A stretch of 42,719 nucleotides of DNA. It comes from Patescibacteria group bacterium. GTDB taxonomy: Bacteria > Patescibacteriota > Minisyncoccia > Phycocordibacterales > UBA2100. The stretch is taken from positions 7,686 to 50,404 of the forward strand of contig JBBUFE010000001.1 in the NCBI GenBank assembly GCA_038056635.1, in the 5' to 3' direction. Shown here piece by piece: positions 1-42,719 of the stretch. The position numbers were made by a program, and so were the translations under genes. Positions within the stretch are counted from its first letter, which is position 1. Each line of letters starts with the position of its first letter. The notes beneath the pieces were generated by a model. It worked only from the letters and a program-made list of their open reading frames with translations. It searched no databases and was not told the origin of the DNA.

Positions 1-31
1 AAAGTCCGACAGCATTACGGCTGTTCACACA

Positions 32-895
32 TTGAAGGACGACTTGCAGGGGGTCGTCCGTGATAACAAAATGTCATTAGTGCGCGCCGTCGCGCTTGAG
101 GTGGAAAAAAAACGGGGGCAAGATAAAAACGAGTACGCAGAAGCCCTTGAGCAGAAAAAGCGGCGCCACAAAATTTCTATTATTGTGTTCGCGGCAATTG
201 TGCTCGTCATACTCGGTGCTCTGGCCCTGTATGGCGTTTATACCGTCATGCGCGGAGTCGCTCCATCCGACACTATTCAGAATGAGGCCTCGTTTCTCTT
301 CACAGAGCAAACTGTCCCTTTTCAAATAGGAACGCTGTCGGGAATTGACCTTCGCCGCACGCTCGCACAGGTGCGTTATTCGAGAGAGGCTTCCCTCGGT
401 TCCATAACGCGCATCGTCCCGGTTATATCCCTGACAGATGGAAACGGCGCGCAAAGCGCGCATTCCGCTACGATTGATGAATTTTTTAAGGCGCTCGGGG
501 CAGAAGCAACTCCCGACCTTATCCGCGCATTCCGGGGGGATTTCTTCCTGGGGCTTCATATCGCGGACAAACCTGCGCCAGTTCTAGTCATACCCGTTGC
601 TTCCTATGAACGCGCGTTTGCCGGAATGCTCGCATGGGAAGCGACAATCAACGAGGACTTATCGCCGTTTTTCACTCTAGTACCCTCGCTCTCGACTGAC
701 GAAAACGGACTGTTGGTGAGGAGGCAGTTCGAGGATAATGTCATGCGAAACTACGATGTTCGCATACTTATAGACGATACGGGCGCCGTCAAATTGCTTT
801 ACTCATTTCCTACCCGCGACATTCTCGTAATCGCGGAGAGTCCATACTCGTTCACGGAAATTTTAAGCCGCCTCCGCGCGAGCCGGCAGTTGTAG
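32..895 (+). CDS. hypothetical membrane-anchored protein (single TM helix)
   Basis: 287-aa ORF with a charged N-terminus followed by the hydrophobic helix ISIIVFAAIVLVILGALALYGVY. The codon at 32 is TTG and the first ATG is at 71. The frame is open to the window edge, so the 5' end may be truncated. Confidence 0.55.
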   Translation: MKDDLQGVVRDNKMSLVRAVALEVEKKRGQDKNEYAEALEQKKRRHKISIIVFAAIVLVILGALALYGVYTVMRGVAPSDTIQNEASFLFTEQTVPFQIGTLSGIDLRRTLAQVRYSREASLGSITRIVPVISLTDGNGAQSAHSATIDEFFKALGAEATPDLIRAFRGDFFLGLHIADKPAPVLVIPVASYERAFAGMLAWEATINEDLSPFFTLVPSLSTDENGLLVRRQFEDNVMRNYDVRILIDDTGAVKLLYSFPTRDILVIAESPYSFTEILSRLRASRQL

Positions 896-903
896 GGGCG
901 CTC

Positions 904-963
904 GAAGACCGTGTGATTTTTGACGGAGGAATCACTCAAACCGTCAAAAATCACACGGTCTTC
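904..963 (+). terminator. perfect 23-bp inverted repeat hairpin downstream of the first ORF
   Basis: GAAGACCGTGTGATTTTTGACGG (904-926) and its exact reverse complement (941-963) flank a 14-nt loop. There is no clean U-tract, so it may be a terminator or a small palindromic element. Confidence 0.5.
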
Positions 964-1082
964 TTGCTGGAGTTGAGGGGAGAAATTCGGGTATCGTGAG
1001 GCAAGAAATGTGCTATTATCATTTTTATGGTGGGAGAGAAACTATTTAAAAAGACTTCCAGCGCAAGAATGCCGGGAGGTGT

Positions 1083-2306
1083 ATGAGATTCTTAAGCCGA
1101 ATCTCCACTATTCCGAAAAATATCTGGGGCTTTGCGTATTATGATTTCGCTAATTCGGCTTACTTTCTCGTCTACTTGAGTTTTCTTTTGCCGATTTATT
1201 TCTCTACTATCCTACTGTCTAAGGGATACAGCCTCGGCGCATGGGGAACAGCAAACGCCGTTTCTACTTTTCTCGGAGTGCTTTTAGCAGTAGTTGCCGG
1301 AAAATACGCGGACACAACTAACCGCCTAGAAATTTTTAGGTACTCTGTCTTTCTTAGTTTTATCGGAATGCTTTCCGTCTCGTTATCAATCGGATATTTT
1401 CCTGCATCCGTATACTGGATATTCATTATCGCCAACACTTTTTTCGTCGCGTCGCTTTCAATTTCCGATTCAATGCTCCCGCATGTTTCCGACAAAACGA
1501 CTAGTTATACCTATGGAGGCTTCGCGTGGGGATTCGGCTATTTAGGCGGAATAGCCAGTCTCTTAATTGTCGTTTTTCTGCAAAAAATAACCGGTGATTA
1601 TTCTTTCTCTGTATTTGCAAGCGTCGCAATCTTTTACTTGATTTTTTCTCTTTACTCTATCCGCAAACTTTCCGGCACGCCTCTTAACCCGGATTCAGCT
1701 TCCGACAAAACGGCAAACATGCTTTCTCCCGGCCGAGAGAAGCTTCTCTTTCTCGGCTACTGGCTGATAAGTGAATGCATTACCGTCGTTTTTCTTTTCT
1801 TTTCTATCTTTGCGTCTCAAGAGCTTCGTCTCTCAACATTCGTCATAGGAGTGCTGCTGCTTTTTGTCCAACTTATCGCTTTTCCCGCAACATATCTCGG
1901 CGGGATGCTTGCCGAGCGGCGTAATCCGCAAACGCTCCTAGGAATTACCATTGCCCTTTGGGGAGTTATTATTCTGCTCCTCGTTCTGTTTAAAGGTTTT
2001 ATCGTCTTGGCAATCGTTGTTTTCTTAACAGGGCTTGTCATTGGAAATAGCCAATCGTATATGCGCGCCCAGTATTCAACCTTAATAAAAAAGGGAGAGT
2101 CGGGGTTGCGCTTCGGATTTTATTCAATTGTTTCCAAGGCATCTGTCATCGTCGGTCCGGTTGCATATGGATTTGCAAGCGACCAACTGCAGAGCCAAAA
2201 GATACCCATAATAATTTTGTATGCGCTTATGGTTCTAGGGTACGTGCTGACCCGGAAAGCTCTGGCACCCGCTAATACGCGGGGCGCTGGTCTTTCTATC
2301 GTCTAG
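1083..2306 (+). CDS. MFS-type transporter (UMF1/Atg22-like)
   Basis: 407 aa with about 12 hydrophobic helices. The N-terminal WGFAYYDFANSAYFLVYLSF pattern is typical of UMF1-family permeases. GGGAGG lies 3 nt upstream of the ATG. Confidence 0.7.
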   Translation: MRFLSRISTIPKNIWGFAYYDFANSAYFLVYLSFLLPIYFSTILLSKGYSLGAWGTANAVSTFLGVLLAVVAGKYADTTNRLEIFRYSVFLSFIGMLSVSLSIGYFPASVYWIFIIANTFFVASLSISDSMLPHVSDKTTSYTYGGFAWGFGYLGGIASLLIVVFLQKITGDYSFSVFASVAIFYLIFSLYSIRKLSGTPLNPDSASDKTANMLSPGREKLLFLGYWLISECITVVFLFFSIFASQELRLSTFVIGVLLLFVQLIAFPATYLGGMLAERRNPQTLLGITIALWGVIILLLVLFKGFIVLAIVVFLTGLVIGNSQSYMRAQYSTLIKKGESGLRFGFYSIVSKASVIVGPVAYGFASDQLQSQKIPIIILYALMVLGYVLTRKALAPANTRGAGLSIV

Positions 2307-2330
2307 CCACGGGAAGTTTCGTCGTGTATC

Positions 2331-2708
2331 ATGTCGTCAATGCAACACGTTAATCCACAAGACTTGAGCGAACTGCGCGTAGCGCTTGAAACAGAACTTG
2401 AGAATCTTGAAGAGGAGCTTGCTTCGCACGGGCGGGCAGTTCCGGAAAGCGGAGATTGGCAGGGGACGACGGGCGGGCTTGTCGGCGAAGAGCCGGACCC
2501 GAACGACGCCGCGGACCAGATGGAAGAGTTGGCTACAAATGTCCCTCTCGTAGAGGAGCTTGAAAAGCGATACAAGGGGGTCGCTAGCGCTCTGCAAAAT
2601 ATGGAAAAAGGAACCTATGGCGTTTGCGAAGATTGCGAGGAAGCAATTCCAGTGGACAGATTGCGAGCTAACCCAGCGGCACGCACTTGCATTTTGCACA
2701 GCAAATGA
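2331..2708 (+). CDS. DksA/TraR-family C4 zinc-finger protein
   Basis: 125 aa with an acidic coiled-coil N-terminal part. The C-terminal CEDCEEAIPVDRLRANPAARTCILH carries the CxxC-17-C motif of the family. Confidence 0.8.
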   Translation: MSSMQHVNPQDLSELRVALETELENLEEELASHGRAVPESGDWQGTTGGLVGEEPDPNDAADQMEELATNVPLVEELEKRYKGVASALQNMEKGTYGVCEDCEEAIPVDRLRANPAARTCILHSK

Positions 2709-2710
2709 TG

Positions 2711-2808
2711 AGTAGTGAGTGGTCAGTAGTTAGTAGTTCGTAGTTAAAAACACAACTGGATTGTCCCCTTTATTCACTACTGGCTACGGGCTACGGGCTG
2801 TAAGCTAA
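2711..2808. repeat. heptamer-array inverted repeat (GTAG / CTAC cores)
   Basis: The left arm at 2711-2745 is AGTAGTG AGTGGTC AGTAGTT AGTAGTT CGTAGTT. The right arm at 2774-2808 is TCACTAC TGGCTAC GGGCTAC GGGCTGT AAGCTAA. The arms are partly complementary and fill the dksA-comM spacer. Confidence 0.7.
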
Positions 2809-2812
2809 TTCA

Positions 2813-4366
2813 ATGGGAAAAAAACAGAAAATTGCTTCAGGTTTCGCGCGACTTTTTGGGGCACAGCCCGCGCTCCCGCGCGCGCACGTCGTCTCTGTTG
2901 AAACAGACATAACGAAGGGCTTACATGCATTCACAATAGTCGGGCTTCCAGATAAATCAGTTGAGGAAGCGAAAGATAGAATAGCGTCGGCAATAAAAAA
3001 TAGCGAATTTGAATCGCCCAAGAGAAGCAATAAGAAGATTGTCATCTCGCTCGCTCCCGCCACTTTGAAAAAAGAGGGCGGGGCTTTTGATTTGCCGATG
3101 GCGCTTTCGTTTATGCTTGCTTCGGAGCAGGTTAAATTTAATCCTGCGGGAAAGTTGTTCGCCGGAGAACTAGCGCTCGACGGAGAAGTGCGCGGGATAC
3201 TGGGCGCTCTTTCCATTGCAATTTCTGTGCGCGATAAGGGTTTTAAAGAATTTTTCCTGCCCGAAGAAAATCTGGAGGAGGCATCTTTGGTTTCCGGAAT
3301 CACGCTCTTCGGCGTGCACACGCTTAAAGAATTGCTCGAGCATTTAAATGGGGAGAGGAGCATCGCGCCTTACATAAAAAAGGAGGGTTCCCGCACCAAT
3401 AAAGCGCAGGAGATTGAAGGGCCTATTTTTGACGACATAAGAGAGCAGAGTAGTGCAAAACGCGGACTGGAAATCGCCGTTGCTGGCAGGCACAACATCG
3501 CGCTGTATGGTCCGCCGGGAACTGGAAAAACGATGCTCGCTCGCGCGGCCACCTCCCTTTTGCCGGAGCTTTCTTTGGAGGAAGTAATCGAGGTAACGAT
3601 GATTCACTCGCTCGCAGGAACATCAGAAGGGCGCGCGATTGTCCGCGCGCCGTTCAGAAGCCCCCACCACACCTCTTCGTACGCATCTTTAATCGGCGGC
3701 GGCTCAAGCCCTCGCCCAGGAGAAGTTACTCTCGCTCACAGAGGCGTTTTATTTCTTGATGAATTTCCGGAATTTCACCGCGATGTCGTGCAAGCGCTCC
3801 GCGAACCGCTGGAGGACAAGGTGGTTTCGATATCGCGCGCCAAAGGCTCCGCGATATTTCCAGCAAACTTCATGCTGATTGCGGCGCTAAACCCTTGCCC
3901 TTGCGGATTTTGGGGGAGCGCGCGATGTGAATGCATGCCCCACGTTGTTGAAAAATACCGGCGCAAAATTTCCGGGCCGGTCGCTGACCGAATAGACATG
4001 TGGGTTTCCGTCGGCGACATCGCGCCCGAAGCTATGGCAATGCGCAAAAGAAAAGCTACCGGCGAGACCGAGGCAGTGCGTGAAAGAATAGTGAAGGCAC
4101 GCGCTCGACAGAATGAACGATTTGCAGATACAAAAGGAGTCTCCACAAATGCCGATATGAAAGCCAAGCAACTAGATACGCTCGCAAAACTGACGCAGAA
4201 GGCGGAAGAAACATTAATCGGCGCCGCCCGCTCTCTCAAACTTTCTCCTCGCGGCTACCATCGCACCATCAAACTCGCCCGCACCGTCGCCGACTTGGTT
4301 GGCAGCGACACTATTGAACCCCCTCACATGCTCGAGGCATTGCAATACAGAGCCCGCGAGTTGTGA
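2813..4366 (+). CDS. comM: Mg-chelatase-like ATPase ComM/YifB
   Basis: 517 aa with a Lon-like N-terminal domain, Walker A GPPGTGKTML, Walker B VLFLDEFPEF, and CPCG and C-terminal helical regions typical of YifB/ComM. Confidence 0.9.
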   Translation: MGKKQKIASGFARLFGAQPALPRAHVVSVETDITKGLHAFTIVGLPDKSVEEAKDRIASAIKNSEFESPKRSNKKIVISLAPATLKKEGGAFDLPMALSFMLASEQVKFNPAGKLFAGELALDGEVRGILGALSIAISVRDKGFKEFFLPEENLEEASLVSGITLFGVHTLKELLEHLNGERSIAPYIKKEGSRTNKAQEIEGPIFDDIREQSSAKRGLEIAVAGRHNIALYGPPGTGKTMLARAATSLLPELSLEEVIEVTMIHSLAGTSEGRAIVRAPFRSPHHTSSYASLIGGGSSPRPGEVTLAHRGVLFLDEFPEFHRDVVQALREPLEDKVVSISRAKGSAIFPANFMLIAALNPCPCGFWGSARCECMPHVVEKYRRKISGPVADRIDMWVSVGDIAPEAMAMRKRKATGETEAVRERIVKARARQNERFADTKGVSTNADMKAKQLDTLAKLTQKAEETLIGAARSLKLSPRGYHRTIKLARTVADLVGSDTIEPPHMLEALQYRAREL

Positions 4367-4377
4367 GTAAAAGGCGT

Positions 4378-4407
4378 CATTCTAACATTTTGCAAAATGT
4401 TAGAATG
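4378..4407 (+). terminator. 30-nt perfect palindrome after comM
   Basis: CATTCTAACATTTTGCAAAATGTTAGAATG starts 12 nt after the comM stop. It has the same TTTTGCAAAA centre as the hairpin at 33481-33508. Confidence 0.5.
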
Positions 4408-4624
4408 AGAGAAAGAAGAGATAAACGATAGGAATGGGTCGCGGTTGAATGGGGAGCGGAGCGAGAGGTATGTAGATAATTACTGTTCCCGCGTTTGTCA
4501 TAAATAGTGAAAACAAAACCAGTTTCACCCCCCCCGCTAATTACATCGAAAAGTTCCCACGCACAAACCAACCCCTCGGCGGGGAATTTTAGTCCACGGA
4601 TAGATTCTTCCAGCCTCACCCCAA

Positions 4625-4778
4625 AGAAACTACGGCGAGGCGCAGGTCTTGCGGGGTGTCTAGCAGGCCGACGGGCCGAGAGTGAGCGCGCGGACCGCAG
4701 GCACGAGAGTGCCGAAGGTGCCGACGGTAGTAACCGTCGGCCAGCGACCCCGAAAGGCCTGCGCCTTGGCTAGTTTCT
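4625..4778. ncRNA. GC-rich structured element of unassigned class (candidate ncRNA, alternatively a palindromic mobile remnant)
   Basis: GAAACTA (4626-4632) pairs with TAGTTTC (4771-4777). GGCGCAGGTCTTGCGGGGT (4639-4657) pairs with ACCCCGAAAGGCCTGCGCC (4747-4765), 18 of 19 positions. GGCCGACGG (4666-4674) and GCCGACGG (4720-4727) compete for CCGTCGGCC (4734-4742). A GGCAC-GAGA-GTGCC tetraloop hairpin lies at 4700-4713. The element is visibly more GC-rich than the surrounding sequence (judged by eye, not computed). Confidence 0.35.
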
Positions 4779-4780
4779 AC

Positions 4781-5800
4781 CTAAATCCTCTCCTTGCTCT
4801 CCGAAAAATAAACCCTACCTCTCGGAATGCCGAACGACTTCAAGCGCTTCACAATAAAATCATTCATTGCTTTTTCCGTCTTGAATTTCAAAACTTTATT
4901 TTTATCTATCACAGCCCACTGTCCGACGGTTCGCAGAACATCTACCTTGTTGAAGACGATATGCGTGACGCCGTTCATTCGAATCGCGCGCTCGAGCGTC
5001 TGCATATTCATCCAATTGCACTGGCGGCGGCGGCCAGTGGTTGAACCGAATTCCTCGCCAATATCTCCAATTTTGTCGAAGATCTCGCCCTTGGGCTGGA
5101 ATTTTTTGCTTCCAACATAAGTCTCATAGATTTTTGCAACGCCCCACACATCGCGGATTGCAGTCGCAGGAAGCCCATTTAAGAGTGCCCCCGCAGTCGT
5201 GCAGTGAGAAGAAGTGACGAAAGGATAATCGCCCCAATCTATGTCGAGCCCGAATCCTTGCGCGCCCTCGGCGAGAATTTGTACATCGCCTTTTGAGCCC
5301 CTCGACTTCGTCCGGGGTAAATACCACTCCTTATACAAATCAACGAGATACGATTTCAGACTAGCCACTTTCTCCGCGCGCACCCCTGTGCGCCCGTACT
5401 TATCGCGATACGCGGGGCCGTTTCCGCGGCCGGTCGTTCCAATTTTCGCTCCTCGCGCTTTATCTTCCGCCTTGTGCGCATCCGTAATTGCATGCGCGTT
5501 TCGCGCGATGAAAATTTTGCCCGCGGTTTTAACTCCGCCATCTTCCAGCATTTTAATTTCGCGAAAAAACTGGTCCGGGTCTACCACACAGCCGGAACCA
5601 ATCACCGAGCGAACTCCAAAAAAAACTCCCGCCGGAATGTGGTGGGTGATAAATTTCTTTCCTTTATGAAAAATCGTGTGGCCCGCGTTGCACCCGCCAT
5701 TGTAGCGGAGCACATGGGTATATTTCTTATTCTTGCACAAAAAGTGGGCGACCTTGCCCTTTCCGCAATCTCCATATTGGAGATCGACTATGACATCCAT
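4781..5800 (-). CDS. purA: adenylosuccinate synthetase (short form)
   Basis: The N-terminal MDVIVDLQYGDCGKGKV matches the PurA P-loop (GxQxGDEGKGK). GHTI, TTGRGNGPAY and GSTTGRRR motifs are present. I placed the start at the ATG at 5800. Longer in-frame starts at 5854 (ATG) and 5869 (GTG) lie inside a MITE-like element. Confidence 0.8.
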   Translation of the reverse strand: MDVIVDLQYGDCGKGKVAHFLCKNKKYTHVLRYNGGCNAGHTIFHKGKKFITHHIPAGVFFGVRSVIGSGCVVDPDQFFREIKMLEDGGVKTAGKIFIARNAHAITDAHKAEDKARGAKIGTTGRGNGPAYRDKYGRTGVRAEKVASLKSYLVDLYKEWYLPRTKSRGSKGDVQILAEGAQGFGLDIDWGDYPFVTSSHCTTAGALLNGLPATAIRDVWGVAKIYETYVGSKKFQPKGEIFDKIGDIGEEFGSTTGRRRQCNWMNMQTLERAIRMNGVTHIVFNKVDVLRTVGQWAVIDKNKVLKFKTEKAMNDFIVKRLKSFGIPRGRVYFSESKERI

Positions 5801-5817
5801 GCTTAACTTTGACACAG

Positions 5818-5952
5818 CCCCGACACCAACCTTGCGTTTAATTTTGCGAGACATATTTAACAAATGCACAAGAAACCACCGTTATACGGAAGTTGGAATA
5901 AAAGGCTCCGAGCACCGGCAAAACTAGAGCGAAACGCAAGTTGGTGTATGGG
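5818..5952. mobile_element. MITE-like element, copy E (135 bp)
   Basis: The terminal inverted repeats are CCCCGACACCAACCTTGCGTTTAATTTTGCG and CGAAACGCAAGTTGGTGTATGGG. They are flanked by a perfect 5-bp direct repeat, CACAG, at 5813-5817 and 5953-5957. Confidence 0.7.
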
Positions 5953-5974
5953 CACAGCTGACTCATAGTAACAC

Positions 5975-6028
5975 TCCACAGATTGCGTGCAATCTGTGGA
6001 AATTTTTAATTTTTAATTTTTAATTTTC
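5975..6028. repeat. 26-nt palindrome followed by (AATTTTT)x4
   Basis: TCCACAGATTGCGTGCAATCTGTGGA lies at 5975-6000. It is followed by AATTTTT AATTTTT AATTTTT AATTTTC at 6001-6028, which runs into the stop codon of the minus-strand M23 gene. Confidence 0.6.
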
Positions 6029-7145
6029 AAAACGGGTTTCTGATTCCATTTCTTATCTCAAAGTGGACGTGTGGGCCGGTCGCCTTGCCAGTTGCACCCA
6101 CATAGGCGATTACTTGGCCCTTCACAACGCGCTCCCCAGAGTAAACGATGACTCTGGACGCGTGGCTGTAAAGAGTCTGCGCGCCGTTATCGTGCTGAAT
6201 TACGACATAGCTTCCATATCCGCCGTTCCATCCGCCATCTTTCGCAACGACGACATCTCCGCTTGCAGAAGCAAGTATCGGGGCCCCGGCGTAGGTCGCC
6301 AGGTCTACGGCATTGTAGCCGTGAATGCCTTGGCTTTTACGGCCGCTCAAAATTGGACGCAAGTAGTAACTCTGTCCGCTTGCCCCTCCCGGCTCTGCAC
6401 TGCGCGCCGGCTCCGAGGCAGTCCTTGTCTGTGCGGGAGCCGAAATCTCGCCATCCGGAATTATGAGTTCATCTCCTATCGCAAGCGAACTGCCTTCTAT
6501 GCCGTTAAAATTCGCTATCTCGCCGGCATCCCCTCCAAACCGTTTGGCTACGGAGGCAAGCGTGTCGCCTTTCTTTACCGTGTATCTCACTCCCGTTACA
6601 GGGAGAATAGTCAGAATTTGTCCGACCTTAAGCGACGACGCTCGCGAGATATCATTCGCCCAAAGAATCGTATTCGGTGATACATCAAAAAGCTTGGCAA
6701 TGCCGGAGAGCGTGTCTCCCTCGCGCACCACATACACGCTGACTGTGCCGTTCTTTGGCTTTTCGATGTCAGCGATGGTCCCCGATGGACCCTCTTCCGG
6801 CATGAGAGCGGAGCCGTCCACTATCGTTATGTCGCCGCCGCCTCGCCCAGAGGTAGGGTCAATGTTCATTGCGGGCTTTAAAAGTGCCATCGTCTGGACG
6901 TTTCCAGTTACAGTCGCCGCCTGCTCCTTGGAATTTATCTTACCAATTGAAGCCCAAAAGTCGCTAAAAACACCGGCTTTTGCGGTGTTCGGCAGAAGGG
7001 TTCCCGCCATCAGGAGCAGAGAAACCAAGGAAACTGCCGTGCTAACGGTTCTCGATGTCCGGTGTGTCCCCTTGTGCGCGGGTCGTAAATCCGCGCCAGA
7101 GTCCTTTATTGGGTTTGCAATATGCGTTTTTGGCCGGTAGCACAA
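6027..7145 (-). CDS. LysM-domain M23 peptidoglycan metalloendopeptidase
   Basis: There are two LysM repeats (YVVREGDTLSGIAKLF..., YTVKKGDTLASVAKRF...). The C-terminal M23 motifs are HGYNAVDL, GYGSYVVIQHDNG and GATGKATGPHVHFEI. A signal/anchor segment AVSLVSLLLMAGTLLP is present. The codon at 7145 is TTG, so the start is uncertain. Confidence 0.85.
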   Translation of the reverse strand: MCYRPKTHIANPIKDSGADLRPAHKGTHRTSRTVSTAVSLVSLLLMAGTLLPNTAKAGVFSDFWASIGKINSKEQAATVTGNVQTMALLKPAMNIDPTSGRGGGDITIVDGSALMPEEGPSGTIADIEKPKNGTVSVYVVREGDTLSGIAKLFDVSPNTILWANDISRASSLKVGQILTILPVTGVRYTVKKGDTLASVAKRFGGDAGEIANFNGIEGSSLAIGDELIIPDGEISAPAQTRTASEPARSAEPGGASGQSYYLRPILSGRKSQGIHGYNAVDLATYAGAPILASASGDVVVAKDGGWNGGYGSYVVIQHDNGAQTLYSHASRVIVYSGERVVKGQVIAYVGATGKATGPHVHFEIRNGIRNPF

Positions 7146-7349
7146 TCGAGCGTTTCAGTCGAAAAATGGCTTTATATCTTGCTTTTCGAGAAGATAGACC
7201 ACAAAGGAAAAACGGTAATGCCACCGTGCCCCACAACTGTACCTGGCTCACCCGGAGAGTCAACAGTGTCTGTATCTGACGAGGGGATAACTCTTTTGTC
7301 AAATTTTCAGGACAAGCCGTGATATAGTTCGTCGGTTATAGAAAATTAT

Positions 7350-9254
7350 ATGGCCTCTCCCGGCGCGAAATATCTTGATGGCCTAAATGAGGCTCAAAAA
7401 CAGGCTGTTTTGCACAAAGATGGACCGCTTTTAATCGTCGCCGGCGCCGGAGCGGGCAAGACTAAAACCATAACCCATCGAATCGCACATCTAATAGAGA
7501 GTGGCGTCCCGGCCAGAAGCGTCCTCGCAGTGACATTTACCAACAAGGCGGCAGGGGAAATGCGCGAGAGGGTGGGCCGGCTTCTTCCCGCGAGACTAGG
7601 CGGATTGCCTTTGGTTACGACATTCCACTCGTTGGGCGTTCGGCTCTTGCGAGAGTTCCACAAGGAGGCTGGCGTCCCGCGCGGATTCTCAATCTGGGAC
7701 CAAGACGACAGTACGCGAGCCGTCAGAGCCATTCTGAAACAGCTTGGAACGGAAGAATGGACGCCTCGACAAATACTTTCCGCAATTTCACGCGAAAAGG
7801 GTAGGGGTATGGCGATGCGCGACTATCGTGAGCGTGCGGGAAACCGGCGCGAGCAAATGGTGGCGCTCGTATGGGAGCGCTATGAAAAAACTCTCGCCGA
7901 GGAAAACTCTCTGGATTTTGACGACCTGTTGGTCCGGGCCCTCACGCTTCTTCGCGAATCGCCAAAAACACTTTCGCTTCTCCAAAATCGCTGGCGCTAT
8001 CTGACAATTGATGAGTATCAGGATACGAACACCACACAATATGAAATTGCGCGACTCTTGGCTGGAGAACGAAAAAACATCTGTGCAGTAGGTGACATCG
8101 ACCAACTTATTTATCAGTGGCGTGGAGCAGATATGGCAAATCTGCTTTCATTCGAGAAAAATTTTTTGAATTCAACAGTAATTCTGCTCGAACAAAACTA
8201 CCGCTCGACTAGAACAATCCTAGCCGCGGCAAATTCAGTGATTGAAAAAAATTCCAATCGTATTCCAAAAACACTTTTTAGCGAGGGAAAAACTGGAGAA
8301 CCAATTGCAATTTACGGCGCAATGGACGAGCGCGGCGAAGCATGGTTCGTTGTGGAACAATCGGCTCTTCTTATAAACAAGGGGGTGTCCGCGCATGAGA
8401 TTGCAGTTCTATATCGCGAAAATTCACAGTCTCGAGTTTTAGAGGAAGCGTTTTTGCACGCAGGTTTGCCATATCGAGTTTTGGGTACCCGATTCTTCGA
8501 GCGCAAGGAAGTGAAAGACGTGCTTTCATATCTGCGTGCCGTACTTAATCCTAAAAGCAAGAATGACATTATGCGCATCGTTGGCGTACCGCCGCGCGGC
8601 ATCGGGAAAGTAACGCTTGAAAAGATGCTGGCAGGCGAATCACTGGGTGCCGCAGGGGCGAAAGTCGCGAAATTTCAAGAGTCGCTCGCAAAAATCCGAG
8701 AGGCGGTAAATATTCTTCCCGCTTCCGAGGCAGTAAAATTCTGCATTGAGGAAAGCGGGATACAAAAAATGTATGCAGATAAGACGGAGGAGAGCCGCGA
8801 ACGGCTTGGCAATGTGCGCGAACTTGCGAACCTCGCCGCGAAGTACGAAAACGACGAGCCACCCTCGGGAATTGAACGACTTTTGGAAGAAGCCGCGCTA
8901 CAGAGCGAGCAAGACCAACTTGATATCACCAAAGAAAAAGGAGGAGTTTCTCTTATGACGGTACACGCGTCAAAAGGTCTTGAGTTTGATGCGGTTTTCG
9001 TAGTCGGGCTTGAGCAAGGACTCTTCCCGTCTTTGCGCGATGACCAAGAGCGCGACCCGGAAGAAGAGCGGCGACTTTTTTATGTGGCTCTCACGCGCGC
9101 TCGCAAGCATTTGTTCCTGATTTATGCGCACGAACGCACGAAATACGGTTCGCGGGAAGGAGCGATGCCATCGGAATTCTTATCCGATATTGATCCTCGA
9201 TTGATGAAGTACGCGACGGAAGAGGCTGGGGGGAAAGAGGATATTATTGAATGA
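7350..9254 (+). CDS. uvrD: UvrD/PcrA-family ATP-dependent DNA helicase
   Basis: 634 aa with Walker A AGAGAGKTKTITHR, and the motifs TFHSLG, DEYQDTN, NYRST, VLYR, TVHASKGLEFD and VALTRAR. Confidence 0.9.
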   Translation: MASPGAKYLDGLNEAQKQAVLHKDGPLLIVAGAGAGKTKTITHRIAHLIESGVPARSVLAVTFTNKAAGEMRERVGRLLPARLGGLPLVTTFHSLGVRLLREFHKEAGVPRGFSIWDQDDSTRAVRAILKQLGTEEWTPRQILSAISREKGRGMAMRDYRERAGNRREQMVALVWERYEKTLAEENSLDFDDLLVRALTLLRESPKTLSLLQNRWRYLTIDEYQDTNTTQYEIARLLAGERKNICAVGDIDQLIYQWRGADMANLLSFEKNFLNSTVILLEQNYRSTRTILAAANSVIEKNSNRIPKTLFSEGKTGEPIAIYGAMDERGEAWFVVEQSALLINKGVSAHEIAVLYRENSQSRVLEEAFLHAGLPYRVLGTRFFERKEVKDVLSYLRAVLNPKSKNDIMRIVGVPPRGIGKVTLEKMLAGESLGAAGAKVAKFQESLAKIREAVNILPASEAVKFCIEESGIQKMYADKTEESRERLGNVRELANLAAKYENDEPPSGIERLLEEAALQSEQDQLDITKEKGGVSLMTVHASKGLEFDAVFVVGLEQGLFPSLRDDQERDPEEERRLFYVALTRARKHLFLIYAHERTKYGSREGAMPSEFLSDIDPRLMKYATEEAGGKEDIIE

Positions 9255-9267
9255 GAAAAGGACCTCG

Positions 9268-9399
9268 CCCATACACCAACTTTGGCATCATTTTGCGGAA
9301 TCAATGCCGACAGATCACAGGTGTTGCTAACTAGAGTAATATATCCTTAAGAAATATATATGCGGCAAAATAGACGCAATGCCAAAATTGGTGTCGGGG
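9268..9399. mobile_element. MITE-like element, copy A (132 bp)
   Basis: The TIRs are CCCATACACCAACTTTGGCATCATTTTGCGG and CGCAATGCCAAAATTGGTGTCGGGG. There is no flanking direct repeat. The element contains the ATG (9360) used by the rsmA ORF. Confidence 0.55.
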
Positions 9400-10178
9400 C
9401 AAGACTTGGACAGCATTTTTTGAAAACGCCGTGGGCGGCGCGCCCACTCGCGCGCGCGGCATACATTACTGGCGACGACACTGTTCTTGAAATCGGGCCT
9501 GGAAAAGGAGCTCTCACGCGCGAGCTTCTCTCGGTGTCAAAAAAAGTAGTCGCGATTGAAAAAGACGAGGCGCTTGTTGAAAAGTTGCGCGAAAAGTTCG
9601 CGCAAGAAATCTCCACTAACGCACTTACGGTCATTTCCGGCGATATACGCGATATCACGCCAAAAAAACTTGGGCTCGAATCTGGAAAATACATCCTGGC
9701 GGCTAATATTCCGTATTACATAACCGGAGAAATCGTCCGGCAGTTCTTGACAGCCGAAGAACAACCCCGCGCAATGGCGCTTCTTGTTCAAAAAGAGGTA
9801 GCGCAGAGAATCATCAGCAAAAAGGAAAGTCTGTTATCGCTCTCAGTTAAGGTTTATGGCTCCCCGAAAATTGTTGCCAAAGTTCCTCGAGGAAATTTCA
9901 CACCAGCGCCAAATGTTGATTCGGCAATTTTGCTCATAGACAACATTTCTCGGCAATTTTTCGCAGATTTAGATGAAAACTTATTTTTCAAAGTCATTCA
10001 CGCAGGGTTCATGTCCAAAAGAAAATATCTCCTTAACAACCTTGCCACTGTCTTCAAAAAAGAATCGGCCGCTAGCGCATTCGCAATTTGTGAAATAAGT
10101 CTGAAAGCACGCGCCGAGGATGTTCCTCTTGATGCTTGGCGAGCAATCGCCAAGCAGCTTCTAGCTTCTAGTAGCTAG
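9360..10178 (+). CDS. rsmA: 16S rRNA (adenine1518/1519-N6)-dimethyltransferase
   Basis: LGQHFL is followed by the SAM-binding motif EIGPGKGALT and NIPYYIT. The first 14 codons (MRQNRRNAKIGVGA) are encoded by MITE copy A. The C-terminal LLASSS and the stop are encoded by a CTAG heptamer array. Confidence 0.85.
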   Translation: MRQNRRNAKIGVGARLGQHFLKTPWAARPLARAAYITGDDTVLEIGPGKGALTRELLSVSKKVVAIEKDEALVEKLREKFAQEISTNALTVISGDIRDITPKKLGLESGKYILAANIPYYITGEIVRQFLTAEEQPRAMALLVQKEVAQRIISKKESLLSLSVKVYGSPKIVAKVPRGNFTPAPNVDSAILLIDNISRQFFADLDENLFFKVIHAGFMSKRKYLLNNLATVFKKESAASAFAICEISLKARAEDVPLDAWRAIAKQLLASSS

Positions 10179-10240
10179 CTTCTAGGAATATTGTCTTTTG
10201 CTTTTCTAGCAGCTAGAAGCTAGTCCCTAGCAACTATCTT
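10157..10240. repeat. CTAG-heptamer hairpin element (empty form)
   Basis: The left arm is GCTTCTA GCTTCTA GTAGCTA GCTTCTA (10157-10184), followed by a 21-nt spacer/loop. The right arm is CTAGCAG CTAGAAG CTAGTCC CTAGCAA CTATCTT (10206-10240). It covers the stop codons of both convergent genes. Confidence 0.8.
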
Positions 10241-10560
10241 GACGACCCCATCATTGAAATTGAAATACCGGGCAAAACATAAATCGGCACTGGCAGAACG
10301 AGGCAAAAATAGGGGACGCTCGTCAGCCCCAAAAGCCACTGACCACCACTCGTTGGCGGACCGTTCTGATATGTCCGCGTCGCGGGTGTCCAGACATACA
10401 AACCCGCGTTCGGAGGGCCAATCGCAGCCAAAATAGCTACGTTAAAACAAGGAAACACAAAACTGGTCTGCCCGCCGAAAGGTGCGGCATATGCGGAGTT
10501 TGGCACGCTGAAAAGAAGGGCGCCACACAGAACAACGACCGATACGAGACGGTTGGACAT
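10234..10560 (-). CDS. small secreted protein (signal peptide), unknown function
   Basis: The ATG at 10560 gives MSNRLVSVVVLCGALLFSVPNSAYA followed by a mature ~83-aa Gly/Pro-rich hydrophobic protein. It is divergent from the T4SS-like block. Confidence 0.5.
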   Translation of the reverse strand: MSNRLVSVVVLCGALLFSVPNSAYAAPFGGQTSFVFPCFNVAILAAIGPPNAGLYVWTPATRTYQNGPPTSGGQWLLGLTSVPYFCLVLPVPIYVLPGISISMMGSSR

Positions 10561-10725
10561 GTTTTGTATTCTAACACCACATATTGCTGGCACCGGGCAT
10601 GTCAACAATAGTCAACGGCCGTATTGAATCGTTGATATGTTTTGCCCCGCATATGCAATACCTTTCCATGGCTTGTTTAAGAATCATTCTATCTTGTATT
10701 GGAACAGCGCTACGCGCTGTTGCCA

Positions 10726-10760
10726 CTATACGCTATACGCTATACGCTATACGCTATGCC
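10726..10760 (+). repeat. (CTATACG)x4 plus degenerate fifth unit containing the start codon
   Basis: CTATACG occurs at 10726, 10733, 10740 and 10747. CTATGCC at 10754-10760 contains the ATG at 10756. Confidence 0.85.
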
Positions 10761-11712
10761 ATGGCTTCGCGCATATCCTCGGTCGGCTCTAATCGCTCTC
10801 GCGGTGACTCTCATTGTTATTGGCAGTCTTGTTATCGCAAGAAAATCCCCAATGGAAACAAGCCCCTCATATTCAACCGTCTCTGAAGAAAGCGCTTTTG
10901 TTGAATCACCGTTTCCTTATGATACCGCGCCCATAGCAGAGGAGGGTGTCTTGAAGCTCATTCCGCCATCACTTATGCAGTCAGTAGTAAGCAGTCCTCC
11001 CTTTTCATATTCTTCTCCTTTTATTTCTCGGGAGGCCAAACCTGCTCCCAGCGTCGTTCCATCAAACACATCTTCTGCGGAAGTGAAAAAAACTCCCGAA
11101 ATTACAGACGGCGCGAATTTTTGGAACGCATATTCGCTGACACCTCGCGGACTGATAAGCACTTCAATAGCAATAAAAACCCGCACCCCCGAAGAAAAAG
11201 CTCTTTTTGATTACGGCAACGAGCTCGGCTTATATATAGGAGCATTCGAGGACGCCCATCAAAATACGGTTTCTTCTTTTCAGGATTTCTTTTCGGCTCG
11301 GGGCGCTACGCCTTCTGGAGAATTAGGGGGATTAAAGGCGGGATCGCAACCAAAGCCCGCGCCGCCTCCAGCGGACGGAGGCCTTTCCGCTATTGAAAGA
11401 ATCACATCAACGGCAAGAGATTACTCGCGGCTCGGAGATACTATCGCGAACATGAGTTCTGTTCCAAAAGACGCACAACGTCTCCATCTGACCCTCTCCC
11501 AAGGTTACGGCGAGATTGGCGCGGGTCTTTCCGCAATCGTCCAACCGAATGGCGGCGACCTGGTAAAAGCTGTCCTTGCCTACAATGAATCCGCAGATAA
11601 ATTCATCAAAAATTTTGTGTCTCTTGCAGAATTTTTCTCCGCTCGCGGCATCAAATTCTCTTCGAGCGACCCTGGAAATATTTTTTCTTTCAGCGCAACA
11701 GGCGGTCTATAG
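10756..11712 (+). CDS. membrane-anchored protein, unknown function (paralogue of next gene)
   Basis: The ATG at 10756 gives MPWLRAYPRSALIALAVTLIVIGSLVIA (TM anchor). A Ser/Pro-rich linker and a helical C-terminal domain follow. A canonical terminator follows the gene. Confidence 0.6.
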   Translation: MPWLRAYPRSALIALAVTLIVIGSLVIARKSPMETSPSYSTVSEESAFVESPFPYDTAPIAEEGVLKLIPPSLMQSVVSSPPFSYSSPFISREAKPAPSVVPSNTSSAEVKKTPEITDGANFWNAYSLTPRGLISTSIAIKTRTPEEKALFDYGNELGLYIGAFEDAHQNTVSSFQDFFSARGATPSGELGGLKAGSQPKPAPPPADGGLSAIERITSTARDYSRLGDTIANMSSVPKDAQRLHLTLSQGYGEIGAGLSAIVQPNGGDLVKAVLAYNESADKFIKNFVSLAEFFSARGIKFSSSDPGNIFSFSATGGL

Positions 11713-11768
11713 ACTCTGCACGCCAAGTCAAGGGGAGTCCTTGATTTTGTTTTGGCTGAATTTTCTCC

Positions 11769-11805
11769 GCGTCGAAACTGTGGTCAGTTTCGACGCGATT
11801 TTTGC
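11769..11805 (+). terminator. Rho-independent terminator
   Basis: GCGTCGAAACT (11769-11779) pairs with AGTTTCGACGC (11786-11796) around a 6-nt loop. GATTTTTGCTTCTT follows. Confidence 0.8.
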
Positions 11806-11866
11806 TTCTTGGAATACCAAGAAAAAAATCGCCTATTGCCTAAGTGCCCATTGTCTGCTTATTGGA

Positions 11867-11875
11867 TGTTATAAT
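11867..11875 (+). promoter_or_regulatory. extended -10 promoter element (TGtTATAAT)
   Basis: TG at 11867-11868 and TATAAT at 11870-11875 lie 6 nt before the in-frame GTG at 11882. This is consistent with a leaderless transcript. Confidence 0.4.
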
Positions 11876-11881
11876 TTTCGT

Positions 11882-12709
11882 GTGGAAAACCGACGCATCT
11901 ACTCGAGCGGGCTTTCTAGCATTGCCACCACGGCTGTACTTTCCGTTGCGGTTCTCTTATCGGCTCTCGTCTGGCAAGTAACCACGACCATAGACACAAA
12001 AAAGGCATCCTTGCGCGTAGTTTCCGATTATTCTAAGGAGGGGCGGGCTACACCAACGCAAGAAAGTACTTCGGACCAATTGCAAGCAGGGACCGTTGCG
12101 AGCGCAACAAACACAAAACCATATGACTCGAATGACTTGTCGCAAATAGGCGATAACGCCTTCGGAAAACTCATCGGAACGTACGTTGCATTAAAACAAT
12201 CTGGCGCATACACAGCATCTGCAGGCGAGCGCGTCGCACAAGACATTGCTACATCTTTAACCGCGCCCGTAGCGTATGCGCCGATTTTAGAAAGCGACAT
12301 TAAGGCTGACTCTGACACGTCTTATAAACGGATGCTTCAGTACCGGAGTGATATGCGCACTGCATACGAACCGCTTCTGCAAAACAAAGAGCCGGAGTTT
12401 GCTGTTTTCGCCCGATATGTTGAGACTGGCGACAAAAGCAATCTGGCCACGCTATCTCTGTATGCGGAAAGGTACAAGAAGACGGCTACAAACGCGAAAA
12501 ATGCCACCGTGCCGAAAGACACTATTTCCTACCATGTGAGAATTGCGAACTCACTTCTACAGTTCGCGGCGGTACTTGAACAAATGGTCAAGTACGCAGA
12601 TAACTCGATGGCATCTCTCGCGCTTTTGCGTACATACAACAGTGCAGAGCTTGAGGTGCTTACCTCTTTCAACTCCATCGCGACATTTCAGAGAAACAAA
12701 ACGCCATGA
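11882..12709 (+). CDS. membrane-anchored protein, unknown function
   Basis: GTG at 11882 is the first ATG/GTG/TTG start codon after the terminator. The TM anchor is LSSIATTAVLSVAVLLSALVW. The C-terminal helical domain has a TYNSAE...F motif resembling AYNESAD...F in the preceding protein. The stop overlaps the next start (ATGA). Confidence 0.5.
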   Translation: MENRRIYSSGLSSIATTAVLSVAVLLSALVWQVTTTIDTKKASLRVVSDYSKEGRATPTQESTSDQLQAGTVASATNTKPYDSNDLSQIGDNAFGKLIGTYVALKQSGAYTASAGERVAQDIATSLTAPVAYAPILESDIKADSDTSYKRMLQYRSDMRTAYEPLLQNKEPEFAVFARYVETGDKSNLATLSLYAERYKKTATNAKNATVPKDTISYHVRIANSLLQFAAVLEQMVKYADNSMASLALLRTYNSAELEVLTSFNSIATFQRNKTP

Positions 12710-14451
12710 CAGATAAAAGAACACTCAAAAAAAATATCGCGATATGGATTCTTGCTCTTGGAATTTTCGTTTTGGCGCCGTTTTATGCCTTTGCCGAGCA
12801 CGAGCAACAGTGTGTAACTAGCACAGCAGCGGGAGTTTCGACCGATACTTGTTTCCGCAAGCCCCACATCACTATCGAGCCAGCAGGACCACAAAATGTA
12901 ACGATGGAGTCCACCTTTTCCGAACCAAAAGGTTTCAGCCGGCAAGGTATTTTTGGATGCAGTCAAACCGGTTCTTACTCCATGAGCGTCGGAACACTCG
13001 GGGCAATAGGTGGAGCATTCGTCCCGGTGAACGACGCGGCAGTTACTCTAAACACCGGGTACCTGGTTTTCAAAGAATGCGTCCTGCGCCCGGTAATCAA
13101 TCGCCAGAGTGAAAGCGAGACGGCGAGCATTCTAAAACAGACAACCGAAGGTTTTCTCACTGGACGAAACGGACAGCCATTGTTTCCCGTAGACCTGGAG
13201 AAAGACAAGCTGGAACGCAGTGATGCGGTTGTCGAGCGTGCTCTTGCCACAGGCCGTATTGATGCTGTGAGCCCCGCGTTTCGGGACGACGTAAAACGCG
13301 CAATTCAGCGCGACTACAATGTGAAAACAAGAAACTCTAACGACTCCCTCAAGTGTTCGTATGCTGGCTCTCCGGCAAAACTCACTGCCGTATTACGGGG
13401 CAAACAATTTAATGGATTCCTCGATGTGCTTATGCTGGCCGACCCCAACTGCATTCCTCTTTACGCAGCCAAAAACGCGCAAAATCTGGTAATGCGCGAC
13501 GTTGCCACCGAACAAAACGACATGCTGACTCGGCTCGGATGGAACAGCGGCGTGTACGATGTTGAGAAGGTTAATGCCGACGGCACTAGGCAAGTGCTAA
13601 CTCCGGGATTCTTGCTCGCAGACACGATAAAGCAACAGCTCGGTTCCGGCTTCCGTAAGCAGGAAAGCGCCAACGACATAGACCAAATGGTCGGGAACCT
13701 CTTTTCCAGAATCAGCGTTTCTATTTTTGCAAGTTTCGGGGGACTCCAAGGTCTTGTGCAGAAGAACGCAGGCACTCCGTCATACTTGGACCAGGTTGTG
13801 CTTGATTCATCCGAGGGTCTTCGCGATAGCGCAATCAATGCCGCAATTCAGATTCTTGTCGCCGCAAGACAAGTGGGAGCGCAGTATCTGGAAGCGGAGA
13901 ACGGGACTGCCTCGGTTCTTATACGCGCAATAGCACAACTGCGAGGAGCGGAAAACACGTGCTGGAACATCATCGTTCCCAAAGTGAAATCTTACGCCGA
14001 GGCCGGAGCCTGCGCGAAAAATTCTGACGGAGGTCAAACGTGCTCCGGTTCTTTCGCCTTGAAAATCGCGACCTCAACCTCATTCTCGCAGGGCGTGATT
14101 GACTCGCAAATTGCGCCGCTTGCAACCACGACCGCCCTTAAAATCAATGCCACCTCCCAAGCAGTGGCTGCCGTGGATAAATTGATACTGGATGTAACTA
14201 ATTCCAAAGCGCCCAATGTCCAGAGCACGGCGCTTCAGCAATTAGACGCGCTTGTCGCCGGAAAAGCGCTCCCAAGCCAATACGATTTGAAAGCGGCGGA
14301 ACAGCAACTGCAGGATGTAAATAATTCCGTCTCAACCCTCGTAACGGACACCATAAAAGCGTGGGGAGACAGCCCGGACACGAATATCGGCTGGTGCAAT
14401 GTAAATAATGAGAACGTAATACCGATGTGGGCGAACAAATGGAAGATATGA
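12706..14451 (+). CDS. large secreted protein, unknown function (T4SS-like locus)
   Basis: 581 aa with the signal peptide IAIWILALGIFVLAPFYAFA. There are no further TM helices. Both ends have ATGA start/stop overlaps with the neighbouring genes. Confidence 0.65.
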   Translation: MTDKRTLKKNIAIWILALGIFVLAPFYAFAEHEQQCVTSTAAGVSTDTCFRKPHITIEPAGPQNVTMESTFSEPKGFSRQGIFGCSQTGSYSMSVGTLGAIGGAFVPVNDAAVTLNTGYLVFKECVLRPVINRQSESETASILKQTTEGFLTGRNGQPLFPVDLEKDKLERSDAVVERALATGRIDAVSPAFRDDVKRAIQRDYNVKTRNSNDSLKCSYAGSPAKLTAVLRGKQFNGFLDVLMLADPNCIPLYAAKNAQNLVMRDVATEQNDMLTRLGWNSGVYDVEKVNADGTRQVLTPGFLLADTIKQQLGSGFRKQESANDIDQMVGNLFSRISVSIFASFGGLQGLVQKNAGTPSYLDQVVLDSSEGLRDSAINAAIQILVAARQVGAQYLEAENGTASVLIRAIAQLRGAENTCWNIIVPKVKSYAEAGACAKNSDGGQTCSGSFALKIATSTSFSQGVIDSQIAPLATTTALKINATSQAVAAVDKLILDVTNSKAPNVQSTALQQLDALVAGKALPSQYDLKAAEQQLQDVNNSVSTLVTDTIKAWGDSPDTNIGWCNVNNENVIPMWANKWKI

Positions 14452-16910
14452 GTATGAAAACTCCAACACAGGGTCGCTTCGGTATTTTATCCATCCCCTC
14501 AATTAAAAAATTAGCGCCAGGTTTGGTGTTGCTTTCTATTGTCTTGTCGGGGGTTCTTATGCCAGTTTCTTTTTCGGATAAGAATTATGGTCCCGTTGGA
14601 ACAAGGGTTGGTATGTTTACGAAACTTCCCGTGGCGATGGCGGCCGAGGATATCATAAAAAAAGACGGTAAGTGGTACTATGGCGGGAATTATTACGAAA
14701 ATTATACAGACGCAGTAAGCGCACGGGGAGAGAGAGCAAGTTTTGATGGCGGTAACCCTGATATTGGGGGTGCTACATTCCTAGAAGGCCTCTCCCCAGA
14801 ACAAAGATCGGAGCTTGCTGTGGCGCACGACCCAAAACCCATATCATGCTCTGGAGTACTCAACTTCTGGTCAACTCCCCTTTCTTGCCTCTGGCGCTCG
14901 CTCATCGCCGCGGTGAGTTCAATTCTAATTACTGTCGCCGCCTGGGTCCTTGCGGTAGCAGGCATACTCTTTAACTGGTCGGTCGTGAATAGCATCATTC
15001 TTTTTAAGGCCTCGATATTCGAACCAATAAAGGATGCGATAAACGTGGGATGGACCGCATTCCGAGATTTATCAAACATAGCAATAATCGGGATGTTCAC
15101 ATTTATCGCAATCTCAATAATTTTAGGGAACAAGGAGTACGGGAAGAAAAGGCTAATCGCGCGGGTGCTTGTGATAGCAGTCCTTATTAACTTCTCCCTG
15201 CTTTTCACAAAAATTATAATTGATGCCTCTAATTTCACTGCGGCGCAATTCTACGCCGCAACCACCGGCCAAACGATACGAGATGCCCTGGCGACAAGTC
15301 AAACGGCGACCAATGCCTCTACGGGATTAAGCCTGACAAGCGGCGGGTACGCGCAATCCGGAATCGCCGGAGCGTTTGTCGGATTTTTGGGGGTTACAGG
15401 CGCAGGAGATACATTCAATGCTGTGAGGGAAGGCGCCGACAATATGGATAGCGGCTGGATGGCACTCGTGCATGCGATCTTTGCAGCAACCTTTCTATTA
15501 GGCGCGGCGATAGTCCTTCTTTACGGCTCATTCCTCCTGATTTCTCGCGCCGTGCTTCTTATCTTTCTTATGCTTGTATCCGCGCTGGCGTTCGCTTCGC
15601 ACCTTGTCCCAAAACTTTCCGACGGTACCTACGGCTGGAGCGCATGGTGGAAATCGCTTTTGGGGAACGCAGTTCTTGCTCCGATTCTCATGGTTTTTCT
15701 CTGGATTACGCTCCAAATTTCAGCAAAATTAGCGGAGCAAGGAGGCACCCTGGGCAACCTGATATCCGGGAAAGCAAGCGGGGCTGACATAAACTCGCTA
15801 TTCGTCTACCTGATAGTTCTCGGCTTGCTTTTCGCGTCGTTCAAGCTTGCGAGCAAGTTCTCATCAACCATCGGCGGGTTCAATTATGCCCAAATGGCGA
15901 CGGCTCTTCCATTTGCCGCGGCGTCTCGCTTGGCAGCTATGGGATTGCGCAACGCGCCATGGCTCGGCGGCCGCGGAGCCGCAATCCGCTCGATGCAGTT
16001 AGAGGATGAGATTAAGAGGGAAAGGGCAAGTGAGAGGTACCTCGGAGGCGACACAAAGGCGATGGCAGGACTCATGCGCCAAAAGGATAGGGCCGATTGG
16101 CGCGCGAAGAGCACATATGACCCAATGAACACAAGGCTTGCTCAAACATTCGCTAAAAGCCTAGGTCTCTCCGGTATGTTCACGGATAAAACAAAAACCA
16201 ATTTCGCTGAAATCGCCAAGGCTCGCGCCGCTGCGGCGGCAGAAAAGGCAACAATGGCTAGCGCTACAAGAACTGACGCAGAAAAATTGGTTGCAGACCA
16301 GAGAGCCAGTCTGGTCCGCGACCGTGACGCCAAAGATGAAAGCCTTAGACTTCAGAGGCAAACAGCGAAAGAAGCAATCCGAAGTGGGGGTCACGGGGAA
16401 GCCCTTGAAGAGGCCCAAAAAACCATGCAGGAGGCACAAAAGGCAATCGTGGAAGCAAAAAAAGGCCTGGCGAATAATACCGGGAACCGACAAGTTCACA
16501 ACGACACTATCACTGCGGAGACCGAGCGAATTAAAAAAGCCGAGGTTGCTGTAAAGGAGAGTCGGGGTCATATCGATAGAATTATGCAGCCAGTTGTTGG
16601 TGCAGAGAAAAAGCTGGACGAGGCAGAAAAAAAGATTGAAAAGCTCAATGCCCATGTCACGAACATTGTAAACAAATCGGCAGAGGGAGCGGTCGAGGTA
16701 GCTGAAAAACTTGCTCATGGGCGAATTTCTAACCTCTTACCGCGCATGTTCGGCGAGCAACCGGAAAATGACCACACCGCGAAACTGGCGCGCAGGCTCG
16801 CCGAAAAGAGGATTAAGTTTCAAGTGGTCAAGGAGAAACGACTTGCTGAAGACGAAATGTTAGCGGACGCGGGAGTAATAGTGCCGGGAGCACAGCCTAA
16901 AAAACCATAA
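14448..16910 (+). CDS. polytopic membrane protein, VirB6/TrbL-like, with coiled-coil tail
   Basis: About 820 aa with an N-terminal anchor, at least 6 further hydrophobic helices (e.g. GWMALVHAIFAATFLLGAAIVLLYGSFLLI) and a ~250-aa K/E/A-rich C-terminal region. The VirB6-like assignment rests on topology and context only. Confidence 0.55.
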   Translation: MSMKTPTQGRFGILSIPSIKKLAPGLVLLSIVLSGVLMPVSFSDKNYGPVGTRVGMFTKLPVAMAAEDIIKKDGKWYYGGNYYENYTDAVSARGERASFDGGNPDIGGATFLEGLSPEQRSELAVAHDPKPISCSGVLNFWSTPLSCLWRSLIAAVSSILITVAAWVLAVAGILFNWSVVNSIILFKASIFEPIKDAINVGWTAFRDLSNIAIIGMFTFIAISIILGNKEYGKKRLIARVLVIAVLINFSLLFTKIIIDASNFTAAQFYAATTGQTIRDALATSQTATNASTGLSLTSGGYAQSGIAGAFVGFLGVTGAGDTFNAVREGADNMDSGWMALVHAIFAATFLLGAAIVLLYGSFLLISRAVLLIFLMLVSALAFASHLVPKLSDGTYGWSAWWKSLLGNAVLAPILMVFLWITLQISAKLAEQGGTLGNLISGKASGADINSLFVYLIVLGLLFASFKLASKFSSTIGGFNYAQMATALPFAAASRLAAMGLRNAPWLGGRGAAIRSMQLEDEIKRERASERYLGGDTKAMAGLMRQKDRADWRAKSTYDPMNTRLAQTFAKSLGLSGMFTDKTKTNFAEIAKARAAAAAEKATMASATRTDAEKLVADQRASLVRDRDAKDESLRLQRQTAKEAIRSGGHGEALEEAQKTMQEAQKAIVEAKKGLANNTGNRQVHNDTITAETERIKKAEVAVKESRGHIDRIMQPVVGAEKKLDEAEKKIEKLNAHVTNIVNKSAEGAVEVAEKLAHGRISNLLPRMFGEQPENDHTAKLARRLAEKRIKFQVVKEKRLAEDEMLADAGVIVPGAQPKKP

Positions 16911-16911
16911 T

Positions 16912-17568
16912 ATGGCAATCGCTGCAAATGAAGCCGATGTGAACGAACAAGAGCTCGCCAAGCGGCTTGCGGAGCGATTCGTGCAGTTGCCAAAAGTCGT
17001 TCAGAACGCGATTACCTCCGCCGAAATCGAAAAACGGCTGCGCAAACTTGCTGATACGCATAAATTACATCTGGACCAATGGGAACTGCTTGAGAACGAA
17101 GTGCGCCTAACCGTTTACGGCTTCCAACAAACGGAAGATTTGTCTAAAAATATCGAGAATGAAGTCGGAGTCTCCAAGGAAACTGCCGACGCGCTTACAT
17201 CTGATATATCGCAAAATATTTTCGAGCCCATCCGCGAAGAGCTTGAGCGCGAGCTAGAGTCTCCGGACGCAAAAGAGAAAAAGGTTGGCGAGCTTGACGA
17301 GGTCCGCTCGGAAATACTCGGAGATAAGCCGGCAGCCCCTATACGAGATACGAGAGACGAGAGACGAGATACGATTGTCGCTCCCCCCATACCAGATACA
17401 CGATACGCGATACCCGATACTATTCCTGTCCTGCCTTCTACCCCGCCTCCGCCGCCAAGCACCGAAAAATCTATCCGCGCGCCGCTCTCATCTTCGTACA
17501 CATCTCAAGCGCCAAGCCACGAACGCATCGCCACAGAAGGAGACCCGTATCGCGAACCGACGGCTTAG
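16912..17568 (+). CDS. acidic, Pro-rich soluble protein, unknown function
   Basis: 218-aa ORF. Residues encoded by 17341-17424 come from 12 in-phase heptamer units. The stop codon lies in a CTAG array. Confidence 0.45.
   Translation: MAIAANEADVNEQELAKRLAERFVQLPKVVQNAITSAEIEKRLRKLADTHKLHLDQWELLENEVRLTVYGFQQTEDLSKNIENEVGVSKETADALTSDISQNIFEPIREELERELESPDAKEKKVGELDEVRSEILGDKPAAPIRDTRDERRDTIVAPPIPDTRYAIPDTIPVLPSTPPPPPSTEKSIRAPLSSSYTSQAPSHERIATEGDPYREPTA
17341..17424 (+). repeat. 12 in-phase heptamer units inside an ORF
   Basis: The units are ATACGAG ATACGAG AGACGAG AGACGAG ATACGAT TGTCGCT CCCCCCA TACCAGA TACACGA TACGCGA TACCCGA TACTATT. Confidence 0.8.
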
Positions 17569-18055
17569 CTTCTAGCTTCTAGGGACTAGCTTCTAGGTAT
17601 AACCGCGTAACTCATAGCTTCTAGAAAATATGACAGAGATAATCAAGTCGCACAAAGATTTAATAGTTTGGCAAAAGTCCGTACAACTTTCTCTCATAAT
17701 TTACCGCATAACTAGTGATTTCCCTCCGCGAGAAATGTACGCTCTTTCTTCACAAATGCGACGAGCAGCTGTTTCAATTCCGTCCAATATCGCAGAAGGA
17801 AAATCTCGTGGAACAAGAAAAGATTTCGCGCATTTTCTGCACATGTCATATGGTTCCGCTGCTGAACTGGAAACGCAGTTACTAATCGCCAAACAATTGA
17901 ATTTCTGCGAGGATGAGAAATTTAACGAAACGAATTCACTGCTATCCGAAGTGAGCAAGATGTTGCGTGTTATGATAGAGAAACTGGAGACTAGTTAACT
18001 AGCGGCTGCTTTTGTTTTGCCTAGAAGCTAGAAGCTGGTCCCTAGCAGCTAATCC
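17563..18055 (+). mobile_element. inverted-repeat-flanked cassette carrying a four-helix-bundle gene
   Basis: The left arm is GCTTCTA GCTTCTA GGGACTA GCTTCTA (17568-17595). The right arm is CTAGAAG CTAGAAG CTGGTCC CTAGCAG CTAATCC (18021-18055). CTAGGGACTAGCTTCTAG in the left arm pairs at 17 of 18 positions with CTAGAAGCTGGTCCCTAG in the right arm. Confidence 0.45.
17630..17998 (+). CDS. four-helix-bundle protein (23S rRNA intervening-sequence protein / Avd-like family)
   Basis: 122 aa. The pattern DLIVWQKS...L...IY.IT..FP..E.YALSSQMRRAAVSIPSNIAEG...R....F..FL..S.GS..ELETQL is the hallmark of this family. Confidence 0.85.
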   Translation: MTEIIKSHKDLIVWQKSVQLSLIIYRITSDFPPREMYALSSQMRRAAVSIPSNIAEGKSRGTRKDFAHFLHMSYGSAAELETQLLIAKQLNFCEDEKFNETNSLLSEVSKMLRVMIEKLETS

Positions 18056-18057
18056 AT

Positions 18058-18537
18058 ATGCAATTCCAAGTCCCGCAGTTTATTGAAGTTGAAGATAAGA
18101 TTTTCGGTCCTCTCACCTTCAGACAATTCGTTTATTTGGCGGGAGGGGCAGGGGCATGCTATGTGCTTTGGCGAATTTTCCCGTCCTACATCGCGGCTCC
18201 TCTTATTTTGGGCACTGGCGGACTGGCTGTTGCTCTTGCTTTCTTGCAATACAACGGCAGACCTTTTATAAGCGCCCTTGAGCACGGATTCTACTTCCTA
18301 ATAAAGACCAAGCTCTATCTGTGGAGCAATAAGACTGCGCAAATTAAGAAAGGGGTCCGCGATGAGGAGGCCGAAAACCGCGTCATTAGGAAACCGCTTG
18401 CATATATTCCAAAACTATCAGGCAGCAAACTGCATGAACTCGCATGGAGCTTGGACATCAAGGAACGCATCGCCGCCGGCGTCGCAAGCGAAGACGAGCT
18501 TGGGTCCGACTCGGTGATGCCGATGAGCAGGCAATAG
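18058..18537 (+). CDS. PrgI-family (VirB3-like) T4SS membrane protein
   Basis: MQFQVPQFIEVEDKIFGPLTFRQFVYLAGGAGACYVLW is followed by a second hydrophobic helix, the typical PrgI N-terminal signature. The gene lies just upstream of virB4. Confidence 0.7.
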   Translation: MQFQVPQFIEVEDKIFGPLTFRQFVYLAGGAGACYVLWRIFPSYIAAPLILGTGGLAVALAFLQYNGRPFISALEHGFYFLIKTKLYLWSNKTAQIKKGVRDEEAENRVIRKPLAYIPKLSGSKLHELAWSLDIKERIAAGVASEDELGSDSVMPMSRQ

Positions 18538-18660
18538 AAATTAGGCAATGGGGAATAGTGAAATACATAAAACGGATTCAAATATAAAAGTATGCAAACG
18601 CAAAAACATCCCAGCCTCTGTATCGAGTCAAACTTTTGCCTAGTGCCTTTTGCCTAGCGC
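18529..18660. repeat. inverted 14-mer (2x7) arrays
   Basis: The left array is AGGCAATAGAAATT AGGCAATGGGGAAT (18529-18556) and contains the PrgI stop. The right array is CTTTTGCCTAGTGC CTTTTGCCTAGCGC (18633-18660). The AGGCAA and TTGCCT cores are complementary. Confidence 0.6.
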
Positions 18661-18669
18661 TTATTCTAT

Positions 18670-19341
18670 ATGCCGAATCTTAAAACCAACGCCCCAAGCA
18701 GCAAATCCACGCAGGAATTCGTCCCTGTGCGCGAAGTGCGAGACGGAACTATTGTTTTAAAAGATGGCGGGCTCCGCGCCGTGCTTCTTGCCTCCTCGAT
18801 AAACTTCGCGCTTAAGTCGGAGGACGAGCAGACGGCATTTATTTCCCAGTTTCAGAACTTTCTGAACTCGCTCGATTTTTCAGTGCAAATTTTCGTAGAG
18901 TCCCGCATGCTTGATATTCGTCCCTACGTAGCAACATTGGAAGCGGCATTCAAAGAACAGCTCGACGACTTGATGCGAATTCAGATTCGCGAGTATATAG
19001 AGTTCGTCAGAAGTTTCGCCGAGTCGGCGAACATCATGACTAAAAACTTCTTCGTGGTCGTGCCATACTCTCCGACGGCAATCGGCAGGGTAACCGGGCA
19101 TTCATCAATCTTTCCGTGGGGTCAAAAGAAAGGGGGCGCCTCCGAAGCAGAGAGCCGGTCGTTCGGCGAGCAAGTGTCCCAGCTTGAACAGCGCGTGGCG
19201 ATTGTCCAGCAAGGGCTAGTGCGGACAGGCGTACGCACGGTGCAGCTGGGAACCGAGGAAGCGATAGAGCTTTTGTATAAATTGTTCAACCCCGGCGAGG
19301 AGGGAAAGCCGATGCCGTTGGAAACAGCTTCTAGAGGCTAG
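18670..19341 (+). CDS. T4SS-associated protein resembling the N-terminal domain of Gram-positive VirB4/TraE-type ATPases
   Basis: 223 aa. The pattern VPVREVRDGTIVLKDGGLRAVLLASSINFALKSEDEQTAFISQFQNFLNSLDFSVQIFV is recalled from memory of VirB4-like N-termini and was not searched. The last 4 codons and the stop lie in a CTAG array. Confidence 0.5.
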   Translation: MPNLKTNAPSSKSTQEFVPVREVRDGTIVLKDGGLRAVLLASSINFALKSEDEQTAFISQFQNFLNSLDFSVQIFVESRMLDIRPYVATLEAAFKEQLDDLMRIQIREYIEFVRSFAESANIMTKNFFVVVPYSPTAIGRVTGHSSIFPWGQKKGGASEAESRSFGEQVSQLEQRVAIVQQGLVRTGVRTVQLGTEEAIELLYKLFNPGEEGKPMPLETASRG

Positions 19342-19417
19342 CTTCTAGCTGCTAGAAAATACAAATACCATGCACCACATTACAAACCTAGAACCTAGAA
19401 GCTAGTCCCTAGAAGCT
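19327..19417. repeat. CTAG-heptamer hairpin element (empty form) between the two VirB4-related ORFs
   Basis: The left arm is GCTTCTA GAGGCTA GCTTCTA GCTGCTA (19327-19354), followed by a 33-nt loop. The right arm is CTAGAAC CTAGAAG CTAGTCC CTAGAAG CT (19388-19417). It runs straight into the ATG at 19418. Confidence 0.8.
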
Positions 19418-21358
19418 ATGAGTTTACTCGACATATTCAAAAAGAAAGACACCCGCAGTTCAACCGCGGCCGTTCTTCCTATTTTGCCAGAGGAAATTTA
19501 TGAGGCGGGGATACTTGACCTTCAAGATGTCATCGCTCCGCACGCGCTTAAAATAAGCTCGCGCGAACTCGATTTGGGGGAGAAAATTGCGCGCACATTT
19601 TTCGTCATATCATATCCGCGCTTTCTCACAACCGGCTGGTTCGCTCCAATAATTAACATCGACAAAGTCCTTGATATTTCAATATTCATCCATCCGATGG
19701 ATACAAATGAAATGCTGCGCAAGTTTCAGAAAAAAGTCGCCGAGGTGCAGAGCCAGATATCAACGCGCGAACAAAAAGGCATGGTGCGCGACCCGATGCT
19801 CGACACCGCCTACTCCGACCTTGAGCGCCTGCGCGATTCGCTCCAGCAAGCGCAGGAGCGCGTCTTTGAGGTAGGGTTGTATCTCACGATTTACGGAAAC
19901 ACGCGCGAGGAGATTGATAAAATTGAATCCGAAGTGCGCTCAATCCTTGAATCTCGCCTCGTATATATTCGCCCGGCTCTTTTCCAGCAAGAGCAAGGTT
20001 TTCGCAGCGTCCTACCCCTTGCAAACGATGAATTGAATGTGCACACCAAATTGAATTCCGCTCCGCTTTCATCAATTTTCCCTTTTATATCATTCGACCT
20101 CACTTCCGACCGAGGCATTCTTTACGGCATCAATAGGCATAATTCCTCACTCGTACTCTTCGACCGCTTCTCTCTGGAAAATTACAACTCGGTTACATTT
20201 GCCAAGTCCGGCGCGGGGAAAAGCTATGGGACGAAGCTGGAAATCTTGCGCTCTCTTATGTTCGATGTGGAAGTTATCGTCATCGACCCGGAGCGCGAAT
20301 ATGAATATCTTGCAGAAACTGTCGGCGGCCGGTATTTCAACATCTCGCTTTCTTCGGAACACCACATTAATCCTTTCGACCTCGCCATCCCGCGCGAAGA
20401 CGAAAATCCGGCCGACGTATTGCGAAGCAACATCATTACTCTAGTCGGCTTGTTTAGAATAATGTTGGGCGGGCTTACGCCCGAGGAAGACGCCGTAATT
20501 GATAGAGCAATCACTGAAACATACGCCCTCAAGGACATCACGGCGGAAGCAAACTTCGCATTAATTGAGCCACCCCTTTTGTCCGACTTCGAACTTGTTC
20601 TTTCTGGAATGGAGGGGAGCGATTCGCTAGTTGCCCGGCTTTCCAAATACACAAAAGGCACATGGGCCGGCTTTATGAACCGGCCGACGAACGTGGACAT
20701 GAATAAGAAGTTGGTTGTCTTTTCTGTGCGCGACATGGAAGACGACTTGAAGCCGGTTGCAATGTACATCATCACGCATCACATCTGGAACACGGTGCGC
20801 AAAGAACTTCGCAAGCGCCTCCTCATCATCGACGAGGCGTGGTGGATGATGCGCTCTGCAGACACGGCATCGTTCCTATTCTCAATCGCTAAACGCGGAA
20901 GAAAATATTTCCTCGGAATCTCCACCATCACGCAAGACGTTTCAGACTTCTTGAACTCGCCGTATGGAATACCGATGATTACAAACTCTTCTATTCAATT
21001 GCTTTTGCGGCAATCTCCGACATCTGTTGACCTTGTGCAACAAACTTTCAAGTTGTCAGACGAAGAGAAATATCTGCTTCTTGAATCAGACGTGGGGGAG
21101 GGAATTTTCTTCGCGGGGTTGAAACACGTCGCGATTAAAATAATCGCTTCTTATACGGAAGACCAGATAATCACCTCCGACCCATCCCAAATTCTCGCTA
21201 TCCGCAAAGCGAAGAAGGACCTCGCGGATTCGCACGATGCTGATAATGCGGAGGAACAATTACTGCGAGTTATTGCGCCGGACAAGCCAGCAGTCAAACC
21301 GGCAATGCCAACGCCTGCCGCGTTAACAGAGGACGCGGCCTCCGGTACGGCAAAATAA
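19418..21358 (+). CDS. virB4: VirB4-family type IV secretion ATPase
   Basis: 646 aa with Walker A FAKSGAGKSYG and Walker B RLLIIDEAWWMM. An upstream FFVISYPRFLTTGWFAPI region is typical of the CagE/TrbE/VirB4 domain. Confidence 0.85.
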   Translation: MSLLDIFKKKDTRSSTAAVLPILPEEIYEAGILDLQDVIAPHALKISSRELDLGEKIARTFFVISYPRFLTTGWFAPIINIDKVLDISIFIHPMDTNEMLRKFQKKVAEVQSQISTREQKGMVRDPMLDTAYSDLERLRDSLQQAQERVFEVGLYLTIYGNTREEIDKIESEVRSILESRLVYIRPALFQQEQGFRSVLPLANDELNVHTKLNSAPLSSIFPFISFDLTSDRGILYGINRHNSSLVLFDRFSLENYNSVTFAKSGAGKSYGTKLEILRSLMFDVEVIVIDPEREYEYLAETVGGRYFNISLSSEHHINPFDLAIPREDENPADVLRSNIITLVGLFRIMLGGLTPEEDAVIDRAITETYALKDITAEANFALIEPPLLSDFELVLSGMEGSDSLVARLSKYTKGTWAGFMNRPTNVDMNKKLVVFSVRDMEDDLKPVAMYIITHHIWNTVRKELRKRLLIIDEAWWMMRSADTASFLFSIAKRGRKYFLGISTITQDVSDFLNSPYGIPMITNSSIQLLLRQSPTSVDLVQQTFKLSDEEKYLLLESDVGEGIFFAGLKHVAIKIIASYTEDQIITSDPSQILAIRKAKKDLADSHDADNAEEQLLRVIAPDKPAVKPAMPTPAALTEDAASGTAK

Positions 21359-22392
21359 TGAATACTTTGCTGACAAAAAACGGTTTTTTTGCTACCGCCT
21401 TTGCAATGGTTGTTTTATTTGGAACTTTGTTTTTTGCAACAAGCCCAGCTTCCGCCCAATTTTTGAGCGGGAGAGGGGCGCGCATCTTTCTTTCCTTGAG
21501 TCCGGAACATCCTCAACCCGGGGAGAATGTGCGCATCACAGCTGACAGTTCGCTTATAGACCTCTCCCGGAGCGACATAGAGTGGTCTGTTGACGACGAG
21601 ATTATTACGCGGAGCTCTGGACAAAAGGAGGCAAGCATAACCGCCGGCCCATTGGGCTCCGAAGCGCGCGTGTCTGTCGTGGCGCGTTCATTAGACGGGA
21701 CACTCGCATCCGGAGAAGCCTTTATCCGCCCTGCAGAGATTGATATCTTATGGGAATCGAGTTCGTACGTTCCGCCTTTTTACCGAGGGCGAGCGCTTCC
21801 CTCGGCGGGAACTTTCGTTCGCGCACATGCAATCGTTCGCTTCAAACCTGAACGCGAAACACAGATATCCGGGAGCGACATTATTTTCACATGGAAGCGC
21901 AACGGTTCTGTCGTACAATCTGCTTCCGGAAGAGGAAGGTCGTCCGCGCTCCTCTCCGCGCCAACGCTTTTCGGCGTTGACACTATAGAAGTTAATGCGG
22001 TCACAATCGATGGCGCGCTTGAGGGGCAAGAGTCGGTGCGCATCCCGTCTATTGAGCCCGTACTTACGCTCTATAAAGACCACCCGTTATTTGGAATCAT
22101 GTACCATCAGGCGCTTACTGATACAACATTCGTCCCAGATATAGAAATGGCATTTGCGGCAGTGCCCTATTTTGCCGAGGCTAAAAGCCCGGACGACCCG
22201 CGCCTCATTTATTCCTGGCGCATCAATGGAAATGATGTTGCCGCGGACGAATCGAAGAGAAGCTCGCTCACGATTAATGCTGATAAATCGGCTGGCGTCG
22301 CTCAAATTGGTATTTCTCTCAAACACGCGACTAATTGGTTCATGCAATCTTCCGGTGCATGGGAAATTACTTTCGGCTCTCCGATTAAATAG
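21358..22392 (+). CDS. secreted protein, unknown function
   Basis: 344 aa with the signal peptide FFATAFAMVVLFGTLFFATSPASA. The start overlaps the virB4 stop (TAATG). Confidence 0.6.
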   Translation: MNTLLTKNGFFATAFAMVVLFGTLFFATSPASAQFLSGRGARIFLSLSPEHPQPGENVRITADSSLIDLSRSDIEWSVDDEIITRSSGQKEASITAGPLGSEARVSVVARSLDGTLASGEAFIRPAEIDILWESSSYVPPFYRGRALPSAGTFVRAHAIVRFKPERETQISGSDIIFTWKRNGSVVQSASGRGRSSALLSAPTLFGVDTIEVNAVTIDGALEGQESVRIPSIEPVLTLYKDHPLFGIMYHQALTDTTFVPDIEMAFAAVPYFAEAKSPDDPRLIYSWRINGNDVAADESKRSSLTINADKSAGVAQIGISLKHATNWFMQSSGAWEITFGSPIK

Positions 22393-22394
22393 CT

Positions 22395-23630
22395 ATGCCT
22401 GTAAACAAAAACATCTTAAAATATCCCCTCGTTGCTATTGTGGCGCTTCTTCTCGCCGGACTCGCCGCATGGTATTTCTTTCTTGACAAACAAGCGCAAA
22501 CTATTACATCGGGCGACTCCGCGCGAGGACTCGGGACAAGCGCTCCATCATTTGGAAGCGCTATCGGAAGCACTTATAGCAACATCGTCTCTGGCATTAC
22601 AGCTTTAGTGGGAGGAGCGGGCACAGAGCCAGCGAGCAAAATTCCTCCGCAGTTATGGCGCGTTACCAAGACCCCTGTTGCAGGAATGGGGTTCGTCGGA
22701 AGCGCCACCTCATCCAAGCTATATTTTGCCGAACGGTCCACGGGATATATTTTAGAAGCCGACCCGAAAACAGGGGCGCTCGTACGCCTTACGAACAAGC
22801 TCTTCCCCAAGACCTACGAGGCGGTATTCAGTCGGGACGGCTCTGTCGTTCTCCGCTCTATTAACGAAGACGGGGGTGTAGATAGTTTCGCCGGTTCTTT
22901 AGCGAGCACTTCAGTGCTTGCGGGAAACTATCTGACGCGCAACATCCGCGCGATTGTGCCTGACCCTGAAACACATGGGCTTTTATACATGGTGAAAAAT
23001 GATACCGGGGAGGGAGTCGCTGTGCGTTCATCGTGGAGCGGCGCCAAACCAAAAATTGTCTTTACATCGCCCCTGTCTAGCTGGAAACTCACCTCGCTGG
23101 ATGACGGGCGCACATTTTTCACTTTACAGCCAGCTGACAATGTGCCCGGTTTTGCGTACGAATTGAAAAGTAGCGGGTCGCTCGTGCCGGAAATACAGGA
23201 TGTTCCCGGGCTAACGTTTTTGCCGCGCGCTTCCTCAACGGCAATCCTATATGGAGCGTCGGCTGGCGGGACTCTGAATCTTTTCGCAAAAGCGAGCGAT
23301 AAAGGGCAAATTTTCCCTCTCTCCATAAGAACGGTCGCTGACAAATGCGTGTGGGACCTTTCAAATAAGCAACTGATTGTATACTGCGCTGTTCCGCAGT
23401 TCGTTGTTTCAAATACATTCCTCAATGACTGGTATCGAGGGGTCACACACACGAGCGATTCGTGGTGGCGCGCAGACGCGAACGACGGCACTGTGGAATT
23501 AGTCTTTTCGCCGAGCGAGGGAGATGAATCTCTCGACGTGGAAAATCCCGTCATAGACGCGAGCGGAGAGCATATCGCTTTCATGAACGCGGTGGACAAG
23601 ACTCTGTGGCTTTTGCGAATATCTAAATAA
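22395..23630 (+). CDS. membrane-anchored protein, unknown function
   Basis: 411 aa with the N-terminal TM helix YPLVAIVALLLAGLAAWYFFL. The remainder is beta-rich-looking with no motif I can name. Confidence 0.55.
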   Translation: MPVNKNILKYPLVAIVALLLAGLAAWYFFLDKQAQTITSGDSARGLGTSAPSFGSAIGSTYSNIVSGITALVGGAGTEPASKIPPQLWRVTKTPVAGMGFVGSATSSKLYFAERSTGYILEADPKTGALVRLTNKLFPKTYEAVFSRDGSVVLRSINEDGGVDSFAGSLASTSVLAGNYLTRNIRAIVPDPETHGLLYMVKNDTGEGVAVRSSWSGAKPKIVFTSPLSSWKLTSLDDGRTFFTLQPADNVPGFAYELKSSGSLVPEIQDVPGLTFLPRASSTAILYGASAGGTLNLFAKASDKGQIFPLSIRTVADKCVWDLSNKQLIVYCAVPQFVVSNTFLNDWYRGVTHTSDSWWRADANDGTVELVFSPSEGDESLDVENPVIDASGEHIAFMNAVDKTLWLLRISK

Positions 23631-23631
23631 T

Positions 23632-24534
23632 ATGAAAAGGGTTCTCTCGCTTGCGATGGCATATGTAATTCTTCCTGCGTTACTGCTCACTCTTTTTGCC
23701 GTTCTTATTGCTCCGTATTTTGCGCACGCGGCAGAAGAATGTAAGGCAGGATTCTGTCCGCTTGCGAGCGTTGACAACTCCCCTAAACTTCGCGCTCTCT
23801 ATGACAGCGACCAGAACCTAGTTACATACATAAACTCGCTTTTCAAAATCGCCATCTCCGTTGGAGCAATCATTGCTGTCATACGCCTTGGAATTGCCGG
23901 CTACGCGTATATGGGAGGAGATATGTGGGGCACCAAACAGAAAGCTAAGGAAATTATTACCGATGTCTTTTTCGGGCTCCTGCTTCTTTTGTCCATATGG
24001 ATTATTCTCTACCAGATAAATCCAAACCTGCTCAATTTAAATATAGCCTTTCCAGGCGCTGTAGCCGCCCCTCCCCCCTCTGCCGCTTTTCCCAGGCCTT
24101 CGGCGCCAAGAAACCAGGCCGCTCTTGATAAAATTTTGGAGGACGAAGACGTAAAGAGGGCGACCCTTAGGGGCTCCGGAATCAGAATAAATAAAAATCC
24201 TTGTTATAAAGTCACGGACACAGAGTGCACTAATGTCGGACTGCTCGGCGTGAGCGCCGTCACGGGTCTTCAGAACCTCTATCGAGACTGCCGCTGTTCC
24301 GTTGTGGTTTCCGGCGGGACAGAGTGGTTTAGGCACGGAAAAAATACCGCGCATGGACCCAATTCTCCAGTCGTTGATATTTTGAAAGACAAAGAAGACA
24401 AAGGGGGGCTGGATAGATATATCCGGACCAACGGAACAATAACAGGGCGGGATTCCCTAGGCAGGGCAATCTATTCTCTGGGCGAAGGCAGATTCTTGGA
24501 TGAAGATTCCGCGCATTGGCACGTAATGTTCTAG
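23632..24534 (+). CDS. VirB2/TrbC-like pilin domain fused to a putative LAS/M15-type zinc peptidase domain
   Basis: A signal peptide is followed by two hydrophobic helices (IAISVGAIIAVIRLGIAGYAYM and VFFGLLLLLSIWIILYQ), as in T4SS pilins. A Pro-rich linker follows. The C-terminal domain has SGG...H-x7-D (AHGPNSPVVD) and a terminal HWH (HxH). Confidence 0.5.
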   Translation: MKRVLSLAMAYVILPALLLTLFAVLIAPYFAHAAEECKAGFCPLASVDNSPKLRALYDSDQNLVTYINSLFKIAISVGAIIAVIRLGIAGYAYMGGDMWGTKQKAKEIITDVFFGLLLLLSIWIILYQINPNLLNLNIAFPGAVAAPPPSAAFPRPSAPRNQAALDKILEDEDVKRATLRGSGIRINKNPCYKVTDTECTNVGLLGVSAVTGLQNLYRDCRCSVVVSGGTEWFRHGKNTAHGPNSPVVDILKDKEDKGGLDRYIRTNGTITGRDSLGRAIYSLGEGRFLDEDSAHWHVMF

Positions 24535-25058
24535 ACGGTGTATTTGATTACTACTCTGCGATTCCGCCCTTCTCCAAGCGACTCTGTTTTAACATTCGGC
24601 GCATCAGTAAGCGCTGTGTGGATTATGAGACGCTCGTACGCGCTCATGGGCGATAGCTCGACATCGTATTGAAAAGACCTTGCTCGCTCGGCCATCATAA
24701 GAGCTTTCGCTTGCAGGTCCCTGATTTGTTTCGCACGGTAGTCATTGACATCCACGAGAAAATACAGCCCCTGGTGAGACAAATGGGAACTGTCCTTTTG
24801 CGCCCCAGTGCCGTCTTCTGTATTTGCATCTGCTGTTACTGCTTGCTGAACTGGCGGCAATCTCTTCTCTACAATTTTTTTGACAAGATGGTCGATGGCA
24901 TAAACAGTATCTCCGTGCATGCCGATAAGGTTTCGGGCGTCGTCCGTTTGAATTGTAAACACAATCTGTCCTGCGACCTCGGACTTCTCTATATCTGAAT
25001 ATGAGGCCCCAAAAGCGCCGAGCAGTTCCTTAAGCGTTGTGTGAATTGTAGTTTCCAT
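24531..25058 (-). CDS. jag: Jag/KhpB-type KH + R3H RNA-binding protein
   Basis: 175 aa with the C-terminal R3H motif SAYERLIIHTAL...GEGRNRRVVI. It sits downstream of yidC in the conserved rpmH-rnpA-yidC-jag order. Confidence 0.8.
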   Translation of the reverse strand: METTIHTTLKELLGAFGASYSDIEKSEVAGQIVFTIQTDDARNLIGMHGDTVYAIDHLVKKIVEKRLPPVQQAVTADANTEDGTGAQKDSSHLSHQGLYFLVDVNDYRAKQIRDLQAKALMMAERARSFQYDVELSPMSAYERLIIHTALTDAPNVKTESLGEGRNRRVVIKYTV

Positions 25059-25097
25059 ATGCCCGGCACTATATTACACTTCGTTTGAAAATGCGAA

Positions 25098-25231
25098 CCC
25101 CGACACCAAATTTGGCATCATTGTGCGTGGAATCTTTTTCGCACCAAGGCACAGATATGTCGGCTGTTCTCCAGCTAACCGCTCCCATGCGATGGCACAA
25201 CAGAAGACACAATGCCAAAATTGGTGTGGGG
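25098..25231. mobile_element. MITE-like element, copy B (134 bp)
   Basis: The TIRs are CCCCGACACCAAATTTGGCATCATTGTGCG and CACAATGCCAAAATTGGTGTGGGG. A perfect 5-bp direct repeat, GCGAA, lies at 25093-25097 and 25232-25236. Confidence 0.7.
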
Positions 25232-25250
25232 GCGAACCCGCACACTCATT

Positions 25251-25982
25251 CTAGGAGCGAAATCTGCGCCCCATCGAATATTCTTGGGCAATCATAAATG
25301 TATTGCTGACAACCCAATATAGCGGCGCGGCGGCAGGTATCGTGTAGGCGATAACGCCGACTATGACAGGCAGAACATAGCGCATTTGAAGGTCGAGGCT
25401 TTTCGCCATGTCTCCGCCGAATGTGCCATCTGACGGTCCTCGTTTTTTGCGCACCCCCATTGTGAGACGCGTGTATGCGATCTGGGTTACGGCCGCGAGC
25501 AGGGCTAACAGCAAGCTTTTCCCACCGATGTTTATTAGCCCCAAAAATTCCATGTTTATACTTTCCGGAATATGTACTAGTGGATAGAGTAGTCCGGCAT
25601 TCACTTCTGGCAGGCCTCCCAGCGCAAATATCCAGTAAAGCGCAAACAGTATAGGAAGTTGTACAAGGATTAGTCCAAAACTCGCGAAAGGATGAATGTC
25701 GCGTTCGCGATAAAGCGCGAAGATGGCGCGCCCTTGTTCTTCGCGATTATTTTTGTATTTCACTTTAAGCGCCTCAAGGTCAGGAGCGATTTTCTTCATC
25801 TGTGCTTGTGCGACTGACGCTCGACGCGCCAGAGGAAAGAGGATTATGCGCACGATGATTGTGAGCACTACGACCGCAAGCCCCACGTCGTGGGTTGGCA
25901 GATATCCGACGAGAAACACGAGTCCGTTGTAGAGCGGGTCATAGATTAATGCATGAAATATCGCGGACCACATTCCGAGCAT
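25251..25982 (-). CDS. yidC: YidC/Oxa1-family membrane protein insertase
   Basis: The motifs are IYDPLYNGLVFL, VVVLTIIVRIILFPL and KMKKIAPDLEALKVKY, with multiple TM helices. I placed the start at the ATG at 25982. Alternatives are the ATG at 25973 and the TTG at 26096. Confidence 0.85.
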   Translation of the reverse strand: MLGMWSAIFHALIYDPLYNGLVFLVGYLPTHDVGLAVVVLTIIVRIILFPLARRASVAQAQMKKIAPDLEALKVKYKNNREEQGRAIFALYRERDIHPFASFGLILVQLPILFALYWIFALGGLPEVNAGLLYPLVHIPESINMEFLGLINIGGKSLLLALLAAVTQIAYTRLTMGVRKKRGPSDGTFGGDMAKSLDLQMRYVLPVIVGVIAYTIPAAAPLYWVVSNTFMIAQEYSMGRRFRS

Positions 25983-26158
25983 TGTAACCGCTAGAATTAT
26001 TTCGGCTAGTTTTTTGAAAAAACTCTTCCTGTGATGTACAGAAAAGGTTCTCGCGTGAAGTTGCGCATGTTCACCGAAAACGCGCCCCTGACGCAAGCCG
26101 AAATTCCACTAACCGGGTGTAGCGGGATTTACAGCAAAGACTACTGCCGGTGAAAACT

Positions 26159-26512
26159 TTAACGCGCCATCAATTTCTGAACGAGTTTAGACATGTCTTT
26201 TTCTATTTCCTCGTAAGACGCGTCTTTTGCATTCCTGTTTGCGTAAAACACTAACGCAAGCGGTTCTTTAATATCTGCAATCAACCTCCGCGCCGCATCT
26301 CGACACCGGCGTTTAATTAGATTCCTATCGACAGCCCTCGCTGCAACTTTTTTAGAAACAACGCACGCGACGCGGGGGCACCCCTCCTGCGGACCAGGAA
26401 TGCTTCCATGCGACAAAGCAAAATATGTTCCGCGCTCGCGCCGAAAGCGGGAATTTGCCATTAATTCAAAGTCAGCGTGAGAAAGCCCGTGCTTTTTTGA
26501 CTTTTTTGGCAT
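26159..26512 (-). CDS. rnpA: ribonuclease P protein component
   Basis: 117 aa and basic, with RNLIKRRCRDAAR (RNR-type motif). It lies immediately downstream of rpmH. Confidence 0.85.
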   Translation of the reverse strand: MPKKSKKHGLSHADFELMANSRFRRERGTYFALSHGSIPGPQEGCPRVACVVSKKVAARAVDRNLIKRRCRDAARRLIADIKEPLALVFYANRNAKDASYEEIEKDMSKLVQKLMAR

Positions 26513-26607
26513 CAATGAAAATTTTTATCTGTCGAGGATAGCGAGTGAAGCGAAAGAGTGCCCTCTTTCGCTTCCGAGCGGCGCAGACAGCAAAGGTTTG
26601 AAGCCTT

Positions 26608-26742
26608 TCATGCCGAGAGCCGCGCCCGCCCCTTTCTGCGGCGGCGTTTCAGAAGCGCCCGTCCGCTTGTACTCGCGGAGCGAACACGAAATCCGTGCGT
26701 TTTGGCCCGCTTTCTCTTTTTCGGCTGGTATGTTCGTTTCAT
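26608..26742 (-). CDS. rpmH: 50S ribosomal protein L34
   Basis: [44 protein letters not shown] (44 aa) is the L34 consensus. The longer 83-aa ORF on the track is an upstream read-through of repeat DNA. Confidence 0.9.
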
Positions 26743-26748
26743 ATAGAA

Positions 26749-26878
26749 GTACCGTGTATGGAGTATAGCGTATGGCGGACAAGAGAGGAAGTATCGCGTA
26801 TGATGTATGGCATATGGCGGGCATGCGATTTTGAATTTTGTATTTCTCCCTCCATACACGATACGCCATACTCCATAT
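26749..26878. repeat. heptamer arrays (GTATNNN x4, x4, then inverted NNNATAC x4) upstream of rpmH and dnaA
   Basis: The first block is GTACCGT GTATGGA GTATAGC GTATGGC (26749-26776). The second is GTATCGC GTATGAT GTATGGC ATATGGC (26791-26818), in the same 7-nt phase. The inverted block is TCCATAC ACGATAC GCCATAC TCCATAT (26851-26878). Confidence 0.75.
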
Positions 26879-26884
26879 AATTCT

Positions 26885-26904
26885 TTATCCCCACCCTATC
26901 CCCA
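26885..26904 (+). promoter_or_regulatory. two tandem DnaA-box-like 9-mers
   Basis: TTATCCCCA (26885-26893) and CTATCCCCA (26896-26904) have 1 and 2 mismatches to TTATCCACA. They lie 70-90 nt upstream of dnaA. Confidence 0.4.
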
Positions 26905-26958
26905 CCTTGTAAACACACGGGAAGGAACCCCTCCTCTTTCCATAAAAGAAGCGGCGCG

Positions 26959-26964
26959 TATAAT
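26959..26964 (+). promoter_or_regulatory. -10 hexamer TATAAT upstream of dnaA
   Basis: A perfect TATAAT lies 9 nt before the dnaA ATG at 26974. This implies a very short or absent leader. Confidence 0.4.
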
Positions 26965-26973
26965 GACCGTCCT

Positions 26974-28338
26974 ATGCCGCCGACCTCAATGACAAACCGA
27001 GAGCTTTGGCAAAACGCATTGGTACAAATTGAATTGGGAACATCTGAAGCAAGCTTCCGCACATGGTTTAGGAACACGGACATCGGGGGGCGAGACGGAA
27101 GCACTGTTCATGTGGCCGTGCCGAGCAAAATCGTCAAAGAGTGGTTGATGGAAAAGCATCACAAGCTCATTCTCAAAGCCCTTCGAGGCCTAGACAACAA
27201 CGTACGGGCCGTCGAGTACACGGTGCATCGCGCGGCACCATCACAAGAGCACAAGCCAGGTCGTACACAGCCGCCAGAAGAAAACGCGTCTCTTGATCTG
27301 CAGGCCCTCTACATTGATAAGAGAGACAATCTAAACCCGCGCTATACTTTTGAGACTTTTGTCGTCGGGCCCTTCAATCAACTCGCGCACGCGGCAGCAA
27401 AAGCAGTTCTGGAACGCCCCGGTCTTGCATATAACCCTCTCTTTATCTACGGCTCGACTGGCCACGGCAAGACACACCTCATCCAAGCCATCGGAAACAA
27501 CTTCAAAAAGGCGCATGCCAACAAAAAAGTTCTCTATGTAACCGCAGAGCGCTTCGCTGTGGACTACATAAACGCTGTTAGCACCGGACGCGCGAATAAT
27601 TTCAAGGACCAGTACCGCCAGTATGATGTTTTAATAATGGATGACGTTCAATTCATCGCGAAAACAGAAAAAACACAGGAGGAGCTCTTCCATTTATTCA
27701 ATGCGATGCATGACAACAACAAACAAATTGTTTTCTCTTCCGACAAGCACCCGAACTTCCTTCCTGGGTTCGAGGACCGCCTCAAGGGCCGTTTCAGCGC
27801 GGGAATGATAGCAGAAATTCCTGAACCCGACATAGAGTCAAGAACGGCTATAATCAAGGCTAAAATCGAGCAACACGGCTTCAGCATTCCCGACGATATT
27901 ATTCAATACATCGCTGAAAGCGTTCGCGGAAACATTCGCGAGCTGGAGGGTGTTTTGAATATGATAGTTTGCAAATCCCAGCTGAAAGGAAAGGCCGTGT
28001 CGCTTGCCGATGTCCGCACTCTTGTCAAACACAACGTGAAGCCGAACAAGGGGGTTTCCGTAGACGAGGTGGTGCGCCGCATCGCGCAGTATTACGACAT
28101 CCCGGAAAAAAGCATATACGAAAAAACGCGCAAGAAAGAGGTGGTTAAGCCAAGACAGATTATCATGTACATGCTCCGAGAAGAATTCAGTATTTCTTAT
28201 CCTTCCATAGGAGAAAAGTTGGGCGGGCGCGATCACACAACCGTAATCCACTCATGCGAGAAGATAAAACATGAGATTAAAAACGATGCCGCGCTCGACC
28301 AAGAGCTCGAGCATATACGCGCGCTCATACACTCATAA
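26974..28338 (+). CDS. dnaA: chromosomal replication initiator DnaA
   Basis: 454 aa with Walker A GSTGHGKTHL, the AAA+ box VLIMDDVQF, the sensor motif NIRELEG and the C-terminal DNA-binding GGRDHTTVIHSCEKI. Confidence 0.95.
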   Translation: MPPTSMTNRELWQNALVQIELGTSEASFRTWFRNTDIGGRDGSTVHVAVPSKIVKEWLMEKHHKLILKALRGLDNNVRAVEYTVHRAAPSQEHKPGRTQPPEENASLDLQALYIDKRDNLNPRYTFETFVVGPFNQLAHAAAKAVLERPGLAYNPLFIYGSTGHGKTHLIQAIGNNFKKAHANKKVLYVTAERFAVDYINAVSTGRANNFKDQYRQYDVLIMDDVQFIAKTEKTQEELFHLFNAMHDNNKQIVFSSDKHPNFLPGFEDRLKGRFSAGMIAEIPEPDIESRTAIIKAKIEQHGFSIPDDIIQYIAESVRGNIRELEGVLNMIVCKSQLKGKAVSLADVRTLVKHNVKPNKGVSVDEVVRRIAQYYDIPEKSIYEKTRKKEVVKPRQIIMYMLREEFSISYPSIGEKLGGRDHTTVIHSCEKIKHEIKNDAALDQELEHIRALIHS

Positions 28339-28554
28339 CCTGTGGATGGCTTGTTAATCATCATCTAATAACCCAAGACTTATTACTTAAATAAAATTAT
28401 AAAATATATACTCACCTTTCTTTAAAATAAATATCAACACAAACCCAACAATCCATAATAATAAAATAAACCTCTAAAACATCACTCAAATAAGCTTATA
28501 CACACAATGCACATAACTAATAGTAATAATAGTATTTAAATATATATTATATAT
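28339..28554. other. candidate oriC / DNA-unwinding region in the dnaA-dnaN spacer
   Basis: This 216-bp spacer is far more AT-rich than the rest of the window. DnaA-box-like TGTGGATGG lies at 28341-28349 and TTATACACA at 28496-28504. The classic dnaA-dnaN position supports the call. Confidence 0.55.
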
Positions 28555-29655
28555 ATGAAGGTAATAACAATAAAAGAAAAAATTCTATCCGCTGTAATTT
28601 TAGCGGAACGCATAACTGGAAAAAAAGAATCTCTACCGATTCTCTCCTGTATCCTTCTTGATGTTGGGAAAGAGATATCCGCACGCGCGACAACCCTCGA
28701 GGCGGGAATAGATATTAGGGTTCCAGGCGAGGTTGAAGAAAGGGGGTTGGTGGCTGTTCCAGCTTCTGTACTTTCACAGACTGTTAGGTCTATAAATAGC
28801 GAAAAAATAACACTAAGAACAGAAGGTTTAAATTTAGTAGTTGAGGCCCGAGGAACAAAGACGCTGATAAAGGCAATTCCTCACGATGAGTTCCCAAAAC
28901 TTTCGAGAGGGGAAGAGGTTGTAAAGGGTTTTTCCGTCGAACGAGACAAGCTACTTAGCGGAATAAAAGCGGTTTCGTACGCCGCCTCTGTATCTATGAT
29001 TAGGCCAGAACTAGGAAGCGTCTACATATCAATAAAAAGGAGCGGGCTGGTCTGTGTTGCCACAGACTCGTTTCGACTTGCAGAAAAAACAATTATGGGC
29101 AGGGCTGAACAAGACGGCGCAGACATACTCGTCCCTCTGAAACACGCTGGGGAATTAATATACATTCTTGAAAGAATTTCAGACGACGCGGTTTCGCTCC
29201 ATGTATCAGACTCGGAACTTTCGGTGGCGTCAGAAAGGGTGCGGTTCGTGTCGCGCGTTGTAGACGGAACATTCCCCAATTACCAAGAAATTATTCCAAA
29301 AACATTTGTAACAGAAGCGACGATTTTGAAGAATGATTTTGCAGAAATGCTGCGGAAGGCCCGGGTGTTTTCCGGAGACGACCAGCATGTCGGGCTTCAC
29401 CTCTACCCGAAGAGAAAAATTTTCACGGCAACTGCGCAGAGTCCTGATGTCGGAGAAATGTCAGACTCCATAGACGCGGCTATGTCGGGAGAGGATATAG
29501 ATATTAATTTCCACATCGGGTATCTTGCGGACTGCGTGGCCTCCATAGATTCCGACAGCATTGTTTTGGGATTCGGAGGGGCAAGCAAACCGCTGGTAAT
29601 ACGAGGGGTTTCCGACGCGAGCTTTACGTATCTCGCGATGCCGCTTAATAGATAA
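28555..29655 (+). CDS. dnaN: DNA polymerase III beta sliding clamp
   Basis: 366 aa, directly downstream of dnaA. The N-terminal ...LPILSCILLDV and the three-domain length are typical of DnaN. Confidence 0.9.
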   Translation: MKVITIKEKILSAVILAERITGKKESLPILSCILLDVGKEISARATTLEAGIDIRVPGEVEERGLVAVPASVLSQTVRSINSEKITLRTEGLNLVVEARGTKTLIKAIPHDEFPKLSRGEEVVKGFSVERDKLLSGIKAVSYAASVSMIRPELGSVYISIKRSGLVCVATDSFRLAEKTIMGRAEQDGADILVPLKHAGELIYILERISDDAVSLHVSDSELSVASERVRFVSRVVDGTFPNYQEIIPKTFVTEATILKNDFAEMLRKARVFSGDDQHVGLHLYPKRKIFTATAQSPDVGEMSDSIDAAMSGEDIDINFHIGYLADCVASIDSDSIVLGFGGASKPLVIRGVSDASFTYLAMPLNR

Positions 29656-29673
29656 CGAAGACAAATCGGCACA

Positions 29674-29715
29674 GGTCTACTGGCCGCAAGCCACAGGCTA
29701 CGAGCTACTGGCTCT
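29674..29715. repeat. single heptamer array (NNNCTAC-type)
   Basis: GGTCTAC TGGCCGC AAGCCAC AGGCTAC GAGCTAC TGGCTCT lies between the convergent dnaN and PBP stops. The units resemble the right arm at 2781-2794. Confidence 0.55.
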
Positions 29716-29719
29716 TTAG

Positions 29720-32179
29720 TTACTGAATCGTGAAGTTAATTGTCTTTTCCTCATTTCCGGACGCGCTTTCCGCAACCGCGCGCAGTGTTACCGGCCCGCG
29801 TGTCGGGGGAGTTATAGAAATTGAAAATGCCGGCGGTGTTCCGACTCCTATGCGGATATTATTTAAATAATAAGAGACGCGAGACACGTTTTCTGGACGA
29901 GGCGCAAAAACTGAAATTACGAGCGGTACAAAAGATGAGACAGTTGTTCCAGACTGCGGCGAAGTAATTGTGAAAACTTTTCCTGCACCCGCCGCTCCAG
30001 AGCTTGGAGAGGGGCGCGGGGCGGATTGCAAAAGTTTTTCTGGGTTGCCCTGCGCCCAAATCTGCACAGGATATTCCCAGCGGGCAAACTGCGGATCGTT
30101 ATTTGGGTTGGCTGGTCGGCCGCCGCGAGGACTTCCTTTCTCCGTCCAATAGAGAATGTCGTGAATTCCCTCCGACGGGTTAGAGTTCCAACTTCCTCGC
30201 AAAACCGGCGGAAGAGAGTCCAGTTCTGTTTCAGGCGCTTGAGGAGGGAAGGCGCCCGAAGAATATTTTTCGATTGCGTATGCAGTAACCTCGTGCCACA
30301 TCGGCGCCACAATGAAAGCGGCAATCTTTTTTACCATCGGGCTGTTGTCATTATTTCCTGCCCACGCGCCGACAGCAATGCCTGGCGTATACCCTATGAC
30401 CCAAGCATCGCGATAATCGTTTGTGGTCCCTGTTTTATCGGCTACAGGGGTGCCCGGGAAGTAAAGCGGGGAATCGGCGCCGAATTCAGGAGCTCGGGCC
30501 ACGTTATCAGAAAGAATATCATTTATTTGCCTGGCAATCTGTTGGTCCATGACGCGCAAACTCTCCAGTTCAAAGACCTCTAACGTGTTTCCCGCGCCGT
30601 CCTCGACGCGCAAAACGCTCGCGGGGGGATTCCGTATTCCGTCATTCGCAAATACCCCGTATGCTCCTGTCATTTCCAAGAGATTCGCTTCACCCCCGCC
30701 CAAAACAAGCGTGAGCCCGTATTGGTCCTTGTCGTCGAGCGTAGTTATTCCCATATCGCTCGCAGTTTTTAAGGAATCTGCTACTCCGGCGAGATAAAGG
30801 ATTTTCACGGAGGGGATGTTCACAGATTGCGCAAGGGCGTTTCGCAATGTGATTGGGCCATGGAATTTCAGGTCGAAGTTTTCGGGAGAATAGCACGGCG
30901 GTTCATCGGAAAAATCTTCCGGCTTGCAGTAACTGGAGAATTGGGTTTTTAGGTCAAACACAACCGCGTCTGGCGTGTATCCTTTTTGGAGGGCGGTTGC
31001 ATAAACGAACGGCTTGAATGTGGAGCCAGGCTGGCGGTTTGCAAGAGTTACGTTCACTTTCCCGTCTATTTTGGAGTCGAAATATCCGCGCGAGCCGACC
31101 ATTGCCAGAATCTGCCCGGATTTGGGGTCTATTGCCACGAGCCCCGCGTTTGAGGCGTTGAAGTTCTTTTCATTTGAAAGCGCCGCCTTGGTCAGCGTCT
31201 CCTCCGCTTTCTTTTGTAAATCGTAATCAAGGGTAGTCGTTACTTGAAGGCCCCCTCTCTCGACTGCATCTGCTCCATACTTTTCTTCGAGGTACTCGCG
31301 GACATAAAACACGAAGTGCGGGGCCTTGATGCCCGCCGCCGCCTCATCTTTAAACTCAACTTTTTCCTGCAGTGCGTTTTCATATTCAATATCGGCGATA
31401 AATCCGTTCTCTTTCATCTTTTGCAGAACAAGATTTTTTCTCCTCTCTAATTCATCGCGGTGATTTCCGTAAGGAGAATAGCGCGTGGGCGCCTGCGGAA
31501 GGGCGGCCATGTACGCGGCTTGCGCGAGAGAAACATCCTTAGCGCTTATGCCGAAAAAGTATTGGCTCGCTTCCTCAACCCCGTATATTGTCCCGCCGTA
31601 GGAGGTCTCGTTTAAGTATGTGGCGAGAATCTGGTCCTTCGAGTAATGCCGCTCCAACTTTATTGCCAGAGCGATCTCTTTTATCTTGCGAATTATTGTT
31701 TTGTCTCGAGTGAGGAGCGCATTTTTAACCACCTGCTGGGTGATGGTCGAACCGCCTTGAACAAATTTCATGGAAAGAATATCGACCGCCATCGCGCGGA
31801 GGAGTGACAATGGCCGGAAGCCGTAGTGCTGGTAAAATTCCGCATCTTCGACAGCGACAGCGGCGTTTCTCAAGTTGGGAGAAATTTCATCGAGAGGGAC
31901 TGCCGTTCGGCGCATTATTCCGTGCACGTCGAAAAGGAGCACGTTTCCGGTTCGGTCATAAATCTTTGTCGATTCCGCAACTCTGCGGTTCTGGAAATTA
32001 TCAATCGAAGGGATTGTAAGCACGACCGCCCATGCGGCTATAATTCCTCCGCCAAACATCGCGATGACTGCGATGGTTGCGAGCGCCGCCTTTATGTACG
32101 GTAACGCATGTTTCCATCCGCGGGGTTTGTTTGCGGCGCTGTATGGCGGATATGGAGGCGGCATAGTAGATTGGCGCAT
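29720..32179 (-). CDS. class A penicillin-binding protein (transglycosylase/transpeptidase)
   Basis: The GT51 motifs are EDAEFYQHYG, GGSTITQQVVKN and RKIKEIALAIKLE. The transpeptidase motifs are STFKPF, SVN and KTGTT. I placed the start at the ATG at 32179. The TTG at 32206 on the track is in frame with MITE-derived sequence. Confidence 0.9.
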   Translation of the reverse strand: MRQSTMPPPYPPYSAANKPRGWKHALPYIKAALATIAVIAMFGGGIIAAWAVVLTIPSIDNFQNRRVAESTKIYDRTGNVLLFDVHGIMRRTAVPLDEISPNLRNAAVAVEDAEFYQHYGFRPLSLLRAMAVDILSMKFVQGGSTITQQVVKNALLTRDKTIIRKIKEIALAIKLERHYSKDQILATYLNETSYGGTIYGVEEASQYFFGISAKDVSLAQAAYMAALPQAPTRYSPYGNHRDELERRKNLVLQKMKENGFIADIEYENALQEKVEFKDEAAAGIKAPHFVFYVREYLEEKYGADAVERGGLQVTTTLDYDLQKKAEETLTKAALSNEKNFNASNAGLVAIDPKSGQILAMVGSRGYFDSKIDGKVNVTLANRQPGSTFKPFVYATALQKGYTPDAVVFDLKTQFSSYCKPEDFSDEPPCYSPENFDLKFHGPITLRNALAQSVNIPSVKILYLAGVADSLKTASDMGITTLDDKDQYGLTLVLGGGEANLLEMTGAYGVFANDGIRNPPASVLRVEDGAGNTLEVFELESLRVMDQQIARQINDILSDNVARAPEFGADSPLYFPGTPVADKTGTTNDYRDAWVIGYTPGIAVGAWAGNNDNSPMVKKIAAFIVAPMWHEVTAYAIEKYSSGAFPPQAPETELDSLPPVLRGSWNSNPSEGIHDILYWTEKGSPRGGRPANPNNDPQFARWEYPVQIWAQGNPEKLLQSAPRPSPSSGAAGAGKVFTITSPQSGTTVSSFVPLVISVFAPRPENVSRVSYYLNNIRIGVGTPPAFSISITPPTRGPVTLRAVAESASGNEEKTINFTIQ

Positions 32180-32217
32180 GAAGTTAATCGACTGATTGTA
32201 CCGCAAGTAACCGGTTG

Positions 32218-32353
32218 CCCCGACACCAACTTTGGCATTGTGTCTTCAACTGTGTCATCGTACGAAGGCGAGTCGTCGGCGAACGAGAGGACGTATTTGT
32301 GGTTTCATGCGAAGAAACTTCCACGCGCAATAATGCCAAAGTTGGTGCATGGG
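32218..32353. mobile_element. MITE-like element, copy C (136 bp)
   Basis: The TIRs are CCCCGACACCAACTTTGGCATTGTGTC and CGCAATAATGCCAAAGTTGGTGCATGGG. The flanks GGTTG and CTTGG are only a degenerate direct repeat. Confidence 0.55.
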
Positions 32354-32419
32354 CTTGGCAAAAACGCCCAAATATGGCATCTTCTAGCAATTAACCTCTC
32401 GTCCATCACAAAGCTCCCT

Positions 32420-33445
32420 ATGAAAATCAAACTTAGGTACGGAGAGAATCCTCATCAGAAAGCATCCGCATCTCCCAAAACCACAAGAGATGTTTTGGCA
32501 ATTGCGCGTTTCAAGCGAGAGGACGGCAGTCCGTTTGTGGGAGCGGACGCAAGCTGGATATCAATAACCGACCTAGGGCGCCTTATTCAAGTTGTTGAGA
32601 GATTTGCCGCGGCGTATCGCAAAAATATCTCCCCCTCGCTTCCGAATGTCGCGGTTATCGTTAAGCACGGCAGTCCCTGCGGCGCGGCTTTTGGCAAGAA
32701 CGGAGAGAGCGTTGCGCGTGATGCGTGGCTCGGAGACCCGCACGCGGCCTTTGGAGGATTTCTTATTGTTACGTTTCCGTTCACCGCGAAAATTGTTGAG
32801 GCCCTAGCGTATGCAAACGGCGGCAGGACGCCTTTCCTGAGCGGTGTTGCGGCGCCGTCTTTTGAAAAAGGCGTTGCAGAAGGAATTGGCGCGAAGAGCA
32901 AGGGAACCCACTTTATTTCAAATAAGGCGCTGGCAGAGATTCCGGCTCAAATTTCGAAACAGAACGAGATAAGCTCTGCGCGCGACTACATTCTCGAACA
33001 AACATCGACCCAATTTGTCCCGGTATTCTCCAGAATGGAGTATCACGGCCCTGTGCTTTCGGCGCATGTAAGTAAAGAAATTTTTGCAGACCTCTCGCTT
33101 GCCTACGCCGTGTGTTCAGCGAGTACGAGCAATACAGTCTCGCTAGTGAAAGACGGAGCGCTGATAGGAAACGCGGTTGGCCAGCAAAAGCGCGTCGGGA
33201 GCGCGAAGCTTGCGCTGCGGCTGGCGGAAGAAAGCAGTCATGGCACGAAAGGCGCTGTCGCAGTTTCAGACAGCTATTTCCCGTTTCCAGACGGTCTTGA
33301 GGCGTTGGCAAAGGGAGGGGTGCGAGCAATTTTTGCAACTTCCGGCTCTGTGCGCGACAGAGAAGTGTTCGCGCGCGCGGAAGAGCTTCATGTGGGAATG
33401 TTTACCGTTTCCGACAAGGTAGGAAGAATGTTCGCTGGACACTGA
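32420..33445 (+). CDS. purH: AICAR transformylase domain protein (PurH C-terminal domain only)
   Basis: The ATG at 32420 gives MKIKLRYGENPHQKA, the AICARFT signature. At 341 aa it has no MGS-like IMP cyclohydrolase domain. The upstream part of the 445-aa track ORF crosses the MITE and the PBP start. Confidence 0.7.
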   Translation: MKIKLRYGENPHQKASASPKTTRDVLAIARFKREDGSPFVGADASWISITDLGRLIQVVERFAAAYRKNISPSLPNVAVIVKHGSPCGAAFGKNGESVARDAWLGDPHAAFGGFLIVTFPFTAKIVEALAYANGGRTPFLSGVAAPSFEKGVAEGIGAKSKGTHFISNKALAEIPAQISKQNEISSARDYILEQTSTQFVPVFSRMEYHGPVLSAHVSKEIFADLSLAYAVCSASTSNTVSLVKDGALIGNAVGQQKRVGSAKLALRLAEESSHGTKGAVAVSDSYFPFPDGLEALAKGGVRAIFATSGSVRDREVFARAEELHVGMFTVSDKVGRMFAGH

Positions 33446-33480
33446 CCCTCAAATCTGTCTTTCTCACCTCCGTGTTCTCC

Positions 33481-33508
33481 ATGCTGGTGTTTTGCAAAAC
33501 ACTAGCAT
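33481..33508. terminator. hairpin between convergent purH-like and ruvC genes
   Basis: ATGCTGGTGTTT-TGCA-AAACACTAGCAT forms a 12-bp stem with one G-U pair. Its centre is TTTTGCAAAA, as at 4378-4407. Confidence 0.45.
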
Positions 33509-33528
33509 AGAACAGGTGCAGGGTAATG

Positions 33529-34014
33529 CTAATGCGCGGATGGACGAACTCTCGATAGGTGGGTCAAACCGACGGCTATGGCGTCATACTCGTCGTCGTA
33601 TTTTATTTCCTTTTCGATTTTCACGAGCGCGTGTAGCATTTTGGCGATTTGTTGCTTATCTGCTCTGCCGTAGCCTCCAGCGGCACTCTTAATTTCCCCT
33701 GGAGTATATTCAAAAACGGGGATGCCGAGGTTTGCCGCGGCATTGATGAGCGCGCCCCGCACTTCCGCGACGCGCATCGCGGTTTTTTGATTCGTGCTGA
33801 AGTAGAGTTTCTCCATCGCGAGCGCGTCTGGCATATATTTCTTTGCAAGACGAGAGCATTCACCCGCAACAGTTCCAAGCCGCGCGGTAAAATCAGCGTC
33901 CTTAGATGTCTCTATGCAATCGGAATAAAGAAGAACCTCTTTCGTTCCTTCCGTGCGCTCCAACACGGCCACGCCGCATCTTCCGTATCCGGGGTCAATT
34001 GCCAAAACTCTCAT
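33529..34014 (-). CDS. ruvC: Holliday junction resolvase RuvC
   Basis: MRVLAIDPGYGRCGVAVLE is the RuvC N-terminal catalytic motif. The 161-aa length fits. Confidence 0.9.
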   Translation of the reverse strand: MRVLAIDPGYGRCGVAVLERTEGTKEVLLYSDCIETSKDADFTARLGTVAGECSRLAKKYMPDALAMEKLYFSTNQKTAMRVAEVRGALINAAANLGIPVFEYTPGEIKSAAGGYGRADKQQIAKMLHALVKIEKEIKYDDEYDAIAVGLTHLSRVRPSAH

Positions 34015-34015
34015 A

Positions 34016-34098
34016 GCTTCTAGCTTCTAGCTTCTAGGGGCTAGAAACAATATCTGTATTGTACTAGAAGCTAGTAGCTAGTCCCTAGCAGCTATTCA
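34016..34098. repeat. CTAG-heptamer hairpin element (empty form)
   Basis: The left arm is GCTTCTA x3 plus GGGGCTA (34016-34043), followed by a 20-nt loop. The right arm is CTAGAAG CTAGTAG CTAGTCC CTAGCAG CTATTCA (34064-34098). It spans exactly from the ruvC start to the yebC stop. Confidence 0.8.
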
Positions 34099-34626
34099 CG
34101 CGGAGTTCGTGTAAACCTCCTCCACATCGTCGTGCGAGCCGATTTCCTCCAGAACTTTTTGAAGTTTTTCTTTGTCGGATTTAGAAAGCGGGGCTGTCGT
34201 CTTTGGCGAGTAACCATCGGCCGTTTTTCCGAACGCCCACATGGCGCTTCCGGGTGAGGCGAGCGCCAGACCGTTTTCCAAAAGCAGGTGTTTTATTTCT
34301 TGCGCCGTTCTATTGTGATTGTCGGTCAAGGTCTCAATGAGAATCGCGACGCCACCGGGACCGTAGGTCTCGTAGACAACAGTATCAAGAGAGCCGGAAT
34401 CGGCGGATATTCCTTTCGCAACCGCGCGGTCAATGTTTTCTTTCGGCATGTTTGATTCGCGCGCCTTCTCAATGACAGCACGAAGGTGCGGGGTGTTGAC
34501 ATCGCCGTTGGCTTTCTTGGACTCAACAGAGATTCGTTTAGAGAGCTTTCCCCACACGTTGCTTTTGCTGGCGTCCGCCGCGCCTTTGCGGTGTTTTATT
34601 TGCGACCATTTGTTGTGTCCAGACAT
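34096..34626 (-). CDS. yebC: YebC/PmpR-family protein (shortened)
   Basis: MSGHNKWSQIKHRKGAADASKS... and YETYGPGGVAILIETLTDNHNRT match the YebC family. At 176 aa it is shorter than the ~240 aa typical of the family. Confidence 0.85.
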   Translation of the reverse strand: MSGHNKWSQIKHRKGAADASKSNVWGKLSKRISVESKKANGDVNTPHLRAVIEKARESNMPKENIDRAVAKGISADSGSLDTVVYETYGPGGVAILIETLTDNHNRTAQEIKHLLLENGLALASPGSAMWAFGKTADGYSPKTTAPLSKSDKEKLQKVLEEIGSHDDVEEVYTNSA

Positions 34627-34630
34627 ATGG

Positions 34631-34665
34631 ATAGGGTATAGCCACTAGGGCATAGGGAATAGCGG
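34631..34665. repeat. single heptamer array (ATAGGGN x5)
   Basis: ATAGGGT ATAGCCA CTAGGGC ATAGGGA ATAGCGG fills the spacer between the yebC start and the upstream gene's stop. Confidence 0.65.
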
Positions 34666-34667
34666 AC

Positions 34668-34985
34668 CTATTTTGGCGGCTCCTCTTTCCCCAAAAGTTT
34701 TTCTAGGTTGGCGCGGAATACTCCAAGGTGGTATTCAAGCACTTTGATTACATCGGCATCTTTTTCGCTCTCTGCAGGGAGCAACGTCGACAGATCGCCG
34801 TCTTGCACTTCCGCGCCCCCTCCTTCTATTCCTGTACTCCCGCCATGTTCCGCTCCGACGAGATTATTCTTCGCCTTTTCCAGTCCCTTCTCCAGATATT
34901 CAATGGCCTCCCTAAGGGACTCTATTCCTTTTTTGTCCGGCGGAGGTTCGAACGTTTTAAAACTAAAGCCTTCAGGGTCTTTCAT
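34668..34985 (-). CDS. hypothetical small acidic protein
   Basis: 105-aa ORF with an ATG start and no recognisable motif. It is co-oriented with yebC-ruvC. Confidence 0.45.
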   Translation of the reverse strand: MKDPEGFSFKTFEPPPDKKGIESLREAIEYLEKGLEKAKNNLVGAEHGGSTGIEGGGAEVQDGDLSTLLPAESEKDADVIKVLEYHLGVFRANLEKLLGKEEPPK

Positions 34986-35397
34986 ATATCGTTAAAATGG
35001 ACTGGTGTGGCGGGAGTATGCCAAATTGTTATTGCGACGAACGCAGATTTAAACGATAACACAAAGCTGGCGGAAAAGAGGAGATGTCATGTTTTGATAT
35101 ATGCCGAGTTATTCACAGGCATATCCACTCGATATCCACGGTTTCGGGACTTTTGCGTAAGTTTGACAGGCAAAACCATTCTTTATAATCCTACGACTGA
35201 TGTGCTTAACCGTGCGTCGGTCGTTGCCAAGGGGATATGCAGTAATGCAAATCAGTCCGGGTAACTGCTCCTTGAATCTATTCCTGGCGCAAGTCGGGAG
35301 AAGCTACGGGAGTCGTCGGACAGAGTAGTGGGGTGAAGTGTGAAGCGTGGGGAGATCATATCAAGACGCGCGGAACATCTCATCGATTTCCAATGTC

Positions 35398-35437
35398 CGA
35401 AAAAACAAATAATCTCCCGCAAGGGAGATTATTTGTT
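35398..35437 (-). terminator. Rho-independent terminator (minus strand)
   Basis: A 15-bp perfect stem, AACAAATAATCTCCC / GGGAGATTATTTGTT (35404-35437), closes a 4-nt loop. The plus-strand A-run at 35400-35405 gives a U-tract after the hairpin on the minus strand. Confidence 0.7.
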
Positions 35438-35521
35438 ACCGTGCGTAGCAACCACAGTGTACATGCGGAATAGAAAAGAAATCTTGTTATCCACAGGGAA
35501 ATTAAGTGTAGCGACATTGTA

Positions 35522-35549
35522 TTGACACGCTGTTTGTGATTGGTATGAT
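35522..35549 (+). promoter_or_regulatory. sigma70-like promoter of the dinJ-yafQ pair
   Basis: TTGACA (35522-35527), a 16-nt spacer and TATGAT (35544-35549) are present. The ATG at 35556 lies 7 nt after the -10, suggesting a leaderless mRNA. Confidence 0.5.
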
Positions 35550-35555
35550 TGCGAC

Positions 35556-35828
35556 ATGACCACTATACAAGTACGCATTGACGAAAAAACGAAAGCAAAG
35601 GCCAATAAGGTCTTTCGCAAAATGGGGCTTGATATGTCGAGCGGCGTTAAGCTATATCTTGCGCGCGTTGTGCAGGACGAGACGATTCCTTTTACCGTTC
35701 GTACGGTGAACGGATATACGCCGGAGCAGGAACGGCAGATGATTAGAGAAACGGAGTATGCGAAACTTCACGGAAAGCGGTACGATGATATCGATGAGTT
35801 GATGCGTGACGTATTCGGCAAGAAGTAA
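35556..35828 (+). CDS. RelB/DinJ-family type II antitoxin
   Basis: MTTIQVRIDEKTKAKANKVFRKMGLDMSSGVKLYLARVV is the DinJ ribbon-helix-helix pattern. The 90-aa length fits. Confidence 0.8.
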   Translation: MTTIQVRIDEKTKAKANKVFRKMGLDMSSGVKLYLARVVQDETIPFTVRTVNGYTPEQERQMIRETEYAKLHGKRYDDIDELMRDVFGKK

Positions 35829-35829
35829 C

Positions 35830-36111
35830 ATGTATTTAGTCGTCATTTCGTCTCGTGCGAGAAAATCATTGCGCAAGTACGAACACATCGGCGTGTTTCC
35901 ACGAGGCAAATTCAGGCAGGCACTCTTGCATCTGCGAGAAAACGGCTTCTTGCCGGTATCCTATAGAGACCACCAGCTCCACGGAGAGCTTTCAACTTAT
36001 CGCGAATTTCACATTGCCTCTGATGTTCTCGTTCAATACGAACATGACGAGAAATTGATGGTTATCACGATTACTGATGTTGGGACGCATACCGAATTTT
36101 TCGGCTCGTAA
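35830..36111 (+). CDS. YafQ/RelE-family type II toxin (mRNA interferase)
   Basis: The ATG at 35830 lies 1 nt after the antitoxin stop. RDHQLHGELSTYREFHIASDVLVQY matches the YafQ DH.L.G....RECHI..D.LLIY motif. Confidence 0.75.
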   Translation: MYLVVISSRARKSLRKYEHIGVFPRGKFRQALLHLRENGFLPVSYRDHQLHGELSTYREFHIASDVLVQYEHDEKLMVITITDVGTHTEFFGS

Positions 36112-36120
36112 CACACGAAG

Positions 36121-37137
36121 CTAGATTAGCGGCGGTTGAGATTTTCGAGGAGCATCCGCTCCTATGTGCTCATATCCCTTTTTCGTCACCGTTCTCCCGC
36201 GGGGAGTTCTGTCCAAAAGGCCGAGTTGCATCAAGTACGGCTCATGCACTTCTTCAATAGTGTCCTCCTCTTCGGAAAGGGAAGCGGAGATTGTTTTTAA
36301 TCCGACAGGACCGCCGCCGAATTTCTCCACGATGATTGAGAGGATGTCGCGGTCGGTCTGATTGAGCCCGCCCTCGTCAATTTCAAGAAGCGCGAGAGCC
36401 TTTTTTACGGTCTTTAAGTTCAACGGCTCTTCGTTAACTTCCGCGAAGTCGCGGCAGCGCTTTAGTAGATAATTCGCCGTGCGCGGTGTCGCGCGGCTTC
36501 TGCTCGCAACTTCTTTTATGGAGTCGCCGTCGGTTTTGATATTAAGGATTTTTGCGGAACGCTTGAGAATTTCCGCTATCTCGTTCTCGCTGTAGTACTG
36601 AAGCCGGAACGTGCCGCCGGAAAAGCGGGAGCGGAGCGGCGCGGAAAGCATGGAAATGCGCGTGGTCGAGGCAATCAGTGTAAAAGGCGGGAGCTCCAAC
36701 TGCACGGTGCGCGCCGAAGGGCCTTTTCCAATTATGATGTCCAAAACCCCGGCTTCCATTGCGGGATACAAGACTTCCTCGATGGTTCGATTGAGCCGAT
36801 GGATTTCGTCTATAAAAAGAACGTCTCCCGGCGAGAGGTTGGTCAGAATTGAAGCGAGGTCGCCCACGCGCTCAACCGCGGGTCCGGAGGTGGCGCGCAT
36901 AGATGCTCCTATCTCTTTTGTCATGAGATGAGCGAGAGTGGTTTTGCCGAGACCGGGCGGCCCATATAGAAGCACGTGCTCGGGCTGGTGGTTTCTGCCT
37001 TTGGCGGCAGTGAGGAGAATTCGCAGGTTCTCTTTTATGGTCGGCTGACCCACATACTCTTCCCAACTCAAAGGGCGGAGCGCCAAATCAAGGGAGCGCG
37101 GGCTTTTTTCAATAGTATTTTTATCTTTATCTGTCAT
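36121..37137 (-). CDS. ruvB: Holliday junction branch-migration helicase RuvB
   Basis: The motifs are LRPLSWEEYVGQ, Walker A GPPGLGKTTLA, Walker B VLFIDEIHRL and the arginine finger LRSRF. The 338-aa length fits. Confidence 0.95.
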   Translation of the reverse strand: MTDKDKNTIEKSPRSLDLALRPLSWEEYVGQPTIKENLRILLTAAKGRNHQPEHVLLYGPPGLGKTTLAHLMTKEIGASMRATSGPAVERVGDLASILTNLSPGDVLFIDEIHRLNRTIEEVLYPAMEAGVLDIIIGKGPSARTVQLELPPFTLIASTTRISMLSAPLRSRFSGGTFRLQYYSENEIAEILKRSAKILNIKTDGDSIKEVASRSRATPRTANYLLKRCRDFAEVNEEPLNLKTVKKALALLEIDEGGLNQTDRDILSIIVEKFGGGPVGLKTISASLSEEEDTIEEVHEPYLMQLGLLDRTPRGRTVTKKGYEHIGADAPRKSQPPLI

Positions 37138-37138
37138 A

Positions 37139-37267
37139 CCCGAACACTAAGTTTGCCGTAATTTTGTGCCGAAGCAACCCCAGAACACTCTGGTTTCCCA
37201 CCTGTTGTTGCAAAACCACCCATAGTGGCTTGGTTCATGAGAGGCAACGGCAAATTTAGTGTGCGGG
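37139..37267. mobile_element. MITE-like element, copy D (129 bp, diverged)
   Basis: The TIRs are CCCGAACACTAAGTTTGCCGTAATTTTGTGCC and GGCAACGGCAAATTTAGTGTGCGGG. A perfect 5-bp direct repeat, TCATA, lies at 37134-37138 and 37268-37272. The left copy contains the ruvB start codon. Confidence 0.7.
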
Positions 37268-37393
37268 TCATACTTGTGAGACCCTCTAGCTCTCTATCAG
37301 AGAGGCGAAGGGACTCTGTAACCTCTTCCACATACAATATCACCATGCGCTTGTCTCGCAACGGGACTCTGACATGGGCCTCTGCACATGCGC

Positions 37394-37427
37394 GTACTTA
37401 TAATATCCGACCGGATATTATAAGTAC
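37394..37427 (-). terminator. 15-bp perfect hairpin downstream of pilB
   Basis: GTACTTATAATATCC-GACC-GGATATTATAAGTAC lies 46 nt after the pilB stop. There is no U-tract. Confidence 0.4.
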
Positions 37428-37472
37428 GGAGTAAAATATCAGCCATCAACCTAAGCCCCCGGGATAAACGCG

Positions 37473-39164
37473 TTAAGTAATCGTCTCGAGCATCCCTTCA
37501 TCATGCAAATCCACGACGCGGCCCAGCTCGTCTAGCGATGTAACTCCCTGCAAAACTTTCACAACCCCGTCCTGTCCCATGCGGCGGATTTTTTGATGCT
37601 TGGCCGCCTGCCAGATTTCCCGCTCGCTTGAAGTTGTGCGAACGGCGCTTTCGATTACGTGGTCCATTAGAATCACTTCAACAATCGCGATGCGCCCTTT
37701 GTATCCCAAGCCTCCGCATTTTTGGCATCCAACGGCTGTCCACATCGTGTCGCGGTTCGCGGGCAGTTCATCCTCGTGAGGAATGTTTTTGAGAAGGGGT
37801 GTAATCATTTTTAAGTCATCGCCGATTATCGGCATAGGCCTCCGGCACTCCGGACACAAGCGCCGAACGAGCCGCTGTGCCATCGCGACCGTTACCGACG
37901 CTCCCAAAATATCGGCATTGATTCCCATGTCTATGAGGCGCGGGAAAGTGCCGGCGGCGTCGTTCGTGTGAAGCGTCGAGAAAACCAGATGTCCTGTTAA
38001 TGACGCTTGAACGGCGGTAGATGCTACGTCTGCGTCGCGGATTTCACCGACCATGATGATGTCTGGGTCCTGGCGGAGGATGGAGCGGAGCCCTAGCGCG
38101 AACGTGTAATCTTTTGAGACCTGCGTCTGCACGATGCCCGGCAAGTGATATTCAATCGGGTCTTCTATCGTAACAATTTTTATTTCTGGACGATGCACTT
38201 TGCGCAGAAAAGCGTAAAGCGTAGTTGTTTTTCCGGAGCCCGTGGGGCCGGTGTTTAAAATCATTCCGTTTGGCTTTGCGACCTCGCGATCGAAAATTTC
38301 CATTAGGTATTTGTCGAAGCCGAGAGTTTCCATAGAAAGCGCGAGCGTCGTGGGGTCGAGCAAGCGCATTACGATTGTTTCCGCATAGGCGCCCGGCAAC
38401 ACCGAGGTGCGTATTTCTATCTCTTTTTCATCCACAACAATCGAAAATCGCCCGTCCTGCGCGGTGTTTTTTATGTTGAGTTTCAGGCCGGAAAGAAGCT
38501 TGATTCGCGAGGAAATGAGGGCGTATGTCGGCCTGTCGAAAGTTAATACATCAATCAAAACCCCGTCCAAACGGTAGCGCATGCGCACGTTTTCTTCTTC
38601 TGGTTCCAGGTGGACGTCGGATGCGCCGAGCGACAAGGCGCCTGCCATCGTCATTTCCAAAATTCGCGAGACACGATGGGTATCCTTGCTTTTCATGTTT
38701 TTCTCGACTTGCTCGCGCAAATTGTTCAGAGTTTTCATTTCCGATATCATTTGCTTTATGATTTCATTTGAAAGCGTAAGAATACCCGCCTCGGTTTCTG
38801 TCGCGTACGAGAGGTCGTGGTAGCGGTCCCACGCATTTTCAAGCGAGCCGCGAGACACGATGTAACGCTCCACAGCGTATCCGAGGCGCTCTAGATTCTG
38901 GATTGTGCGGATTGCGTCCGAGCGATCGGGCGCCCGCATCGCGAGCAAGACTCTTTTATTGATTTTGCGGAACGCGGCGACTTCAGATGCGCGCGATTCT
39001 GCTTCGGGTATAAGACGCAAAGCGTCGGTGTCGATAGATTTGCTCGTTAGGTCGATATACTCCACGCCGTATTTCCCGGAGAGCATCTCGGCGAGCTGTT
39101 CCTCCTCGCGCTCGCGAAGTTCGTGAAGCCGCTCACCCTGCCTCTTTTCGTCGAATTGGGTCAT
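37473..39164 (-). CDS. pilB: type IV pilus / type II secretion assembly ATPase (PilB/GspE family)
   Basis: 563 aa with Walker A GPTGSGKTTTL, the Asp box, Walker B IIMVGEIRD, the His box and the tetracysteine CPEC...CQKC motif. Confidence 0.9.
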   Translation of the reverse strand: MTQFDEKRQGERLHELREREEEQLAEMLSGKYGVEYIDLTSKSIDTDALRLIPEAESRASEVAAFRKINKRVLLAMRAPDRSDAIRTIQNLERLGYAVERYIVSRGSLENAWDRYHDLSYATETEAGILTLSNEIIKQMISEMKTLNNLREQVEKNMKSKDTHRVSRILEMTMAGALSLGASDVHLEPEEENVRMRYRLDGVLIDVLTFDRPTYALISSRIKLLSGLKLNIKNTAQDGRFSIVVDEKEIEIRTSVLPGAYAETIVMRLLDPTTLALSMETLGFDKYLMEIFDREVAKPNGMILNTGPTGSGKTTTLYAFLRKVHRPEIKIVTIEDPIEYHLPGIVQTQVSKDYTFALGLRSILRQDPDIIMVGEIRDADVASTAVQASLTGHLVFSTLHTNDAAGTFPRLIDMGINADILGASVTVAMAQRLVRRLCPECRRPMPIIGDDLKMITPLLKNIPHEDELPANRDTMWTAVGCQKCGGLGYKGRIAIVEVILMDHVIESAVRTTSSEREIWQAAKHQKIRRMGQDGVVKVLQGVTSLDELGRVVDLHDEGMLETIT

Positions 39165-39184
39165 AAGAGTATTATACTCTACAC

Positions 39185-39622
39185 ATGAAGTCGCCTGCTG
39201 TAAGTATGGAAGGGTTGGAAAAAATGGCGTGCGAGTTTGCGACGCGTCTCACTCCTAAAAAAGACGGCGCGACGGTAGCGGCGCTTTCGGGAGACTTGGG
39301 TGCAGGGAAAACTGCTTTTGCGAAGGCGCTCGCGCACGCATACGGCATCAAGGAGGATGTCACGAGCCCTACATATGTAATTGAAAAAATTTACATTCCA
39401 GCAAAAGGCCCGTTTTCCCGTTTCATTCACATTGACGCATATCGATTAAACGGCGCGCACGACCTTGAAGTGCTCGGTTGGAGAGAGTTGCTCCTCGAAC
39501 CATCCAACCTTATCCTTCTTGAGTGGCCGGAGAGGGTGGAAGGAGCAATACCCGCCGACGCAATACGAATTTCACTAGAATTTGTGGACGAAAATATGCG
39601 GGAAGTGACAATCGAAGAATGA
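39185..39622 (+). CDS. tsaE: tRNA t6A37 biosynthesis ATPase TsaE
   Basis: 145 aa with GDLGAGKTAFAKAL, then SPTY and HIDAYR, the YjeE/TsaE signature. Confidence 0.85.
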   Translation: MKSPAVSMEGLEKMACEFATRLTPKKDGATVAALSGDLGAGKTAFAKALAHAYGIKEDVTSPTYVIEKIYIPAKGPFSRFIHIDAYRLNGAHDLEVLGWRELLLEPSNLILLEWPERVEGAIPADAIRISLEFVDENMREVTIEE

Positions 39623-40066
39623 ATTATGAATATAGAATATAGAATAATGAAGACATGATCAAAGATTTTACTGACCTAAATACTTGGAAAGAGGGGCACA
39701 AACTTGTCCTGTTCACTTATAGGATATGCAAAGCTTTTCCCAAGGAAGAACTTTTTGCGTTAGCAAGCCAAATGAAACGAGCTTCAACCTCTATAACCTC
39801 AAACTTGGCAGAAGGCTTTGGCAGAAAAGGTTATAAAGAAAAAGTTCAATTTTATTACTTATCAAACGGATCTTTAGTCGAATTAAAAAATCAACTGATT
39901 ATTGCAAGAGATGTTGGTTATATAAACGGGCAGTTATTCACAGATGGAATGAGGCAAGCAAATCTTACACAGCAACTTCTGCAGGGACTTATCACAAAGT
40001 CAAAATCTTTCCTTCCGAACCATGATTCATAAATCATCATTCTTTATTCAATATTCATAAGATGCT
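39620..40066 (+). mobile_element. second inverted-repeat-flanked cassette carrying a four-helix-bundle gene
   Basis: The left array is TGAATTA TGAATAT AGAATAT AGAATAA TGAAGAC (39620-39654), running exactly from the tsaE stop to the cassette ATG. The right array is ATCATCA TTCTTTA TTCAATA TTCATAA GATGCT (40033-40066). The arms are complementary at 24 of 27 aligned positions. Confidence 0.45.
39655..40032 (+). CDS. four-helix-bundle protein (23S rRNA intervening-sequence protein / Avd-like family)
   Basis: 125 aa. DLNTWKEGHKLVLFTYRICKAFPKEELFALASQMKRASTSITSNLAEGFGR...GSLVELKNQL has the same family signature as 17630-17998. Confidence 0.85.
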   Translation: MIKDFTDLNTWKEGHKLVLFTYRICKAFPKEELFALASQMKRASTSITSNLAEGFGRKGYKEKVQFYYLSNGSLVELKNQLIIARDVGYINGQLFTDGMRQANLTQQLLQGLITKSKSFLPNHDS

Positions 40067-42508
40067 ATGGCCGAAAAGGACACAAAAAAGAATAGCAAAG
40101 ATGGCCGCGGTGACATCAAGCGCCTCGTCCTTCTCGACGCGCACGCGATTATCCATCGCGCGTATCACGCGCTCCCTGACTTTTCATCATCAAAGGGAGA
40201 ACCGACGGGCGCGCTTTACGGCCTCATAACAATGCTTCTGAAAATCATCGAGGATTTGAAGCCGGATTATATTTCTGCGTGCTTTGACCTCCCAGACCCT
40301 ACACATCGCCACATTGCATACGAAGGTTACAAGGCGACGCGCGCAAAAACGGAAGACGCGCTCGTGTCCCAGCTCATACGCTCCCGCGCGGTGTTTAAGG
40401 CGTTTGGAATTCTAACATACGAGGCAAAGGGTTTTGAGGCCGATGATATTTTGGGAACAGTTGCAAAAGGCCTAAAAAAACGCTCCGATATTGAAATTGT
40501 GATAGCTTCGGGCGACCTCGACACTCTCCAACTTGTCGACGGCAAGCGCGTAAAAGTGTACACGCTCCGCAAGGGTTTGAATGACACCGTTATATATGAC
40601 GAAAATGGGGTGGAAGAGAGGTACGGATTCGGTCCGGAGCGCATCCCCGACTACAAAGGATTAAGCGGGGACGCATCAGACAATATAAAGGGAATTACCG
40701 GTATCGGAGAAAAAACCGCTACTAATTTGATATTGCAATTTGGTTCGGTTGAGGAAATTTACAAAACGCTCAAGAAAAATCCTGAAGAATTTGAAAAACG
40801 AGGCATCACTCCGCGAGTCGTGAAAATGTTGAGTGAAGGAGAAAAAGATGCAGTTTTCTCAAAAATGCTCGCGACCATTCGCGCGGATGTACCCATTTCG
40901 TACGAAGTGCCGGAAAAAACTTGGAGCGTGGAAGAGAACCTGCAAAACATCCTTTCTCTTTGCGACGAGTTGGAATTTTACTCGCTGAAGAAGCGTCTCG
41001 TCGCAAAATCAAAATCGGAGAGCTCGCGGGATAGTTCGCAAGAAGAGGAAGCGGTTGATAAAGATGCGCTTGCAGAAACATCAATTGCGCTTTGGCTTCT
41101 CCATTCCGACAGGACGAGCCCGACACACGATGACATTTTGAGGTATGCAAAAACCGAGGATTTTGATTCGGCGCGTAAAATGATTTTTGAAGAGCTGGAA
41201 AAGGCCGGACGATTGCAGGAAGTGTATGACCGCATCGAACGGCCGCTCATTCCCGTCATACAGCGGATGAACAAGGACGGAGTTTTTTTGGATGTGCCGT
41301 ATCTTGAAAAATTAAAGGCAGAGTACAGAGAGGAGTTGGCGAAAATAGAGGGGCGAATTTTCAAGTCCGCTGGGCACGAGTTCAATGTAAGCTCGCCGAA
41401 ACAGCTAGCTGTTGTTTTGTTCGACGAATTGAAGCTCGTCCCTCTAAAACAGAAAAAAACACCCGGAGGCGCCAGAACCACGCGCGAAGACGAGTTGGAA
41501 AAAATGACAGCGCTTCACCCTGCGATTGCCGATGTGCTCTCTTATCGCGAACTTTCCAAACTGCTCTCCACTTATATTGAGAAAATGCCGGCTCTGGTCG
41601 CAGAAGATGGCAAACTGCACGCTGAATTTCTTCAGGCGGGGACTACAACCGGGCGAATTGCGTCCCAAAATCCGAACCTGCAAAACATTCCCATTAAAAG
41701 CGATTATGGCCGGCGCGTCCGCTCGGCGTTTACTGCTACCCCCGGGCATGTTCTCGTTGCGCTGGATTATTCGCAGATAGAGCTTCGAATCGCGGCGGGA
41801 CTTTCGGGAGACAAAAAGTTGCTCAAAGTATTTCAAGAAAAAGGCGATGTGCATACCGCCGTTGCATCGCAGGTTTTTGGCGTTCCAGCTGAAAAAGTAG
41901 ACTACGAAACGCGCCGACGAGCGAAGGTTATTAATTTTGGAATTCTATACGGAATGGGCGTGAACGCCCTCCAGTCGAACTTGGGAACAAACATCTCGCG
42001 CGAGGAATCCGCCAAATTTCTTTCGGAGTATTTCAAAAACTTTTCGGGTCTGGCTTTGTGGATTGAGAAAACGAAAATTGATGCCGCGCGCAGGGGATTT
42101 ACTGAAACTCTTTTCGGACGACGGCGATATTTTTCTGGTTTCAACTCGCCGCTTCCCAATTTGCGCGCGCAGGCGGGGAGAATGGCGGTGAACGCGCCGA
42201 TACAAGGCACGCAAGCCGACATCATCAAGCTCGCGATGGTGGAAGCCGACAAGCTTATAGAAGAAAAGAACTGGCGGGGGAAAGTGCGGCTTGTTCTGCA
42301 AATTCACGACGAACTCGTCTATGAGGTTGCAGAATCAGATGCAGACCTGCCCGCGCCAGCTGGCTGGCAGGCGGGAAAAATCGCCCGCGAGTTATGCAAG
42401 GCGATGGAATCAGTTGTTCCGAAAGGACAATTATCCGGCGTGCCGATAGAAGTCGAAATTGCGATTGGGGAAGACTGGGGAAATTTGAAGAGAGTATCTG
42501 GTATATAG
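40067..42508 (+). CDS. polA: DNA polymerase I
   Basis: 813 aa with the 5' nuclease N-terminus LLDAHAIIHRAYHAL. The polymerase motifs are A (LDYSQIELR), B (RRRAKVINFGILYGM) and C (LQIHDELVYE). Confidence 0.9.
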   Translation: MAEKDTKKNSKDGRGDIKRLVLLDAHAIIHRAYHALPDFSSSKGEPTGALYGLITMLLKIIEDLKPDYISACFDLPDPTHRHIAYEGYKATRAKTEDALVSQLIRSRAVFKAFGILTYEAKGFEADDILGTVAKGLKKRSDIEIVIASGDLDTLQLVDGKRVKVYTLRKGLNDTVIYDENGVEERYGFGPERIPDYKGLSGDASDNIKGITGIGEKTATNLILQFGSVEEIYKTLKKNPEEFEKRGITPRVVKMLSEGEKDAVFSKMLATIRADVPISYEVPEKTWSVEENLQNILSLCDELEFYSLKKRLVAKSKSESSRDSSQEEEAVDKDALAETSIALWLLHSDRTSPTHDDILRYAKTEDFDSARKMIFEELEKAGRLQEVYDRIERPLIPVIQRMNKDGVFLDVPYLEKLKAEYREELAKIEGRIFKSAGHEFNVSSPKQLAVVLFDELKLVPLKQKKTPGGARTTREDELEKMTALHPAIADVLSYRELSKLLSTYIEKMPALVAEDGKLHAEFLQAGTTTGRIASQNPNLQNIPIKSDYGRRVRSAFTATPGHVLVALDYSQIELRIAAGLSGDKKLLKVFQEKGDVHTAVASQVFGVPAEKVDYETRRRAKVINFGILYGMGVNALQSNLGTNISREESAKFLSEYFKNFSGLALWIEKTKIDAARRGFTETLFGRRRYFSGFNSPLPNLRAQAGRMAVNAPIQGTQADIIKLAMVEADKLIEEKNWRGKVRLVLQIHDELVYEVAESDADLPAPAGWQAGKIARELCKAMESVVPKGQLSGVPIEVEIAIGEDWGNLKRVSGI

Positions 42509-42566
42509 TATCTAGTATCTTGTATGAATGCATACCAAATACAAAATACGAAATACTAAATACCAA
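42494..42566. repeat. heptamer-array hairpin (GTATNNN x5 / ATACNAA x5)
   Basis: GTATCTG GTATATA GTATCTA GTATCTT GTATGAA (42494-42528) contains the polA stop. A TGC loop follows, then ATACCAA ATACAAA ATACGAA ATACTAA ATACCAA (42532-42566). ATTCT-ATG comes next. Confidence 0.8.
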
Positions 42567-42571
42567 ATTCT

Positions 42572-42719
42572 ATGTTGTATTTCTACACCGGAACTGACAC
42601 AAAAAAGGCGCGCGGGGAGATGAATAAAGAAATCGCGCGCATTTCTAAAGGCGGAGAGCGCGTTGTTCGAATTACTGATGCAAACTCCGTTGCCGATTTT
42701 ACCGCGTCGCTCCAAGGAG
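42572..42719 (+). CDS. 3'-truncated ORF at window edge, unknown product
   Basis: The ATG at 42572 is followed by 49 open codons (MLYFYTGTDTKKARGEMNKEIARISKGG...) to the end of the window. It starts right after the heptamer hairpin, like other genes here. Confidence 0.35.
   Translation, partial: MLYFYTGTDTKKARGEMNKEIARISKGGERVVRITDANSVADFTASLQG

Follow-up and report, generated by a model that had tools for sequence, protein, structure and literature searches.

Introduction

Proteins of family PF05635, variously named 23S_rRNA_IVP, S23p and "four helix bundle" protein, are related to the DGR protein Avd, and the relatives with solved structures form homopentameric rings; PDB entries 2GSC and 2RLD have five chains each. 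A gene of this family lies within the intervening sequence (IVS) of 23S rRNA in Coxiella burnetii and Leptospira, looped between terminal inverted repeats that form a stem (PMC4990558). In C. burnetii this terminal stem is 28 bp long and is cut by RNase III, and tandem heptamers (GACAGAT, three to four copies) precede the ATG of the S23p ORF (PMC4990558). The elements described here share with this IVS the PF05635 ORF between stem-forming ends, heptamers abutting its ATG from upstream, ORF-less versions (known for the IVS in other bacteria), and a place within a host transcript; the IVS is regarded as selfish. The host transcript here, however, is a protein-coding operon rather than an rRNA, and the arms, unlike those of the IVS, run from stop codon to start codon. 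The ORF, decaying in Coxiella, is here under purifying selection, and RNase III cleavage, shown for Coxiella, is proposed here by analogy.

The STRR (short tandemly repeated repetitive) heptanucleotides of heterocystous cyanobacteria, reportedly described by Mazel et al. in 1990 (cited in PMC4692102), are likewise tandem, intergenic and divided among several unit families per genome. They are described as dispersed tandem repeats and used in fingerprinting, and in the literature searched neither inverted arms nor a link to a gene was mentioned for them; arrays of this type on cyanobacterial plasmids nevertheless form inverted arms around PF05635 genes, and can be far longer than those reported here (14 units in Pseudanabaena). 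REP/BIME sequences of enterobacteria and pseudomonads are also short, palindromic, intergenic repeats in operons with the capacity to form RNA hairpins. REPs, however, belong to a single conserved family of imperfect palindromes, 20-40 nt long and headed by GTAG, that RAYT transposases move, and they have neither an internal 7-nt periodicity nor a PF05635 gene. An earlier note on this DNA chose them as the closest analogy, which is fair in functional terms, but the S23p-encoding IVS is closer.

Xanthomonas genomes contain 70-75 inverted pairs of GGGAATC arrays each (Rehm et al. 2015, PMC4692102), intergenic, with about four units per array, forming convergent opposite-strand pairs near ORF ends whose position is kept across species while length and sequence vary. 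That paper makes no mention of a PF05635 gene, although one pair flanks such a gene, XCC0516, between accB and accC. The single dominant, G-rich unit was read as G-quadruplex-forming (PMC4692102), whereas the window, by which we mean the whole 42,719-nt stretch analysed here, combines several unit families, none of which is prone to G-quadruplex formation. Geobacter metallireducens has 24+21+8 opposite-strand site pairs of three to five tandem 7-9-nt repeats each (Aklujkar et al. 2009, PMC2700814), the paired sites lying about 100 nt apart, in several classes per genome and in some cases inside operons (proB/proA and moaA/mosC); 8- and 9-nt units are common there, no gene link was reported, and the sites were read as binding sites for IHF/HU or a global regulator. 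TAACTGA repeats of Beggiatoaceae, cyanobacteria and Bacteroidetes (MacGregor 2015, PMC4679880) form arrays of two to six units that stop about 1 nt short of a start codon and in some cases overlap the preceding stop codon. In this they resemble two single arrays of the window, at 10726 and 34631; they are almost always direct, not inverted, with one unit sequence common across phyla. The inverted-heptamer architecture is therefore already known, from Xanthomonas and G. metallireducens, and tandem heptamers are known as the STRRs of cyanobacteria; the earlier note was mistaken in finding no described element class to match it.

Results

Period-7 arrays in the window

Tandem Repeats Finder returned 36 rows for the window, 20 of them with period 7 and covering essentially all the arrays of the earlier note (Table 1). 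Segments with at least 15 self-matches in 21 at lag 7 numbered 19, compared to 0.18 in shuffled sequence, and each of the other periods 4-13 and 15 gave 0-1 segment, as in shuffles. At the stricter threshold of at least 18 in 21, seven period-7 segments remained, with zero at other periods save the harmonic 14 and zero in dinucleotide shuffles. Non-coding DNA makes up about 10% of the window, yet holds almost all the arrays. The description of inverted arms with period 7 and four to five units each, spanning from upstream stop codon to downstream ATG, was correct. The arrays are not assembly artefacts, since four independent assemblies carry them in identical form; contigs L170, L171 and L172, which come from other samples, match them at every base, and the J10 left arm also recurs in contig L001. 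TAG triplets at 10162, 10169 and 10176 do fall in three different frames, but only 11 of 24 arrays place stops in all three frames of a given strand, which makes this a property of the CTAG type rather than a general rule. The arrays inside an ORF, absent from the earlier list, are translated and stop-free in every frame.

Table 1. Heptamer arrays, paired arms and cassettes of the window
Feature	Position	Strand	Structure and context
J1 left arm, (AGTAGTT)n	2711..2746	+	period 7, 5.1 copies; begins 3 nt past stop of dksA/traR-like gene 2331-2708
J1 right arm, (GGCTACG)n	2774..2808	+	ends 5 nt short of ATG at 2813
Single perfect array, (AATTTTT)x3.9	6001..6027	.	100% matches; two minus-strand genes either side
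J3, ORF-less AGCTTCT/CTAGAAG hairpin	10156..10233	+	arms 10156-10185 and 10206-10233; left arm includes stop of gene 9360-10178
Single perfect array, (CTATACG)x4.6	10726..10757	+	ends at downstream gene's ATG, 10756
Two direct arrays, (GATACGA)x5 and (GATACNC)x4	17341..17420	+	17341-17374 and 17395-17420, within ORF 16912-17568
IVP1 cassette	17563..18055	+	left arm 17563-17597, PF05635 gene 17630-17998, right arm 18021-18055
J6 arms	18529..18660	+	18529-18556 AGGCAAT/AGAAATT alternating; 18633-18660 CTTTTGC/CTAGTGC; from PrgI-like stop to near ATG at 18670
J7, ORF-less AGCTTCT/CTAGAAG hairpin	19326..19418	+	30 nt, 87% complementary; separates VirB4 N-terminal ORF (stop 19339) from VirB4 ATPase ORF (ATG 19418)
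J8	26749..26878	-	(GTATNNN)n 26749-26818, (NNNATAC)n 26851-26878; flanked by rpmH and DnaA-box region upstream of dnaA
Single degenerate array, (GGCTACN)	29674..29715	.	between convergent dnaN and PBP gene
J10, ORF-less AGCTTCT/CTAGAAG hairpin	34014..34094	-	yebC stop to ruvC ATG
Single array, (CCCTATN)n on sense strand	34631..34665	-	immediately upstream of yebC ATG
IVP2 cassette	39619..40066	+	left arm 39619-39654, PF05635 gene 39655-40032, right arm 40033-40066
J13	42493..42568	+	arms (GTATCTN)n, including polA stop, and (ATACNAA)n

Such arrays could be functionless simple-sequence repeats left by slippage during replication that favours 7-nt units, an idea of Mrazek (2007) cited in PMC4692102 and PMC4679880, in which case inversion and the neighbouring PF05635 genes would be incidental. 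The arrays that are single or lie within an ORF, the perfect ones at 10726 and 6001, and the heptamer excess reported for many bacteria suit this explanation. We consider it very unlikely: unit number shows no polymorphism among four strain contigs that are 99.5-99.7% identical, and several results below also count against it.

PF05635 cassettes and their ORF-less copies

Two supposed spacers, 17563-17597/18021-18055 and 39620-39654/40033-40066, are rejected as such, since their arms enclose PF05635 ORFs of 369 nt and 378 nt; they are cassettes of 445-490 nt with intact genes (E 4e-40 for IVP1, 2e-31 for IVP2). The IVP1 left arm includes the upstream stop TAG (17566), the right arm stops 3 nt before an ATG at 18058, and the two are 100% complementary over 17 nt and 92% over 24 nt, with a duplex energy of -56 kcal/mol. 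Orthologous cassettes are present in Parcubacteria metagenome loci. Synonymous to non-synonymous codon changes among strains (12:4, 14:9 and 14:10) show purifying selection on the IVP1 ORF. The arms of IVP2, 89% complementary over 27 nt, begin within the tsaE stop and reach the polA ATG (40067). Loci L002 and L003 have no IVP2 and their tsaE and polA genes overlap, so that by sequence comparison IVP2 is an insertion relative to both; L131 has an IVP gene at the same junction.

Over its whole length J3 can be aligned with the composite IVP1 cassette ends (score 85, against -14 for shuffled sequence), J7 and J10 align with them as well, and an irregular unit, GTCCC/GGGAC, occurs at the same place in all four copies, a coincidence that slippage does not readily explain. 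Because of this common irregular unit in copies of the IVP1 ends, the alignments identify J3, J7, J10 and IVP1 as one dispersed element with heptamer-periodic inverted ends of about 35 nt. The earlier view that only architecture is shared therefore holds in that unit cores differ by locus, but not for the GCTTCTA set, which has one specific sequence. No target-site duplication was found at the elements, no sigma-70 promoter, intrinsic terminator or U-tract at the arrays, and no transposase or RAYT gene within the 42.7 kb. The window also contains another family with inverted ends, one not built of heptamers.

Association with PF05635 genes in other genomes

Among 80 Parcubacteria metagenome loci with 75 PF05635 (IVP) genes, about 48 of the 75 genes have a period-7 array no more than 120 nt upstream, most with an inverted partner downstream, and at about half of the 75 the gene lies between inverted heptamer arms. 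About a third of the IVP genes have no period-7 arms, some having 8-nt units. IVP loci have 5.46 arrays per 10 kb. Parcubacteria loci without an IVP gene, 1.28 Mb in all, have 0.61 per 10 kb, and there period 7 is not in excess over periods 6 and 9; this 9-fold difference is a further argument against slippage. An array is present at 67 of 127 junctions adjoining an IVP gene and at 47 of the remaining 182 (odds ratio 3.2, p 2e-6), and some arrays lie in loci with no IVP gene within 10 kb, such as L002.

Hits on individual junctions recur in distant genomes. The VirB4 junction occupied by J7 has an IVP cassette instead in L120 and L103; the dnaN/PBP junction, with a single array in the window, has a full hairpin in L002 and an IVP cassette in L158; a homologous element occupies yebC/ruvC in L026; and the array upstream of yebC keeps its position in L003, L055, L065, L074, L051 and L036. 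Orthologous junctions thus keep array position while the sequence changes, again contrary to slippage.

Inverted heptamer arrays flank seven of eight IVP genes on cyanobacterial plasmids, against a background of 9-10 arrays per 50 kb. In all three Xanthomonadaceae (3/3), a PF05635 gene between accB and accC has inverted GGGAATC arrays whose arms reach from the stop codon of accB to the ATG of accC, and in IMG/VR inverted heptamer arms enclose the PF05635 gene at 14 of 20 loci. The link therefore holds in three phyla plus viral contigs. It is hard to square with random cargo, as would be expected if the hairpins were REP/BIME- or MITE-like sequences, mobilised by a transposase elsewhere and serving as mRNA stabilisers or terminators, with the IVP gene a passenger. 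A multi-copy family with conserved inverted ends, its place in operon junctions, the recurrent hits on the same junctions and the second inverted-end family all fit that account; the lack of a transposase or RAYT gene in the 42.7 kb, of a visible target-site duplication and of a terminator signature does not, and we judge it unlikely.

Folding and arm pairing

The claim that the spacers can fold as hairpins stands for J7 (19320-19420, -38.2 kcal/mol, z -8.3 against shuffles), J13 (42485-42575, z -5.0), J8 (26745-26885, minus strand, z -3.6) and J10 (34010-34100, minus strand, z -2.9), but J1 (2705-2812), J3 (10150-10245) and J6 (18525-18665, z -1.5) fold no better than shuffles, arm-to-arm pairing in J1 being weak (z -1.2), and single arrays do not fold. 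Good stems are thus found at IVP1, J7, J8, J10 and J13. J13 is nonetheless a poor RNase III substrate, because pairing is limited to its GTAT/ATAC cores, only 4-6 bp per unit.

Arms pair better with their own partners (-43.6 kcal/mol) than with arms of other cassettes (-30.0 kcal/mol; 17 of 21, p 8e-5). Complementarity within an element is thus kept while units turn over fast between genomes, a co-variation that slippage does not predict and that points either to arrays evolving in concert under selection for pairing, or to repeated re-invasion. Arm duplexes are as stable in the antisense as in the sense orientation (p 0.11), and so give no sign whether pairing selection acts on RNA or DNA. 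The arrays might accordingly be protein-binding sites at the DNA level, for IHF/HU or the S23p ring, acting in transcription, chromosome structure or element mobility rather than as RNA stems. The lack of sense/antisense asymmetry, the G. metallireducens annotation (PMC2700814), the match of four to five units per arm to a five-subunit ring, and arms complementary in a 4-5-nt core only (42493-42568 and the L002 dnaN junction) agree with this, as do a Xanthomonas PF05635 gene flanked by its genome's one dominant unit and, in the window, the presence of several unit types alongside two IVP paralogues. Yet IVP1 orthologues 76% identical carry other arm units (GGTTCGA in L084), which speaks against sequence-specific recognition of whole units by the protein. 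Arms that co-vary as complements are not needed by a site repeated on both strands, and a polarity relative to the gene, with G-rich upstream and C-rich downstream arms (p 1e-8), suggests strand-specific constraints. Binding sites are, on this evidence, rather unlikely.

Discussion

We interpret the arrays as the inverted ends (about 28-35 nt, four to five units) of small palindromic elements in operon junctions of a Candidatus Kaiserbacteria (CPR) genome, built like the S23p-encoding IVS of 23S rRNA but located in mRNA operons. The full-length form has a PF05635 gene between its arms and the short form is an ORF-less hairpin of 80-100 nt; single arrays probably represent halves of elements or decayed copies. 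There is good reason to believe that these elements are IVS-like, are linked to PF05635 and have inverted ends of heptamer periodicity. That they are selfish hairpin elements, probably processed as RNA stems, is the explanation we favour overall, with moderate confidence. Counting against it are the IVP genes that lack period-7 arms, the arrays in loci with no IVP gene nearby, the junctions that fold no better than shuffles, the equal stability of sense and antisense duplexes, the differing arm units of close IVP1 orthologues, and the failure to find a target-site duplication or, in the 42.7 kb, a transposase.

Period 7 may arise because each unit matches one subunit of the S23p pentamer; slippage, or three units making 21 bp and so two helical turns, are other candidates. 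Since single and in-ORF arrays cannot be stems, heptamers must also be produced by some mechanism that is mutational only.

Judging from its position, an element would be co-transcribed with its host operon, and the arms, as folding shows, pair into a long stem from upstream stop codon to downstream start codon. This stem would then be a processing or insulating site; RNase III, by analogy with the rRNA IVSs, is the likeliest enzyme to cut it, a proposal we make tentatively. With its stem processed or insulating in this way, an insertion may be tolerated between genes that were originally coupled.

Heptamer arrays at the gene junctions

The earlier note had read tandem 7-nt units at gene junctions along the window, and Tandem Repeats Finder returns them at the same places, with 20 of its 36 rows at period 7. 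By lag-autocorrelation, requiring at least 15 of 21 self-matches, the window holds 19 period-7 segments versus 0.18 in shuffled sequence, which bears out the proposed enrichment; other periods from 4 to 13 give 0-1 segment each, as in shuffles. At a threshold of at least 18 of 21, period 7 retains seven segments, other periods retain none except the harmonic 14, and dinucleotide shuffles give none. The observation holds up and clearly exceeds chance. Nearly all 19 arrays fall in the roughly 10% of the 42.7 kb that is non-coding, and the combination of head-to-tail 7-nt units, many loci and strong non-coding bias is that of STRR-type SSRs. A test for variation gathered at certain positions of the unit, as expected of a fixed core with a variable remainder, gave a mean z of -0.14, from a count contaminated by segment edges.

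The arrays are repeated base for base in three strain-level contigs, L170, L171 and L172, that come from other samples of the same groundwater population and are 99.5-99.7% identical overall; the left arm of one hairpin, J10, is also present in L001. The recurrence in other samples disposes of the objection that the arrays are assembly artefacts. Runs of exactly 100 N occur in all three contigs (Table), and because one replaces the rpmH-dnaA heptamer region in L171 and another adjoins it in L172, that junction is not comparable between strains. No unit-number polymorphism was seen among these contigs, a comparison of low power given about 300 nt of array at 0.3-0.5% divergence; as to the question whether unit number or core changes at orthologous junctions, number is unchanged at this resolution and unit sequence does differ among more distant genomes. 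The claim that such units place stops in all three frames stands for the three TAGs originally cited (Table) and fails as a general rule, being true of only 11 of 24 arrays per strand.

Some arrays are single, and two encode the C-terminal part of a T4SS-cluster protein, whose array region shows a 7-residue peptide periodicity (IRDTRDE RRDT...). Because of these, some heptamer-generating process is at work outside the hairpins as well.

Coordinates of features in the window and, where a contig is named, in compared contigs
Feature	Position	Remarks
IVP1 cassette (arm, PF05635 gene, arm)	17563-18055	arms 17563-17597 / 18021-18055
IVP2 cassette (arm, PF05635 gene, arm)	39619-40066	arms 39620-39654 / 40033-40066
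J3, hairpin without ORF	10156-10233	AGCTTCT/CTAGAAG
J7, hairpin without ORF	19326-19418	AGCTTCT/CTAGAAG
J10, hairpin without ORF	34014-34094	AGCTTCT/CTAGAAG
Three-frame TAGs	10162, 10169, 10176	
T4SS-cluster ORF with translated arrays	16912-17568	
Second dispersed family	9264-9403, 25098-25232, 32217-32354, 37138-37268	inverted ends of 21-25 nt, CCCCGACACCAAnTTTGGCAT / ATGCCAAAnTTGGTGTnGGGG, ~90 nt apart
Densest SNP cluster	17698-17912	IVP1 ORF; 18-30 differences in 369 nt
Further SNP clusters	11564-11639, 14379-14484, 18882-18972	
VirB4, N-terminal ORF	18670-19341	TraC-like
VirB4, ATPase ORF	19418-21358	
rpmH start	26742	minus strand
DnaA-box-like direct repeats	26886-26906	two of 11 nt, TATCCCCACCC
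TATAAT-like box and TAT/ATA context, dnaA	26953-26976	
TATAAT-like box and TAT/ATA context, pilB/tsaE divergent pair	39165-39187	
RelB-family antitoxin gene	35556-35828	PF04221, E 6e-13
Region around the RelB-family gene	34985-36121	1.1 kb
100-N run, L170	13252-13351	
100-N runs, L171	3031-3130, 16705-16804	
100-N run, L172	16732-16831	
DGR and stand-alone IVP cassette, Anabaena sp. 90 pANA02 (L175)	9043-10539, 44265-44990	DGR of reverse transcriptase and Avd

PF05635 genes between inverted arms

Two of the intervals first taken for spacers are in fact pairs of arms around intact genes of family PF05635 (here IVP1 and IVP2), matched in a Pfam scan with E of 4e-40 and 2e-31 and also by NCBIfam TIGR02436, "four helix bundle protein". 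The family, named 23S rRNA-intervening sequence protein (IVP) or S23p, is large and includes solved structures. Two solved relatives, XCC0516 (2GSC) and 2RLD, have five chains each as deposited, and XCC0516 is described as a homopentameric toroid (PMC4990558). In L002 and L003, both close relatives, tsaE overlaps polA (ATGA and ATGGTAG); the window instead has an arm-gene-arm block of 445 nt that fills exactly the interval from the tsaE stop to the polA ATG. The IVP2 cassette is therefore an insertion relative to these genomes.

Comparison of strains shows the IVP1-encoded protein to be under purifying selection. SNPs among the strain-level contigs are tightly clustered, most densely in the IVP1 ORF, with the IVP1 arms identical; from their distribution, the clusters look like recombination tracts or allele exchange. 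Neither IVP matched any PADLOC defence model. A search of the window's long ORF-less junctions found no IVP remnants, and a divergent IVP was found only in contig L103.

Hairpins without a gene

Three ORF-less hairpins, J3, J7 and J10, can be aligned from end to end with a composite built from both termini of IVP1. All three have in common with the IVP1 ends one irregular unit, ...CTAGAAGCT(A/G)GTCCCTAGCAGCTA..., with GGGAC on the opposite arm, an irregularity that independent slippage would not yield. The hairpins are copies of the IVP1 ends, and the periodicity of the AGCTTCT family is therefore an internal feature of a terminal inverted repeat of about 35 nt. The same AGCTTCT/CTAGAAG arm sequence flanks IVP1 orthologues in three metagenome contigs (L082, L083 and L085). 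Judged by these alignments, the AGCTTCT family is a dispersed element that exists with and without a PF05635 gene. Its four copies with irregular units in common resemble MITEs, which are multi-copy and have conserved terminal inverted repeats; no target-site duplication is visible at any of the four. A second dispersed family, without 7-nt periodicity, has conserved ends and a divergent interior, and every copy lies in a gene junction (Table).

Readings of the arrays as ordinary signals were also considered. No terminator-like site was found at any array in 16500-20000, where counts of intrinsic (Rho-independent) terminators equal those in shuffles, and the arms abut start codons inside operons. 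A sigma-70 promoter scan gave nothing at the arrays, and no Rfam family matched anywhere in the window at gathering score. TIGR or CRISPR-like arrays are rejected, the units being 7 nt long and without spacers.

Co-occurrence of arrays and PF05635 genes in Parcubacteria

Scanning metagenome contigs with an alignment of IVP homologues yielded 80 Parcubacteria IVP loci, 75 of them usable. About 48 of the 75 have a period-7 array within 120 nt upstream of the IVP gene, and most upstream arrays have a downstream inverted partner. In these loci arrays number 5.46 per 10 kb, a nine-fold excess over loci without an IVP, and period 8 is likewise raised about eight-fold. Within the same loci, arrays occupy 67 of 127 IVP-adjacent junctions versus 47 of 182 others (odds ratio 3.2, p 2e-6). 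Among all the IVP loci compared, a number have arrays of 8-nt or other units beside the gene (L122, L112, L116, L132, L153, L196 and L199; for example AGCTTCGT in L112, and CTGTTCGN upstream and CGAACAGC downstream in L196), so period 7 is preferred, not fixed.

Many of these loci are orthologous to the IVP1 site, with an upstream gene ending in ...DPYREP and stop and a PrgI-like gene downstream. Their arms differ (AGCTTCT/CTAGAAG, AGCTTTC/CTGAAAG, GGTTCGA/CTCGAAC, GCCAGTA/GCTACCG), and pairing is far stronger between the two arms of one cassette than between arms of different cassettes (-43.6 vs -30.0 kcal/mol; 17 of 21, p 8e-5): the arms of one cassette co-vary. Other genomes have IVP cassettes at junctions whose arrays are empty in the window, VirB4N/VirB4C in L120 and L103 and dnaN/PBP in L158, and L131 has one at tsaE/polA. 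At VirB4N/VirB4C, ORF-less hairpins of at least five unrelated unit types occur in genomes whose VirB4 is 88-92% identical. VirB4 itself is split into two ORFs in the window and in all Parcubacteria relatives examined, with a gap ranging from 2 nt to an IVP cassette of about 450 nt.

Relative to the gene, arms are rich in G on the upstream side and in C on the downstream side (p 1e-8), a polarity that also holds for the cyanobacterial, Xanthomonas and viral examples below and points to a strand-specific constraint. Sense and antisense arm duplexes, compared for G:U strand asymmetry, are equally stable (p 0.11), so pairing or selection at the RNA level is not demonstrated.

Co-occurrence in other lineages

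A tblastn search with IVP1 against 72,556 plasmids matched 37 records, and the ten most frequent genera were all cyanobacterial. Heptamer arrays flank seven of the eight cyanobacterial plasmid IVP genes inspected. For example, the gene between cas6 and cas4 of Anabaena sp. 90 has GGTGACA/CTGTCAC, the one between nrdB and nrdA of Nostoc edaphicum has GGGAGTA/TACTCCC, and the N. punctiforme and Geminocystis genes have CAGGAGT/GACTCCT and AAGGGAA/CTTTTCC, respectively. Three cyanobacterial control regions of 50 kb contain only 9-10 such arrays each, and the single IVP gene in each has an array on both sides (3/3). Plasmid pANA02 of Anabaena sp. 90 carries a bona fide DGR in addition to its stand-alone IVP cassette, whose gene is separated on its upstream side from cas6 by about 270 nt of CCTGTCA/CCTGTTC heptamers.

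Xanthomonadaceae have their XCC0516 family gene between accB and accC; in X. campestris, X. sacchari and Stenotrophomonas, inverted GGGAATC arrays on its two sides begin at the accB stop and reach the accC ATG. Of 20 IVP loci in IMG/VR viral contigs, 14 show period-7 arms and two more show clear 8-nt arms. The association of gene and arrays is thus shown in three phyla and in viral contigs.

Genome context

The window encodes dnaA, dnaN, yidC, rnpA, polA, ruvB, ruvC, yebC and pilB together with a PrgI/VirB4 type IV-like cluster, a gene content that points to the candidate phyla radiation (CPR). An identical contig comes from a Hainich groundwater metagenome, and the closest genomes are Candidatus Kaiserbacteria / Paceibacterota MAGs. 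The 80 related loci anchored on yebC cover 1.28 Mb and have a patchy distribution of period-7 arrays, which overall (0.61 per 10 kb) do not outnumber period-6 or period-9 repeats. No IVP homologue was found in these loci, so some arrays lie farther than 10 kb from any IVP.

Some cyanobacterial and viral cassettes have an upstream arm that resembles an SD site, a reading that does not apply here, since a Shine-Dalgarno-like motif precedes only 2 of 28 window genes. Many ATGs have a TATAAT-like box 7-12 nt upstream with TAT/ATA context, and this sequence pattern suggests that leaderless mRNAs are widespread in this Kaiserbacteria genome. DnaA-box-like direct repeats between a heptamer hairpin and dnaA, with similar repeats kept in relatives L005, L008 and L024, mark a likely oriC or dnaA promoter region beside rpmH. 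Elsewhere, a RelB-family antitoxin gene is the sole confident gene of its region (Table).

Discussion

Heptanucleotide repeats have been known in cyanobacteria since 1990, and neither the STRRs of that group nor the over-representation of heptamer SSRs in many bacteria is new. Xanthomonas has 186 GGGAATC arrays, four units being preferred and 70-75 lying in convergent pairs, at positions conserved between species and with function given as unknown; XCC0516 is absent from that paper (Rehm et al. 2015, PMC4692102). Geobacter metallireducens has 24+21+8 pairs of opposite-strand sites with 3-5 tandem units of 7-9 nt, some inside operons such as proB/proA, which the authors guessed to be IHF/HU sites (Aklujkar et al. 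2009, PMC2700814). The window matches both, with two arrays of about 3-5 units close together on opposite strands near ORF ends. The statement that no such element class had been described is therefore withdrawn: this is not a new kind of element.

The analogy first drawn, to REP/BIME, is weaker than that to the S23p-type intervening sequence (IVS) of 23S rRNA. REP/BIME elements form one conserved family of 20-40-nt imperfect palindromes with a RAYT transposase; the window has several unrelated unit families, and no ORF among its proteins, 10 of which were scanned against Pfam, looks like a transposase. In Coxiella, the ends of the 23S IVS pair into a 28-bp stem that RNase III cleaves; the loop contains an S23p ORF, and its ATG is preceded by 3-4 tandem heptamers (GACAGAT), strain-variable in number (Warrier et al. 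2016, PMC4990558). Both window cassettes likewise place a PF05635 ORF between stem-forming terminal inverted repeats; they differ in site, lying between protein-coding genes rather than in a helix of 23S or 16S rRNA, and no rRNA was found in the window. PF05635 genes were noted within cas operons in 2013 and in CPR rRNA insertions in 2024. We found no paper in the open-access literature that ties PF05635 genes to heptamer arrays in general.

The elements are multi-copy, have complementary arms and extend from stop codon to start codon; their architecture is that of an RNase III-processed rRNA IVS. Judging from their position, they would be co-transcribed with their host operons. The arms would pair into a stem, and by analogy this stem would undergo processing, with RNase III the probable enzyme, or would insulate the insert, so that insertion between formerly coupled genes could be tolerated. 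More speculatively, since Shine-Dalgarno sites are nearly absent and leaderless mRNAs are suggested, a stem that joins the stop codon of one gene to the ATG of the next could affect how the second is expressed.

We raise, as a tentative and rather doubtful proposal, that PF05635 pentameric rings are trans-acting partners of heptamer arrays, binding one unit per subunit or driving array spread, and that gene and hairpins make up one widespread class of selfish element dwelling in operons and rRNA. If true, this class would account for the heptamer excess in bacteria, including STRRs, GGGAATC arrays and the Geobacter paired sites. What is added to earlier work is the link to a gene, in CPR bacteria, cyanobacteria, Xanthomonadaceae and viral contigs, by which an old puzzle becomes testable. 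That heptamer repeats and PF05635 travel together, with an IVS-like build, gives a single model, open to test, in place of two separate questions. In CPR genomes it also accounts for recurrent contig breaks and odd "spacers", and it marks short PF05635 genes as inserted within essential operons.

Follow-up and report, generated by a model that had tools for sequence, protein, structure and literature searches.

The 42.7-kb stretch of DNA analysed here (the window) carries five copies of a palindromic element of 129–136 bp, which raises the question of what these repeats are and how they come to lie in such a genome. CPR genomes are about 1 Mb in size, contain almost no spare DNA, and have unexplained insertions in their single-copy rRNA genes. 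We conclude that the five repeats are probably members of a family of palindromic mobile elements, non-autonomous and found in Parcubacteria/Paceibacteria, that is compatible with genes and resembles the Rickettsia palindromic elements (RPEs). We regard the family as new, though of a known, MITE/RPE-like kind; our literature search turned up no earlier report of MITEs in CPR or Patescibacteria. A sequence-only reading of the window had previously described MITE-like, non-autonomous elements with inverted repeats and target duplications, a description that our analysis supports and finds incomplete.

All five copies were located where that reading had placed them. We built a covariance model from 52 members of the family; scanned across the entire window with filters off, it returned the five copies and no further ones, the next match having E=4.6. 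The core arm motif occurs 13 times in the window (3.2 expected), a number reached in 0 of 100 shuffles. The terminal inverted repeats are ~21 bp long (CCCnnACACCAAnTTTGGCAT); the arms measure about 21–24 bp. Family members are typically ~135 bp, with short forms of 68–74 bp and 39–40 bp, and the family ranges from 39 to 264 bp. The two ends can be distinguished just inward of the arms, and copy D has the opposite orientation to A, B, C and E. Interiors are not conserved between copies, and an Rfam search with the element gave no match. The arms contain no stop codon in any frame, and across the family each end reads outward as ATG-CCA-AAr-TTG-GTG-nnG-GGG. This outward ATG belongs to the conserved arm (ATGCCAAA), 21–19 nt from each end. 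It had been reported in every window copy except E; we found it in B, C and D and missing from both A and E. The arm variants noted earlier do exist, with two labels swapped: CCTTGCGTT/AACGCAAG is copy A (5818), not E, and TTTGCCGT/ACGGCAAA, which had been given to copy D, belongs to copy E (37139).

Copy A (5818..5952, plus strand; 135 bp, 55 bits) has the arm variant CCTTGCGTT/AACGCAAGG and lacks an arm ATG. It is located 17 nt upstream of the purA start codon (purA on the minus strand, 4781..5800); an M23/LysM peptidase gene lies 75 nt away, with the copy downstream of it. Copy A folds into a hairpin of −41.7 kcal/mol (z −3.5) and is flanked by the 5-bp duplication CACAG (left 5813..5817, right 5953–5957). 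Copy C (25098..25232, plus strand; 135 bp with canonical ends, 73 bits, z −5.3) separates the stop codon of yidC from the start of jag (both genes on the minus strand) and lies 39 nt upstream of the jag ATG. Its duplication is CGAA (25094–25097 and 25233–25236) with the canonical end at 25232, or GCGAA if the end is taken as 25231. Copy D (32218..32353, minus strand; 136 bp) is flanked by GTTG and CTTG and separates PBP1A from a purH-like gene, the two being divergent. The ATG in its right arm (32333) shares the reading frame of purH, and the ORF at 32108..33445 is open across the entire element.

The remaining two copies lie at gene starts. Copy B (9268..9399, plus strand; 132 bp, 90 bits) lies within the first codons of rsmA. 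A relic of the original rsmA start remains at 9251..9267 on the plus strand (ATGAGAAAAGGACCTCG), the uninterrupted form of which, ATGAGCAAAGGAGCGAGG, is present in L018; the relic ATG overlaps the uvrD stop codon (ATGA). The present rsmA ORF (9360..10178, plus strand; RrnaAD 2.2e-51, residues 15–266) has its start codon within copy B. Its first 13–14 codons (MRQNRRNAKIGVG and part of the next, Ala) come from the element and are followed by the conserved RLGQHFL motif. Copy E (37139..37267, plus strand; 129 bp, 60 bits, z −4.6), with the arm variant CACTAAGTTTGCCGT/ACGGCAAATTTAGTG and no arm ATG, abuts the ruvB start codon. Its duplication is TCATA, reverse complement TATGA (left 37134..37138, right 37268–37272; 5 bp), and the left TCATA contains the ruvB ATG (37137–37135, minus strand). 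The insertion of copy E thus duplicated the ruvB start codon, and hence created an upstream ORF of 45 codons (37134..37271, minus strand; MTRTLNLPLPLMNQATMGGFATTGGKPECSGVASAQNYGKLSVRV*). From the duplicated ATG this ORF runs without a stop across the whole of copy E to a TGA that overlaps the ruvB ATG (ATGA).

Target-site duplications are common in the family. Of 51 full-length copies, 26 are flanked by a perfect 4-bp duplication and 4 by a perfect 5-bp one; the control rate is 0.13%. The 39–40-nt mini forms likewise have 4-bp duplications. The duplicated sequences vary (TTTA/TAAA, CTTG, CCAG, CGTG, ACAG, CATA and others); the A+T-rich TTTA/TAAA is the commonest, and many targets are G+C-rich. 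Three 5-bp duplications had been read from the window, and CACAG (A), GCGAA (C) and TCATA (E) are indeed there. A fixed length of 5 bp does not hold, the family being mostly 4 bp, although in copies A and E the duplication is genuinely 5 bp. In copy B it has decayed (CTCG / CAAG). The flanking repeats, variable in sequence and far above chance, are duplications, as had been proposed, and not parts of a longer conserved unit. One recurring flank in other genomes, GGGTTTA...GGGTTTA, comes from repeated insertion at pilin Gly-Phe-Thr codons. In 13 of 33 perfectly duplicated copies, the 3 nt past the duplication match the element's own terminal triplet.

The same element is present in dozens of Parcubacteria/Paceibacteria (CPR) genomes. 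An exact search with the arm pattern found paired arms at about 45 Patescibacteria MAG loci from many species. The further copies and the empty sites in relatives by which the sequence-only reading proposed to check its claim both exist. The rsmA site is filled in the window, in L006 (the ortholog of copy B, L006:4692-4823) and in L053 (L053:2694-2826), and is empty in L018 and L063. A site inside RuvB is filled in L051, whose 47-aa insertion equals a 137-nt element and 4 further nt, and the window RuvB has no element there; conversely, the L051 ruvB start lacks an element where the window has copy E. Together, variable duplications and orthologous filled and empty sites show that the element arrives by insertion. 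Four Hainich samples contain identical versions of copies D and E, and we saw no population polymorphism, so there is no sign of recent movement in this lineage.

The placement of the window copies in 5′ regions of genes, which had been remarked on before, proved not to be incidental, and it is one part of a wider pattern in which copies lie inside or against rRNA genes, tRNA genes, pilin leaders and RuvB. In the 23S genes of L001 and L054 the element occupies a hairpin tip (Rfam LSU model 274–295), as it does in the 16S genes of L019 (SSU model 178–200), L008, L035 and L038; in L001, L054 and L019 the arms align as the helix. The 5′ end of tRNA-Ala in L027 and L034 is formed by the element's terminal GGG, which supplies tRNA nucleotides 1–3. 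The L051 RuvB element is open in frame and yields a clean insertion of 47 aa. Type IV pilin genes account for 16 insertions, at the Gly-Phe-Thr codons of the leader peptide. At this site (length+4) is divisible by 3 in 12 of 16 copies and 12 of 16 are stop-free, compared with 2.6 expected. The cases counted as ‘healing’ are mostly pilin genes, a single target type, and are therefore not independent events.

We infer that the element-encoded extensions of ORFs are translated. We propose that stop-free arms, an outward ATG and a terminal GGG that rebuilds the target allow copies to be tolerated in a compact genome. The terminal GGG together with the duplication would rebuild up to 7 nt of target; a gene struck at or near its start would be repaired or supplied with a new start by the element; and in-frame copies would simply be translated. 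An intron-like insertion removed from RNA, which would restore rRNA, tRNA, pilin and RuvB transcripts, would also fit the presence of the element within single-copy essential RNA and protein genes, and deleting the element with one copy of the duplication would give back the exact original sequence. We regard this as highly improbable: length and stop codons would be irrelevant if the element were spliced out, yet 12 of 16 pilin copies keep the frame free of stops (2.6 expected), and the RuvB copy, too, is in frame. Moreover, no group I or group II intron signature was found, and bulge-helix-bulge geometry was not evident at the junctions.

The pairing between the arms poses a separate problem. 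Compensatory changes specific to the arms, first noticed in the window, hold family-wide: across 52 copies the arms form a 19-pair helix in which 96% of cells are paired, and 13 of the 19 pairs show changes on both sides, compared with 3.9 in shuffles (0 of 500 shuffles reach the observed value). Unique mirrored changes at several sites preserve pairing in L056:3082 (CCTGTTTTGGTAT/ATACCAAAACAGG), L012:4199 and L077. A further, inner helix also co-varies between orthologous copies (ATTTTGC/GCAAAAT in the window, ATTTCGC/GCGAAAT in L006), and all five window copies fold as hairpins, with z from −3.5 to −5.3. Such mirrored changes point to selection on intra-strand pairing, in RNA or in single-stranded DNA. 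They are unexpected if a transposase recognises double-stranded ends, and a simple MITE model leaves them unexplained. One possibility, which we consider doubtful, is that the element is primarily a functional structured RNA whose spread is secondary, the hairpin acting as an RNase III processing or stability signal between co-transcribed genes and within rRNA, in the manner of the intervening sequences (IVSs) of 23S rRNA or the Correia hairpins of Neisseria. The helix with its two-sided changes and the co-varying inner helix speak for it, the rRNA copies are located at hairpin tips, and the inverted repeats of Correia elements are cut by RNase III in transcripts (PMC10969869). Four of the five window copies have co-directional, closely spaced genes on either side and so are probably transcribed. 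However, orientation relative to transcription is inconsistent (copy B sense; A, C and E antisense), the interiors are unconserved and without an Rfam match, and target duplications and empty sites show arrival by insertion. An unbiased sample of related loci contained one full copy in 660 kb, too few for a conserved regulatory feature of particular genes. An RNA role could be added to the mobile-element explanation without conflict. Once transcribed, the hairpin would be either processed, perhaps by RNase III, or simply tolerated within rRNA and mRNA.

Alternatively, the pairing could reflect movement in which a structure-specific enzyme mobilises a single folded strand, as RAYT/HUH transposases do for REPINs and IntI for attC sites, instead of double-stranded cut-and-paste by a DDE transposase. 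Selection on a hairpin substrate predicts just such pairing-preserving mirrored changes, and a DDE partner was found neither among the window ORFs tested nor in ~330 kb of element-bearing loci. Nevertheless, we judge this mode of movement distinctly unlikely, for variable 4–5-bp duplications are typical of staggered double-strand cuts and atypical of HUH (IS200/IS605, RAYT) or tyrosine-recombinase insertion, attC-like RYYYAAC/GTTRRRY cores are absent from the arms, and the arm sequence itself is highly conserved, not structure alone. RAYT, integrase and Y1/HUH transposase domains were likewise absent from the window ORFs tested. Under the preferred reading of a non-autonomous mobile element, insertion duplicates 4 bp, sometimes 5 bp, of target DNA, and we infer both a staggered cut by a transposase acting in trans and the type of that transposase. 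In agreement with the earlier statement that the window holds no transposase, the window ORFs tested contained no transposase domain. There was no recurrent cluster of transposase-like ORFs in about 330 kb of element-bearing loci, no long element with the same ends among the matches, and no cognate autonomous IS with the same inverted repeats in the window, the 45 element-bearing loci or 2 viral matches.

Small size (less than about 500 bp), no transposase of its own, inverted repeats, duplications of narrow length, dispersed copies and presence/absence sites are the marks of a prokaryotic MITE, and all are found here. In behaviour the element is like the RPEs. RPEs are palindromic repeats of about 100–150 bp without their own transposase in a reduced genome, and lie in frame in unrelated protein-coding genes, where the ORF is kept and residues are added (PMC10969869). 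The copies in RuvB (47 aa), the pilin leaders and the RsmA N-terminus are similar. In contrast to RPEs, the CPR element has clear 4–5-bp duplications, an outward start codon in each arm and a target-rebuilding terminal GGG, and it also occurs in 16S/23S rRNA hairpins and at a tRNA 5′ edge. The host here is a groundwater CPR bacterium of another phylum, so the element is an analogue of the RPEs and not a member; sequence similarity to them would not be expected. Correia (CREE/NEMIS, Neisseria) and ERIC elements are also hairpin MITEs of about 100–150 bp with inverted repeats of roughly 25 bp, many intergenic copies between co-transcribed genes and no known host transposase. They have other arm sequences and duplicate TA, whereas the CPR element duplicates a variable 4–5 bp and does not show the TA duplication, and open-frame insertion within genes is prominent in it. 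REPINs are not known to have target duplications, and they rely on a RAYT gene present in single copy. They resemble the CPR element as hairpin doublets of a conserved sequence of roughly 20 nt, with correlated arms and no internal transposase; the CPR element differs in having duplications, and a RAYT-like gene was not seen in the window ORFs. Integron attC sites were considered and rejected: the arms CACCAAC...GTTGGTG depart from the attC cores, the copies are scattered among housekeeping genes, and the window ORFs tested include no integrase.

IS1380 elements duplicate 4–5 bp. They are the prokaryotic relatives of piggyBac, which has CCC termini and a 4-bp TTAA duplication (PMC10813416). 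MITEs of this group share with the CPR element the CCC...GGG ends and the 4(-5)-bp duplication, here most commonly TTTA/TAAA, but the element does not target TTAA, and none of the copies was found to have such a transposase nearby; derivation from piggyBac/IS1380 is a lead only. CPR rRNA genes contain many short, ORF-less, non-intron insertions that are uncharacterised (PMC11270868), and the present family accounts for some insertions of this type. As in rRNA IVSs, a stem-loop of about 100–200 nt is inserted at a helix tip of the rRNA, in hosts with a single rRNA operon; unlike IVSs, the element also occurs in intergenic DNA, in protein genes and beside tRNA, with target duplications.

The family adds, beyond Rickettsia, a further and unusually extensive case of a palindromic element within genes. 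We also considered a combined account, which we think unlikely, in which mobilisation or maintenance as a folded single strand gives rise to the mirrored arm changes and the element serves as a portable ‘gene-start module’ consisting of a transcript-cut hairpin and an outward AUG-Pro-Lys-Leu-Val-x-Gly leader. If true, this module would restore signal peptides, the 5′ ends of tRNAs and N-termini, would be an undescribed route for a mobile element into essential genes of minimal genomes, and would explain many short CPR rRNA-gene insertions. The element also has practical effects on annotation: gene starts are shifted (rsmA, purH, pilins), an upstream ORF is created (ruvB) and RuvB is lengthened, and we expect gene callers and rRNA/tRNA annotation pipelines to treat element-bearing genes inconsistently. 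In the window, gene callers predicted a 424-aa PurH reading through copy D and, at copy E, a 70-aa ORF with a 4-nt overlap with ruvB.

All five copies of the roughly 135-bp palindromic repeat described in the sequence-only reading were recovered in the window: copy A (5818-5952), 17 nt upstream of the purA ATG; copy B (9268-9399), in the first codons of rsmA; copy C (25098-25231 or 25232), between yidC and jag; copy D (32218-32353), between the divergent PBP1A and purH-like genes and reversed in orientation relative to the other four; and copy E (37139-37267), at the ruvB start. The window holds 13 core arm motifs versus 3.2 expected, a number no shuffle reached, and a covariance model of 52 family members, run on the window with filters off, returned copies A-E and zero further matches. 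All five fold as long hairpins (-42 to -60 kcal/mol, z -3.5 to -5.3), and the direct repeats CACAG, GCGAA and TCATA are all present. Rfam, searched with the whole window at gathering thresholds and with copy C at E≤10, gave only chance-level matches to miRNA hairpins. Besides the orientation of copy D, two details needed correction. Variant arms do exist, but they had been assigned to copies E and D; the variants are CCTTGCGTT/AACGCAAG in copy A and TTTGCCGT/ACGGCAAA in copy E. The outward-facing ATG, a component of the conserved arm ATGCCAAA, had been described as missing from copy E only; it is indeed absent there, but copy A lacks it too.

Gene identities around the copies were checked with Pfam. 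Four of the five copies sit between co-directional, tightly spaced genes, in varying orientation relative to transcription, and from this placement are probably transcribed. At copy B, the old rsmA start ATGAGAAAAGGACCTCG, which overlaps the uvrD stop, persists as a relic beside the element, and the current rsmA ORF begins at 9360, within the copy. The right arm reads there as AKIGVGA, followed by the conserved RLGQHFL motif, and the element-encoded RsmA residues are predicted to be MRQNRRNAKIGVGAR. The arm ATG of copy D shares its frame with purH, and gene callers give a 424-aa PurH running through the copy. Copy E duplicated TATGA, and with it the start codon of ruvB; a 45-codon ORF with no stops across the element begins at the upstream one of the two ATGs, and its TGA overlaps the ruvB ATG (ATGA). 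Judged from the sequence, this arrangement would allow putative termination-reinitiation at ruvB.

The sequence-only reading had proposed a search for further copies, and many paired-arm copies were found in other CPR (Patescibacteria/Parcubacteria) genomes. The pattern CCCNNACACCAANTTTGGCAT matched 60 stretches among species-representative genomes. About 45 of these are CPR MAGs (labeled Paceibacterota, Parcubacteria, Kaiser-, Taylor-, Zambryski- and Campbellbacteria, with some Saccharibacteria), the majority with two arms 105-115 nt apart; the other matches are single, chance-level and in unrelated phyla. Elements are mainly 129-141 bp long, with additional forms of 68-74 bp and of 39-40 bp as well as some nested copies, and between genomes the arms are conserved and the interiors are not. 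The family is patchily distributed: an unbiased sample of 80 metagenome loci with UvrD homologues (660 kb) contained 1 full copy and 1 mini hairpin, and the window has 5 copies in 42.7 kb. Element-rich examples are the genomes JBAZZC01, CAYJVW01 and MHRQ01. The window derives from Hainich groundwater assemblies, and its closest syntenic relatives are loci L018, L006 (a Kaiserbacteria MAG), L053, L051 and L063.

Compound, nested or tandem copies occur at L008:4766-4940, L035:2947-3127, L038:1444-1628, L032:6180-6392 and 6636-6848, L011:2872-3135 and L049:5130-5402 (locus:position). Examples are a complete element preceded, in 16S genes, by an extra degenerate left arm, a 74-nt copy within a 213-nt copy, and two copies with only TTTA between them, which suggests insertion into or beside existing copies. 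Single arms with no recognizable second arm lie in the coding sequences of a redoxin-like protein (L004:7260-7290, DAKLGVRV) and an RsmB-like methyltransferase (L047:2490-2520, DAKVGVWG); these are probably relics, possibly of old in-frame insertions absorbed into the protein. A seemingly lone arm in L018 was rejected as such, being a complete element with an indel. Where the window has copy A, the purA-upstream spacer of L063, the closest syntenic relative, carries the degenerate inverted pair CCCCAGTCTAGCAT...ATGCCTAGA (2562-2657), which may be a decayed element remnant.

Perfect flanking repeats in 51 full-length copies were of 4 bp in 26 and of 5 bp in 4, against 0.13% in offset controls. 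On these counts we rejected a fixed 5-bp duplication. The two lengths form separate classes; copies A and E have true 5-bp duplications, and for copy C the length is 5 bp if the end first chosen is used and 4 bp (CGAA) if the canonical one is. A 7-bp GGGNNNN duplication, which suits the pilin and tRNA sites described below, fails at copies A, C and E and was likewise rejected, also because the outermost arm bases co-vary and hence belong to the element. Nor are the flanking repeats part of a longer conserved sequence, the outcome that would have spoken against insertion: because the duplicated sequences vary, they are duplications lying outside the element.

Comparison with related genomes, also proposed earlier, yielded orthologous filled and empty sites at rsmA, within RuvB and at the ruvB start. 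At rsmA, the window, L006 and L053 carry the element, and L018 and L063 have an empty site, which in L018 reads ATGAGCAAAGGAGCGAGGCTTGGTCAG, encoding MSKGARLGQ.... RuvB of L051 contains a clean 47-aa insertion (137 nt + 4) that the window RuvB lacks, and the element-encoded stretch is predicted to read ...YPNTNFGIA...DAKIGEGV.... The ruvB start of L051 has no element, and the window has copy E there. For copy A, the syntenic L063 and L053 were examined for an exact empty site, but their intergenic DNA is too diverged. Copies D and E were identical in all four Hainich groundwater samples searched for polymorphism, so no recent movement is evident in that population.

Over 52 copies, pairing in the 19-pair terminal helix reaches 96%, compared with 29-46% in slid controls. 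The claim of arm-specific compensatory changes was borne out, with 13 pairs changed on both sides versus 3.9 in column shuffles (0/500 as high). Some mirrored variants are subfamilies common to several genomes (e.g., TCCGCACACTAA.../...TTAGTGTGCGGA), and unique multi-site mirrored changes occur at L056:3082, L012:4199, L077 and window copies A and E. A transposase recognizing double-stranded ends is not in itself enough to account for mirrored changes, which point to intra-strand pairing, of RNA or of single-stranded DNA, as the target of selection or correction. In one subfamily the inner segments near the arms offer two mutually exclusive pairing registers, GTTGCA/TGCAAC versus GTGTTTT/AAAACAC; RNAalifold retained the arms alone, with no inner pairing.

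Flanks of the element in other genomes are non-random. It is inserted in 23S rRNA genes (L001, L054) and 16S rRNA genes (L019, L008, L035, L038), every time at an existing hairpin tip, where its arms align as the helix. In L027 and L034 it adjoins tRNA-Ala(UGC), such that tRNA nucleotides 1-3 are the terminal GGG and nucleotides 4-7 the duplicated CCAG, and the former GGGCCAG remains upstream of the element. Sixteen copies (12 long, 4 short) lie in type IV pilin genes, at the Gly-Phe-Thr codons, with the layout ...GGGTTTA-element-TTTACACTTATCGAA..., with the original ATG and leader still present upstream. The outward arm at these sites reads M-P-K-L-V-S-G/F-T-L-I-E, a predicted new prepilin leader; since the leader is cut off at G/F, the mature pilin is the same from either start. 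Length plus 4 is divisible by 3 in 12 of the 16, and the pilin frame is open through the entire element in 12 (2.6 expected). Two frame-shifting copies (135+4 nt; L022:2272-2406 and L011:3001-3135) are nonetheless open from an upstream ATG in a compensating frame, which suggests a secondary upstream change restoring frame. Read from the consensus, the arms are stop-free in all six frames, and elements have a mean of 1.06 open frames versus 0.42 in shuffles. Of 33 copies with perfect duplications, 13 have the terminal triplet of the element repeated in the 3 nt past the duplication, so that 7 nt of target are rebuilt, in cases that are not independent because most are pilin sites.

The best reading is a non-autonomous, MITE-like palindromic mobile element with a 4-5-bp duplication. 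Readings as attC, REPIN/RAYT or intron-like elements fail on the presence of duplications, the lack of core motifs and the selection for reading frame. A link to the two 23S rRNA-intervening sequence protein (IVP) genes of the window was rejected as well; these have different flanking inverted repeats and are absent beside the element in other loci. Consistent with the earlier statement that the window has no transposase, Pfam searches of 39 window ORFs gave neither transposase nor integrase. When the 219 ORFs of 200 aa or more in element-bearing loci were clustered all against all, no recurrent partner emerged, only pilB, pilC, pilD, pilin-type and housekeeping clusters. The arm pattern matched viral contigs just twice, both times without a paired arm, and thus gave no sign of a phage vector. 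IS1380-type elements generate duplications of 4(-5) bp. The CCC...GGG termini and 4(-5)-bp duplication resemble the piggyBac/IS1380 type (PMC10813416), but TTAA is not the target, and neither the Pfam-tested window ORFs nor the clustered ORFs of element-bearing loci included a gene of this type.

Because the MITE-like element survives inside genes, we regard it as the CPR counterpart of Rickettsia palindromic elements, which likewise persist there, inserted in frame (review PMC10969869). The same review describes cleavage of Correia hairpins by RNase III. Short, ORF-less, non-intron insertions have been reported in CPR rRNA genes (PMC11270868), and the family accounts for some of them. The literature searched yielded no account of MITEs or of palindromic elements from CPR/Patescibacteria; the kind of element is known, and the family, its host range and its manner of target rebuilding appear to be new.

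Both IVP genes of the window (PF05635; 17630..17998 and 39655..40032) lie outside rRNA genes. One is bracketed by a CTAG-rich, 42-nt inverted repeat (17562-17603/18014-18055) and the other by a 27-nt, 89% complementary one (39624-39650/40034-40060), so that the regions 17555-18055 and 39624-40060 look like small hairpin-flanked cassettes. A second palindromic family, of GCTTCTAG/CTAGAAGC units, forms intergenic hairpins without an ORF at 10144-10240, 19314-19422 and 33996-34097, and its arm type recurs beside the 17630 IVP gene (17555-17630, 18007-18055); these hairpins may derive from that cassette, minus its ORF, or may be terminator-like elements. Tandem heptamer-type short repeats (ATACGCT and variants) occur at 10723-10757, 17348-17425 and 26749-26883, the last directly 5' of dnaA (26974..28338), within a gap between rnpA and dnaA that probably represents the replication origin region. 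A type IV secretion system-like cluster (10699-24534) includes a PrgI-like gene (18058..), a VirB4/TraG-like ATPase (19418..), a T4SS pilin (23632..) and several large ORFs with no Pfam match (10699-17568, 21358-23630). Directly downstream of ruvB (35806-36111 and adjacent) is a YafQ-family toxin gene, beside which a RelB-type antitoxin is called in source contigs.

Follow-up and report, generated by a model that had tools for sequence, protein, structure and literature searches.

The window, a 42,719-nt stretch of a Patescibacteria contig, contains four loci with inverted arms of tandem heptamers rich in CTAG, first recognised as a palindromic family in a first-pass annotation. All four were found where that annotation had placed them, but its headline of four empty hairpins stands corrected: the family is there as described, with three empty hairpins and one filled locus. 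Hairpin A (10156-10236, unstranded; left arm 10156-10185, 20-nt loop 10186-10205, right arm 10206-10236) lies in the spacer between rsmA (plus strand) and a convergent 124-aa ORF (minus strand), and its arms hold both stop codons. Element B, on the plus strand, is the filled form. Its 5′ arm (17562-17624) comprises five units at 17562-17596 (GGCTTAG, CTTCTAG, CTTCTAG, GGACTAG, CTTCTAG) and a solitary unit, AGCTTCTAG, at 17616-17624, with the ATG of the enclosed gene 5 nt further on; its 3′ arm (18021-18055; CTAGAAG, CTAGAAG, CTGGTCC, CTAGCAG, CTAATCC) is followed by a PrgI/VirB3-like ATG at 18058. Hairpin C (19326-19417, plus strand; arms 19326-19355 and 19388-19417, 32-nt loop) is empty and lies downstream of orf223 (TraC-like) and upstream of a VirB4-like ATPase gene; its stem has a predicted folding energy of -38 kcal/mol (z=-6.3). 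Hairpin D (34015-34094, unstranded; arms 34015-34044 and 34064-34094, 19-nt loop), also empty, separates two minus-strand genes, yebC (stop TCA 34096-34098) and ruvC (start CAT 34012-34014), is oriented relative to transcription oppositely to B and C, and is present at the orthologous site in locus L072.

The arms are 30-42 nt long and 74-92% complementary, and predicted folds close them round the gene or loop. Their right-arm unit order is that already noted in the first pass (CTAGAAG, CTAG(A/T)AG, CT(A/G)GTCC, CTAG(C/A)A(G/A), CTA), and the variant units of element B are mirrored between its arms (GGACTAG / CTGGTCC). The concentration of CTAG in the arms was likewise borne out, 32 of the 91 CTAG sites in the window falling in the approximately 330 nt of these loci, and CTAGNNGCTAG occurs 19 times in the window against 0.11 expected, a count equalled in none of 100 shuffles. 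The arms are not an assembly artefact: they are the same in three independent assemblies (L156-L158) that share 99.7-99.8% identity over 6.4 kb.

The gene enclosed by element B (17630-17998, plus strand), which we call IVP1, encodes a 122-aa four-helix-bundle protein matching PF05635 (E=4e-40) and TIGR02436 (E=8e-38), and homologous to the XCC0516 pentamer (2GSC; E=7e-23). In the Pfam and NCBIfam scan of this gene these two families alone were matched, and the cassettes have no transposase or recombinase domain associated with them. Proteins of this family are basic (median pI 9.2) and share an invariant cluster of polar residues (E35, Q42, R45, S49, N53, E56, R60, S76 and E79). A second cassette (39619-40060, plus strand) lies between the tsaE stop (39620-39622) and the polA ATG (40067), with a 5′ arm at 39619-39651, a gene, IVP2, at 39655-40032 and a 3′ arm at 40034-40060; IVP2 encodes 125 aa (PF05635 E=2e-31) and is 37% identical to IVP1, and its 5′ arm is built of ATGAAT/ATAGAAT units, that is, of heptamers other than CTAG. 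Both genes share the strand of their neighbours, and the three short CTAG hairpins carry no ORF.

CTAG is therefore one unit variant among several, as the window adds to this second cassette at least three hairpins of other heptamers. An empty hairpin of xxAGTAG / CTACGGG units (2709-2805, plus strand) fills the spacer between a dksA-like stop (2706-2708) and the comM ATG (2813); inverted GTATGGx / CCATACx arrays (26756-26877, unstranded) lie in the rnpA/rpmH-dnaA spacer; and a hairpin of five AGTATCT and five ATACCAA units with a 4-nt loop (42493-42572, plus strand) lies at the 3′ end of polA, whose last codons and TAG stop (42506-42508) are in its 5′ arm. In all, the window has 12 period-7 tandem arrays and none of periods 5, 6 or 8-11, with none in shuffles, and 554 kb of loci yielded 88 period-7 arrays against at most 8 for any other period. 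Direct heptamer arrays also occur within coding sequence, at 10720-10763 and 17337-17422.

Heptamer arms supply stop codons and start contexts

The arms had been said to donate stop codons, C-terminal residues and start contexts to neighbouring genes, and each of these holds. The stop of rsmA (TAG, 10176-10178) lies within an arm of hairpin A and that of the convergent ORF is the CTA at 10234-10236; orf218 stops at TAG 17566-17568, in the first unit of the element B 5′ arm, and orf223 at TAG 19339-19341, within an arm of hairpin C. The ortholog of orf223 in L036, which has no element, ends PMPIEK-TAA-t-ATG, so that the residues TASRG in the window derive from the arm. On the start side, an identical CTAGAAGCTATG adjoins both the VirB4-like ATG at 19418 and the minus-strand ruvC ATG (34012-34014).

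As 3 does not divide 7, a TAG carried by each unit closes all three frames, and an upstream ORF accordingly terminates at the 5′ arm or within it; the CTAG units provide stops in all six frames. Across 58 cassettes, the upstream same-strand stop fell between -25 and +27 nt of the 5′-arm start in 43 (TAG in 25 of these), and a downstream same-strand ORF began within 60 nt of the 3′ arm in 48, at a median of about 11 nt. TAG is found in 47% of 5′-arm units and CTA in 10%, and the TAG/CTA polarity of arms is 37:8.

Recurrence across genomes

A search for the arms in other genomes, as proposed in the first pass, was carried out with a 17-nt motif and recovered 75 loci, mostly from CPR bacteria and including nine CTAG-armed IVP genes; its 82 matches comprised 34 tight hairpins, 15 wide pairs, 32 solo arms and one at a contig edge, and the unit order was constant over the 75 loci. 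CTAG arms enclose orthologous PF05635 genes at no fewer than six other CPR loci (L010, L012 (twice), L019, L023, L053 and L066), which upholds the idea of a single element family, sometimes empty and sometimes around a gene. Empty CTAG hairpins occupy orthologous spacers and other spacers too.

For the family at large, 68 metagenomic homologs were retrieved by protein alone and an inverted repeat was counted at a score of at least 12. By this measure 47 of the 68 (69%) have a flanking inverted repeat, against none of 68 shuffled controls and 12 of 313 ordinary ORFs (4%); none was detected for the other 21 at this strict threshold. Period-7 arrays lie upstream of 30 homologs (approximately 44%) and downstream of 29, and period-8 arrays upstream of nine and downstream of 11, against 0-1 for periods 5, 6 and 9; arms in the sample have 3-15 units. 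The same architecture is seen in Nostoc, Picosynechococcus, Anabaena, Gemmatirosa and Azospirillum, and is general for the PF05635 family across phyla. The proportion of homolog pairs with an 11-mer common to both arm sets is about 2% where the proteins are less than 50% identical and reaches 88% where they are 70-85% identical, which indicates that arms and gene co-diverge as one unit. Solo direct arrays exist as well, including in non-CPR genomes (Vibrio, Dialister, Acidobacteria).

Such arrays could be ordinary heptanucleotide microsatellites, generated by polymerase slippage, with their palindromy and gene association incidental. Heptamers are reported to be over-represented among bacterial simple-sequence repeats and slippage has been proposed for them, in work cited in PMC4692102; copy number is variable, both among Coxiella strains (2-3 units) and among the arms sampled here, and the solo arrays and the arrays inside coding sequence described above would also fit. 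However, slippage does not yield mirrored arms, let alone mirrored variant units like those of element B, nor is it easily reconciled with one unit order preserved over 75 loci, with inverted repeats at 69% of IVP genes against 4% of others, or with the TAG/CTA polarity of the arms. We disfavour this explanation as very improbable.

Duplication and turnover at operon spacers

Cassettes duplicate, and stop-to-start spacers within operons have gained, lost or exchanged them; they share the orientation of their neighbours. Two cassettes in L012, set in unrelated flanks, agree over 495 nt at 99.6% identity, and a pair of empty hairpins in L075 over 100 nt at 98%; each time the identity begins at the upstream stop codon and extends to the ATG that follows, and no target-site duplication or flanking direct repeat was seen at these near-identical copies. 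The orf223/virB4 spacer holds a CTAG hairpin in the window, L005, L053, L019 and L010, an ACAGTTx hairpin in L075, a CTACCxx-type hairpin in L023, a different IVP gene with CGGATTT arms in L056 and L071 (PF05635 E=4e-14), and no element in L036, where the junction nevertheless looks functional. Similarly, the dksA/comM spacer has a GTAG-type hairpin in the window and a CTAG-type one in L069, L043 and L048, and the orthologous spacers of related Kaiserbacteria are without an element in some cases and in others hold empty hairpins built from different heptamers, or another IVP cassette. In L056, L071 and L075 a GIY-YIG gene replaces the IVP interior and the arms are retained. The suggested check for empty/filled polymorphism was thus positive between species but negative between strains, no insertion polymorphism being found among the L156-L158 assemblies compared.

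Several species whose flanking proteins share just 60-90% identity keep hairpin C, hairpin D and the site-B IVP gene in corresponding spacers, so many copies are old residents and could be host-functional. On an alternative view the hairpins serve the host as regulatory structures, whether as signals for processing or stability within operons, as devices for translational coupling or as bidirectional 3′-end structures, and are not selfish or duplicative DNA; IVP would then be a chance cargo or a cofactor in some loops. Besides this site conservation, the better conservation of arms than loops, the exact stop-to-start placement, the lack of strain-level polymorphism and the probably high expression of the T4SS-like operon near dnaA would all agree with such a role. 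Against it are the functional-looking L036 junction without any element, the unrelated unit families or different IVP genes that two orthologous spacers hold by species, the near-identical copies at unrelated sites, and the persistence of arms around a GIY-YIG gene. Nor does any hairpin have the U-tract tail of a terminator: the sequences 3′ of the right arms, read directly, are CAACTATCTTGA, GCTATGAG and CTATTCACGC. We consider this host-regulatory view unlikely. A scan for intrinsic (Rho-independent) terminators returned no heptamer hairpin.

Relation to known elements

The closest parallel is the intervening sequence (IVS) of 23S rRNA in Leptospira, Coxiella burnetii and Brucella, which likewise has a PF05635 protein gene inside the element, terminal inverted repeats forming a stem of approximately 28-35 bp, and an orientation that follows the host transcript; short IVSs without an ORF occur in other bacteria as well. 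The Coxiella IVS combines an S23p ORF with a terminal stem of 28 bp and 2-3 copies of the heptamer GACAGAT; RNase III cuts it at the first heptamer repeat, and its S23p protein is apparently not made (PMC4990558). Its tandem heptamers lie between the stem foot and the ATG, as in the window. The window elements thus share with IVSs the long-stem terminal repeats, the sense PF05635 ORF and Coxiella-type heptamers, but are located between protein-coding genes and not in rRNA helices 9, 25 or 45, and their arms supply stop codons and adjoin start codons. No Rfam family, rRNA included, was matched in the window, all five cassettes and hairpins are flanked by protein genes, and none of 80 sampled homolog loci was in rRNA.

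IVP1 has weak similarity to Avd, the accessory protein of diversity-generating retroelements (DGRs), with which it shares a homologous fold and a pentameric basic barrel. Avd binds RNA stem-loops (bioRxiv 10.1101/2023.10.23.563531), and these flank the template repeat; heptamer arrays around the gene, as at IVP1, are not part of the descriptions of Avd. Matches to Avd families were weak (NF033474 and phrog_3206, E 1e-4 to 1e-6), and with 22 bits against an NF033474 cut-off of 80, IVP1 is not a DGR Avd equivalog. DGR accessory families (RT, HRDC, MSL) were absent from the 10 window proteins scanned against Pfam, and no RT was evident by eye in the remaining window ORFs.

Several families of intergenic heptanucleotide repeats resemble the arms alone: GGGAATC in Xanthomonas, GGGGA(T/C)T in Nostoc, the cyanobacterial STRR, the hepta-/octanucleotide pairs of Geobacter metallireducens and TAACTGA in Beggiatoa. 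These consist of some four 7-nt (or 8-nt) units in a row and frequently form convergent inverted pairs (approximately 70 in X. campestris, at least 24 in Geobacter); they keep their position between related species and vary in length. The window, too, has tandem 7-nt units, intergenic and of several families in one genome. The papers on these repeats consider them G-quadruplex formers or sites of an unidentified regulator and make no connection to PF05635 genes. A Xanthomonas GGGAATC array adjoins XCC0516, the gene of the crystallised PF05635 protein 2GSC (PMC4692102 supplement).

With REPIN-RAYT systems the elements share short extragenic palindromes dispersed in the genome, one or a few protein genes between inverted copies of the dispersed repeat (IVP1 and six other loci here), and ORF-less copies that far outnumber the gene. 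They differ in that IVP is a four-helix-bundle pentamer and RAYT an IS200/IS605-type HUH tyrosine transposase, in having arms of tandem 7-mers where REP is a single palindrome of 20-40 nt, and in that the CTAG family lacks the GTAG/CGTC terminal tags of REPs. The matches of IVP1 to PF05635 and TIGR02436 only, and to no HUH tyrosine transposase, exclude it as a RAYT-type gene. MITEs are comparable in size (80-95 bp), terminal inverted repeats, multiple intergenic copies and relation to a longer gene-bearing form; we do not assign the hairpins to them, as target-site duplications are lacking, the longer form has no transposase and the arms are internally repetitive.

A probable IVS-type cassette family

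We propose, with a probability of roughly 0.7, that the four CTAG loci belong, as copies, to a duplicative family of IVS-type intergenic cassettes that also has ORF-less derivatives. The complete form would be a PF05635 gene (encoding a protein variously named S23p, ‘23S rRNA-IVS protein’ or Avd-like, a basic pentameric four-helix bundle) between terminal inverted repeats of approximately 30-35 bp, each of 4-5 tandem heptamers; the three hairpins would be derivatives reduced to arms and a short loop. The CTAG unit appears to travel with this gene lineage, and other lineages with other 7-mers or sometimes 8-mers. By analogy with the classical 23S rRNA IVS, the arms may fold to a long stem in the polycistronic transcript, and this stem could either: be cut by RNase III; or be melted by a ribosome terminating in the 5′ arm, coupling downstream translation. 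The IVP pentamer may bind the arms, as Avd does RNA stem-loops. Duplication could occur by gene conversion. Points against the proposal are the lack of a transposase or recombinase domain and of target-site duplications, the absence of insertion polymorphism between strains, the long residence of many copies at conserved sites, the 21 homologs without an inverted repeat at the strict threshold, the missing wobble signature described next, and the apparent failure of Coxiella to make its S23p protein.

Mismatches in 67 IVP-flanking stems comprised 71 G.U and 100 A.C; the gene strand shows no G.U excess, so the stems lack the wobble signature that selection on a sense-strand RNA helix would leave. 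This is as expected for constraint on pairing or identity at the DNA level, and would suit a different explanation, in which the arms are terminal inverted repeats of a true transposon and the cassette and its MITE-like derivatives are moved either by IVP itself, working on DNA, or by a transposase or recombinase whose gene lies elsewhere, as REPINs are by RAYTs. RAYTs were first identified by the finding of a gene between inverted copies of a dispersed palindrome; the same arrangement is found here, and the near-identical duplicates and the invariant polar cluster of the family could also be read in this way. However, no catalytic fold or motif is known for PF05635, nor does it match any transposase family; the duplicated copies show no target-site duplication, and strain polymorphism is lacking; and the homologous Avd is a non-enzymatic accessory protein that binds RNA. 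We regard a true transposon as quite improbable.

The IVS-type cassette may link a large orphan protein family, PF05635, to the heptamer repeats of bacteria. A more tentative possibility, which we think less likely than not, is that PF05635 proteins recognise arrays of tandem heptamers or octamers in a sequence-specific manner: each subunit of the pentamer would bind a single repeat, in many cases one with a TAG core, and each IVP lineage would have as partners its own arms and their ORF-less copies in operon spacers; TRAP on GAG repeats and Avd on its stem-loops are models for such unit-per-subunit binding. If true, such a partnership would constitute a genome-wide post-transcriptional network, or a maintenance and mobilisation system like that of REPINs and RAYTs. 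It would also account for the ORF of the classical rRNA IVS, for the long-noted excess of heptamers in bacteria (the cyanobacterial STRR, Xanthomonas GGGAATC and the Geobacter ‘global regulator sites’) and for the abundant ‘four helix bundle protein’ genes of CPR bacteria, cyanobacteria and Bacteroidota.

CTAG-heptamer elements in the window

The first-pass annotation had described a family of palindromes built from CTAG heptamers, occurring as empty hairpins and once around a gene, and its four loci were reproduced here in both coordinates and unit order. The arms of locus A (5′ arm 10156-10185, 3′ arm 10206-10236) are separated by a 20-nt loop, those of locus C (19326-19355 and 19388-19417) by a 32-nt loop and those of locus D (34015-34044 and 34064-34094) by a 19-nt loop; at locus B the arms (17562-17596 and 18021-18055) enclose a 122-codon gene at 17630-17998. 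Each 5′ arm consists of (A)GCTTCTA-type heptamers in series with one variant unit, and the 3′ arms share the unit order CTAGAAG / CTAG(A/T)AG / CT(A/G)GTCC / CTAG(C/A)A(G/A) / CTA. The sequence CTAGNNGCTAG is found 19 times in the window, against 0.11 expected, and 32 of the window's 91 CTAG sites fall within the ~330 nt of loci A-D, which bears out the reported concentration of CTAG in the arms. Shuffles exclude a chance, low-complexity origin of these arms, and predicted folds give an arm-to-arm stem at all four loci, the cleanest being that of C (-38 kcal/mol, z=-6.3).

The proposal that the arms supply stop codons and start contexts to neighbouring genes also held: the upstream stops at B and C lie in the first or second 5′-arm unit, the convergent gene pair at A has its stops in both arms, and the outward end, CTAGAAGCT, directly abuts the ATG at C (19418) and at D (ruvC, minus strand).

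The same population has been independently assembled three times (ENA ERZ1300416, ERZ1292621 ‘Hain_H52’ and Logan ERR3858127), and over 6.4 kb the three contigs share 99.7-99.8% identity with the window, with zero differences within arms, which excludes an assembly artefact and establishes the elements as real and, at strain level, stable. The alignment varies in 33 columns, through SNPs and two short indels, all of them outside the elements. SNPs cluster at 17467-17553, the last ~90 nt of orf218 (the ORF 5′ of B), just upstream of element B, a stretch with 15 of the 33 columns; the enclosed gene and its arms are invariant in these three near-identical population assemblies. The first-pass annotation had asked whether empty and filled sites are polymorphic between related genomes: between strains, no such polymorphism was found in the three assemblies over the 6.4 kb.

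Intervening sequence protein genes within heptamer arms

The ORF enclosed at locus B, 17630-17998, encodes a member of PF05635 (‘23S rRNA-intervening sequence protein’, E=4e-40; also TIGR02436, ‘four helix bundle protein’), which we call IVP1. Its homologs include the X. campestris pentamer XCC0516/2GSC, which has been crystallised (E=7e-23); it has weak similarity to the DGR protein Avd, and a PADLOC search of defence-system proteins gave no match. A second IVP gene, IVP2 (39655-40032), is 37% identical to IVP1 and has inverted arms of its own (39619-39651 and 40034-40060), made of ATAGAAT-like heptamers, unlike the CTAG units.

Alignment of 66 IVP sequences reveals an invariant polar cluster (E35, Q42, R45, S49, N53, E56, G57, R60, S76, E79 and T82 in IVP1 numbering), spanned by the motif Q..RR.aVSIPSNIAEG..R ... 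GS..EleTQ, whose conservation is partly circular as part of it served in sequence retrieval. Such a cluster points to a defined site for binding or catalysis.

CTAG-armed elements in other genomes

Among GTDB species representatives, 75 loci match the 17-base arm motif CTAGNAGCTAGTCCCTAG, and most of these are CPR (Kaiserbacteria, Paceibacterota, and records labelled Saccharibacteria, Levyibacteriota and Nomurabacteria). They do not include the genome of the window itself, whose nearest relation there is a Kaiserbacteria MAG at ~80% nucleotide identity. Of the 82 motif matches, window included, 34 form tight hairpins and 15 wide pairs; 32 have no clear partner and one is at a contig edge. Within the CTAG family the arms are too similar for covariation to separate cognate from non-cognate pairs (18.0 versus 17.4, p=0.21).

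IVP genes within CTAG arms are present in L010, L012 (twice), L019, L023, L053 and L066, supporting the view of one palindrome family that is both empty and gene-enclosing. In all of these but L012 the gene occupies the window's site B, between orf218 and the PrgI/VirB3-like gene, and these orthologs share 67-77% amino-acid identity, similar to that of the neighbouring proteins. At the same site in L056, L071 and L075 all but the final ~28 codons of the IVP gene are missing, and a GIY-YIG gene (PF01541, E=2e-17) stands instead inside intact CTAG arms (L056:1794-2329, L071:6327-7043, L075:4206-4809). This nuclease gene, of ~95 aa and with short flanking repeats of its own (cgctacgctcgcaa...), has the look of a further selfish element, one that targets IVP genes or takes their place.

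In a few non-CPR genomes the motif occurs in solo arrays. Matching CTAGNNN arrays were seen in Vibrio (L061, L070), Dialister (L058, L068), Acidobacteriaceae (L015) and Bacteroides (L033), mostly solo and direct, like the one that follows accC in Vibrio; the Bacteroides locus has a pair, 35/39 complementary and 163 nt apart, without an IVP ORF.

Turnover and duplication of cassettes

Cassettes duplicate, and are gained, lost and replaced at fixed spacers. The spacer between orf223 (the ORF 5′ of hairpin C) and the VirB4-like gene holds a CTAG hairpin in L005, L053, L019, L010 and L012, as in the window; in L036 it has no element (...PMPIEK TAA t ATG), in L075 a hairpin of ACAGTTx / CTGTAAA units, in L023 one of CTACCxx-like units, and in L056 and L071 a different PF05635 gene (E=4e-14) with AAATCCG / CGGATTT heptamer arms. 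An iterative HMM from CPR IVPs was too narrow for this divergent gene, which Pfam identified. Likewise, the dksA-like|comM spacer carries a GTAG-type hairpin in the window, a CTAG-type one in L069, L043 and L048, and an unrelated repeat in L016. As spacer contents thus differ across species, what is conserved is the presence of a heptamer-periodic hairpin or IVP cassette at that place, and no particular sequence. Empty and filled sites, invariant between strains, therefore do differ between species.

In L012 two IVP cassettes with unrelated flanks match at 99.6% identity over 495 nt, and in L075 two empty hairpins do so at 98% over 100 nt; both blocks extend from the upstream gene's stop codon (TGA... 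and AG-TAA...) to the downstream gene's ATG, a layout that the window shares. Domain searches revealed no transposase, and the duplicated copies of L012 and L075 no target-site duplication.

Generality among IVP homologs

The cassette architecture is general among IVP genes. We gathered 80 homolog loci (43-60% identity) from metagenomes with a six-IVP alignment, by protein pattern alone and ignoring the arms. Where both 110-nt flanks were present, 47 of 68 IVP genes had a flanking inverted repeat scoring at least 12, against 0 of 68 shuffled and 12 of 313 ordinary control ORFs of at least 200 aa; the median score was 13.5 at IVP genes versus 7 in the control. Period-7 arrays lie upstream of 30 and downstream of 29 of the 68 genes and period-8 arrays upstream of 9 and downstream of 11; periods 5, 6 and 9 number 0-1. 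Arms have 3-6 units (mode 4) of extremely diverse sequence (TAGGGAT, GTGACGA, TAGTGGC, AGGATTCA and others). They have a polarity: TAG is the commonest trinucleotide in the 5′-arm sense (47% of units versus 10% for CTA), and 5′ arms are G/T-rich (C 12%) and 3′ arms C/A-rich (G 10%). A stop codon in every unit was considered as a universal rule and rejected, being a tendency only (~72% of 5′-arm units versus ~36-40% expected). Pairs of loci share arms in ~2% of cases below 50% protein identity, 26% at 60-70% and 88% at 70-85%; as sharing thus follows protein identity, a gene and its arms are inherited together, as a single unit.

The homologous cassettes lie in line within operons. A same-strand ORF begins no more than 60 nt after the 3′ arm in 48 of 58 cassettes (median ~11 nt), and one ends within -25 to +27 nt of the 5′-arm start in 43 of 58, with TAG as the stop in 25 of those 43. 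None of the 80 homolog loci lies within an rRNA gene. The same picture is seen in named genomes, in Nostoc punctiforme (AGGAGTC units), Gemmatirosa and Azospirillum, and heptamer-armed IVP cassettes lie between cas10/cmr2 and cmr3 on a Picosynechococcus PCC 7003 plasmid (L164) and between cas6 and cas4 on pANA02 of Anabaena sp. 90 (L159). Such cassettes inside CRISPR-Cas operons may explain the family's appearance in CRISPR-neighbourhood surveys.

Other heptamers and repeats in the window

Period 7 alone is enriched among tandem arrays of the window (12 arrays; none of periods 5, 6 or 8-11, and none in shuffles), and three further heptamer hairpins are not of the CTAG type: 2709-2805 (xxAGTAG / CTACGGG), 26756-26877 (GTATGGx / CCATACx) and 42493-42572 (AGTATCT / ATACCAA). 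Rfam gave nothing at gathering score anywhere in the window. We rejected intrinsic terminators as an explanation, since the hairpins were unscored in a terminator scan and are without a T-tail, and dropped DNA uptake sequences and restriction-site clusters, since unit sequences vary among the hairpins of one genome and between close species.

Two direct heptamer arrays, at 17337-17422 inside orf218 (GATACGA/GATACxC) and at 10720-10763 (CTATACG x4.6) at the start of ORF 10699-11712, translate to 7-residue-periodic peptides (…DTRDERRDT… and …LYAIRYTLYA…); either coding sequence has taken up the elements or the starts of these ORFs are mis-called.

Some repeats are not heptameric. A second dispersed inverted repeat family (GCCCCGACACCAACTTTGGCAT... 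/ ...ATGCCAAAGTTGGTG...) occurs at 32217-32354 and 9278-9884, and at L016:6160-6370, where it fills the dksA|comM spacer that holds heptamer hairpins in other species. Perfect or near-perfect palindromes lie at 904-963, 4377-4408, 37393-37428 and 33478-33511; such palindromes include one with 23-nt arms of 100% complementarity after ORF 32-895, the perfect 32-nt TCATTCTAACATTTTGCAAAATGTTAGAATGA after comM, and CGTACTTATAATATCCG, with 17-nt arms, upstream of pilB. Two share the core TTTTGCAAAA, and they may be operators or terminators. GATC is strongly avoided across the window (18 observed versus 127 expected from trinucleotides) and ACGT is also low (54 versus 99), a compositional deficit that points to restriction pressure, or to a methylation system, at GATC.

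Relation to known systems, and meaning

To our knowledge, no function is known for PF05635/TIGR02436, a very large family whose only ‘biology’ so far has been that a few members lie in 23S rRNA intervening sequences (IVSs) and that they resemble DGR Avd. Tandem heptamer repeats in bacteria are likewise an old, unexplained observation.

The Coxiella 23S rRNA IVS (428 nt) has an S23p ORF, a 28-bp terminal stem and 2-3 tandem GACAGAT heptamers whose number varies between strains, and RNase III cleaves it at the start of the first repeat (PMC4990558): this is the architecture of the IVP cassettes, placed in rRNA. In X. campestris there are 186 GGGAATC arrays, ~70 as inverted pairs, and array #15 overlaps the start of XCC0516, the crystallised PF05635 protein, uncommented in a supplementary table (PMC4692102). 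In Geobacter metallireducens, hepta- or octanucleotides repeated four to five times in tandem make up families regarded as putative binding sites for unidentified global regulators; classes 1 and 3 of these sites are depicted as inverted pairs (PMC2700814). The full texts searched included no paper that describes PF05635 genes as generally lying between inverted arrays of heptamers or octamers, or operon spacers as populated by ORF-less copies; only isolated pieces turned up, namely the Coxiella heptamers and the Xanthomonas table.

How the cassettes might act can be proposed. The arms would pair in the polycistronic RNA, and the paired stem might then be an RNase III substrate, by analogy with rRNA IVSs. 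Alternatively, a ribosome terminating in the 5′ arm could open the stem and uncover the ATG at the base of the 3′ arm, so that translation would be coupled. The IVP may bind the arms; Avd is a basic pentamer that binds RNA stem-loops (bioRxiv 10.1101/2023.10.23.563531), and the sampled IVPs are basic like it (median pI 9.2). As an RNA-helix signature we looked for an excess of G.U on the gene strand: there was none in 67 IVP-flanking stems (71 G.U versus 100 A.C mismatches), and selection at the RNA level is therefore not demonstrated.

The CTAG family represents one sequence variant among IVS-type cassettes, a class consisting of a PF05635 gene, inverted tandem-heptamer arms and ORF-less derivatives; we file it under IVS elements that lie outside rRNA and have MITE/REPIN-like derivatives. 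Such cassettes are widespread and, in the literature searched, apparently undescribed as a class. For annotation of CPR and cyanobacterial genomes, this means that C-termini, stops and start sites at many junctions are supplied by elements, and that heptamer arrays can be mis-called as coding sequence. The window, with the comparative data to which it led, indicates that the PF05635 family goes together with bacterial heptamer repeats: inverted runs of 7-mers or 8-mers normally flank the gene, which is inserted in line between operon genes and leaves ORF-less hairpins that fill stop-to-start spacers. This rule opens S23p/IVP function to direct experiment.

What the first reader, a model, noticed from the sequence alone, without database searches (positions are those of the whole stretch)
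10234..24534. T4SS-like locus with many unknown envelope proteins and no DNA-processing module in view
Recognisable parts:
- A PrgI/VirB3-like protein (18058-18537).
- A VirB4 ATPase (19418-21358) with Walker A and DEAW Walker B motifs.
- An ~820-aa polytopic VirB6/TrbL-like protein with a long K/E/A-rich coiled-coil tail (14448-16910).
- A VirB2-like pilin domain (23632-24534).

The remaining 7-8 genes each carry a signal peptide or a single TM anchor and no motif I can name. They are tightly coupled (ATGA overlaps at 12706 and 14448, TAATG at 21358).

I see no relaxase, VirD4-type coupling ATPase, VirB11, or VirB9/VirB10 equivalents. There is also no integrase, and the block sits next to the origin region among core genes.

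Inference: this is a chromosomal, possibly non-conjugative VirB4-based envelope machine (cell-cell contact, uptake or effector delivery) rather than an ICE.
Basis: partly seen in the sequence, partly recalled or inferred. Interest (0 to 1): 0.75.

Follow-up and report, generated by a model that had tools for sequence, protein, structure and literature searches.

The report
Known-type chromosomal secretion machine of Patescibacteria

Summary
VirB4, PrgI/VirB3 and a VirB2-like pilin pass curated thresholds. The VirB6-like assignment is supported only through orthologues.

One "unknown" gene (18670-19341) is the detached N-terminal domain of VirB4 (TrsD-like). Another (17630-17998) is a 23S-rRNA-IVP-family gene sitting inside a hairpin cassette.

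No relaxase, coupling ATPase, VirB11 or integrase occurs in the window or in 10 kb beyond either end. GC content of the block equals that of the flanks.

The gene order ksgA-[block]-jag-yidC-rnpA-dnaA-dnaN is colinear in every comparable related genome (43/43). VirB4 is more conserved than DnaA. This is therefore a vertically inherited core locus, not an ICE.

Exactly this system was published in 2025 (PMC12102498), and its Saccharibacteria counterpart is essential for epibiotic growth (PMC10633639).

Added here:
- Tentative folds for two accessory proteins (3x Ig-like; TolB-like propeller).
- An elongated all-helical secreted protein with no structural match.
- A pilin whose outward-facing extension is hypervariable between species. 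In this window it is a widespread Cys/His-rich, probably metal-dependent domain.

Verdict: ordinary member of a known kind; modest interest.

The parts
10234..10560 (-). Small secreted protein (108 aa from ATG 10560; signal peptide ...SAYA|AP). It is divergent from the block. Membership in the machine is unproven.
   Evidence: Hydrophobic N-terminus. Orthologue at the same place in 22 related loci, median 52% identity. No Pfam or NCBIfam hit.
10756..11712 (+). Bitopic membrane protein (N-terminal TM anchor, 318 aa), a paralogue of the next gene. It is followed by a strong terminator at 11768-11797.
   Evidence: Orthologue alignments begin at M20, so the start is 10756. TM segment. hhalign against the next gene's family: probability 84%, E 7e-6 over the C-terminal 92 columns. 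Terminator with 13 pairs.
11882..12709 (+). Bitopic membrane protein with a helical C-terminal domain. GTG start sits 7 nt after an extended -10 box (TGTTATAAT), so the mRNA is probably leaderless. First gene of a translationally coupled run.
   Evidence: Orthologue alignment, sequence, TM segment. No family hits.
12706..14451 (+). Secreted 581-aa protein, elongated and all-alpha, with conserved Cys. Fold unassigned.
   Evidence: Signal peptide. 280 homologues, all 'hypothetical', in Kaiserbacteria/Paceibacteria. AF2 pLDDT 77 with helices 112-152, 360-433, 459-499 and 525-555. Foldseek against PDB: best E 0.46. PDB profile search found nothing.
14448..16910 (+). Extended VirB6-like polytopic membrane protein with a 300-aa K/E/A-rich C-terminal tail.
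   Evidence: 7 hydrophobic segments. 4/26 orthologues hit TrbL/VirB6 PF04610, best E 6.5e-7, though the window protein itself does not. Present in 63 of 80 loci.
16912..17568 (+). Cytoplasmic 218-aa protein: conserved N-terminal helical domain, Pro-rich linker and an invariant C-terminal DPYRE motif. Role unknown.
   Evidence: No TM segment. Invariant D211 P212 Y213 E215 in 36 orthologues. No Pfam or PDB hit. Always lies between VirB6-like and PrgI.
17562..18055 (+). Hairpin cassette: 42-nt CTAG-rich inverted arms enclosing a 23S_rRNA_IVP family gene (17630-17998). An insertion in the operon, not a T4SS subunit.
   Evidence: PF05635, E 4e-40. Inverted arms. The same bracketed arrangement occurs in 8 other genomes and at the window's second copy.
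18058..18537 (+). VirB3/PrgI-family membrane protein.
   Evidence: PF12666, E 1.3e-10, above the cut-off. Present in 76/80 loci, median 47% identity.
18670..19341 (+). TrsD-like protein, which is the separately encoded N-terminal domain of VirB4.
   Evidence: NCBIfam: NF045975 VirB4_plasma E 7.5e-10 (model 98-233), NF041427 TrsD E 6.5e-6, NF045971 E 5.5e-5 (model 2-118). All are below the full-length cut-offs, as expected for a fragment. Present in 78/80 loci, median 60% identity.
19326..19422 (+). Empty CTAG-rich hairpin between the TrsD-like gene and virB4. Its right arm ends 1 nt before the virB4 ATG.
   Evidence: RNA fold -38.2 kcal/mol, z -7.4, 0/200 shuffles as good.
19418..21358 (+). 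VirB4 ATPase of the monoderm (MPF_FATA / CD1110) type, lacking its own N-terminal domain.
   Evidence: NF045971, 357.8 bits (cut-off 325), model positions 185-733 only. 4ag5, E 6e-39. Walker A and B motifs. 74-95% identical in the best 80 of 588 related genomes.
21358..22392 (+). Secreted protein, probably three Ig-like/beta-sandwich repeats (tentative).
   Evidence: Signal peptide. Invariant W76/W179/W287 at about 105-aa spacing. Profile against PDB: phage T4 Hoc Ig-like domains, E 3e-4. Present in 78/80 loci.
22395..23630 (+). Membrane-anchored protein with a TolB-like beta-propeller (tentative).
   Evidence: N-terminal TM segment. Profile against PDB: TolB, E 1.2e-4. PD40 repeat in 3/66 orthologues.
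23632..24534 (+). VirB2-like pilin module (signal peptide plus two TM helices, aa 1-135), Pro-rich linker, and a 140-aa Cys/His-rich extracytoplasmic domain (candidate metal-dependent hydrolase).
   Evidence: PF18895. The C-domain family has 402 representatives, mostly at the C-terminus of proteins of about 300 aa. 13/16 close hits carry PF18895. Invariant C191 C199 C220 E231 H235 H241 D249 H295 H297. AF2 pLDDT 92-96 over this domain. Only weak fold hints: M15A peptidase, E 0.018.

Best explanation
This is the chromosomal type IV secretion system characteristic of Patescibacteria, in a Kaiserbacteria-like member of the Paceibacteria. It descends from the conjugation machinery of monoderm bacteria but has been uncoupled from DNA processing.

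Shown here:
- A membrane platform made of a VirB4 ATPase (split into a TrsD-like N-domain and the ATPase body), a VirB3/PrgI protein and an extended VirB6-like polytopic protein.
- A VirB2-like pilin.
- Six secreted or membrane-anchored accessory proteins, conserved in place next to the replication origin.

Inferred, from established T4SS mechanism:
- The VirB4 hexamer docks on PrgI/VirB6 and extracts pilin subunits from the membrane to build a pilus or tube through the cell wall.
- The Ig-like, propeller and elongated helical proteins form the wall-spanning scaffold, in place of the missing VirB8-like and outer-membrane parts.
- The pilin's outward-facing variable domain meets the host surface.

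Most likely role: a contact organelle at the epibiont-host interface that is needed for growth and moves proteins or other macromolecules, not conjugative DNA. The direction of transport and the substrate are unknown.
For: Family assignments:
- Curated-threshold matches for VirB4, PrgI and the pilin.
- The TrsD-like fragment matches VirB4 N-terminal model positions, while VirB4 matches only positions 185-733.
- VirB6 is supported through orthologues.
- The nearest plasmid VirB4s are all from monoderms at 27-37% identity.
- A Clostridium plasmid relative keeps PrgI-VirB4-cell-wall hydrolase but also has MobC, relaxase and VirD4, which are absent here.

Chromosomal, vertically inherited locus:
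- No relaxase, T4CP, VirB11 or integrase in the window or 10 kb beyond it.
- GC content equals the flanks.
- Strict colinearity across related species.
- VirB4 median identity is 78% against DnaA 56% in the same loci, and higher in 55/57.

Literature:
- The same architecture and origin-proximal position are reported for Paceibacteria (PMC12102498).
- The Saccharibacteria counterpart and its pilins are essential for epibiotic growth and lack coupling and relaxase proteins (PMC10633639).
- Tubular structures that may be T4SS pili were seen at a parasite-host interface (bioRxiv 10.64898/2026.06.21.733656).
Against: - No experiment exists for this organism or for any Paceibacteria T4SS.
- The rest of the genome was not available, so a distant T4CP or relaxase cannot be excluded. 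T4CP homologues are common elsewhere in Patescibacteria genomes.
- The VirB6 assignment is indirect.
- The Ig-like and propeller assignments rest on E-values of about 1e-4.
- No VirB8-like or clear VirB1-like component was identified.
- The comparison 'VirB4 more conserved than DnaA' is biased, because the loci were chosen by VirB4 similarity.
- Whether a pilus is actually made is unknown, and a 140-aa domain on every pilin subunit may be hard to pack into a filament.
Confidence: 0.8

Rival explanations
1. Import machine. The system works in reverse, like the ComB or Ced systems. It takes up host nucleic acids or other macromolecules to feed an organism that cannot make nucleotides. The pilin-borne enzyme domains open the host envelope.
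For: - No T4CP or relaxase is nearby.
- There is a weak partial match of VirB4 to the archaeal DNA importer CedB, E 1.9e-8.
- Orthologous pilin proteins in other species carry hydrolase domains: 3D E 3e-6, Peptidase_S8 E 6e-18, CHAP E 3.5e-3.
- A 2026 preprint links VirB4 to macromolecule transfer in an RNA-feeding parasite.
Against: - No import substrate or nucleic-acid-binding component was identified in the block.
- The CedB match is a generic ATPase-core match, far below its cut-off.
- In S. epibionticum, loss of comEC abolishes competence but not viability, so DNA uptake as such is not the essential role (PMC12857230).
- The window's own pilin domain is not proven to be an enzyme.
Confidence: 0.25
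2. Effector exporter. The system is a T4CP-independent protein secretion system, as in Bordetella Ptl or Brucella VirB. It delivers proteins to the host cell or its surface.
For: - T4CP-less protein-secreting T4SSs exist (PMC12102498).
- Wang et al. suggest export of proteins for the Saccharibacteria system.
- Several Sec-signal proteins are encoded in the block. This fits the two-step secretion known for Ptl (my own knowledge).
Against: No candidate effector with a recognisable activity lies in or next to the block. The secreted proteins are conserved in place like structural parts.
Confidence: 0.25
3. Integrated conjugative element, or a decayed remnant of one.
For: The core genes descend from monoderm conjugation systems.
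Against: - No relaxase, T4CP, integrase, tRNA or bracketing repeats.
- No compositional difference from the flanks.
- Identical chromosomal position in all comparable relatives.
- Strong purifying selection on VirB4, TrsD and PrgI.
Confidence: 0.03

Closest known systems
Patescibacteria-clade T4SS (Quinonero-Coronel et al. 2025, PMC12102498), Paceibacteria arrangement
   Same: - VirB4 of MPF_FATA ancestry, with a TrsD homologue next to it.
- PrgI-type VirB3, a VirB6 homologue and a VirB2-like pilin near virB4.
- No relaxase.
- Neighbourhood of dnaA, dnaN, rnpA and ksgA.
   Different: Nothing essential differs. Details not mentioned in the parts of that paper I read:
- The outward-facing extra domain(s) of the pilin-position protein vary between species, and here the domain is a Cys/His-rich family.
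- There are tentative folds for two of the grey 'unknown' neighbours.
- IVP hairpin cassettes sit in the operon's spacers.
T4SS of Ca. Southlakia epibionticum (SEML1_0006-0019; Wang et al. 2023, PMC10633639)
   Same: Chromosomal, resembles Gram-positive conjugative systems, carries pilin genes inside the cluster, and has no recognisable coupling or relaxase protein. It is essential for epibiotic growth, which was tested there and not here.
   Different: - That system has an array of six divergent pilins and cell-wall hydrolases just downstream of virB4. This window has a single pilin-module gene with a fused domain, and Ig-like and propeller genes downstream of virB4.
- The two organisms belong to different classes (Saccharimonadia against Paceibacteria).
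Conjugative MPF_FATA systems of Bacillota (CTn2/CD1110 type; example pSXP-169_2 of Clostridium perfringens; pGO1 for TrsD)
   Same: The VirB4 family is CD1110 (about 33% identity), and the PrgI gene lies directly upstream of virB4.
   Different: - The plasmid has MobC, relaxase, a VirD4-like T4CP and an SLT transglycosylase, its VirB4 is one full-length protein, and it has no pilin.
- The window has none of the DNA-processing genes, a split VirB4, and a VirB2-like pilin.
T4CP-less effector T4SSs (Bordetella Ptl, Brucella VirB)
   Same: Both work without a coupling protein.
   Different: Those are diderm MPF_T systems with VirB7/9/10 and VirB11. None of these is present here.

Membership tests
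Patescibacteria-clade T4SS | VirB4 ATPase related to monoderm MPF_FATA VirB4 | tested here: met
   NF045971 (CD1110 family), 357.8 bits against a cut-off of 325. The best plasmid relatives are all monoderm.
Patescibacteria-clade T4SS | VirB4 falls inside the monophyletic Patescibacteria clade | tested here: inconclusive
   No tree was built. 588 relatives were found, and the best 80 are all Patescibacteria MAGs at 74-95% identity. The best plasmid VirB4 is only 36.5% identical. This is consistent with the clade but is not a phylogeny.
Patescibacteria-clade T4SS | TrsD homologue associated with virB4 | tested here: met
   18670-19341 matches TrsD (E 6.5e-6) and VirB4 N-terminal regions (E 7.5e-10) and lies directly upstream of virB4.
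Patescibacteria-clade T4SS | VirB3/PrgI homologue near virB4 | tested here: met
   PF12666, E 1.3e-10, above the cut-off.
Patescibacteria-clade T4SS | VirB6 homologue near virB4 | tested here: inconclusive
   The window protein has no Pfam hit. 4 of 26 orthologues hit TrbL/VirB6, best E 6.5e-7. Polytopic topology fits. The PDB profile search found no VirB6.
Patescibacteria-clade T4SS | VirB2-like pilin near virB4 | tested here: met
   PF18895, 29.7 bits against a cut-off of 26.6. Signal peptide plus two TM helices.
Patescibacteria-clade T4SS | No relaxase associated; chromosomal, origin-proximal in Paceibacteria | tested here: met
   (no relaxase). dnaA is 2.4 kb downstream. Position conserved.
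Patescibacteria-clade T4SS | Required for epibiotic growth | not testable with these tools
   Shown only for S. epibionticum (PMC10633639).
Conjugative T4SS / ICE | Relaxase (MOB) and oriT | tested here: not met
   No relaxase domain in any ORF of the window or in 10 kb beyond it. The rest of the genome was not seen.
Conjugative T4SS / ICE | VirD4/TcpA-type coupling ATPase | tested here: not met
   None in about 62 kb. The rest of the genome was not seen.
Conjugative T4SS / ICE | Integrase and attachment repeats at the borders; variable presence among relatives | tested here: not met
   No integrase, no tRNA and no bracketing direct repeats. The block is present and colinear in all comparable relatives.
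LAS / M15-type zinc peptidase (for the pilin C-terminal domain) | H-x(n)-D ... H-x-H metal site on the characteristic alpha/beta fold | tested here: inconclusive
   Invariant H241, D249, H295 and H297, plus E231 and H235. No Pfam or PDB sequence hit. Foldseek against PDB found nothing. BFVD 'Peptidase M15A, C-terminal' at E 0.018, probability 0.6.

The most novel reading that the evidence does not exclude
The single VirB2-like pilin of this locus is a modular carrier. Its membrane hairpin is constant, but the outward-facing extra domain(s) (C-terminal in most, N-terminal in L034) differ from species to species: none, Cys-rich, coiled-coil, 3D, subtilase, CHAP-like, or, as here, a widespread Cys/His-rich putative metallohydrolase. 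The T4SS would then display or deliver host-specific enzymes on a pilus, to breach the host envelope and feed the epibiont. That would make the pilin itself the effector and the determinant of host range.
Probability: 0.2. Interest if true: 0.8.

Novelty: new member of a known kind. Interest (0 to 1): 0.3.

Why it matters
Patescibacteria make up a large share of bacterial diversity and depend on hosts. Their T4SS is one of the few machines shown to be essential for that lifestyle, and its substrate is unknown. This locus adds nothing to the principle.

The comparative data do give testable handles:
- A strictly conserved 12-gene set for Paceibacteria.
- A split VirB4.
- A species-variable pilin head domain, which may explain host specificity or how the host wall is opened.

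Tried and rejected
- The PDB sequence/profile searches for the VirB6-like protein, the 581-aa protein, the 218-aa protein and the pilin C-domain gave only coiled-coil noise or nothing.
- The AF2 model of the 581-aa protein had no Foldseek match. I considered a VirB5-like pilus-tip role because of the long helices, but nothing supports it.
- I considered a VirB8-like role for the two bitopic paralogues and set it aside. Their conserved domain looks helical from its sequence and no NTF2-like signal was found.
- The pilin C-domain as an M15/LAS peptidase was not confirmed: no Pfam hit, no PDB fold hit, and only a weak BFVD hint.
- The word-indexed homologue search found no relatives of that domain, while the exhaustive search found 402. 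The first negative was therefore a sensitivity artefact.
- Searches for tRNA genes and Rfam families in the window both returned nothing.
- The promoter scan was below chance. Only one terminator stands out.
- I looked for attachment-site-like repeats bracketing the block. The repeats present are intergenic hairpins inside and outside the block, not borders.

Full report
**What is in the window**

The window is a chromosomal stretch of a Patescibacteria genome from Hainich groundwater. The source is ENA ERZ1292621, a 59.7-kb contig, and NCBI names the product 'AAB830_00120, Patescibacteria group bacterium'.

Around the finding lie core genes:
- Upstream: uvrD/pcrA and ksgA.
- Downstream: jag, yidC, rnpA, dnaA, dnaN and a class A PBP.
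- Further out: ruvABC, polA, purA/purH and a PilB-type ATPase.

There is no tRNA and no Rfam family.

- PrgI/VirB3 (18058-18537) passes Pfam's threshold (PF12666, E 1.3e-10).
- The VirB4 ATPase (19418-21358) passes NCBIfam's threshold for the CD1110 family of monoderm conjugation systems (357.8 bits, cut-off 325). It matches the solved VirB4 C-terminal domain 4ag5 (E 6e-39). Walker A (AKSGAGKS) and Walker B (LLIIDEAW) motifs are present.
- The last gene has a T4SS_pilin domain (PF18895, above threshold) with a signal peptide and two TM helices.
- The 820-aa protein has seven hydrophobic segments and a K/E/A-rich tail. It has no family hit itself, but 4 of 26 orthologues hit TrbL/VirB6, best E 6.5e-7. 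The VirB6 label is therefore reasonable but indirect.
- The ATGA and TAATG gene overlaps are as stated.

**Corrections to the observation**

- The gene just upstream of virB4 (18670-19341) is not an unknown envelope protein. It matches TrsD and the N-terminal 120-230 residues of several VirB4 families, while the VirB4 gene itself matches only model positions 185-733. VirB4 is therefore split into two genes.
- 17630-17998 is a 23S_rRNA_IVP family four-helix-bundle gene (PF05635, E 4e-40).
- 16912-17568 has no TM segment or signal peptide. It has an invariant C-terminal DPYRE motif.
- Two ORFs start later than their longest reading frames, at 10756 and 11882.
- A strong terminator follows the first plus-strand gene.

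**Not an ICE**

- No relaxase, coupling ATPase, VirB11, VirB9/10 or integrase domain occurs in the window or in 10 kb beyond either end.
- Block GC is 0.500 against 0.501 and 0.495 in the flanks.
- No repeats bracket the block.

A scan of one genome per species found 588 relatives of the VirB4. The best 80 are all Patescibacteria MAGs, labelled Kaiserbacteria, Nomurabacteria, Taylorbacteria, Paceibacterota and similar, at 74-95% identity.

In these loci the order is conserved: uvrD-ksgA-(small secreted gene)-two bitopic paralogues-581-aa protein-VirB6-like-218-aa protein-PrgI-TrsD-VirB4-Ig-like-propeller-pilin-jag-yidC-rnpA-dnaA-dnaN.
- PrgI<TrsD<VirB4<next gene holds in 72/72 loci.
- VirB6-like through dnaA holds in 43/43 loci.

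VirB4 (median 78% identity) is more conserved than DnaA (56%) in 55 of 57 loci. This comes with the caveat that the loci were picked by VirB4 similarity.

**It is a published system**

Quinonero-Coronel et al. 2025 (PMC12102498) report the following:
- VirB4 occurs in 2,417 of 3,035 Patescibacteria genomes.
- It forms a monophyletic clade nested in MPF_FATA.
- It is associated with TrsD, PrgI, VirB6 and VirB2-like pilins.
- It almost never has a relaxase.
- In Paceibacteria it lies next to dnaA, dnaN, rnpA and ksgA.

Wang et al. 2023 (PMC10633639) showed that the Saccharibacteria counterpart and its pilins are essential for epibiotic growth and lack coupling and relaxase proteins. A 2025 review treats these systems as a new branch of the T4SS superfamily (PMC12857230).

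**Comparison with true conjugative relatives**

The nearest plasmid-borne VirB4s are from Actinomycetota and Bacillota at 27-37% identity.

A Clostridium perfringens plasmid relative has PrgI-VirB4-SLT transglycosylase in the same order. It also has MobC, relaxase and a VirD4-like protein just upstream, a single full-length VirB4, and no pilin.

**What the unknown genes look like**

- **21358-22392:** a signal peptide and three invariant Trp at about 105-aa spacing. Its profile weakly matches Ig-like domains of phage Hoc (E 3e-4).
- **22395-23630:** membrane-anchored. Its profile weakly matches the TolB propeller (E 1.2e-4), and PD40 repeats occur in 3/66 orthologues.
- **10756-11712 and 11882-12709:** the two bitopic proteins share a C-terminal domain (hhalign 84%, E 7e-6).
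- **12706-14451:** the 581-aa secreted protein is confined to the Kaiserbacteria-like group, with 280 homologues, all hypothetical. It is predicted as an elongated helical bundle (pLDDT 77) and has no structural match.

These fold labels are tentative.

**The pilin gene is the most interesting detail**

Only residues 1-135 are the pilin module. After a Pro-rich linker comes a 140-aa domain.

- An exhaustive search finds this domain in 402 cluster representatives, mostly at the C-terminus of proteins of about 300 aa.
- 13 of 16 close hits carry the pilin domain.
- Four Cys and E231, H235, H241, D249, H295 and H297 are invariant or nearly so.
- The domain is modelled confidently (pLDDT 92-96). 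It has no Pfam or PDB match, and only a weak hint of an M15A peptidase (E 0.018).

At the same position in 62 related species, the pilin-module protein ranges from 134 to 580 aa. Its extensions are unrelated to one another:
- Cys-rich.
- Coiled-coil.
- A 3D domain (E 3e-6).
- A subtilase (E 6e-18, N-terminal to the pilin module).
- A weak CHAP match.

Both pilin termini face outward in VirB2 topology (my knowledge). The machine therefore seems to present a species-specific extracellular head. I did not find this point in the parts of the 2025 paper I read.

**How it most likely works**

Shown: the parts list, its conservation, and the lack of DNA-processing genes nearby.

Inferred from general T4SS mechanism:
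- VirB4, with its detached N-domain, sits on PrgI/VirB6 and drives pilin extraction and polymerisation.
- The secreted and anchored accessory proteins span the wall.
- The pilin head contacts the host.

Whether material goes out (effectors) or comes in (host macromolecules) cannot be decided from sequence.

**Verdict**

This is a genuine, correctly interpreted, but already described kind of system. Interest is modest. It rests on the variable pilin head domain and on the hairpin/IVP cassettes noticed in passing.

Noticed in passing
window 17562-18055 and 39624-40060; L011, L013, L033, L050, L054, L061, L062, L069: Genes of the 23S_rRNA_IVP family (PF05635, about 375 nt) are always bracketed by 23-40-nt inverted repeats with 360-420 nt between the arms, like rRNA intervening sequences but inside mRNA operons. 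The arm sequences differ between genomes. Of 18 such genes in the 80 VirB4 loci, 16 sit in just three spacers of the T4SS operon (218-aa gene|PrgI 8, PrgI|TrsD 3, TrsD|VirB4 5), all on the operon strand.
   Followed up: partly
window 10156-10239, 19326-19422, 33996-34097: 'Empty' CTAG-rich hairpins share the arm motif of the IVP cassette (AGCTTCTAGCTTCTAGGGACTAGCTTCTAGG / complement). The one before virB4 folds at -38 kcal/mol (z -7.4) and ends 1 nt before the start codon. CTAG is otherwise under-represented: 91 occurrences against about 167 expected, about a third of them in these clusters. Possible RNase III or attenuator sites.
   Followed up: partly
window 9267-9402, 25098-25233, 32217-32354, 37139-37268: Four intergenic copies of a paired element: arms CCCCGACACCAAnTTTGGCAT and ATGCCAAAnTTGGTGTnGGGG about 105 nt apart, with a non-conserved interior. 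Each arm is itself partly palindromic (CCAAnnTTGG). This could be a pair of operator sites or a structured RNA.
   Followed up: partly
window 11867-11884: An extended -10 box (TGTTATAAT) lies 7 nt before the GTG start of the 11882 gene. The homologous positions in relatives translate to a conserved 'YT..V' artefact, which suggests a conserved promoter and a leaderless transcript.
   Followed up: no
window 10728-10757, 17348-17425, 26854-26883: Heptamer-like tandem runs (ATACGCT)n lie just before the 10756 start, inside the Pro-rich region of the 218-aa gene, and in the rnpA-dnaA spacer.
   Followed up: no
window 35556-36111; L084 2336-3602: Several type II toxin-antitoxin pairs lie near the origin region: RelB/YafQ in the window, and MazE/Fic and Phd/PemK just upstream of it.
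   Followed up: no
window 6027-7145 (-): A LysM-LysM-M23 peptidase lies 3 kb upstream of the block, separated from it by uvrD and ksgA. The 2025 paper notes M23/LysM domains among VirB1-like candidates, so it could serve the T4SS, but nothing ties it to the block here.
   Followed up: no

Follow-up and report, generated by a model that had tools for sequence, protein, structure and literature searches.

Intervening sequences (IVSs) of the 23S rRNA genes of Leptospira, Coxiella burnetii and Azospirillum lipoferum are the closest described counterparts of the cassette reported here. They are inserts of approximately 400–450 nt closed in a stem by terminal inverted repeats, with a gene of the same protein family (PF05635) in the loop, tandem heptamers lying just 5′ of this ORF and an ORF orientation that follows the host transcript; they are sporadically distributed among related genomes and also exist as short ORF-less versions. 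The cassette shares these traits, although IVSs are hosted by the tip of an rRNA helix, whereas the cassette occupies a junction between protein-coding genes of an operon. Excision by RNase III characterizes 23S rRNA IVSs and could be extended to the cassette by analogy. In C. burnetii, tandem GACAGAT heptamers are found directly 5′ of the ORF, inside the stem that is cut by RNase III, and cleavage occurs at the first repeat (PMC4990558). In A. lipoferum, the PF05635 ORF is surrounded by heptamer-periodic inverted arms.

Heptanucleotide repeats, of which the cyanobacterial STRRs constitute one family, resemble the arms of the cassette. Other known families include the convergent GGGAATC pairs of Xanthomonas (PMC4692102) and the TAACTGA repeats of Beggiatoaceae (PMC4679880). 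Such repeats are intergenic tandem heptamers; convergent pairs are frequent among them, and many directly adjoin a start codon or extend over the stop codon of the gene upstream. The passages of these two papers that were searched mention no PF05635, S23 or four-helix-bundle genes alongside the repeats. Here, in contrast, a gene is enclosed between the repeats, which are the arms of its cassette.

REP/REPIN elements and their RAYT genes likewise combine a gene located between inverted short repeats with gene-free intergenic copies, which are common. However, RAYTs are IS200-like Y1 transposases, whereas the gene enclosed in the cassette belongs to PF05635, and REP arms are single palindromes whereas the arms of the cassette are tandem heptamer arrays. 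MITEs recall the ORF-less hairpins described below, which have both arms and the inner ends in common with the ORF-bearing cassette; yet no transposase is present, and no target-site duplication could be recognized. DGR accessory proteins (Avd), which are strongly basic, belong to a homologous four-helix-bundle fold family, but, unlike in DGRs, no reverse transcriptase was found among the ORFs scanned and no template/variable repeats were seen nearby.

The gene and its heptamer arms

The cassette lies in a chromosomal T4SS-like operon of a Patescibacteria group bacterium, within a 42,719-nt stretch of DNA that was analyzed as a whole (hereafter the window). Its features and flanking genes are:

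16912–17568, plus strand: upstream operon gene, an ORF of 218 aa with no Pfam match
17566–17597, plus strand: left arm, TAGCTTC TAGCTTC TAGGGAC TAGCTTC TAGG, with CTAG every 7 nt
17616–17624, plus strand: extra inner heptamer unit AGCTTCTAG, 5 nt 5′ of the ATG, recognized from the repeats and the fold
17630–17998, plus strand: PF05635/TIGR02436 (IVP) gene, 122 aa, by profile match; predicted four-helix bundle by family
17999–18019, plus strand: T/G-rich inner spacer CTAGCGGCTGCTTTTGTTTTG, also kept in the loops of ORF-less hairpins
18020–18051, plus strand: right arm, CCTAGAAG CTAGAAG CTGGTCC CTAGCAG CTA, ending 6 nt 5′ of the prgI ATG
18058–18537, plus strand: downstream operon gene, PrgI family (Pfam)

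A sequence-only reading of the window had recognized a PF05635-type gene interrupting an otherwise tight operon, which profile searches bear out: the 122-aa ORF matches the 23S_rRNA_IVP profile of PF05635 with E = 4.2e-40 (136.7 bits, cut-off 33.8) and TIGR02436 with 129.1 bits (threshold 24), and elsewhere in the operon, neighboring genes mostly overlap or leave gaps of 1–2 nt. The gene has a GC content of 42%, compared with ~50% for its neighbors. Its product is near charge-neutral by residue count. The nearest solved structure retrieved by sequence search (2GSC, E = 7e-23) is that of XCC0516, a pentameric four-helix bundle (PMC4990558). No promoter or terminator was predicted inside or at the cassette (17566–18051), and no intrinsic terminator at the arms; nor does a T-run follow the ORF-less hairpins described below. 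Rfam and tRNA scans of the window returned zero matches, and the site is located between two protein-coding genes, not in an rRNA helix (e.g., helix 25 or 45).

The stop codon TAG of the 218-aa ORF (17566–17568) doubles as unit 1 of the left arm. The 17 of 18 paired positions first noticed between the arms (CTAGGGACTAGCTTCTAG, 17579–17596, versus CTAGAAGCTGGTCCCTAG, 18028–18045) are real and extend to 24 nt at 92%, with a second register, shifted by 7 nt, that covers 17 nt at 100%. The CTAGNNNCTAGNNNCTAG pattern occurs 21 times in the window for 0.03 expected. The flank-to-flank duplex reaches −54.5 kcal/mol (z = −5.1), a strength attained by none of 500 dinucleotide shuffles, and the flanks of the cassette are the best-pairing of the 47 ORFs of the window (mean −24.1, sd 8.9). 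In a 508-nt fold, the gene is closed by the arms in the MFE and centroid structures alike (z = −2.5), and the predicted partner of the inner unit AGCTTCTAG is the right-arm unit closest to the gene.

The window contains four further elements of this type:

10156–10236, plus strand: ORF-less hairpin of the same arm family, 3′ of rsmA/ksgA (z = −1.5)
19326–19417, plus strand: ORF-less hairpin of the same arm family, TraC-like/VirB4-like junction (z = −8.3)
34015–34094, strand unassigned: ORF-less hairpin of the same arm family, yebC/ruvC junction (z of about −3.0 on either strand)
39617–40062, plus strand: second IVP cassette, tsaE/polA junction, with its ORF at 39655–40032 (PF05635, E = 2e-31)

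The ORF-less hairpins are closely fitted to their neighbors. At 19326–19417, the left arm contains the upstream stop codon and the VirB4 ATG directly follows the right arm; at 10156–10236, where the fold alone is not significant, the rsmA stop codon is inside the left arm; at 34015–34094, the ruvC start codon abuts an arm, yebC and ruvC being both on the minus strand. Terminal inverted repeats are common to all three and to the ORF-bearing element, and their loops hold the inner ends of the IVP cassette. To judge from these sequence features, the hairpins seem to have arisen from the cassette by internal deletion rather than to be targets that existed before it. The second cassette is bounded by other heptamers than the CTAG units of the cassette at 17566–18051, namely GAATGAA TTATGAA TATAGAA TATAGAA TAATGAA on the left and ATTCATA AATCATC ATTCTTT ATTCAAT ATTCATA on the right. 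The gap between the PrgI and TraC-like genes (18538–18669), which by eye resembles a decayed element, folds no better than shuffles (z = +1.2).

Distribution of the gene and its arms

In close relatives (66–100% identity), the gene and its arms are both kept at the same site, every relative examined carrying an orthologous cassette with a 4-unit CTAG array on either side; the unit is conserved at this site within a clade of Paceibacteria. Among these relatives, the dN/dS of the gene is 0.09–0.16, a sign of strong purifying selection that sets it apart from the Coxiella IVS ORF, reportedly decaying. The insertion at the T4SS-like site is not recent: purifying selection acts on the gene, which persists there with its arms down to a protein identity of 66%. 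Such long vertical retention also fits a domesticated host function.

The gene is missing from most of 80 orthologous operons, in which 16 IVP genes are found in 13 loci, at three different junctions, with their own 7-periodic arms. Their distribution on the VirB4 tree is patchy, sister lineages having intact operons without the gene, and the nearest IVP relatives occupy different junctions, a pattern that fits the mobile cassette envisaged earlier. Comparison with IVP-less sister operons yielded no clean boundary and no definable target-site duplication. IVPs that are 58–66% identical carry unrelated heptamers, which argues against a slow co-evolution of protein and repeat; the idea of a fixed cognate heptamer for each IVP subfamily was rejected on the same grounds.

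Equivalent units with different heptamers are found at other junctions of the same operon, in other operons and in rRNA genes in other phyla. Between accB and accC of Xanthomonas, an IVP gene is flanked by inverted GGGAATC arrays that belong to exactly the family described in the passages on these repeats (PMC4692102). Periodic arrays accompany 11 or 12 of 13 IVP loci of cyanobacterial plasmids, several of which are inside cas operons. Exceptions to inverted arms are 3 of the 13 plasmid loci, where the arrays are direct, and one locus (L091) without arms; the arms of three others (L044, L054, and L083) pair poorly.

IVP flanks show a lag-7 autocorrelation of 0.48/0.49, compared with 0.28/0.29 for 613 control genes (p = 6e-8 and 1e-7), and lag 7 is the best lag in 70% of IVP flanks versus 9% of controls. 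A plain stem leaves this 7-nt periodicity unexplained. Among stringent period-7 arrays, 26% are within 70 nt of an IVP ORF, a zone that represents 0.9% of the sequence. The left arm shuts all three reading frames just 5′ of the IVP start in 33% of cases versus 7.8% of controls (p = 0.0025), so that the idea of every left arm closing all frames is only partly true.

The reading that we favor, with a probability of roughly 0.6, is that of an IVS-type, promoterless and mobile gene cassette lodged in an operon junction. Judged by its sequence organization, the cassette and the ORF-containing 23S rRNA IVSs are elements of one kind; the gene-in-stem parallel drawn by the sequence-only reading indeed has its match in the arms of A. 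lipoferum and in the heptamers of Coxiella (PMC4990558). The promoterless PF05635 gene, which has four or five tandem heptamers on each side in mutually inverted arrays, would be transcribed by read-through from the host operon, because nearly all copies examined are co-oriented with the flanking genes and no internal promoter or terminator is predicted. In the transcript, the arms would pair into an imperfect stem of ~25–30 bp. The insert would thus become a loop, and the stop codon of the upstream gene, which is part of the outermost left unit, would come to lie beside the downstream start codon, just past the right arm. By analogy with rRNA IVSs, this stem may be a substrate of RNase III; since neither rRNA nor polycistronic mRNA needs religation, the insert could be cut out harmlessly. 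The IVP protein would be the element's own factor and may recognize the repeat arrays, and the ORF-less hairpins would be its internal-deletion, MITE-like derivatives. An excess of G:U over A:C among the arm mismatches, as expected of a sense-strand RNA stem, is not seen (12 versus 10), and most mismatches are of the transversion type; DNA may therefore be the level at which the inverted repeat acts.

Alternatives to the proposed mobile cassette

The best-surviving alternative, which we nonetheless regard as improbable, treats the heptamer arrays and hairpins as repeats in their own right, similar to STRRs or REPs and either made by slippage or moved by another enzyme, into which IVP genes insert or within which they survive best; the sequence-only reading had also considered the hairpins as landing sites. 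Heptamer arrays do vastly outnumber IVP genes: a metagenome scan with the right-arm pattern found an IVP at 2 of 80 loci, the matches being mostly lone CTAGTCC/GGGACTAG arrays on unrelated GC-rich contigs, and 37 of 50 period-7 arrays in Paceibacteria loci are not beside an IVP. Moreover, the direct-orientation flanks of Pseudanabaena resemble a gene inside one long array, the window has an empty hairpin at a junction that holds an IVP in other genomes, and RAYT-like (IS200-like) genes are found at the same operon junction in three relatives; in L035 and L038, a left array stands alone beside such a gene. However, the arm sequence varies from genome to genome among cassettes that share a junction, and the arrays run right up to the ATG of the IVP ORF and across its stop codon, with no loop remnants left, which implies that the arms travel with the gene and that the hairpins are probably not landing sites. 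Also at odds with independent repeats, the loops of ORF-less hairpins retain the inner ends of the cassette, and the ORF-less arrays of each genome match the type of its own loaded cassette. As for the RAYT-like genes, they carry their own, different hairpins (GGG..CCC), and were rejected as the mobilizing enzyme for this reason.

Less probable still is a domesticated regulator, i.e., an IVP that serves the host by binding heptamer operators, as DNA or RNA, both beside its own gene and at further junctions. It would thereby tune how the T4SS-like operon and others are expressed or processed, in a cassette that is now immobile. Retention of gene and arms to 66% identity with a low dN/dS, arms that are invariant among strain variants and hairpins of the same type at several operon junctions are all compatible with this role, as are the 4–5 units per arm, a number near the pentameric state of XCC0516 (PMC4990558). 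Nevertheless, the gene is absent from sister lineages whose operons are intact, unrelated operons and rRNA display the same architecture, related IVPs do not share conserved heptamers, and the 122-aa protein, as read from its sequence, has neither a DNA-binding motif nor a strong positive charge.

It is very unlikely that the inverted repeat is a side effect of two tandem arrays sharing a palindromic CTAG core, with no pairing function. Because CTAG is palindromic, 4 of every 7 positions pair by default between any two arrays of CTAG heptamers, and both the alternative registers at a 7-nt shift and the lack of wobble bias would be expected of such a by-product. However, the pairing above this baseline comes from the triplets between the cores, whose sets are complementary between the left and right arms (CTT/AAG, GGA/TCC, CGG/CCG, CTG/CAG), and cognate arm duplexes (mean −25.3 kcal/mol) out-pair non-cognate ones (−14.8 kcal/mol; permutation p = 5e-5). 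In addition, the right arm is the reverse complement of the left in cassettes with non-palindromic heptamers, i.e., the one at 39.6 kb in the window, L069, L071, L082 and those of Xanthomonas and Nostoc.

Identity of the 122-aa protein with Avd is effectively refuted, as its weak similarity to bAvd (PF22296, E = 3.6e-5) and NF033474 scores below the cut-offs (24.7 versus 40 and 22.1 versus 80 bits, respectively), no reverse transcriptase occurs among the Pfam-scanned ORFs, including all operon genes within ~5 kb, and the polymorphisms that distinguish strains in this ORF are mainly synonymous, without adenine specificity.

rRNA genes and operon junctions as possible hosts of one unit

IVS elements have so far been regarded as an oddity of rRNA genes, and PF05635 has counted as a very abundant family that lacks a function. 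The comparisons presented here suggest that the gene and its arms are a mobile cassette that may inhabit both rRNA genes and ordinary operons in several bacterial phyla, a single unit that would colonize operon junctions (T4SS-like, tsaE–polA, accB–accC, and cas operons) and leave ORF-less hairpins behind. Three observations described separately until now are thereby linked: rRNA IVSs, the “four helix bundle protein” genes scattered in operons and cas loci, and the excess of intergenic heptanucleotide repeats. The accB–IVP–accC locus of Xanthomonas, with its GGGAATC arms, and Nostoc offer tractable systems for the study of function.

A broader proposal, which we put forward tentatively and with more doubt than belief, is that a single family of mobile elements spans phyla, with PF05635 proteins as one of its halves and tandem-heptamer arrays as the other. 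ORF-bearing units would be its autonomous members, intergenic heptamer repeats and hairpins (STRRs, the Xanthomonas GGGAATC pairs, the hairpins of the window, and the short ORF-less rRNA IVSs) would be non-autonomous ones, and the pentamer would recognize the arrays for spread or for RNA processing. If true, the existence of such a family would account for where rRNA IVSs came from and for why bacterial genomes have, as has long been noted, too many heptanucleotide repeats.

An inverted-repeat-bounded gene in a T4SS-like operon

Close to dnaA and dnaN lies a chromosomal T4SS-like operon that includes TraC-like, VirB4-like and T4SS-pilin genes. Between a 218-aa ORF (orf218) and a PrgI-family gene (prgI), this operon carries a gene coding for a 122-aa four-helix-bundle protein of the 23S rRNA intervening sequence (IVS) family, hereafter IVP. 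Its GC content (42%) makes it AT-richer than the neighbouring genes. Most other genes of the operon overlap or are spaced by 1-2 nt. By sequence, the nearest relative of solved structure is XCC0516 (PDB 2GSC, a five-chain deposition); scores of the IVP against the DGR Avd models fell under the model thresholds.

PF05635 genes and heptamer-repeat features in the window
17630-17998, + strand: IVP gene, 122 aa, PF05635 (23S_rRNA_IVP) E=4.2e-40, also matched by TIGR02436 ("four helix bundle protein")
39655-40032: second PF05635 gene (HMM search), tsaE/polA junction; whole cassette 39617-40062
10156-10236: ORF-less CTAG-heptamer hairpin, after rsmA
19326-19417: ORF-less CTAG-heptamer hairpin, junction of the TraC-like and VirB4-like genes
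34015-34094: ORF-less CTAG-heptamer hairpin, yebC/ruvC junction
2706-2809: heptamer hairpin/array of other type, between dksA-like and comM-like genes
42494-42571: heptamer hairpin/array of other type, after polA (z=-4.5)
10726-10757: (CTATACG)x4 array, before a start codon
5999-6031: AATTTTT array, also at a gene junction

The arms that the sequence-only reading had placed around the gene are present, with 17 of their 18 positions paired; a repeat search extended the pairing to 24 nt at 92% and recovered a second register, one heptamer off, of 17 nt at 100%. The flank-to-flank duplex (-54.5 kcal/mol) is the best among the 47 ORFs of the window and was reached by none of 500 shuffles, and in the predicted fold the gene is closed by its arms. 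An IVP gene bracketed by inverted heptamer arms within an operon is a real observation. The CTAG-heptamer motif occurs 21 times in the window (0.03 expected), all copies being confined to this cassette and three short ORF-less hairpins. Upstream of the left arm by about 150-230 nt, a further 7-nt-periodic stretch (GATACGA/GAGACGA, 17340-17421) lies within the coding region of orf218, where it gives the low-complexity segment IRDTRDERRDT...PDTRYAIPDT.

In all three ORF-less hairpins the stop codon of the upstream gene is found within one arm's outer part or immediately before it, and in two of them the other arm leads directly into the downstream ATG. When the cassette is stripped of its ORF and aligned to them, the hairpins match it in both arms, with no shift of register, and in the T/G-rich segment preceding the right arm; this is the pattern expected of internal-deletion derivatives and suggests that they arose from cassettes.

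The PF05635 gene between tsaE and polA is likewise closed by its arms in the predicted fold. Its heptamers (GAATGAA/TATAGAA versus ATTCATA/ATTCTTT) are of a type unlike the CTAG arms; the tsaE stop codon lies within the first arm unit, and the right arm is followed, after 5 nt, by the polA ATG.

Conservation at one site and scattered occurrence across Paceibacteria

The exact IVP protein and variants at 97, 93, 92, 81, 78 and 68% identity, drawn from several Hainich groundwater assemblies and Kaiserbacteria-like MAGs, occupy one syntenic position throughout, and every one is flanked on both sides by 4-unit CTAG arrays; two more species representatives (L032 and L034) have this cassette too, at tblastn identities of 69 and 66%. 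Across relatives the CTAG cores are invariant, the inter-core triplets vary with complementary left/right vocabularies (CTT/AAG, GGA/TCC, CGG/CCG, CTG/CAG), and whole heptamer units are gained or lost. The dN/dS ratio among IVP orthologues is 0.09-0.16, and the protein is therefore functional. In co-occurring strain variants (L004, L005 and L006, 3001-3369, compared with 17630-17998 of the window), divergence of the IVP ORF amounts to 5-8% and falls in mosaic tracts (nt 69-283) of largely synonymous changes. No differences occur in the arms, and divergence is 0-0.2% in most flanking genes (up to about 1.5% in a few). This points to recombination with diverged alleles and is not the adenine-specific mutagenesis of a DGR.

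A VirB4-based scan of species-representative genomes gave 80 orthologous loci across Paceibacteria, most of which lack a PF05635 gene; in the nearest IVP-less loci, 46-150 nt separate the orf218 homologue from prgI. Sixteen PF05635 genes were found in 13 loci, at three junctions: orf218|prgI, prgI|TraC-like and TraC-like|VirB4. On the VirB4 tree the IVP-bearing loci are scattered, many being sister to IVP-less loci; the nearest PF05635 relatives occupy different junctions or different operons.

Other small genes were seen at these junctions. RAYT/IS200-like ORFs, called by the YHIYxRG...MPNHxHL motif alone, occur at orf218|prgI in three relatives (L030 4038-4820, L035 4118-4813 and L038 1990-2544), each with GGG..CCC hairpins of its own; L035 and L038 retain a left heptamer array only. 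Further selfish-looking genes (L077 2707-3370, L047 1497-1769 and L081 5016-5318) appear by eye, from sequence motifs only, to be RelE-like with an HTH antitoxin, GIY-YIG and MazF-like. In IVP-less relatives (L025-L042) a conserved TATACT/TATAAT-like box precedes the prgI ATG by 8-10 nt and may be a promoter for a prgI mRNA with a short leader or none; where the cassette is present, the position of this box is overlapped by the outermost unit of the right arm.

Heptamer-periodic flanks in other phyla and in rRNA

Beyond the clade of the window, cassettes have no CTAG arrays and carry other 7-nt-periodic arrays, in which the right arm reverse-complements the left. In the 42-nt flanks of 20 cassettes, lag-7 autocorrelation was 0.48/0.49, versus 0.28/0.29 for 613 control genes (p=6e-8 and 1e-7); L111 and L162, two of these cassettes, were found via the heptamer pattern itself and are hence biased towards periodicity. 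Lag 7 ranked first among lags in 70% of IVP flanks versus 9% of controls. Of the 50 stringent period-7 arrays detected in 1.01 Mb, 13 are no more than 70 nt away from a PF05635 ORF, a zone making up 0.9% of the sequence. Cognate arms form stronger duplexes than non-cognate ones (mean -25.3 versus -14.8 kcal/mol; permutation p=5e-5). The arrays typically reach the IVP ATG and overlap the stop codon, and in a third of left arms, versus 8% of controls, no reading frame stays open through the 30 nt next to the start. Arrays of CTAGTCC/GGGACTAG heptamers, up to 11 units and many as inverted pairs with short loops, are widespread in GC-rich metagenome contigs from soil and sediment (L102-L181), some of which also contain a cyanobacterial STRR-like CCCCAGT repeat.

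A plasmid search recovered a PF05635 ORF inside the 23S rRNA gene of an Azospirillum lipoferum chromid (rRNA context confirmed with Rfam), with inverted heptamer-periodic arms (CAGAGGA CGGATGA CAGAGGA CGGAGGA and complement). In the Coxiella IVS, three or four GACAGAT heptamers lie directly upstream of the ORF in the 28-bp terminal stem, the first of them being the site of RNase III cleavage (PMC4990558). A Xanthomonas campestris homologue of XCC0516 (L228 2424-2872; 89% identical over the aligned region) splits the accB-accC pair between inverted GGGAATC arrays, a repeat family described in PMC4692102 as G-quadruplex-forming, with ~70 convergent pairs per genome.

Among 13 plasmid-borne homologues examined irrespective of repeats, 7-periodic arrays (8-periodic in two) abut the ORF in 11-12, about seven being inverted, three direct and two one-sided; several of the genes are located within cas operons or between nrd genes. 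Examples on cyanobacterial plasmids (L223, L224, L227 and L231), mostly with heptamer or octamer arrays, lie between cas6 and cas4 (Anabaena sp. 90 and Pseudanabaena), cas10 and cmr3 (Picosynechococcus), and nrdB and nrdA-like genes (Nostoc edaphicum). CTTCTGC/CCTCTGC-type heptamers are found repeatedly beside PF05635 genes in Nostoc, Stanieria and Gemmatirosa (L233, L235, L236, L237 and L222); they resemble the Azospirillum IVS arms and, reverse-complemented, the Coxiella heptamers (PMC4990558), a likeness that may reflect a shared ancestral unit. PF05635 genes have been noted in CPR rRNA insertions and in cas loci (PMC11270868, PMC3936711); our literature search returned no paper tying them to heptamer arms or operon-junction cassettes.

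A probable mobile IVS-like element at intercistronic junctions

The anatomy, conservation, patchy distribution and recurrence of the cassette are established. The proposal that an IVS architecture has been transplanted into an mRNA holds up, given that the arms close the gene and that the Azospirillum 23S IVS has like arms; that of a mobile cassette also holds up, in keeping with the patchy distribution on the VirB4 tree and the three junctions. Hairpins acting as landing sites are a less likely arrangement than arms travelling with the gene. A role of the arms in RNA only is counted against by the lack of wobble bias and by the direct-orientation cases.

The cassette is co-oriented with the flanking genes and no promoter or terminator was predicted in it, which suggests transcription by read-through. 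The arms of such a transcript would form a long-range stem, looping out the insert and juxtaposing the upstream stop to the downstream start, and by analogy with rRNA IVSs this stem may be cut by RNase III. Candidate explanations for the 7-nt periodicity are slippage dynamics, all-frame stop codons, or one repeat per pentamer subunit. A cut in the RNA needs no religation at rRNA helix tips, nor at intercistronic junctions, which would explain the presence of the same element in both. The finding is of interest because it extends to several phyla and lends itself to direct testing.
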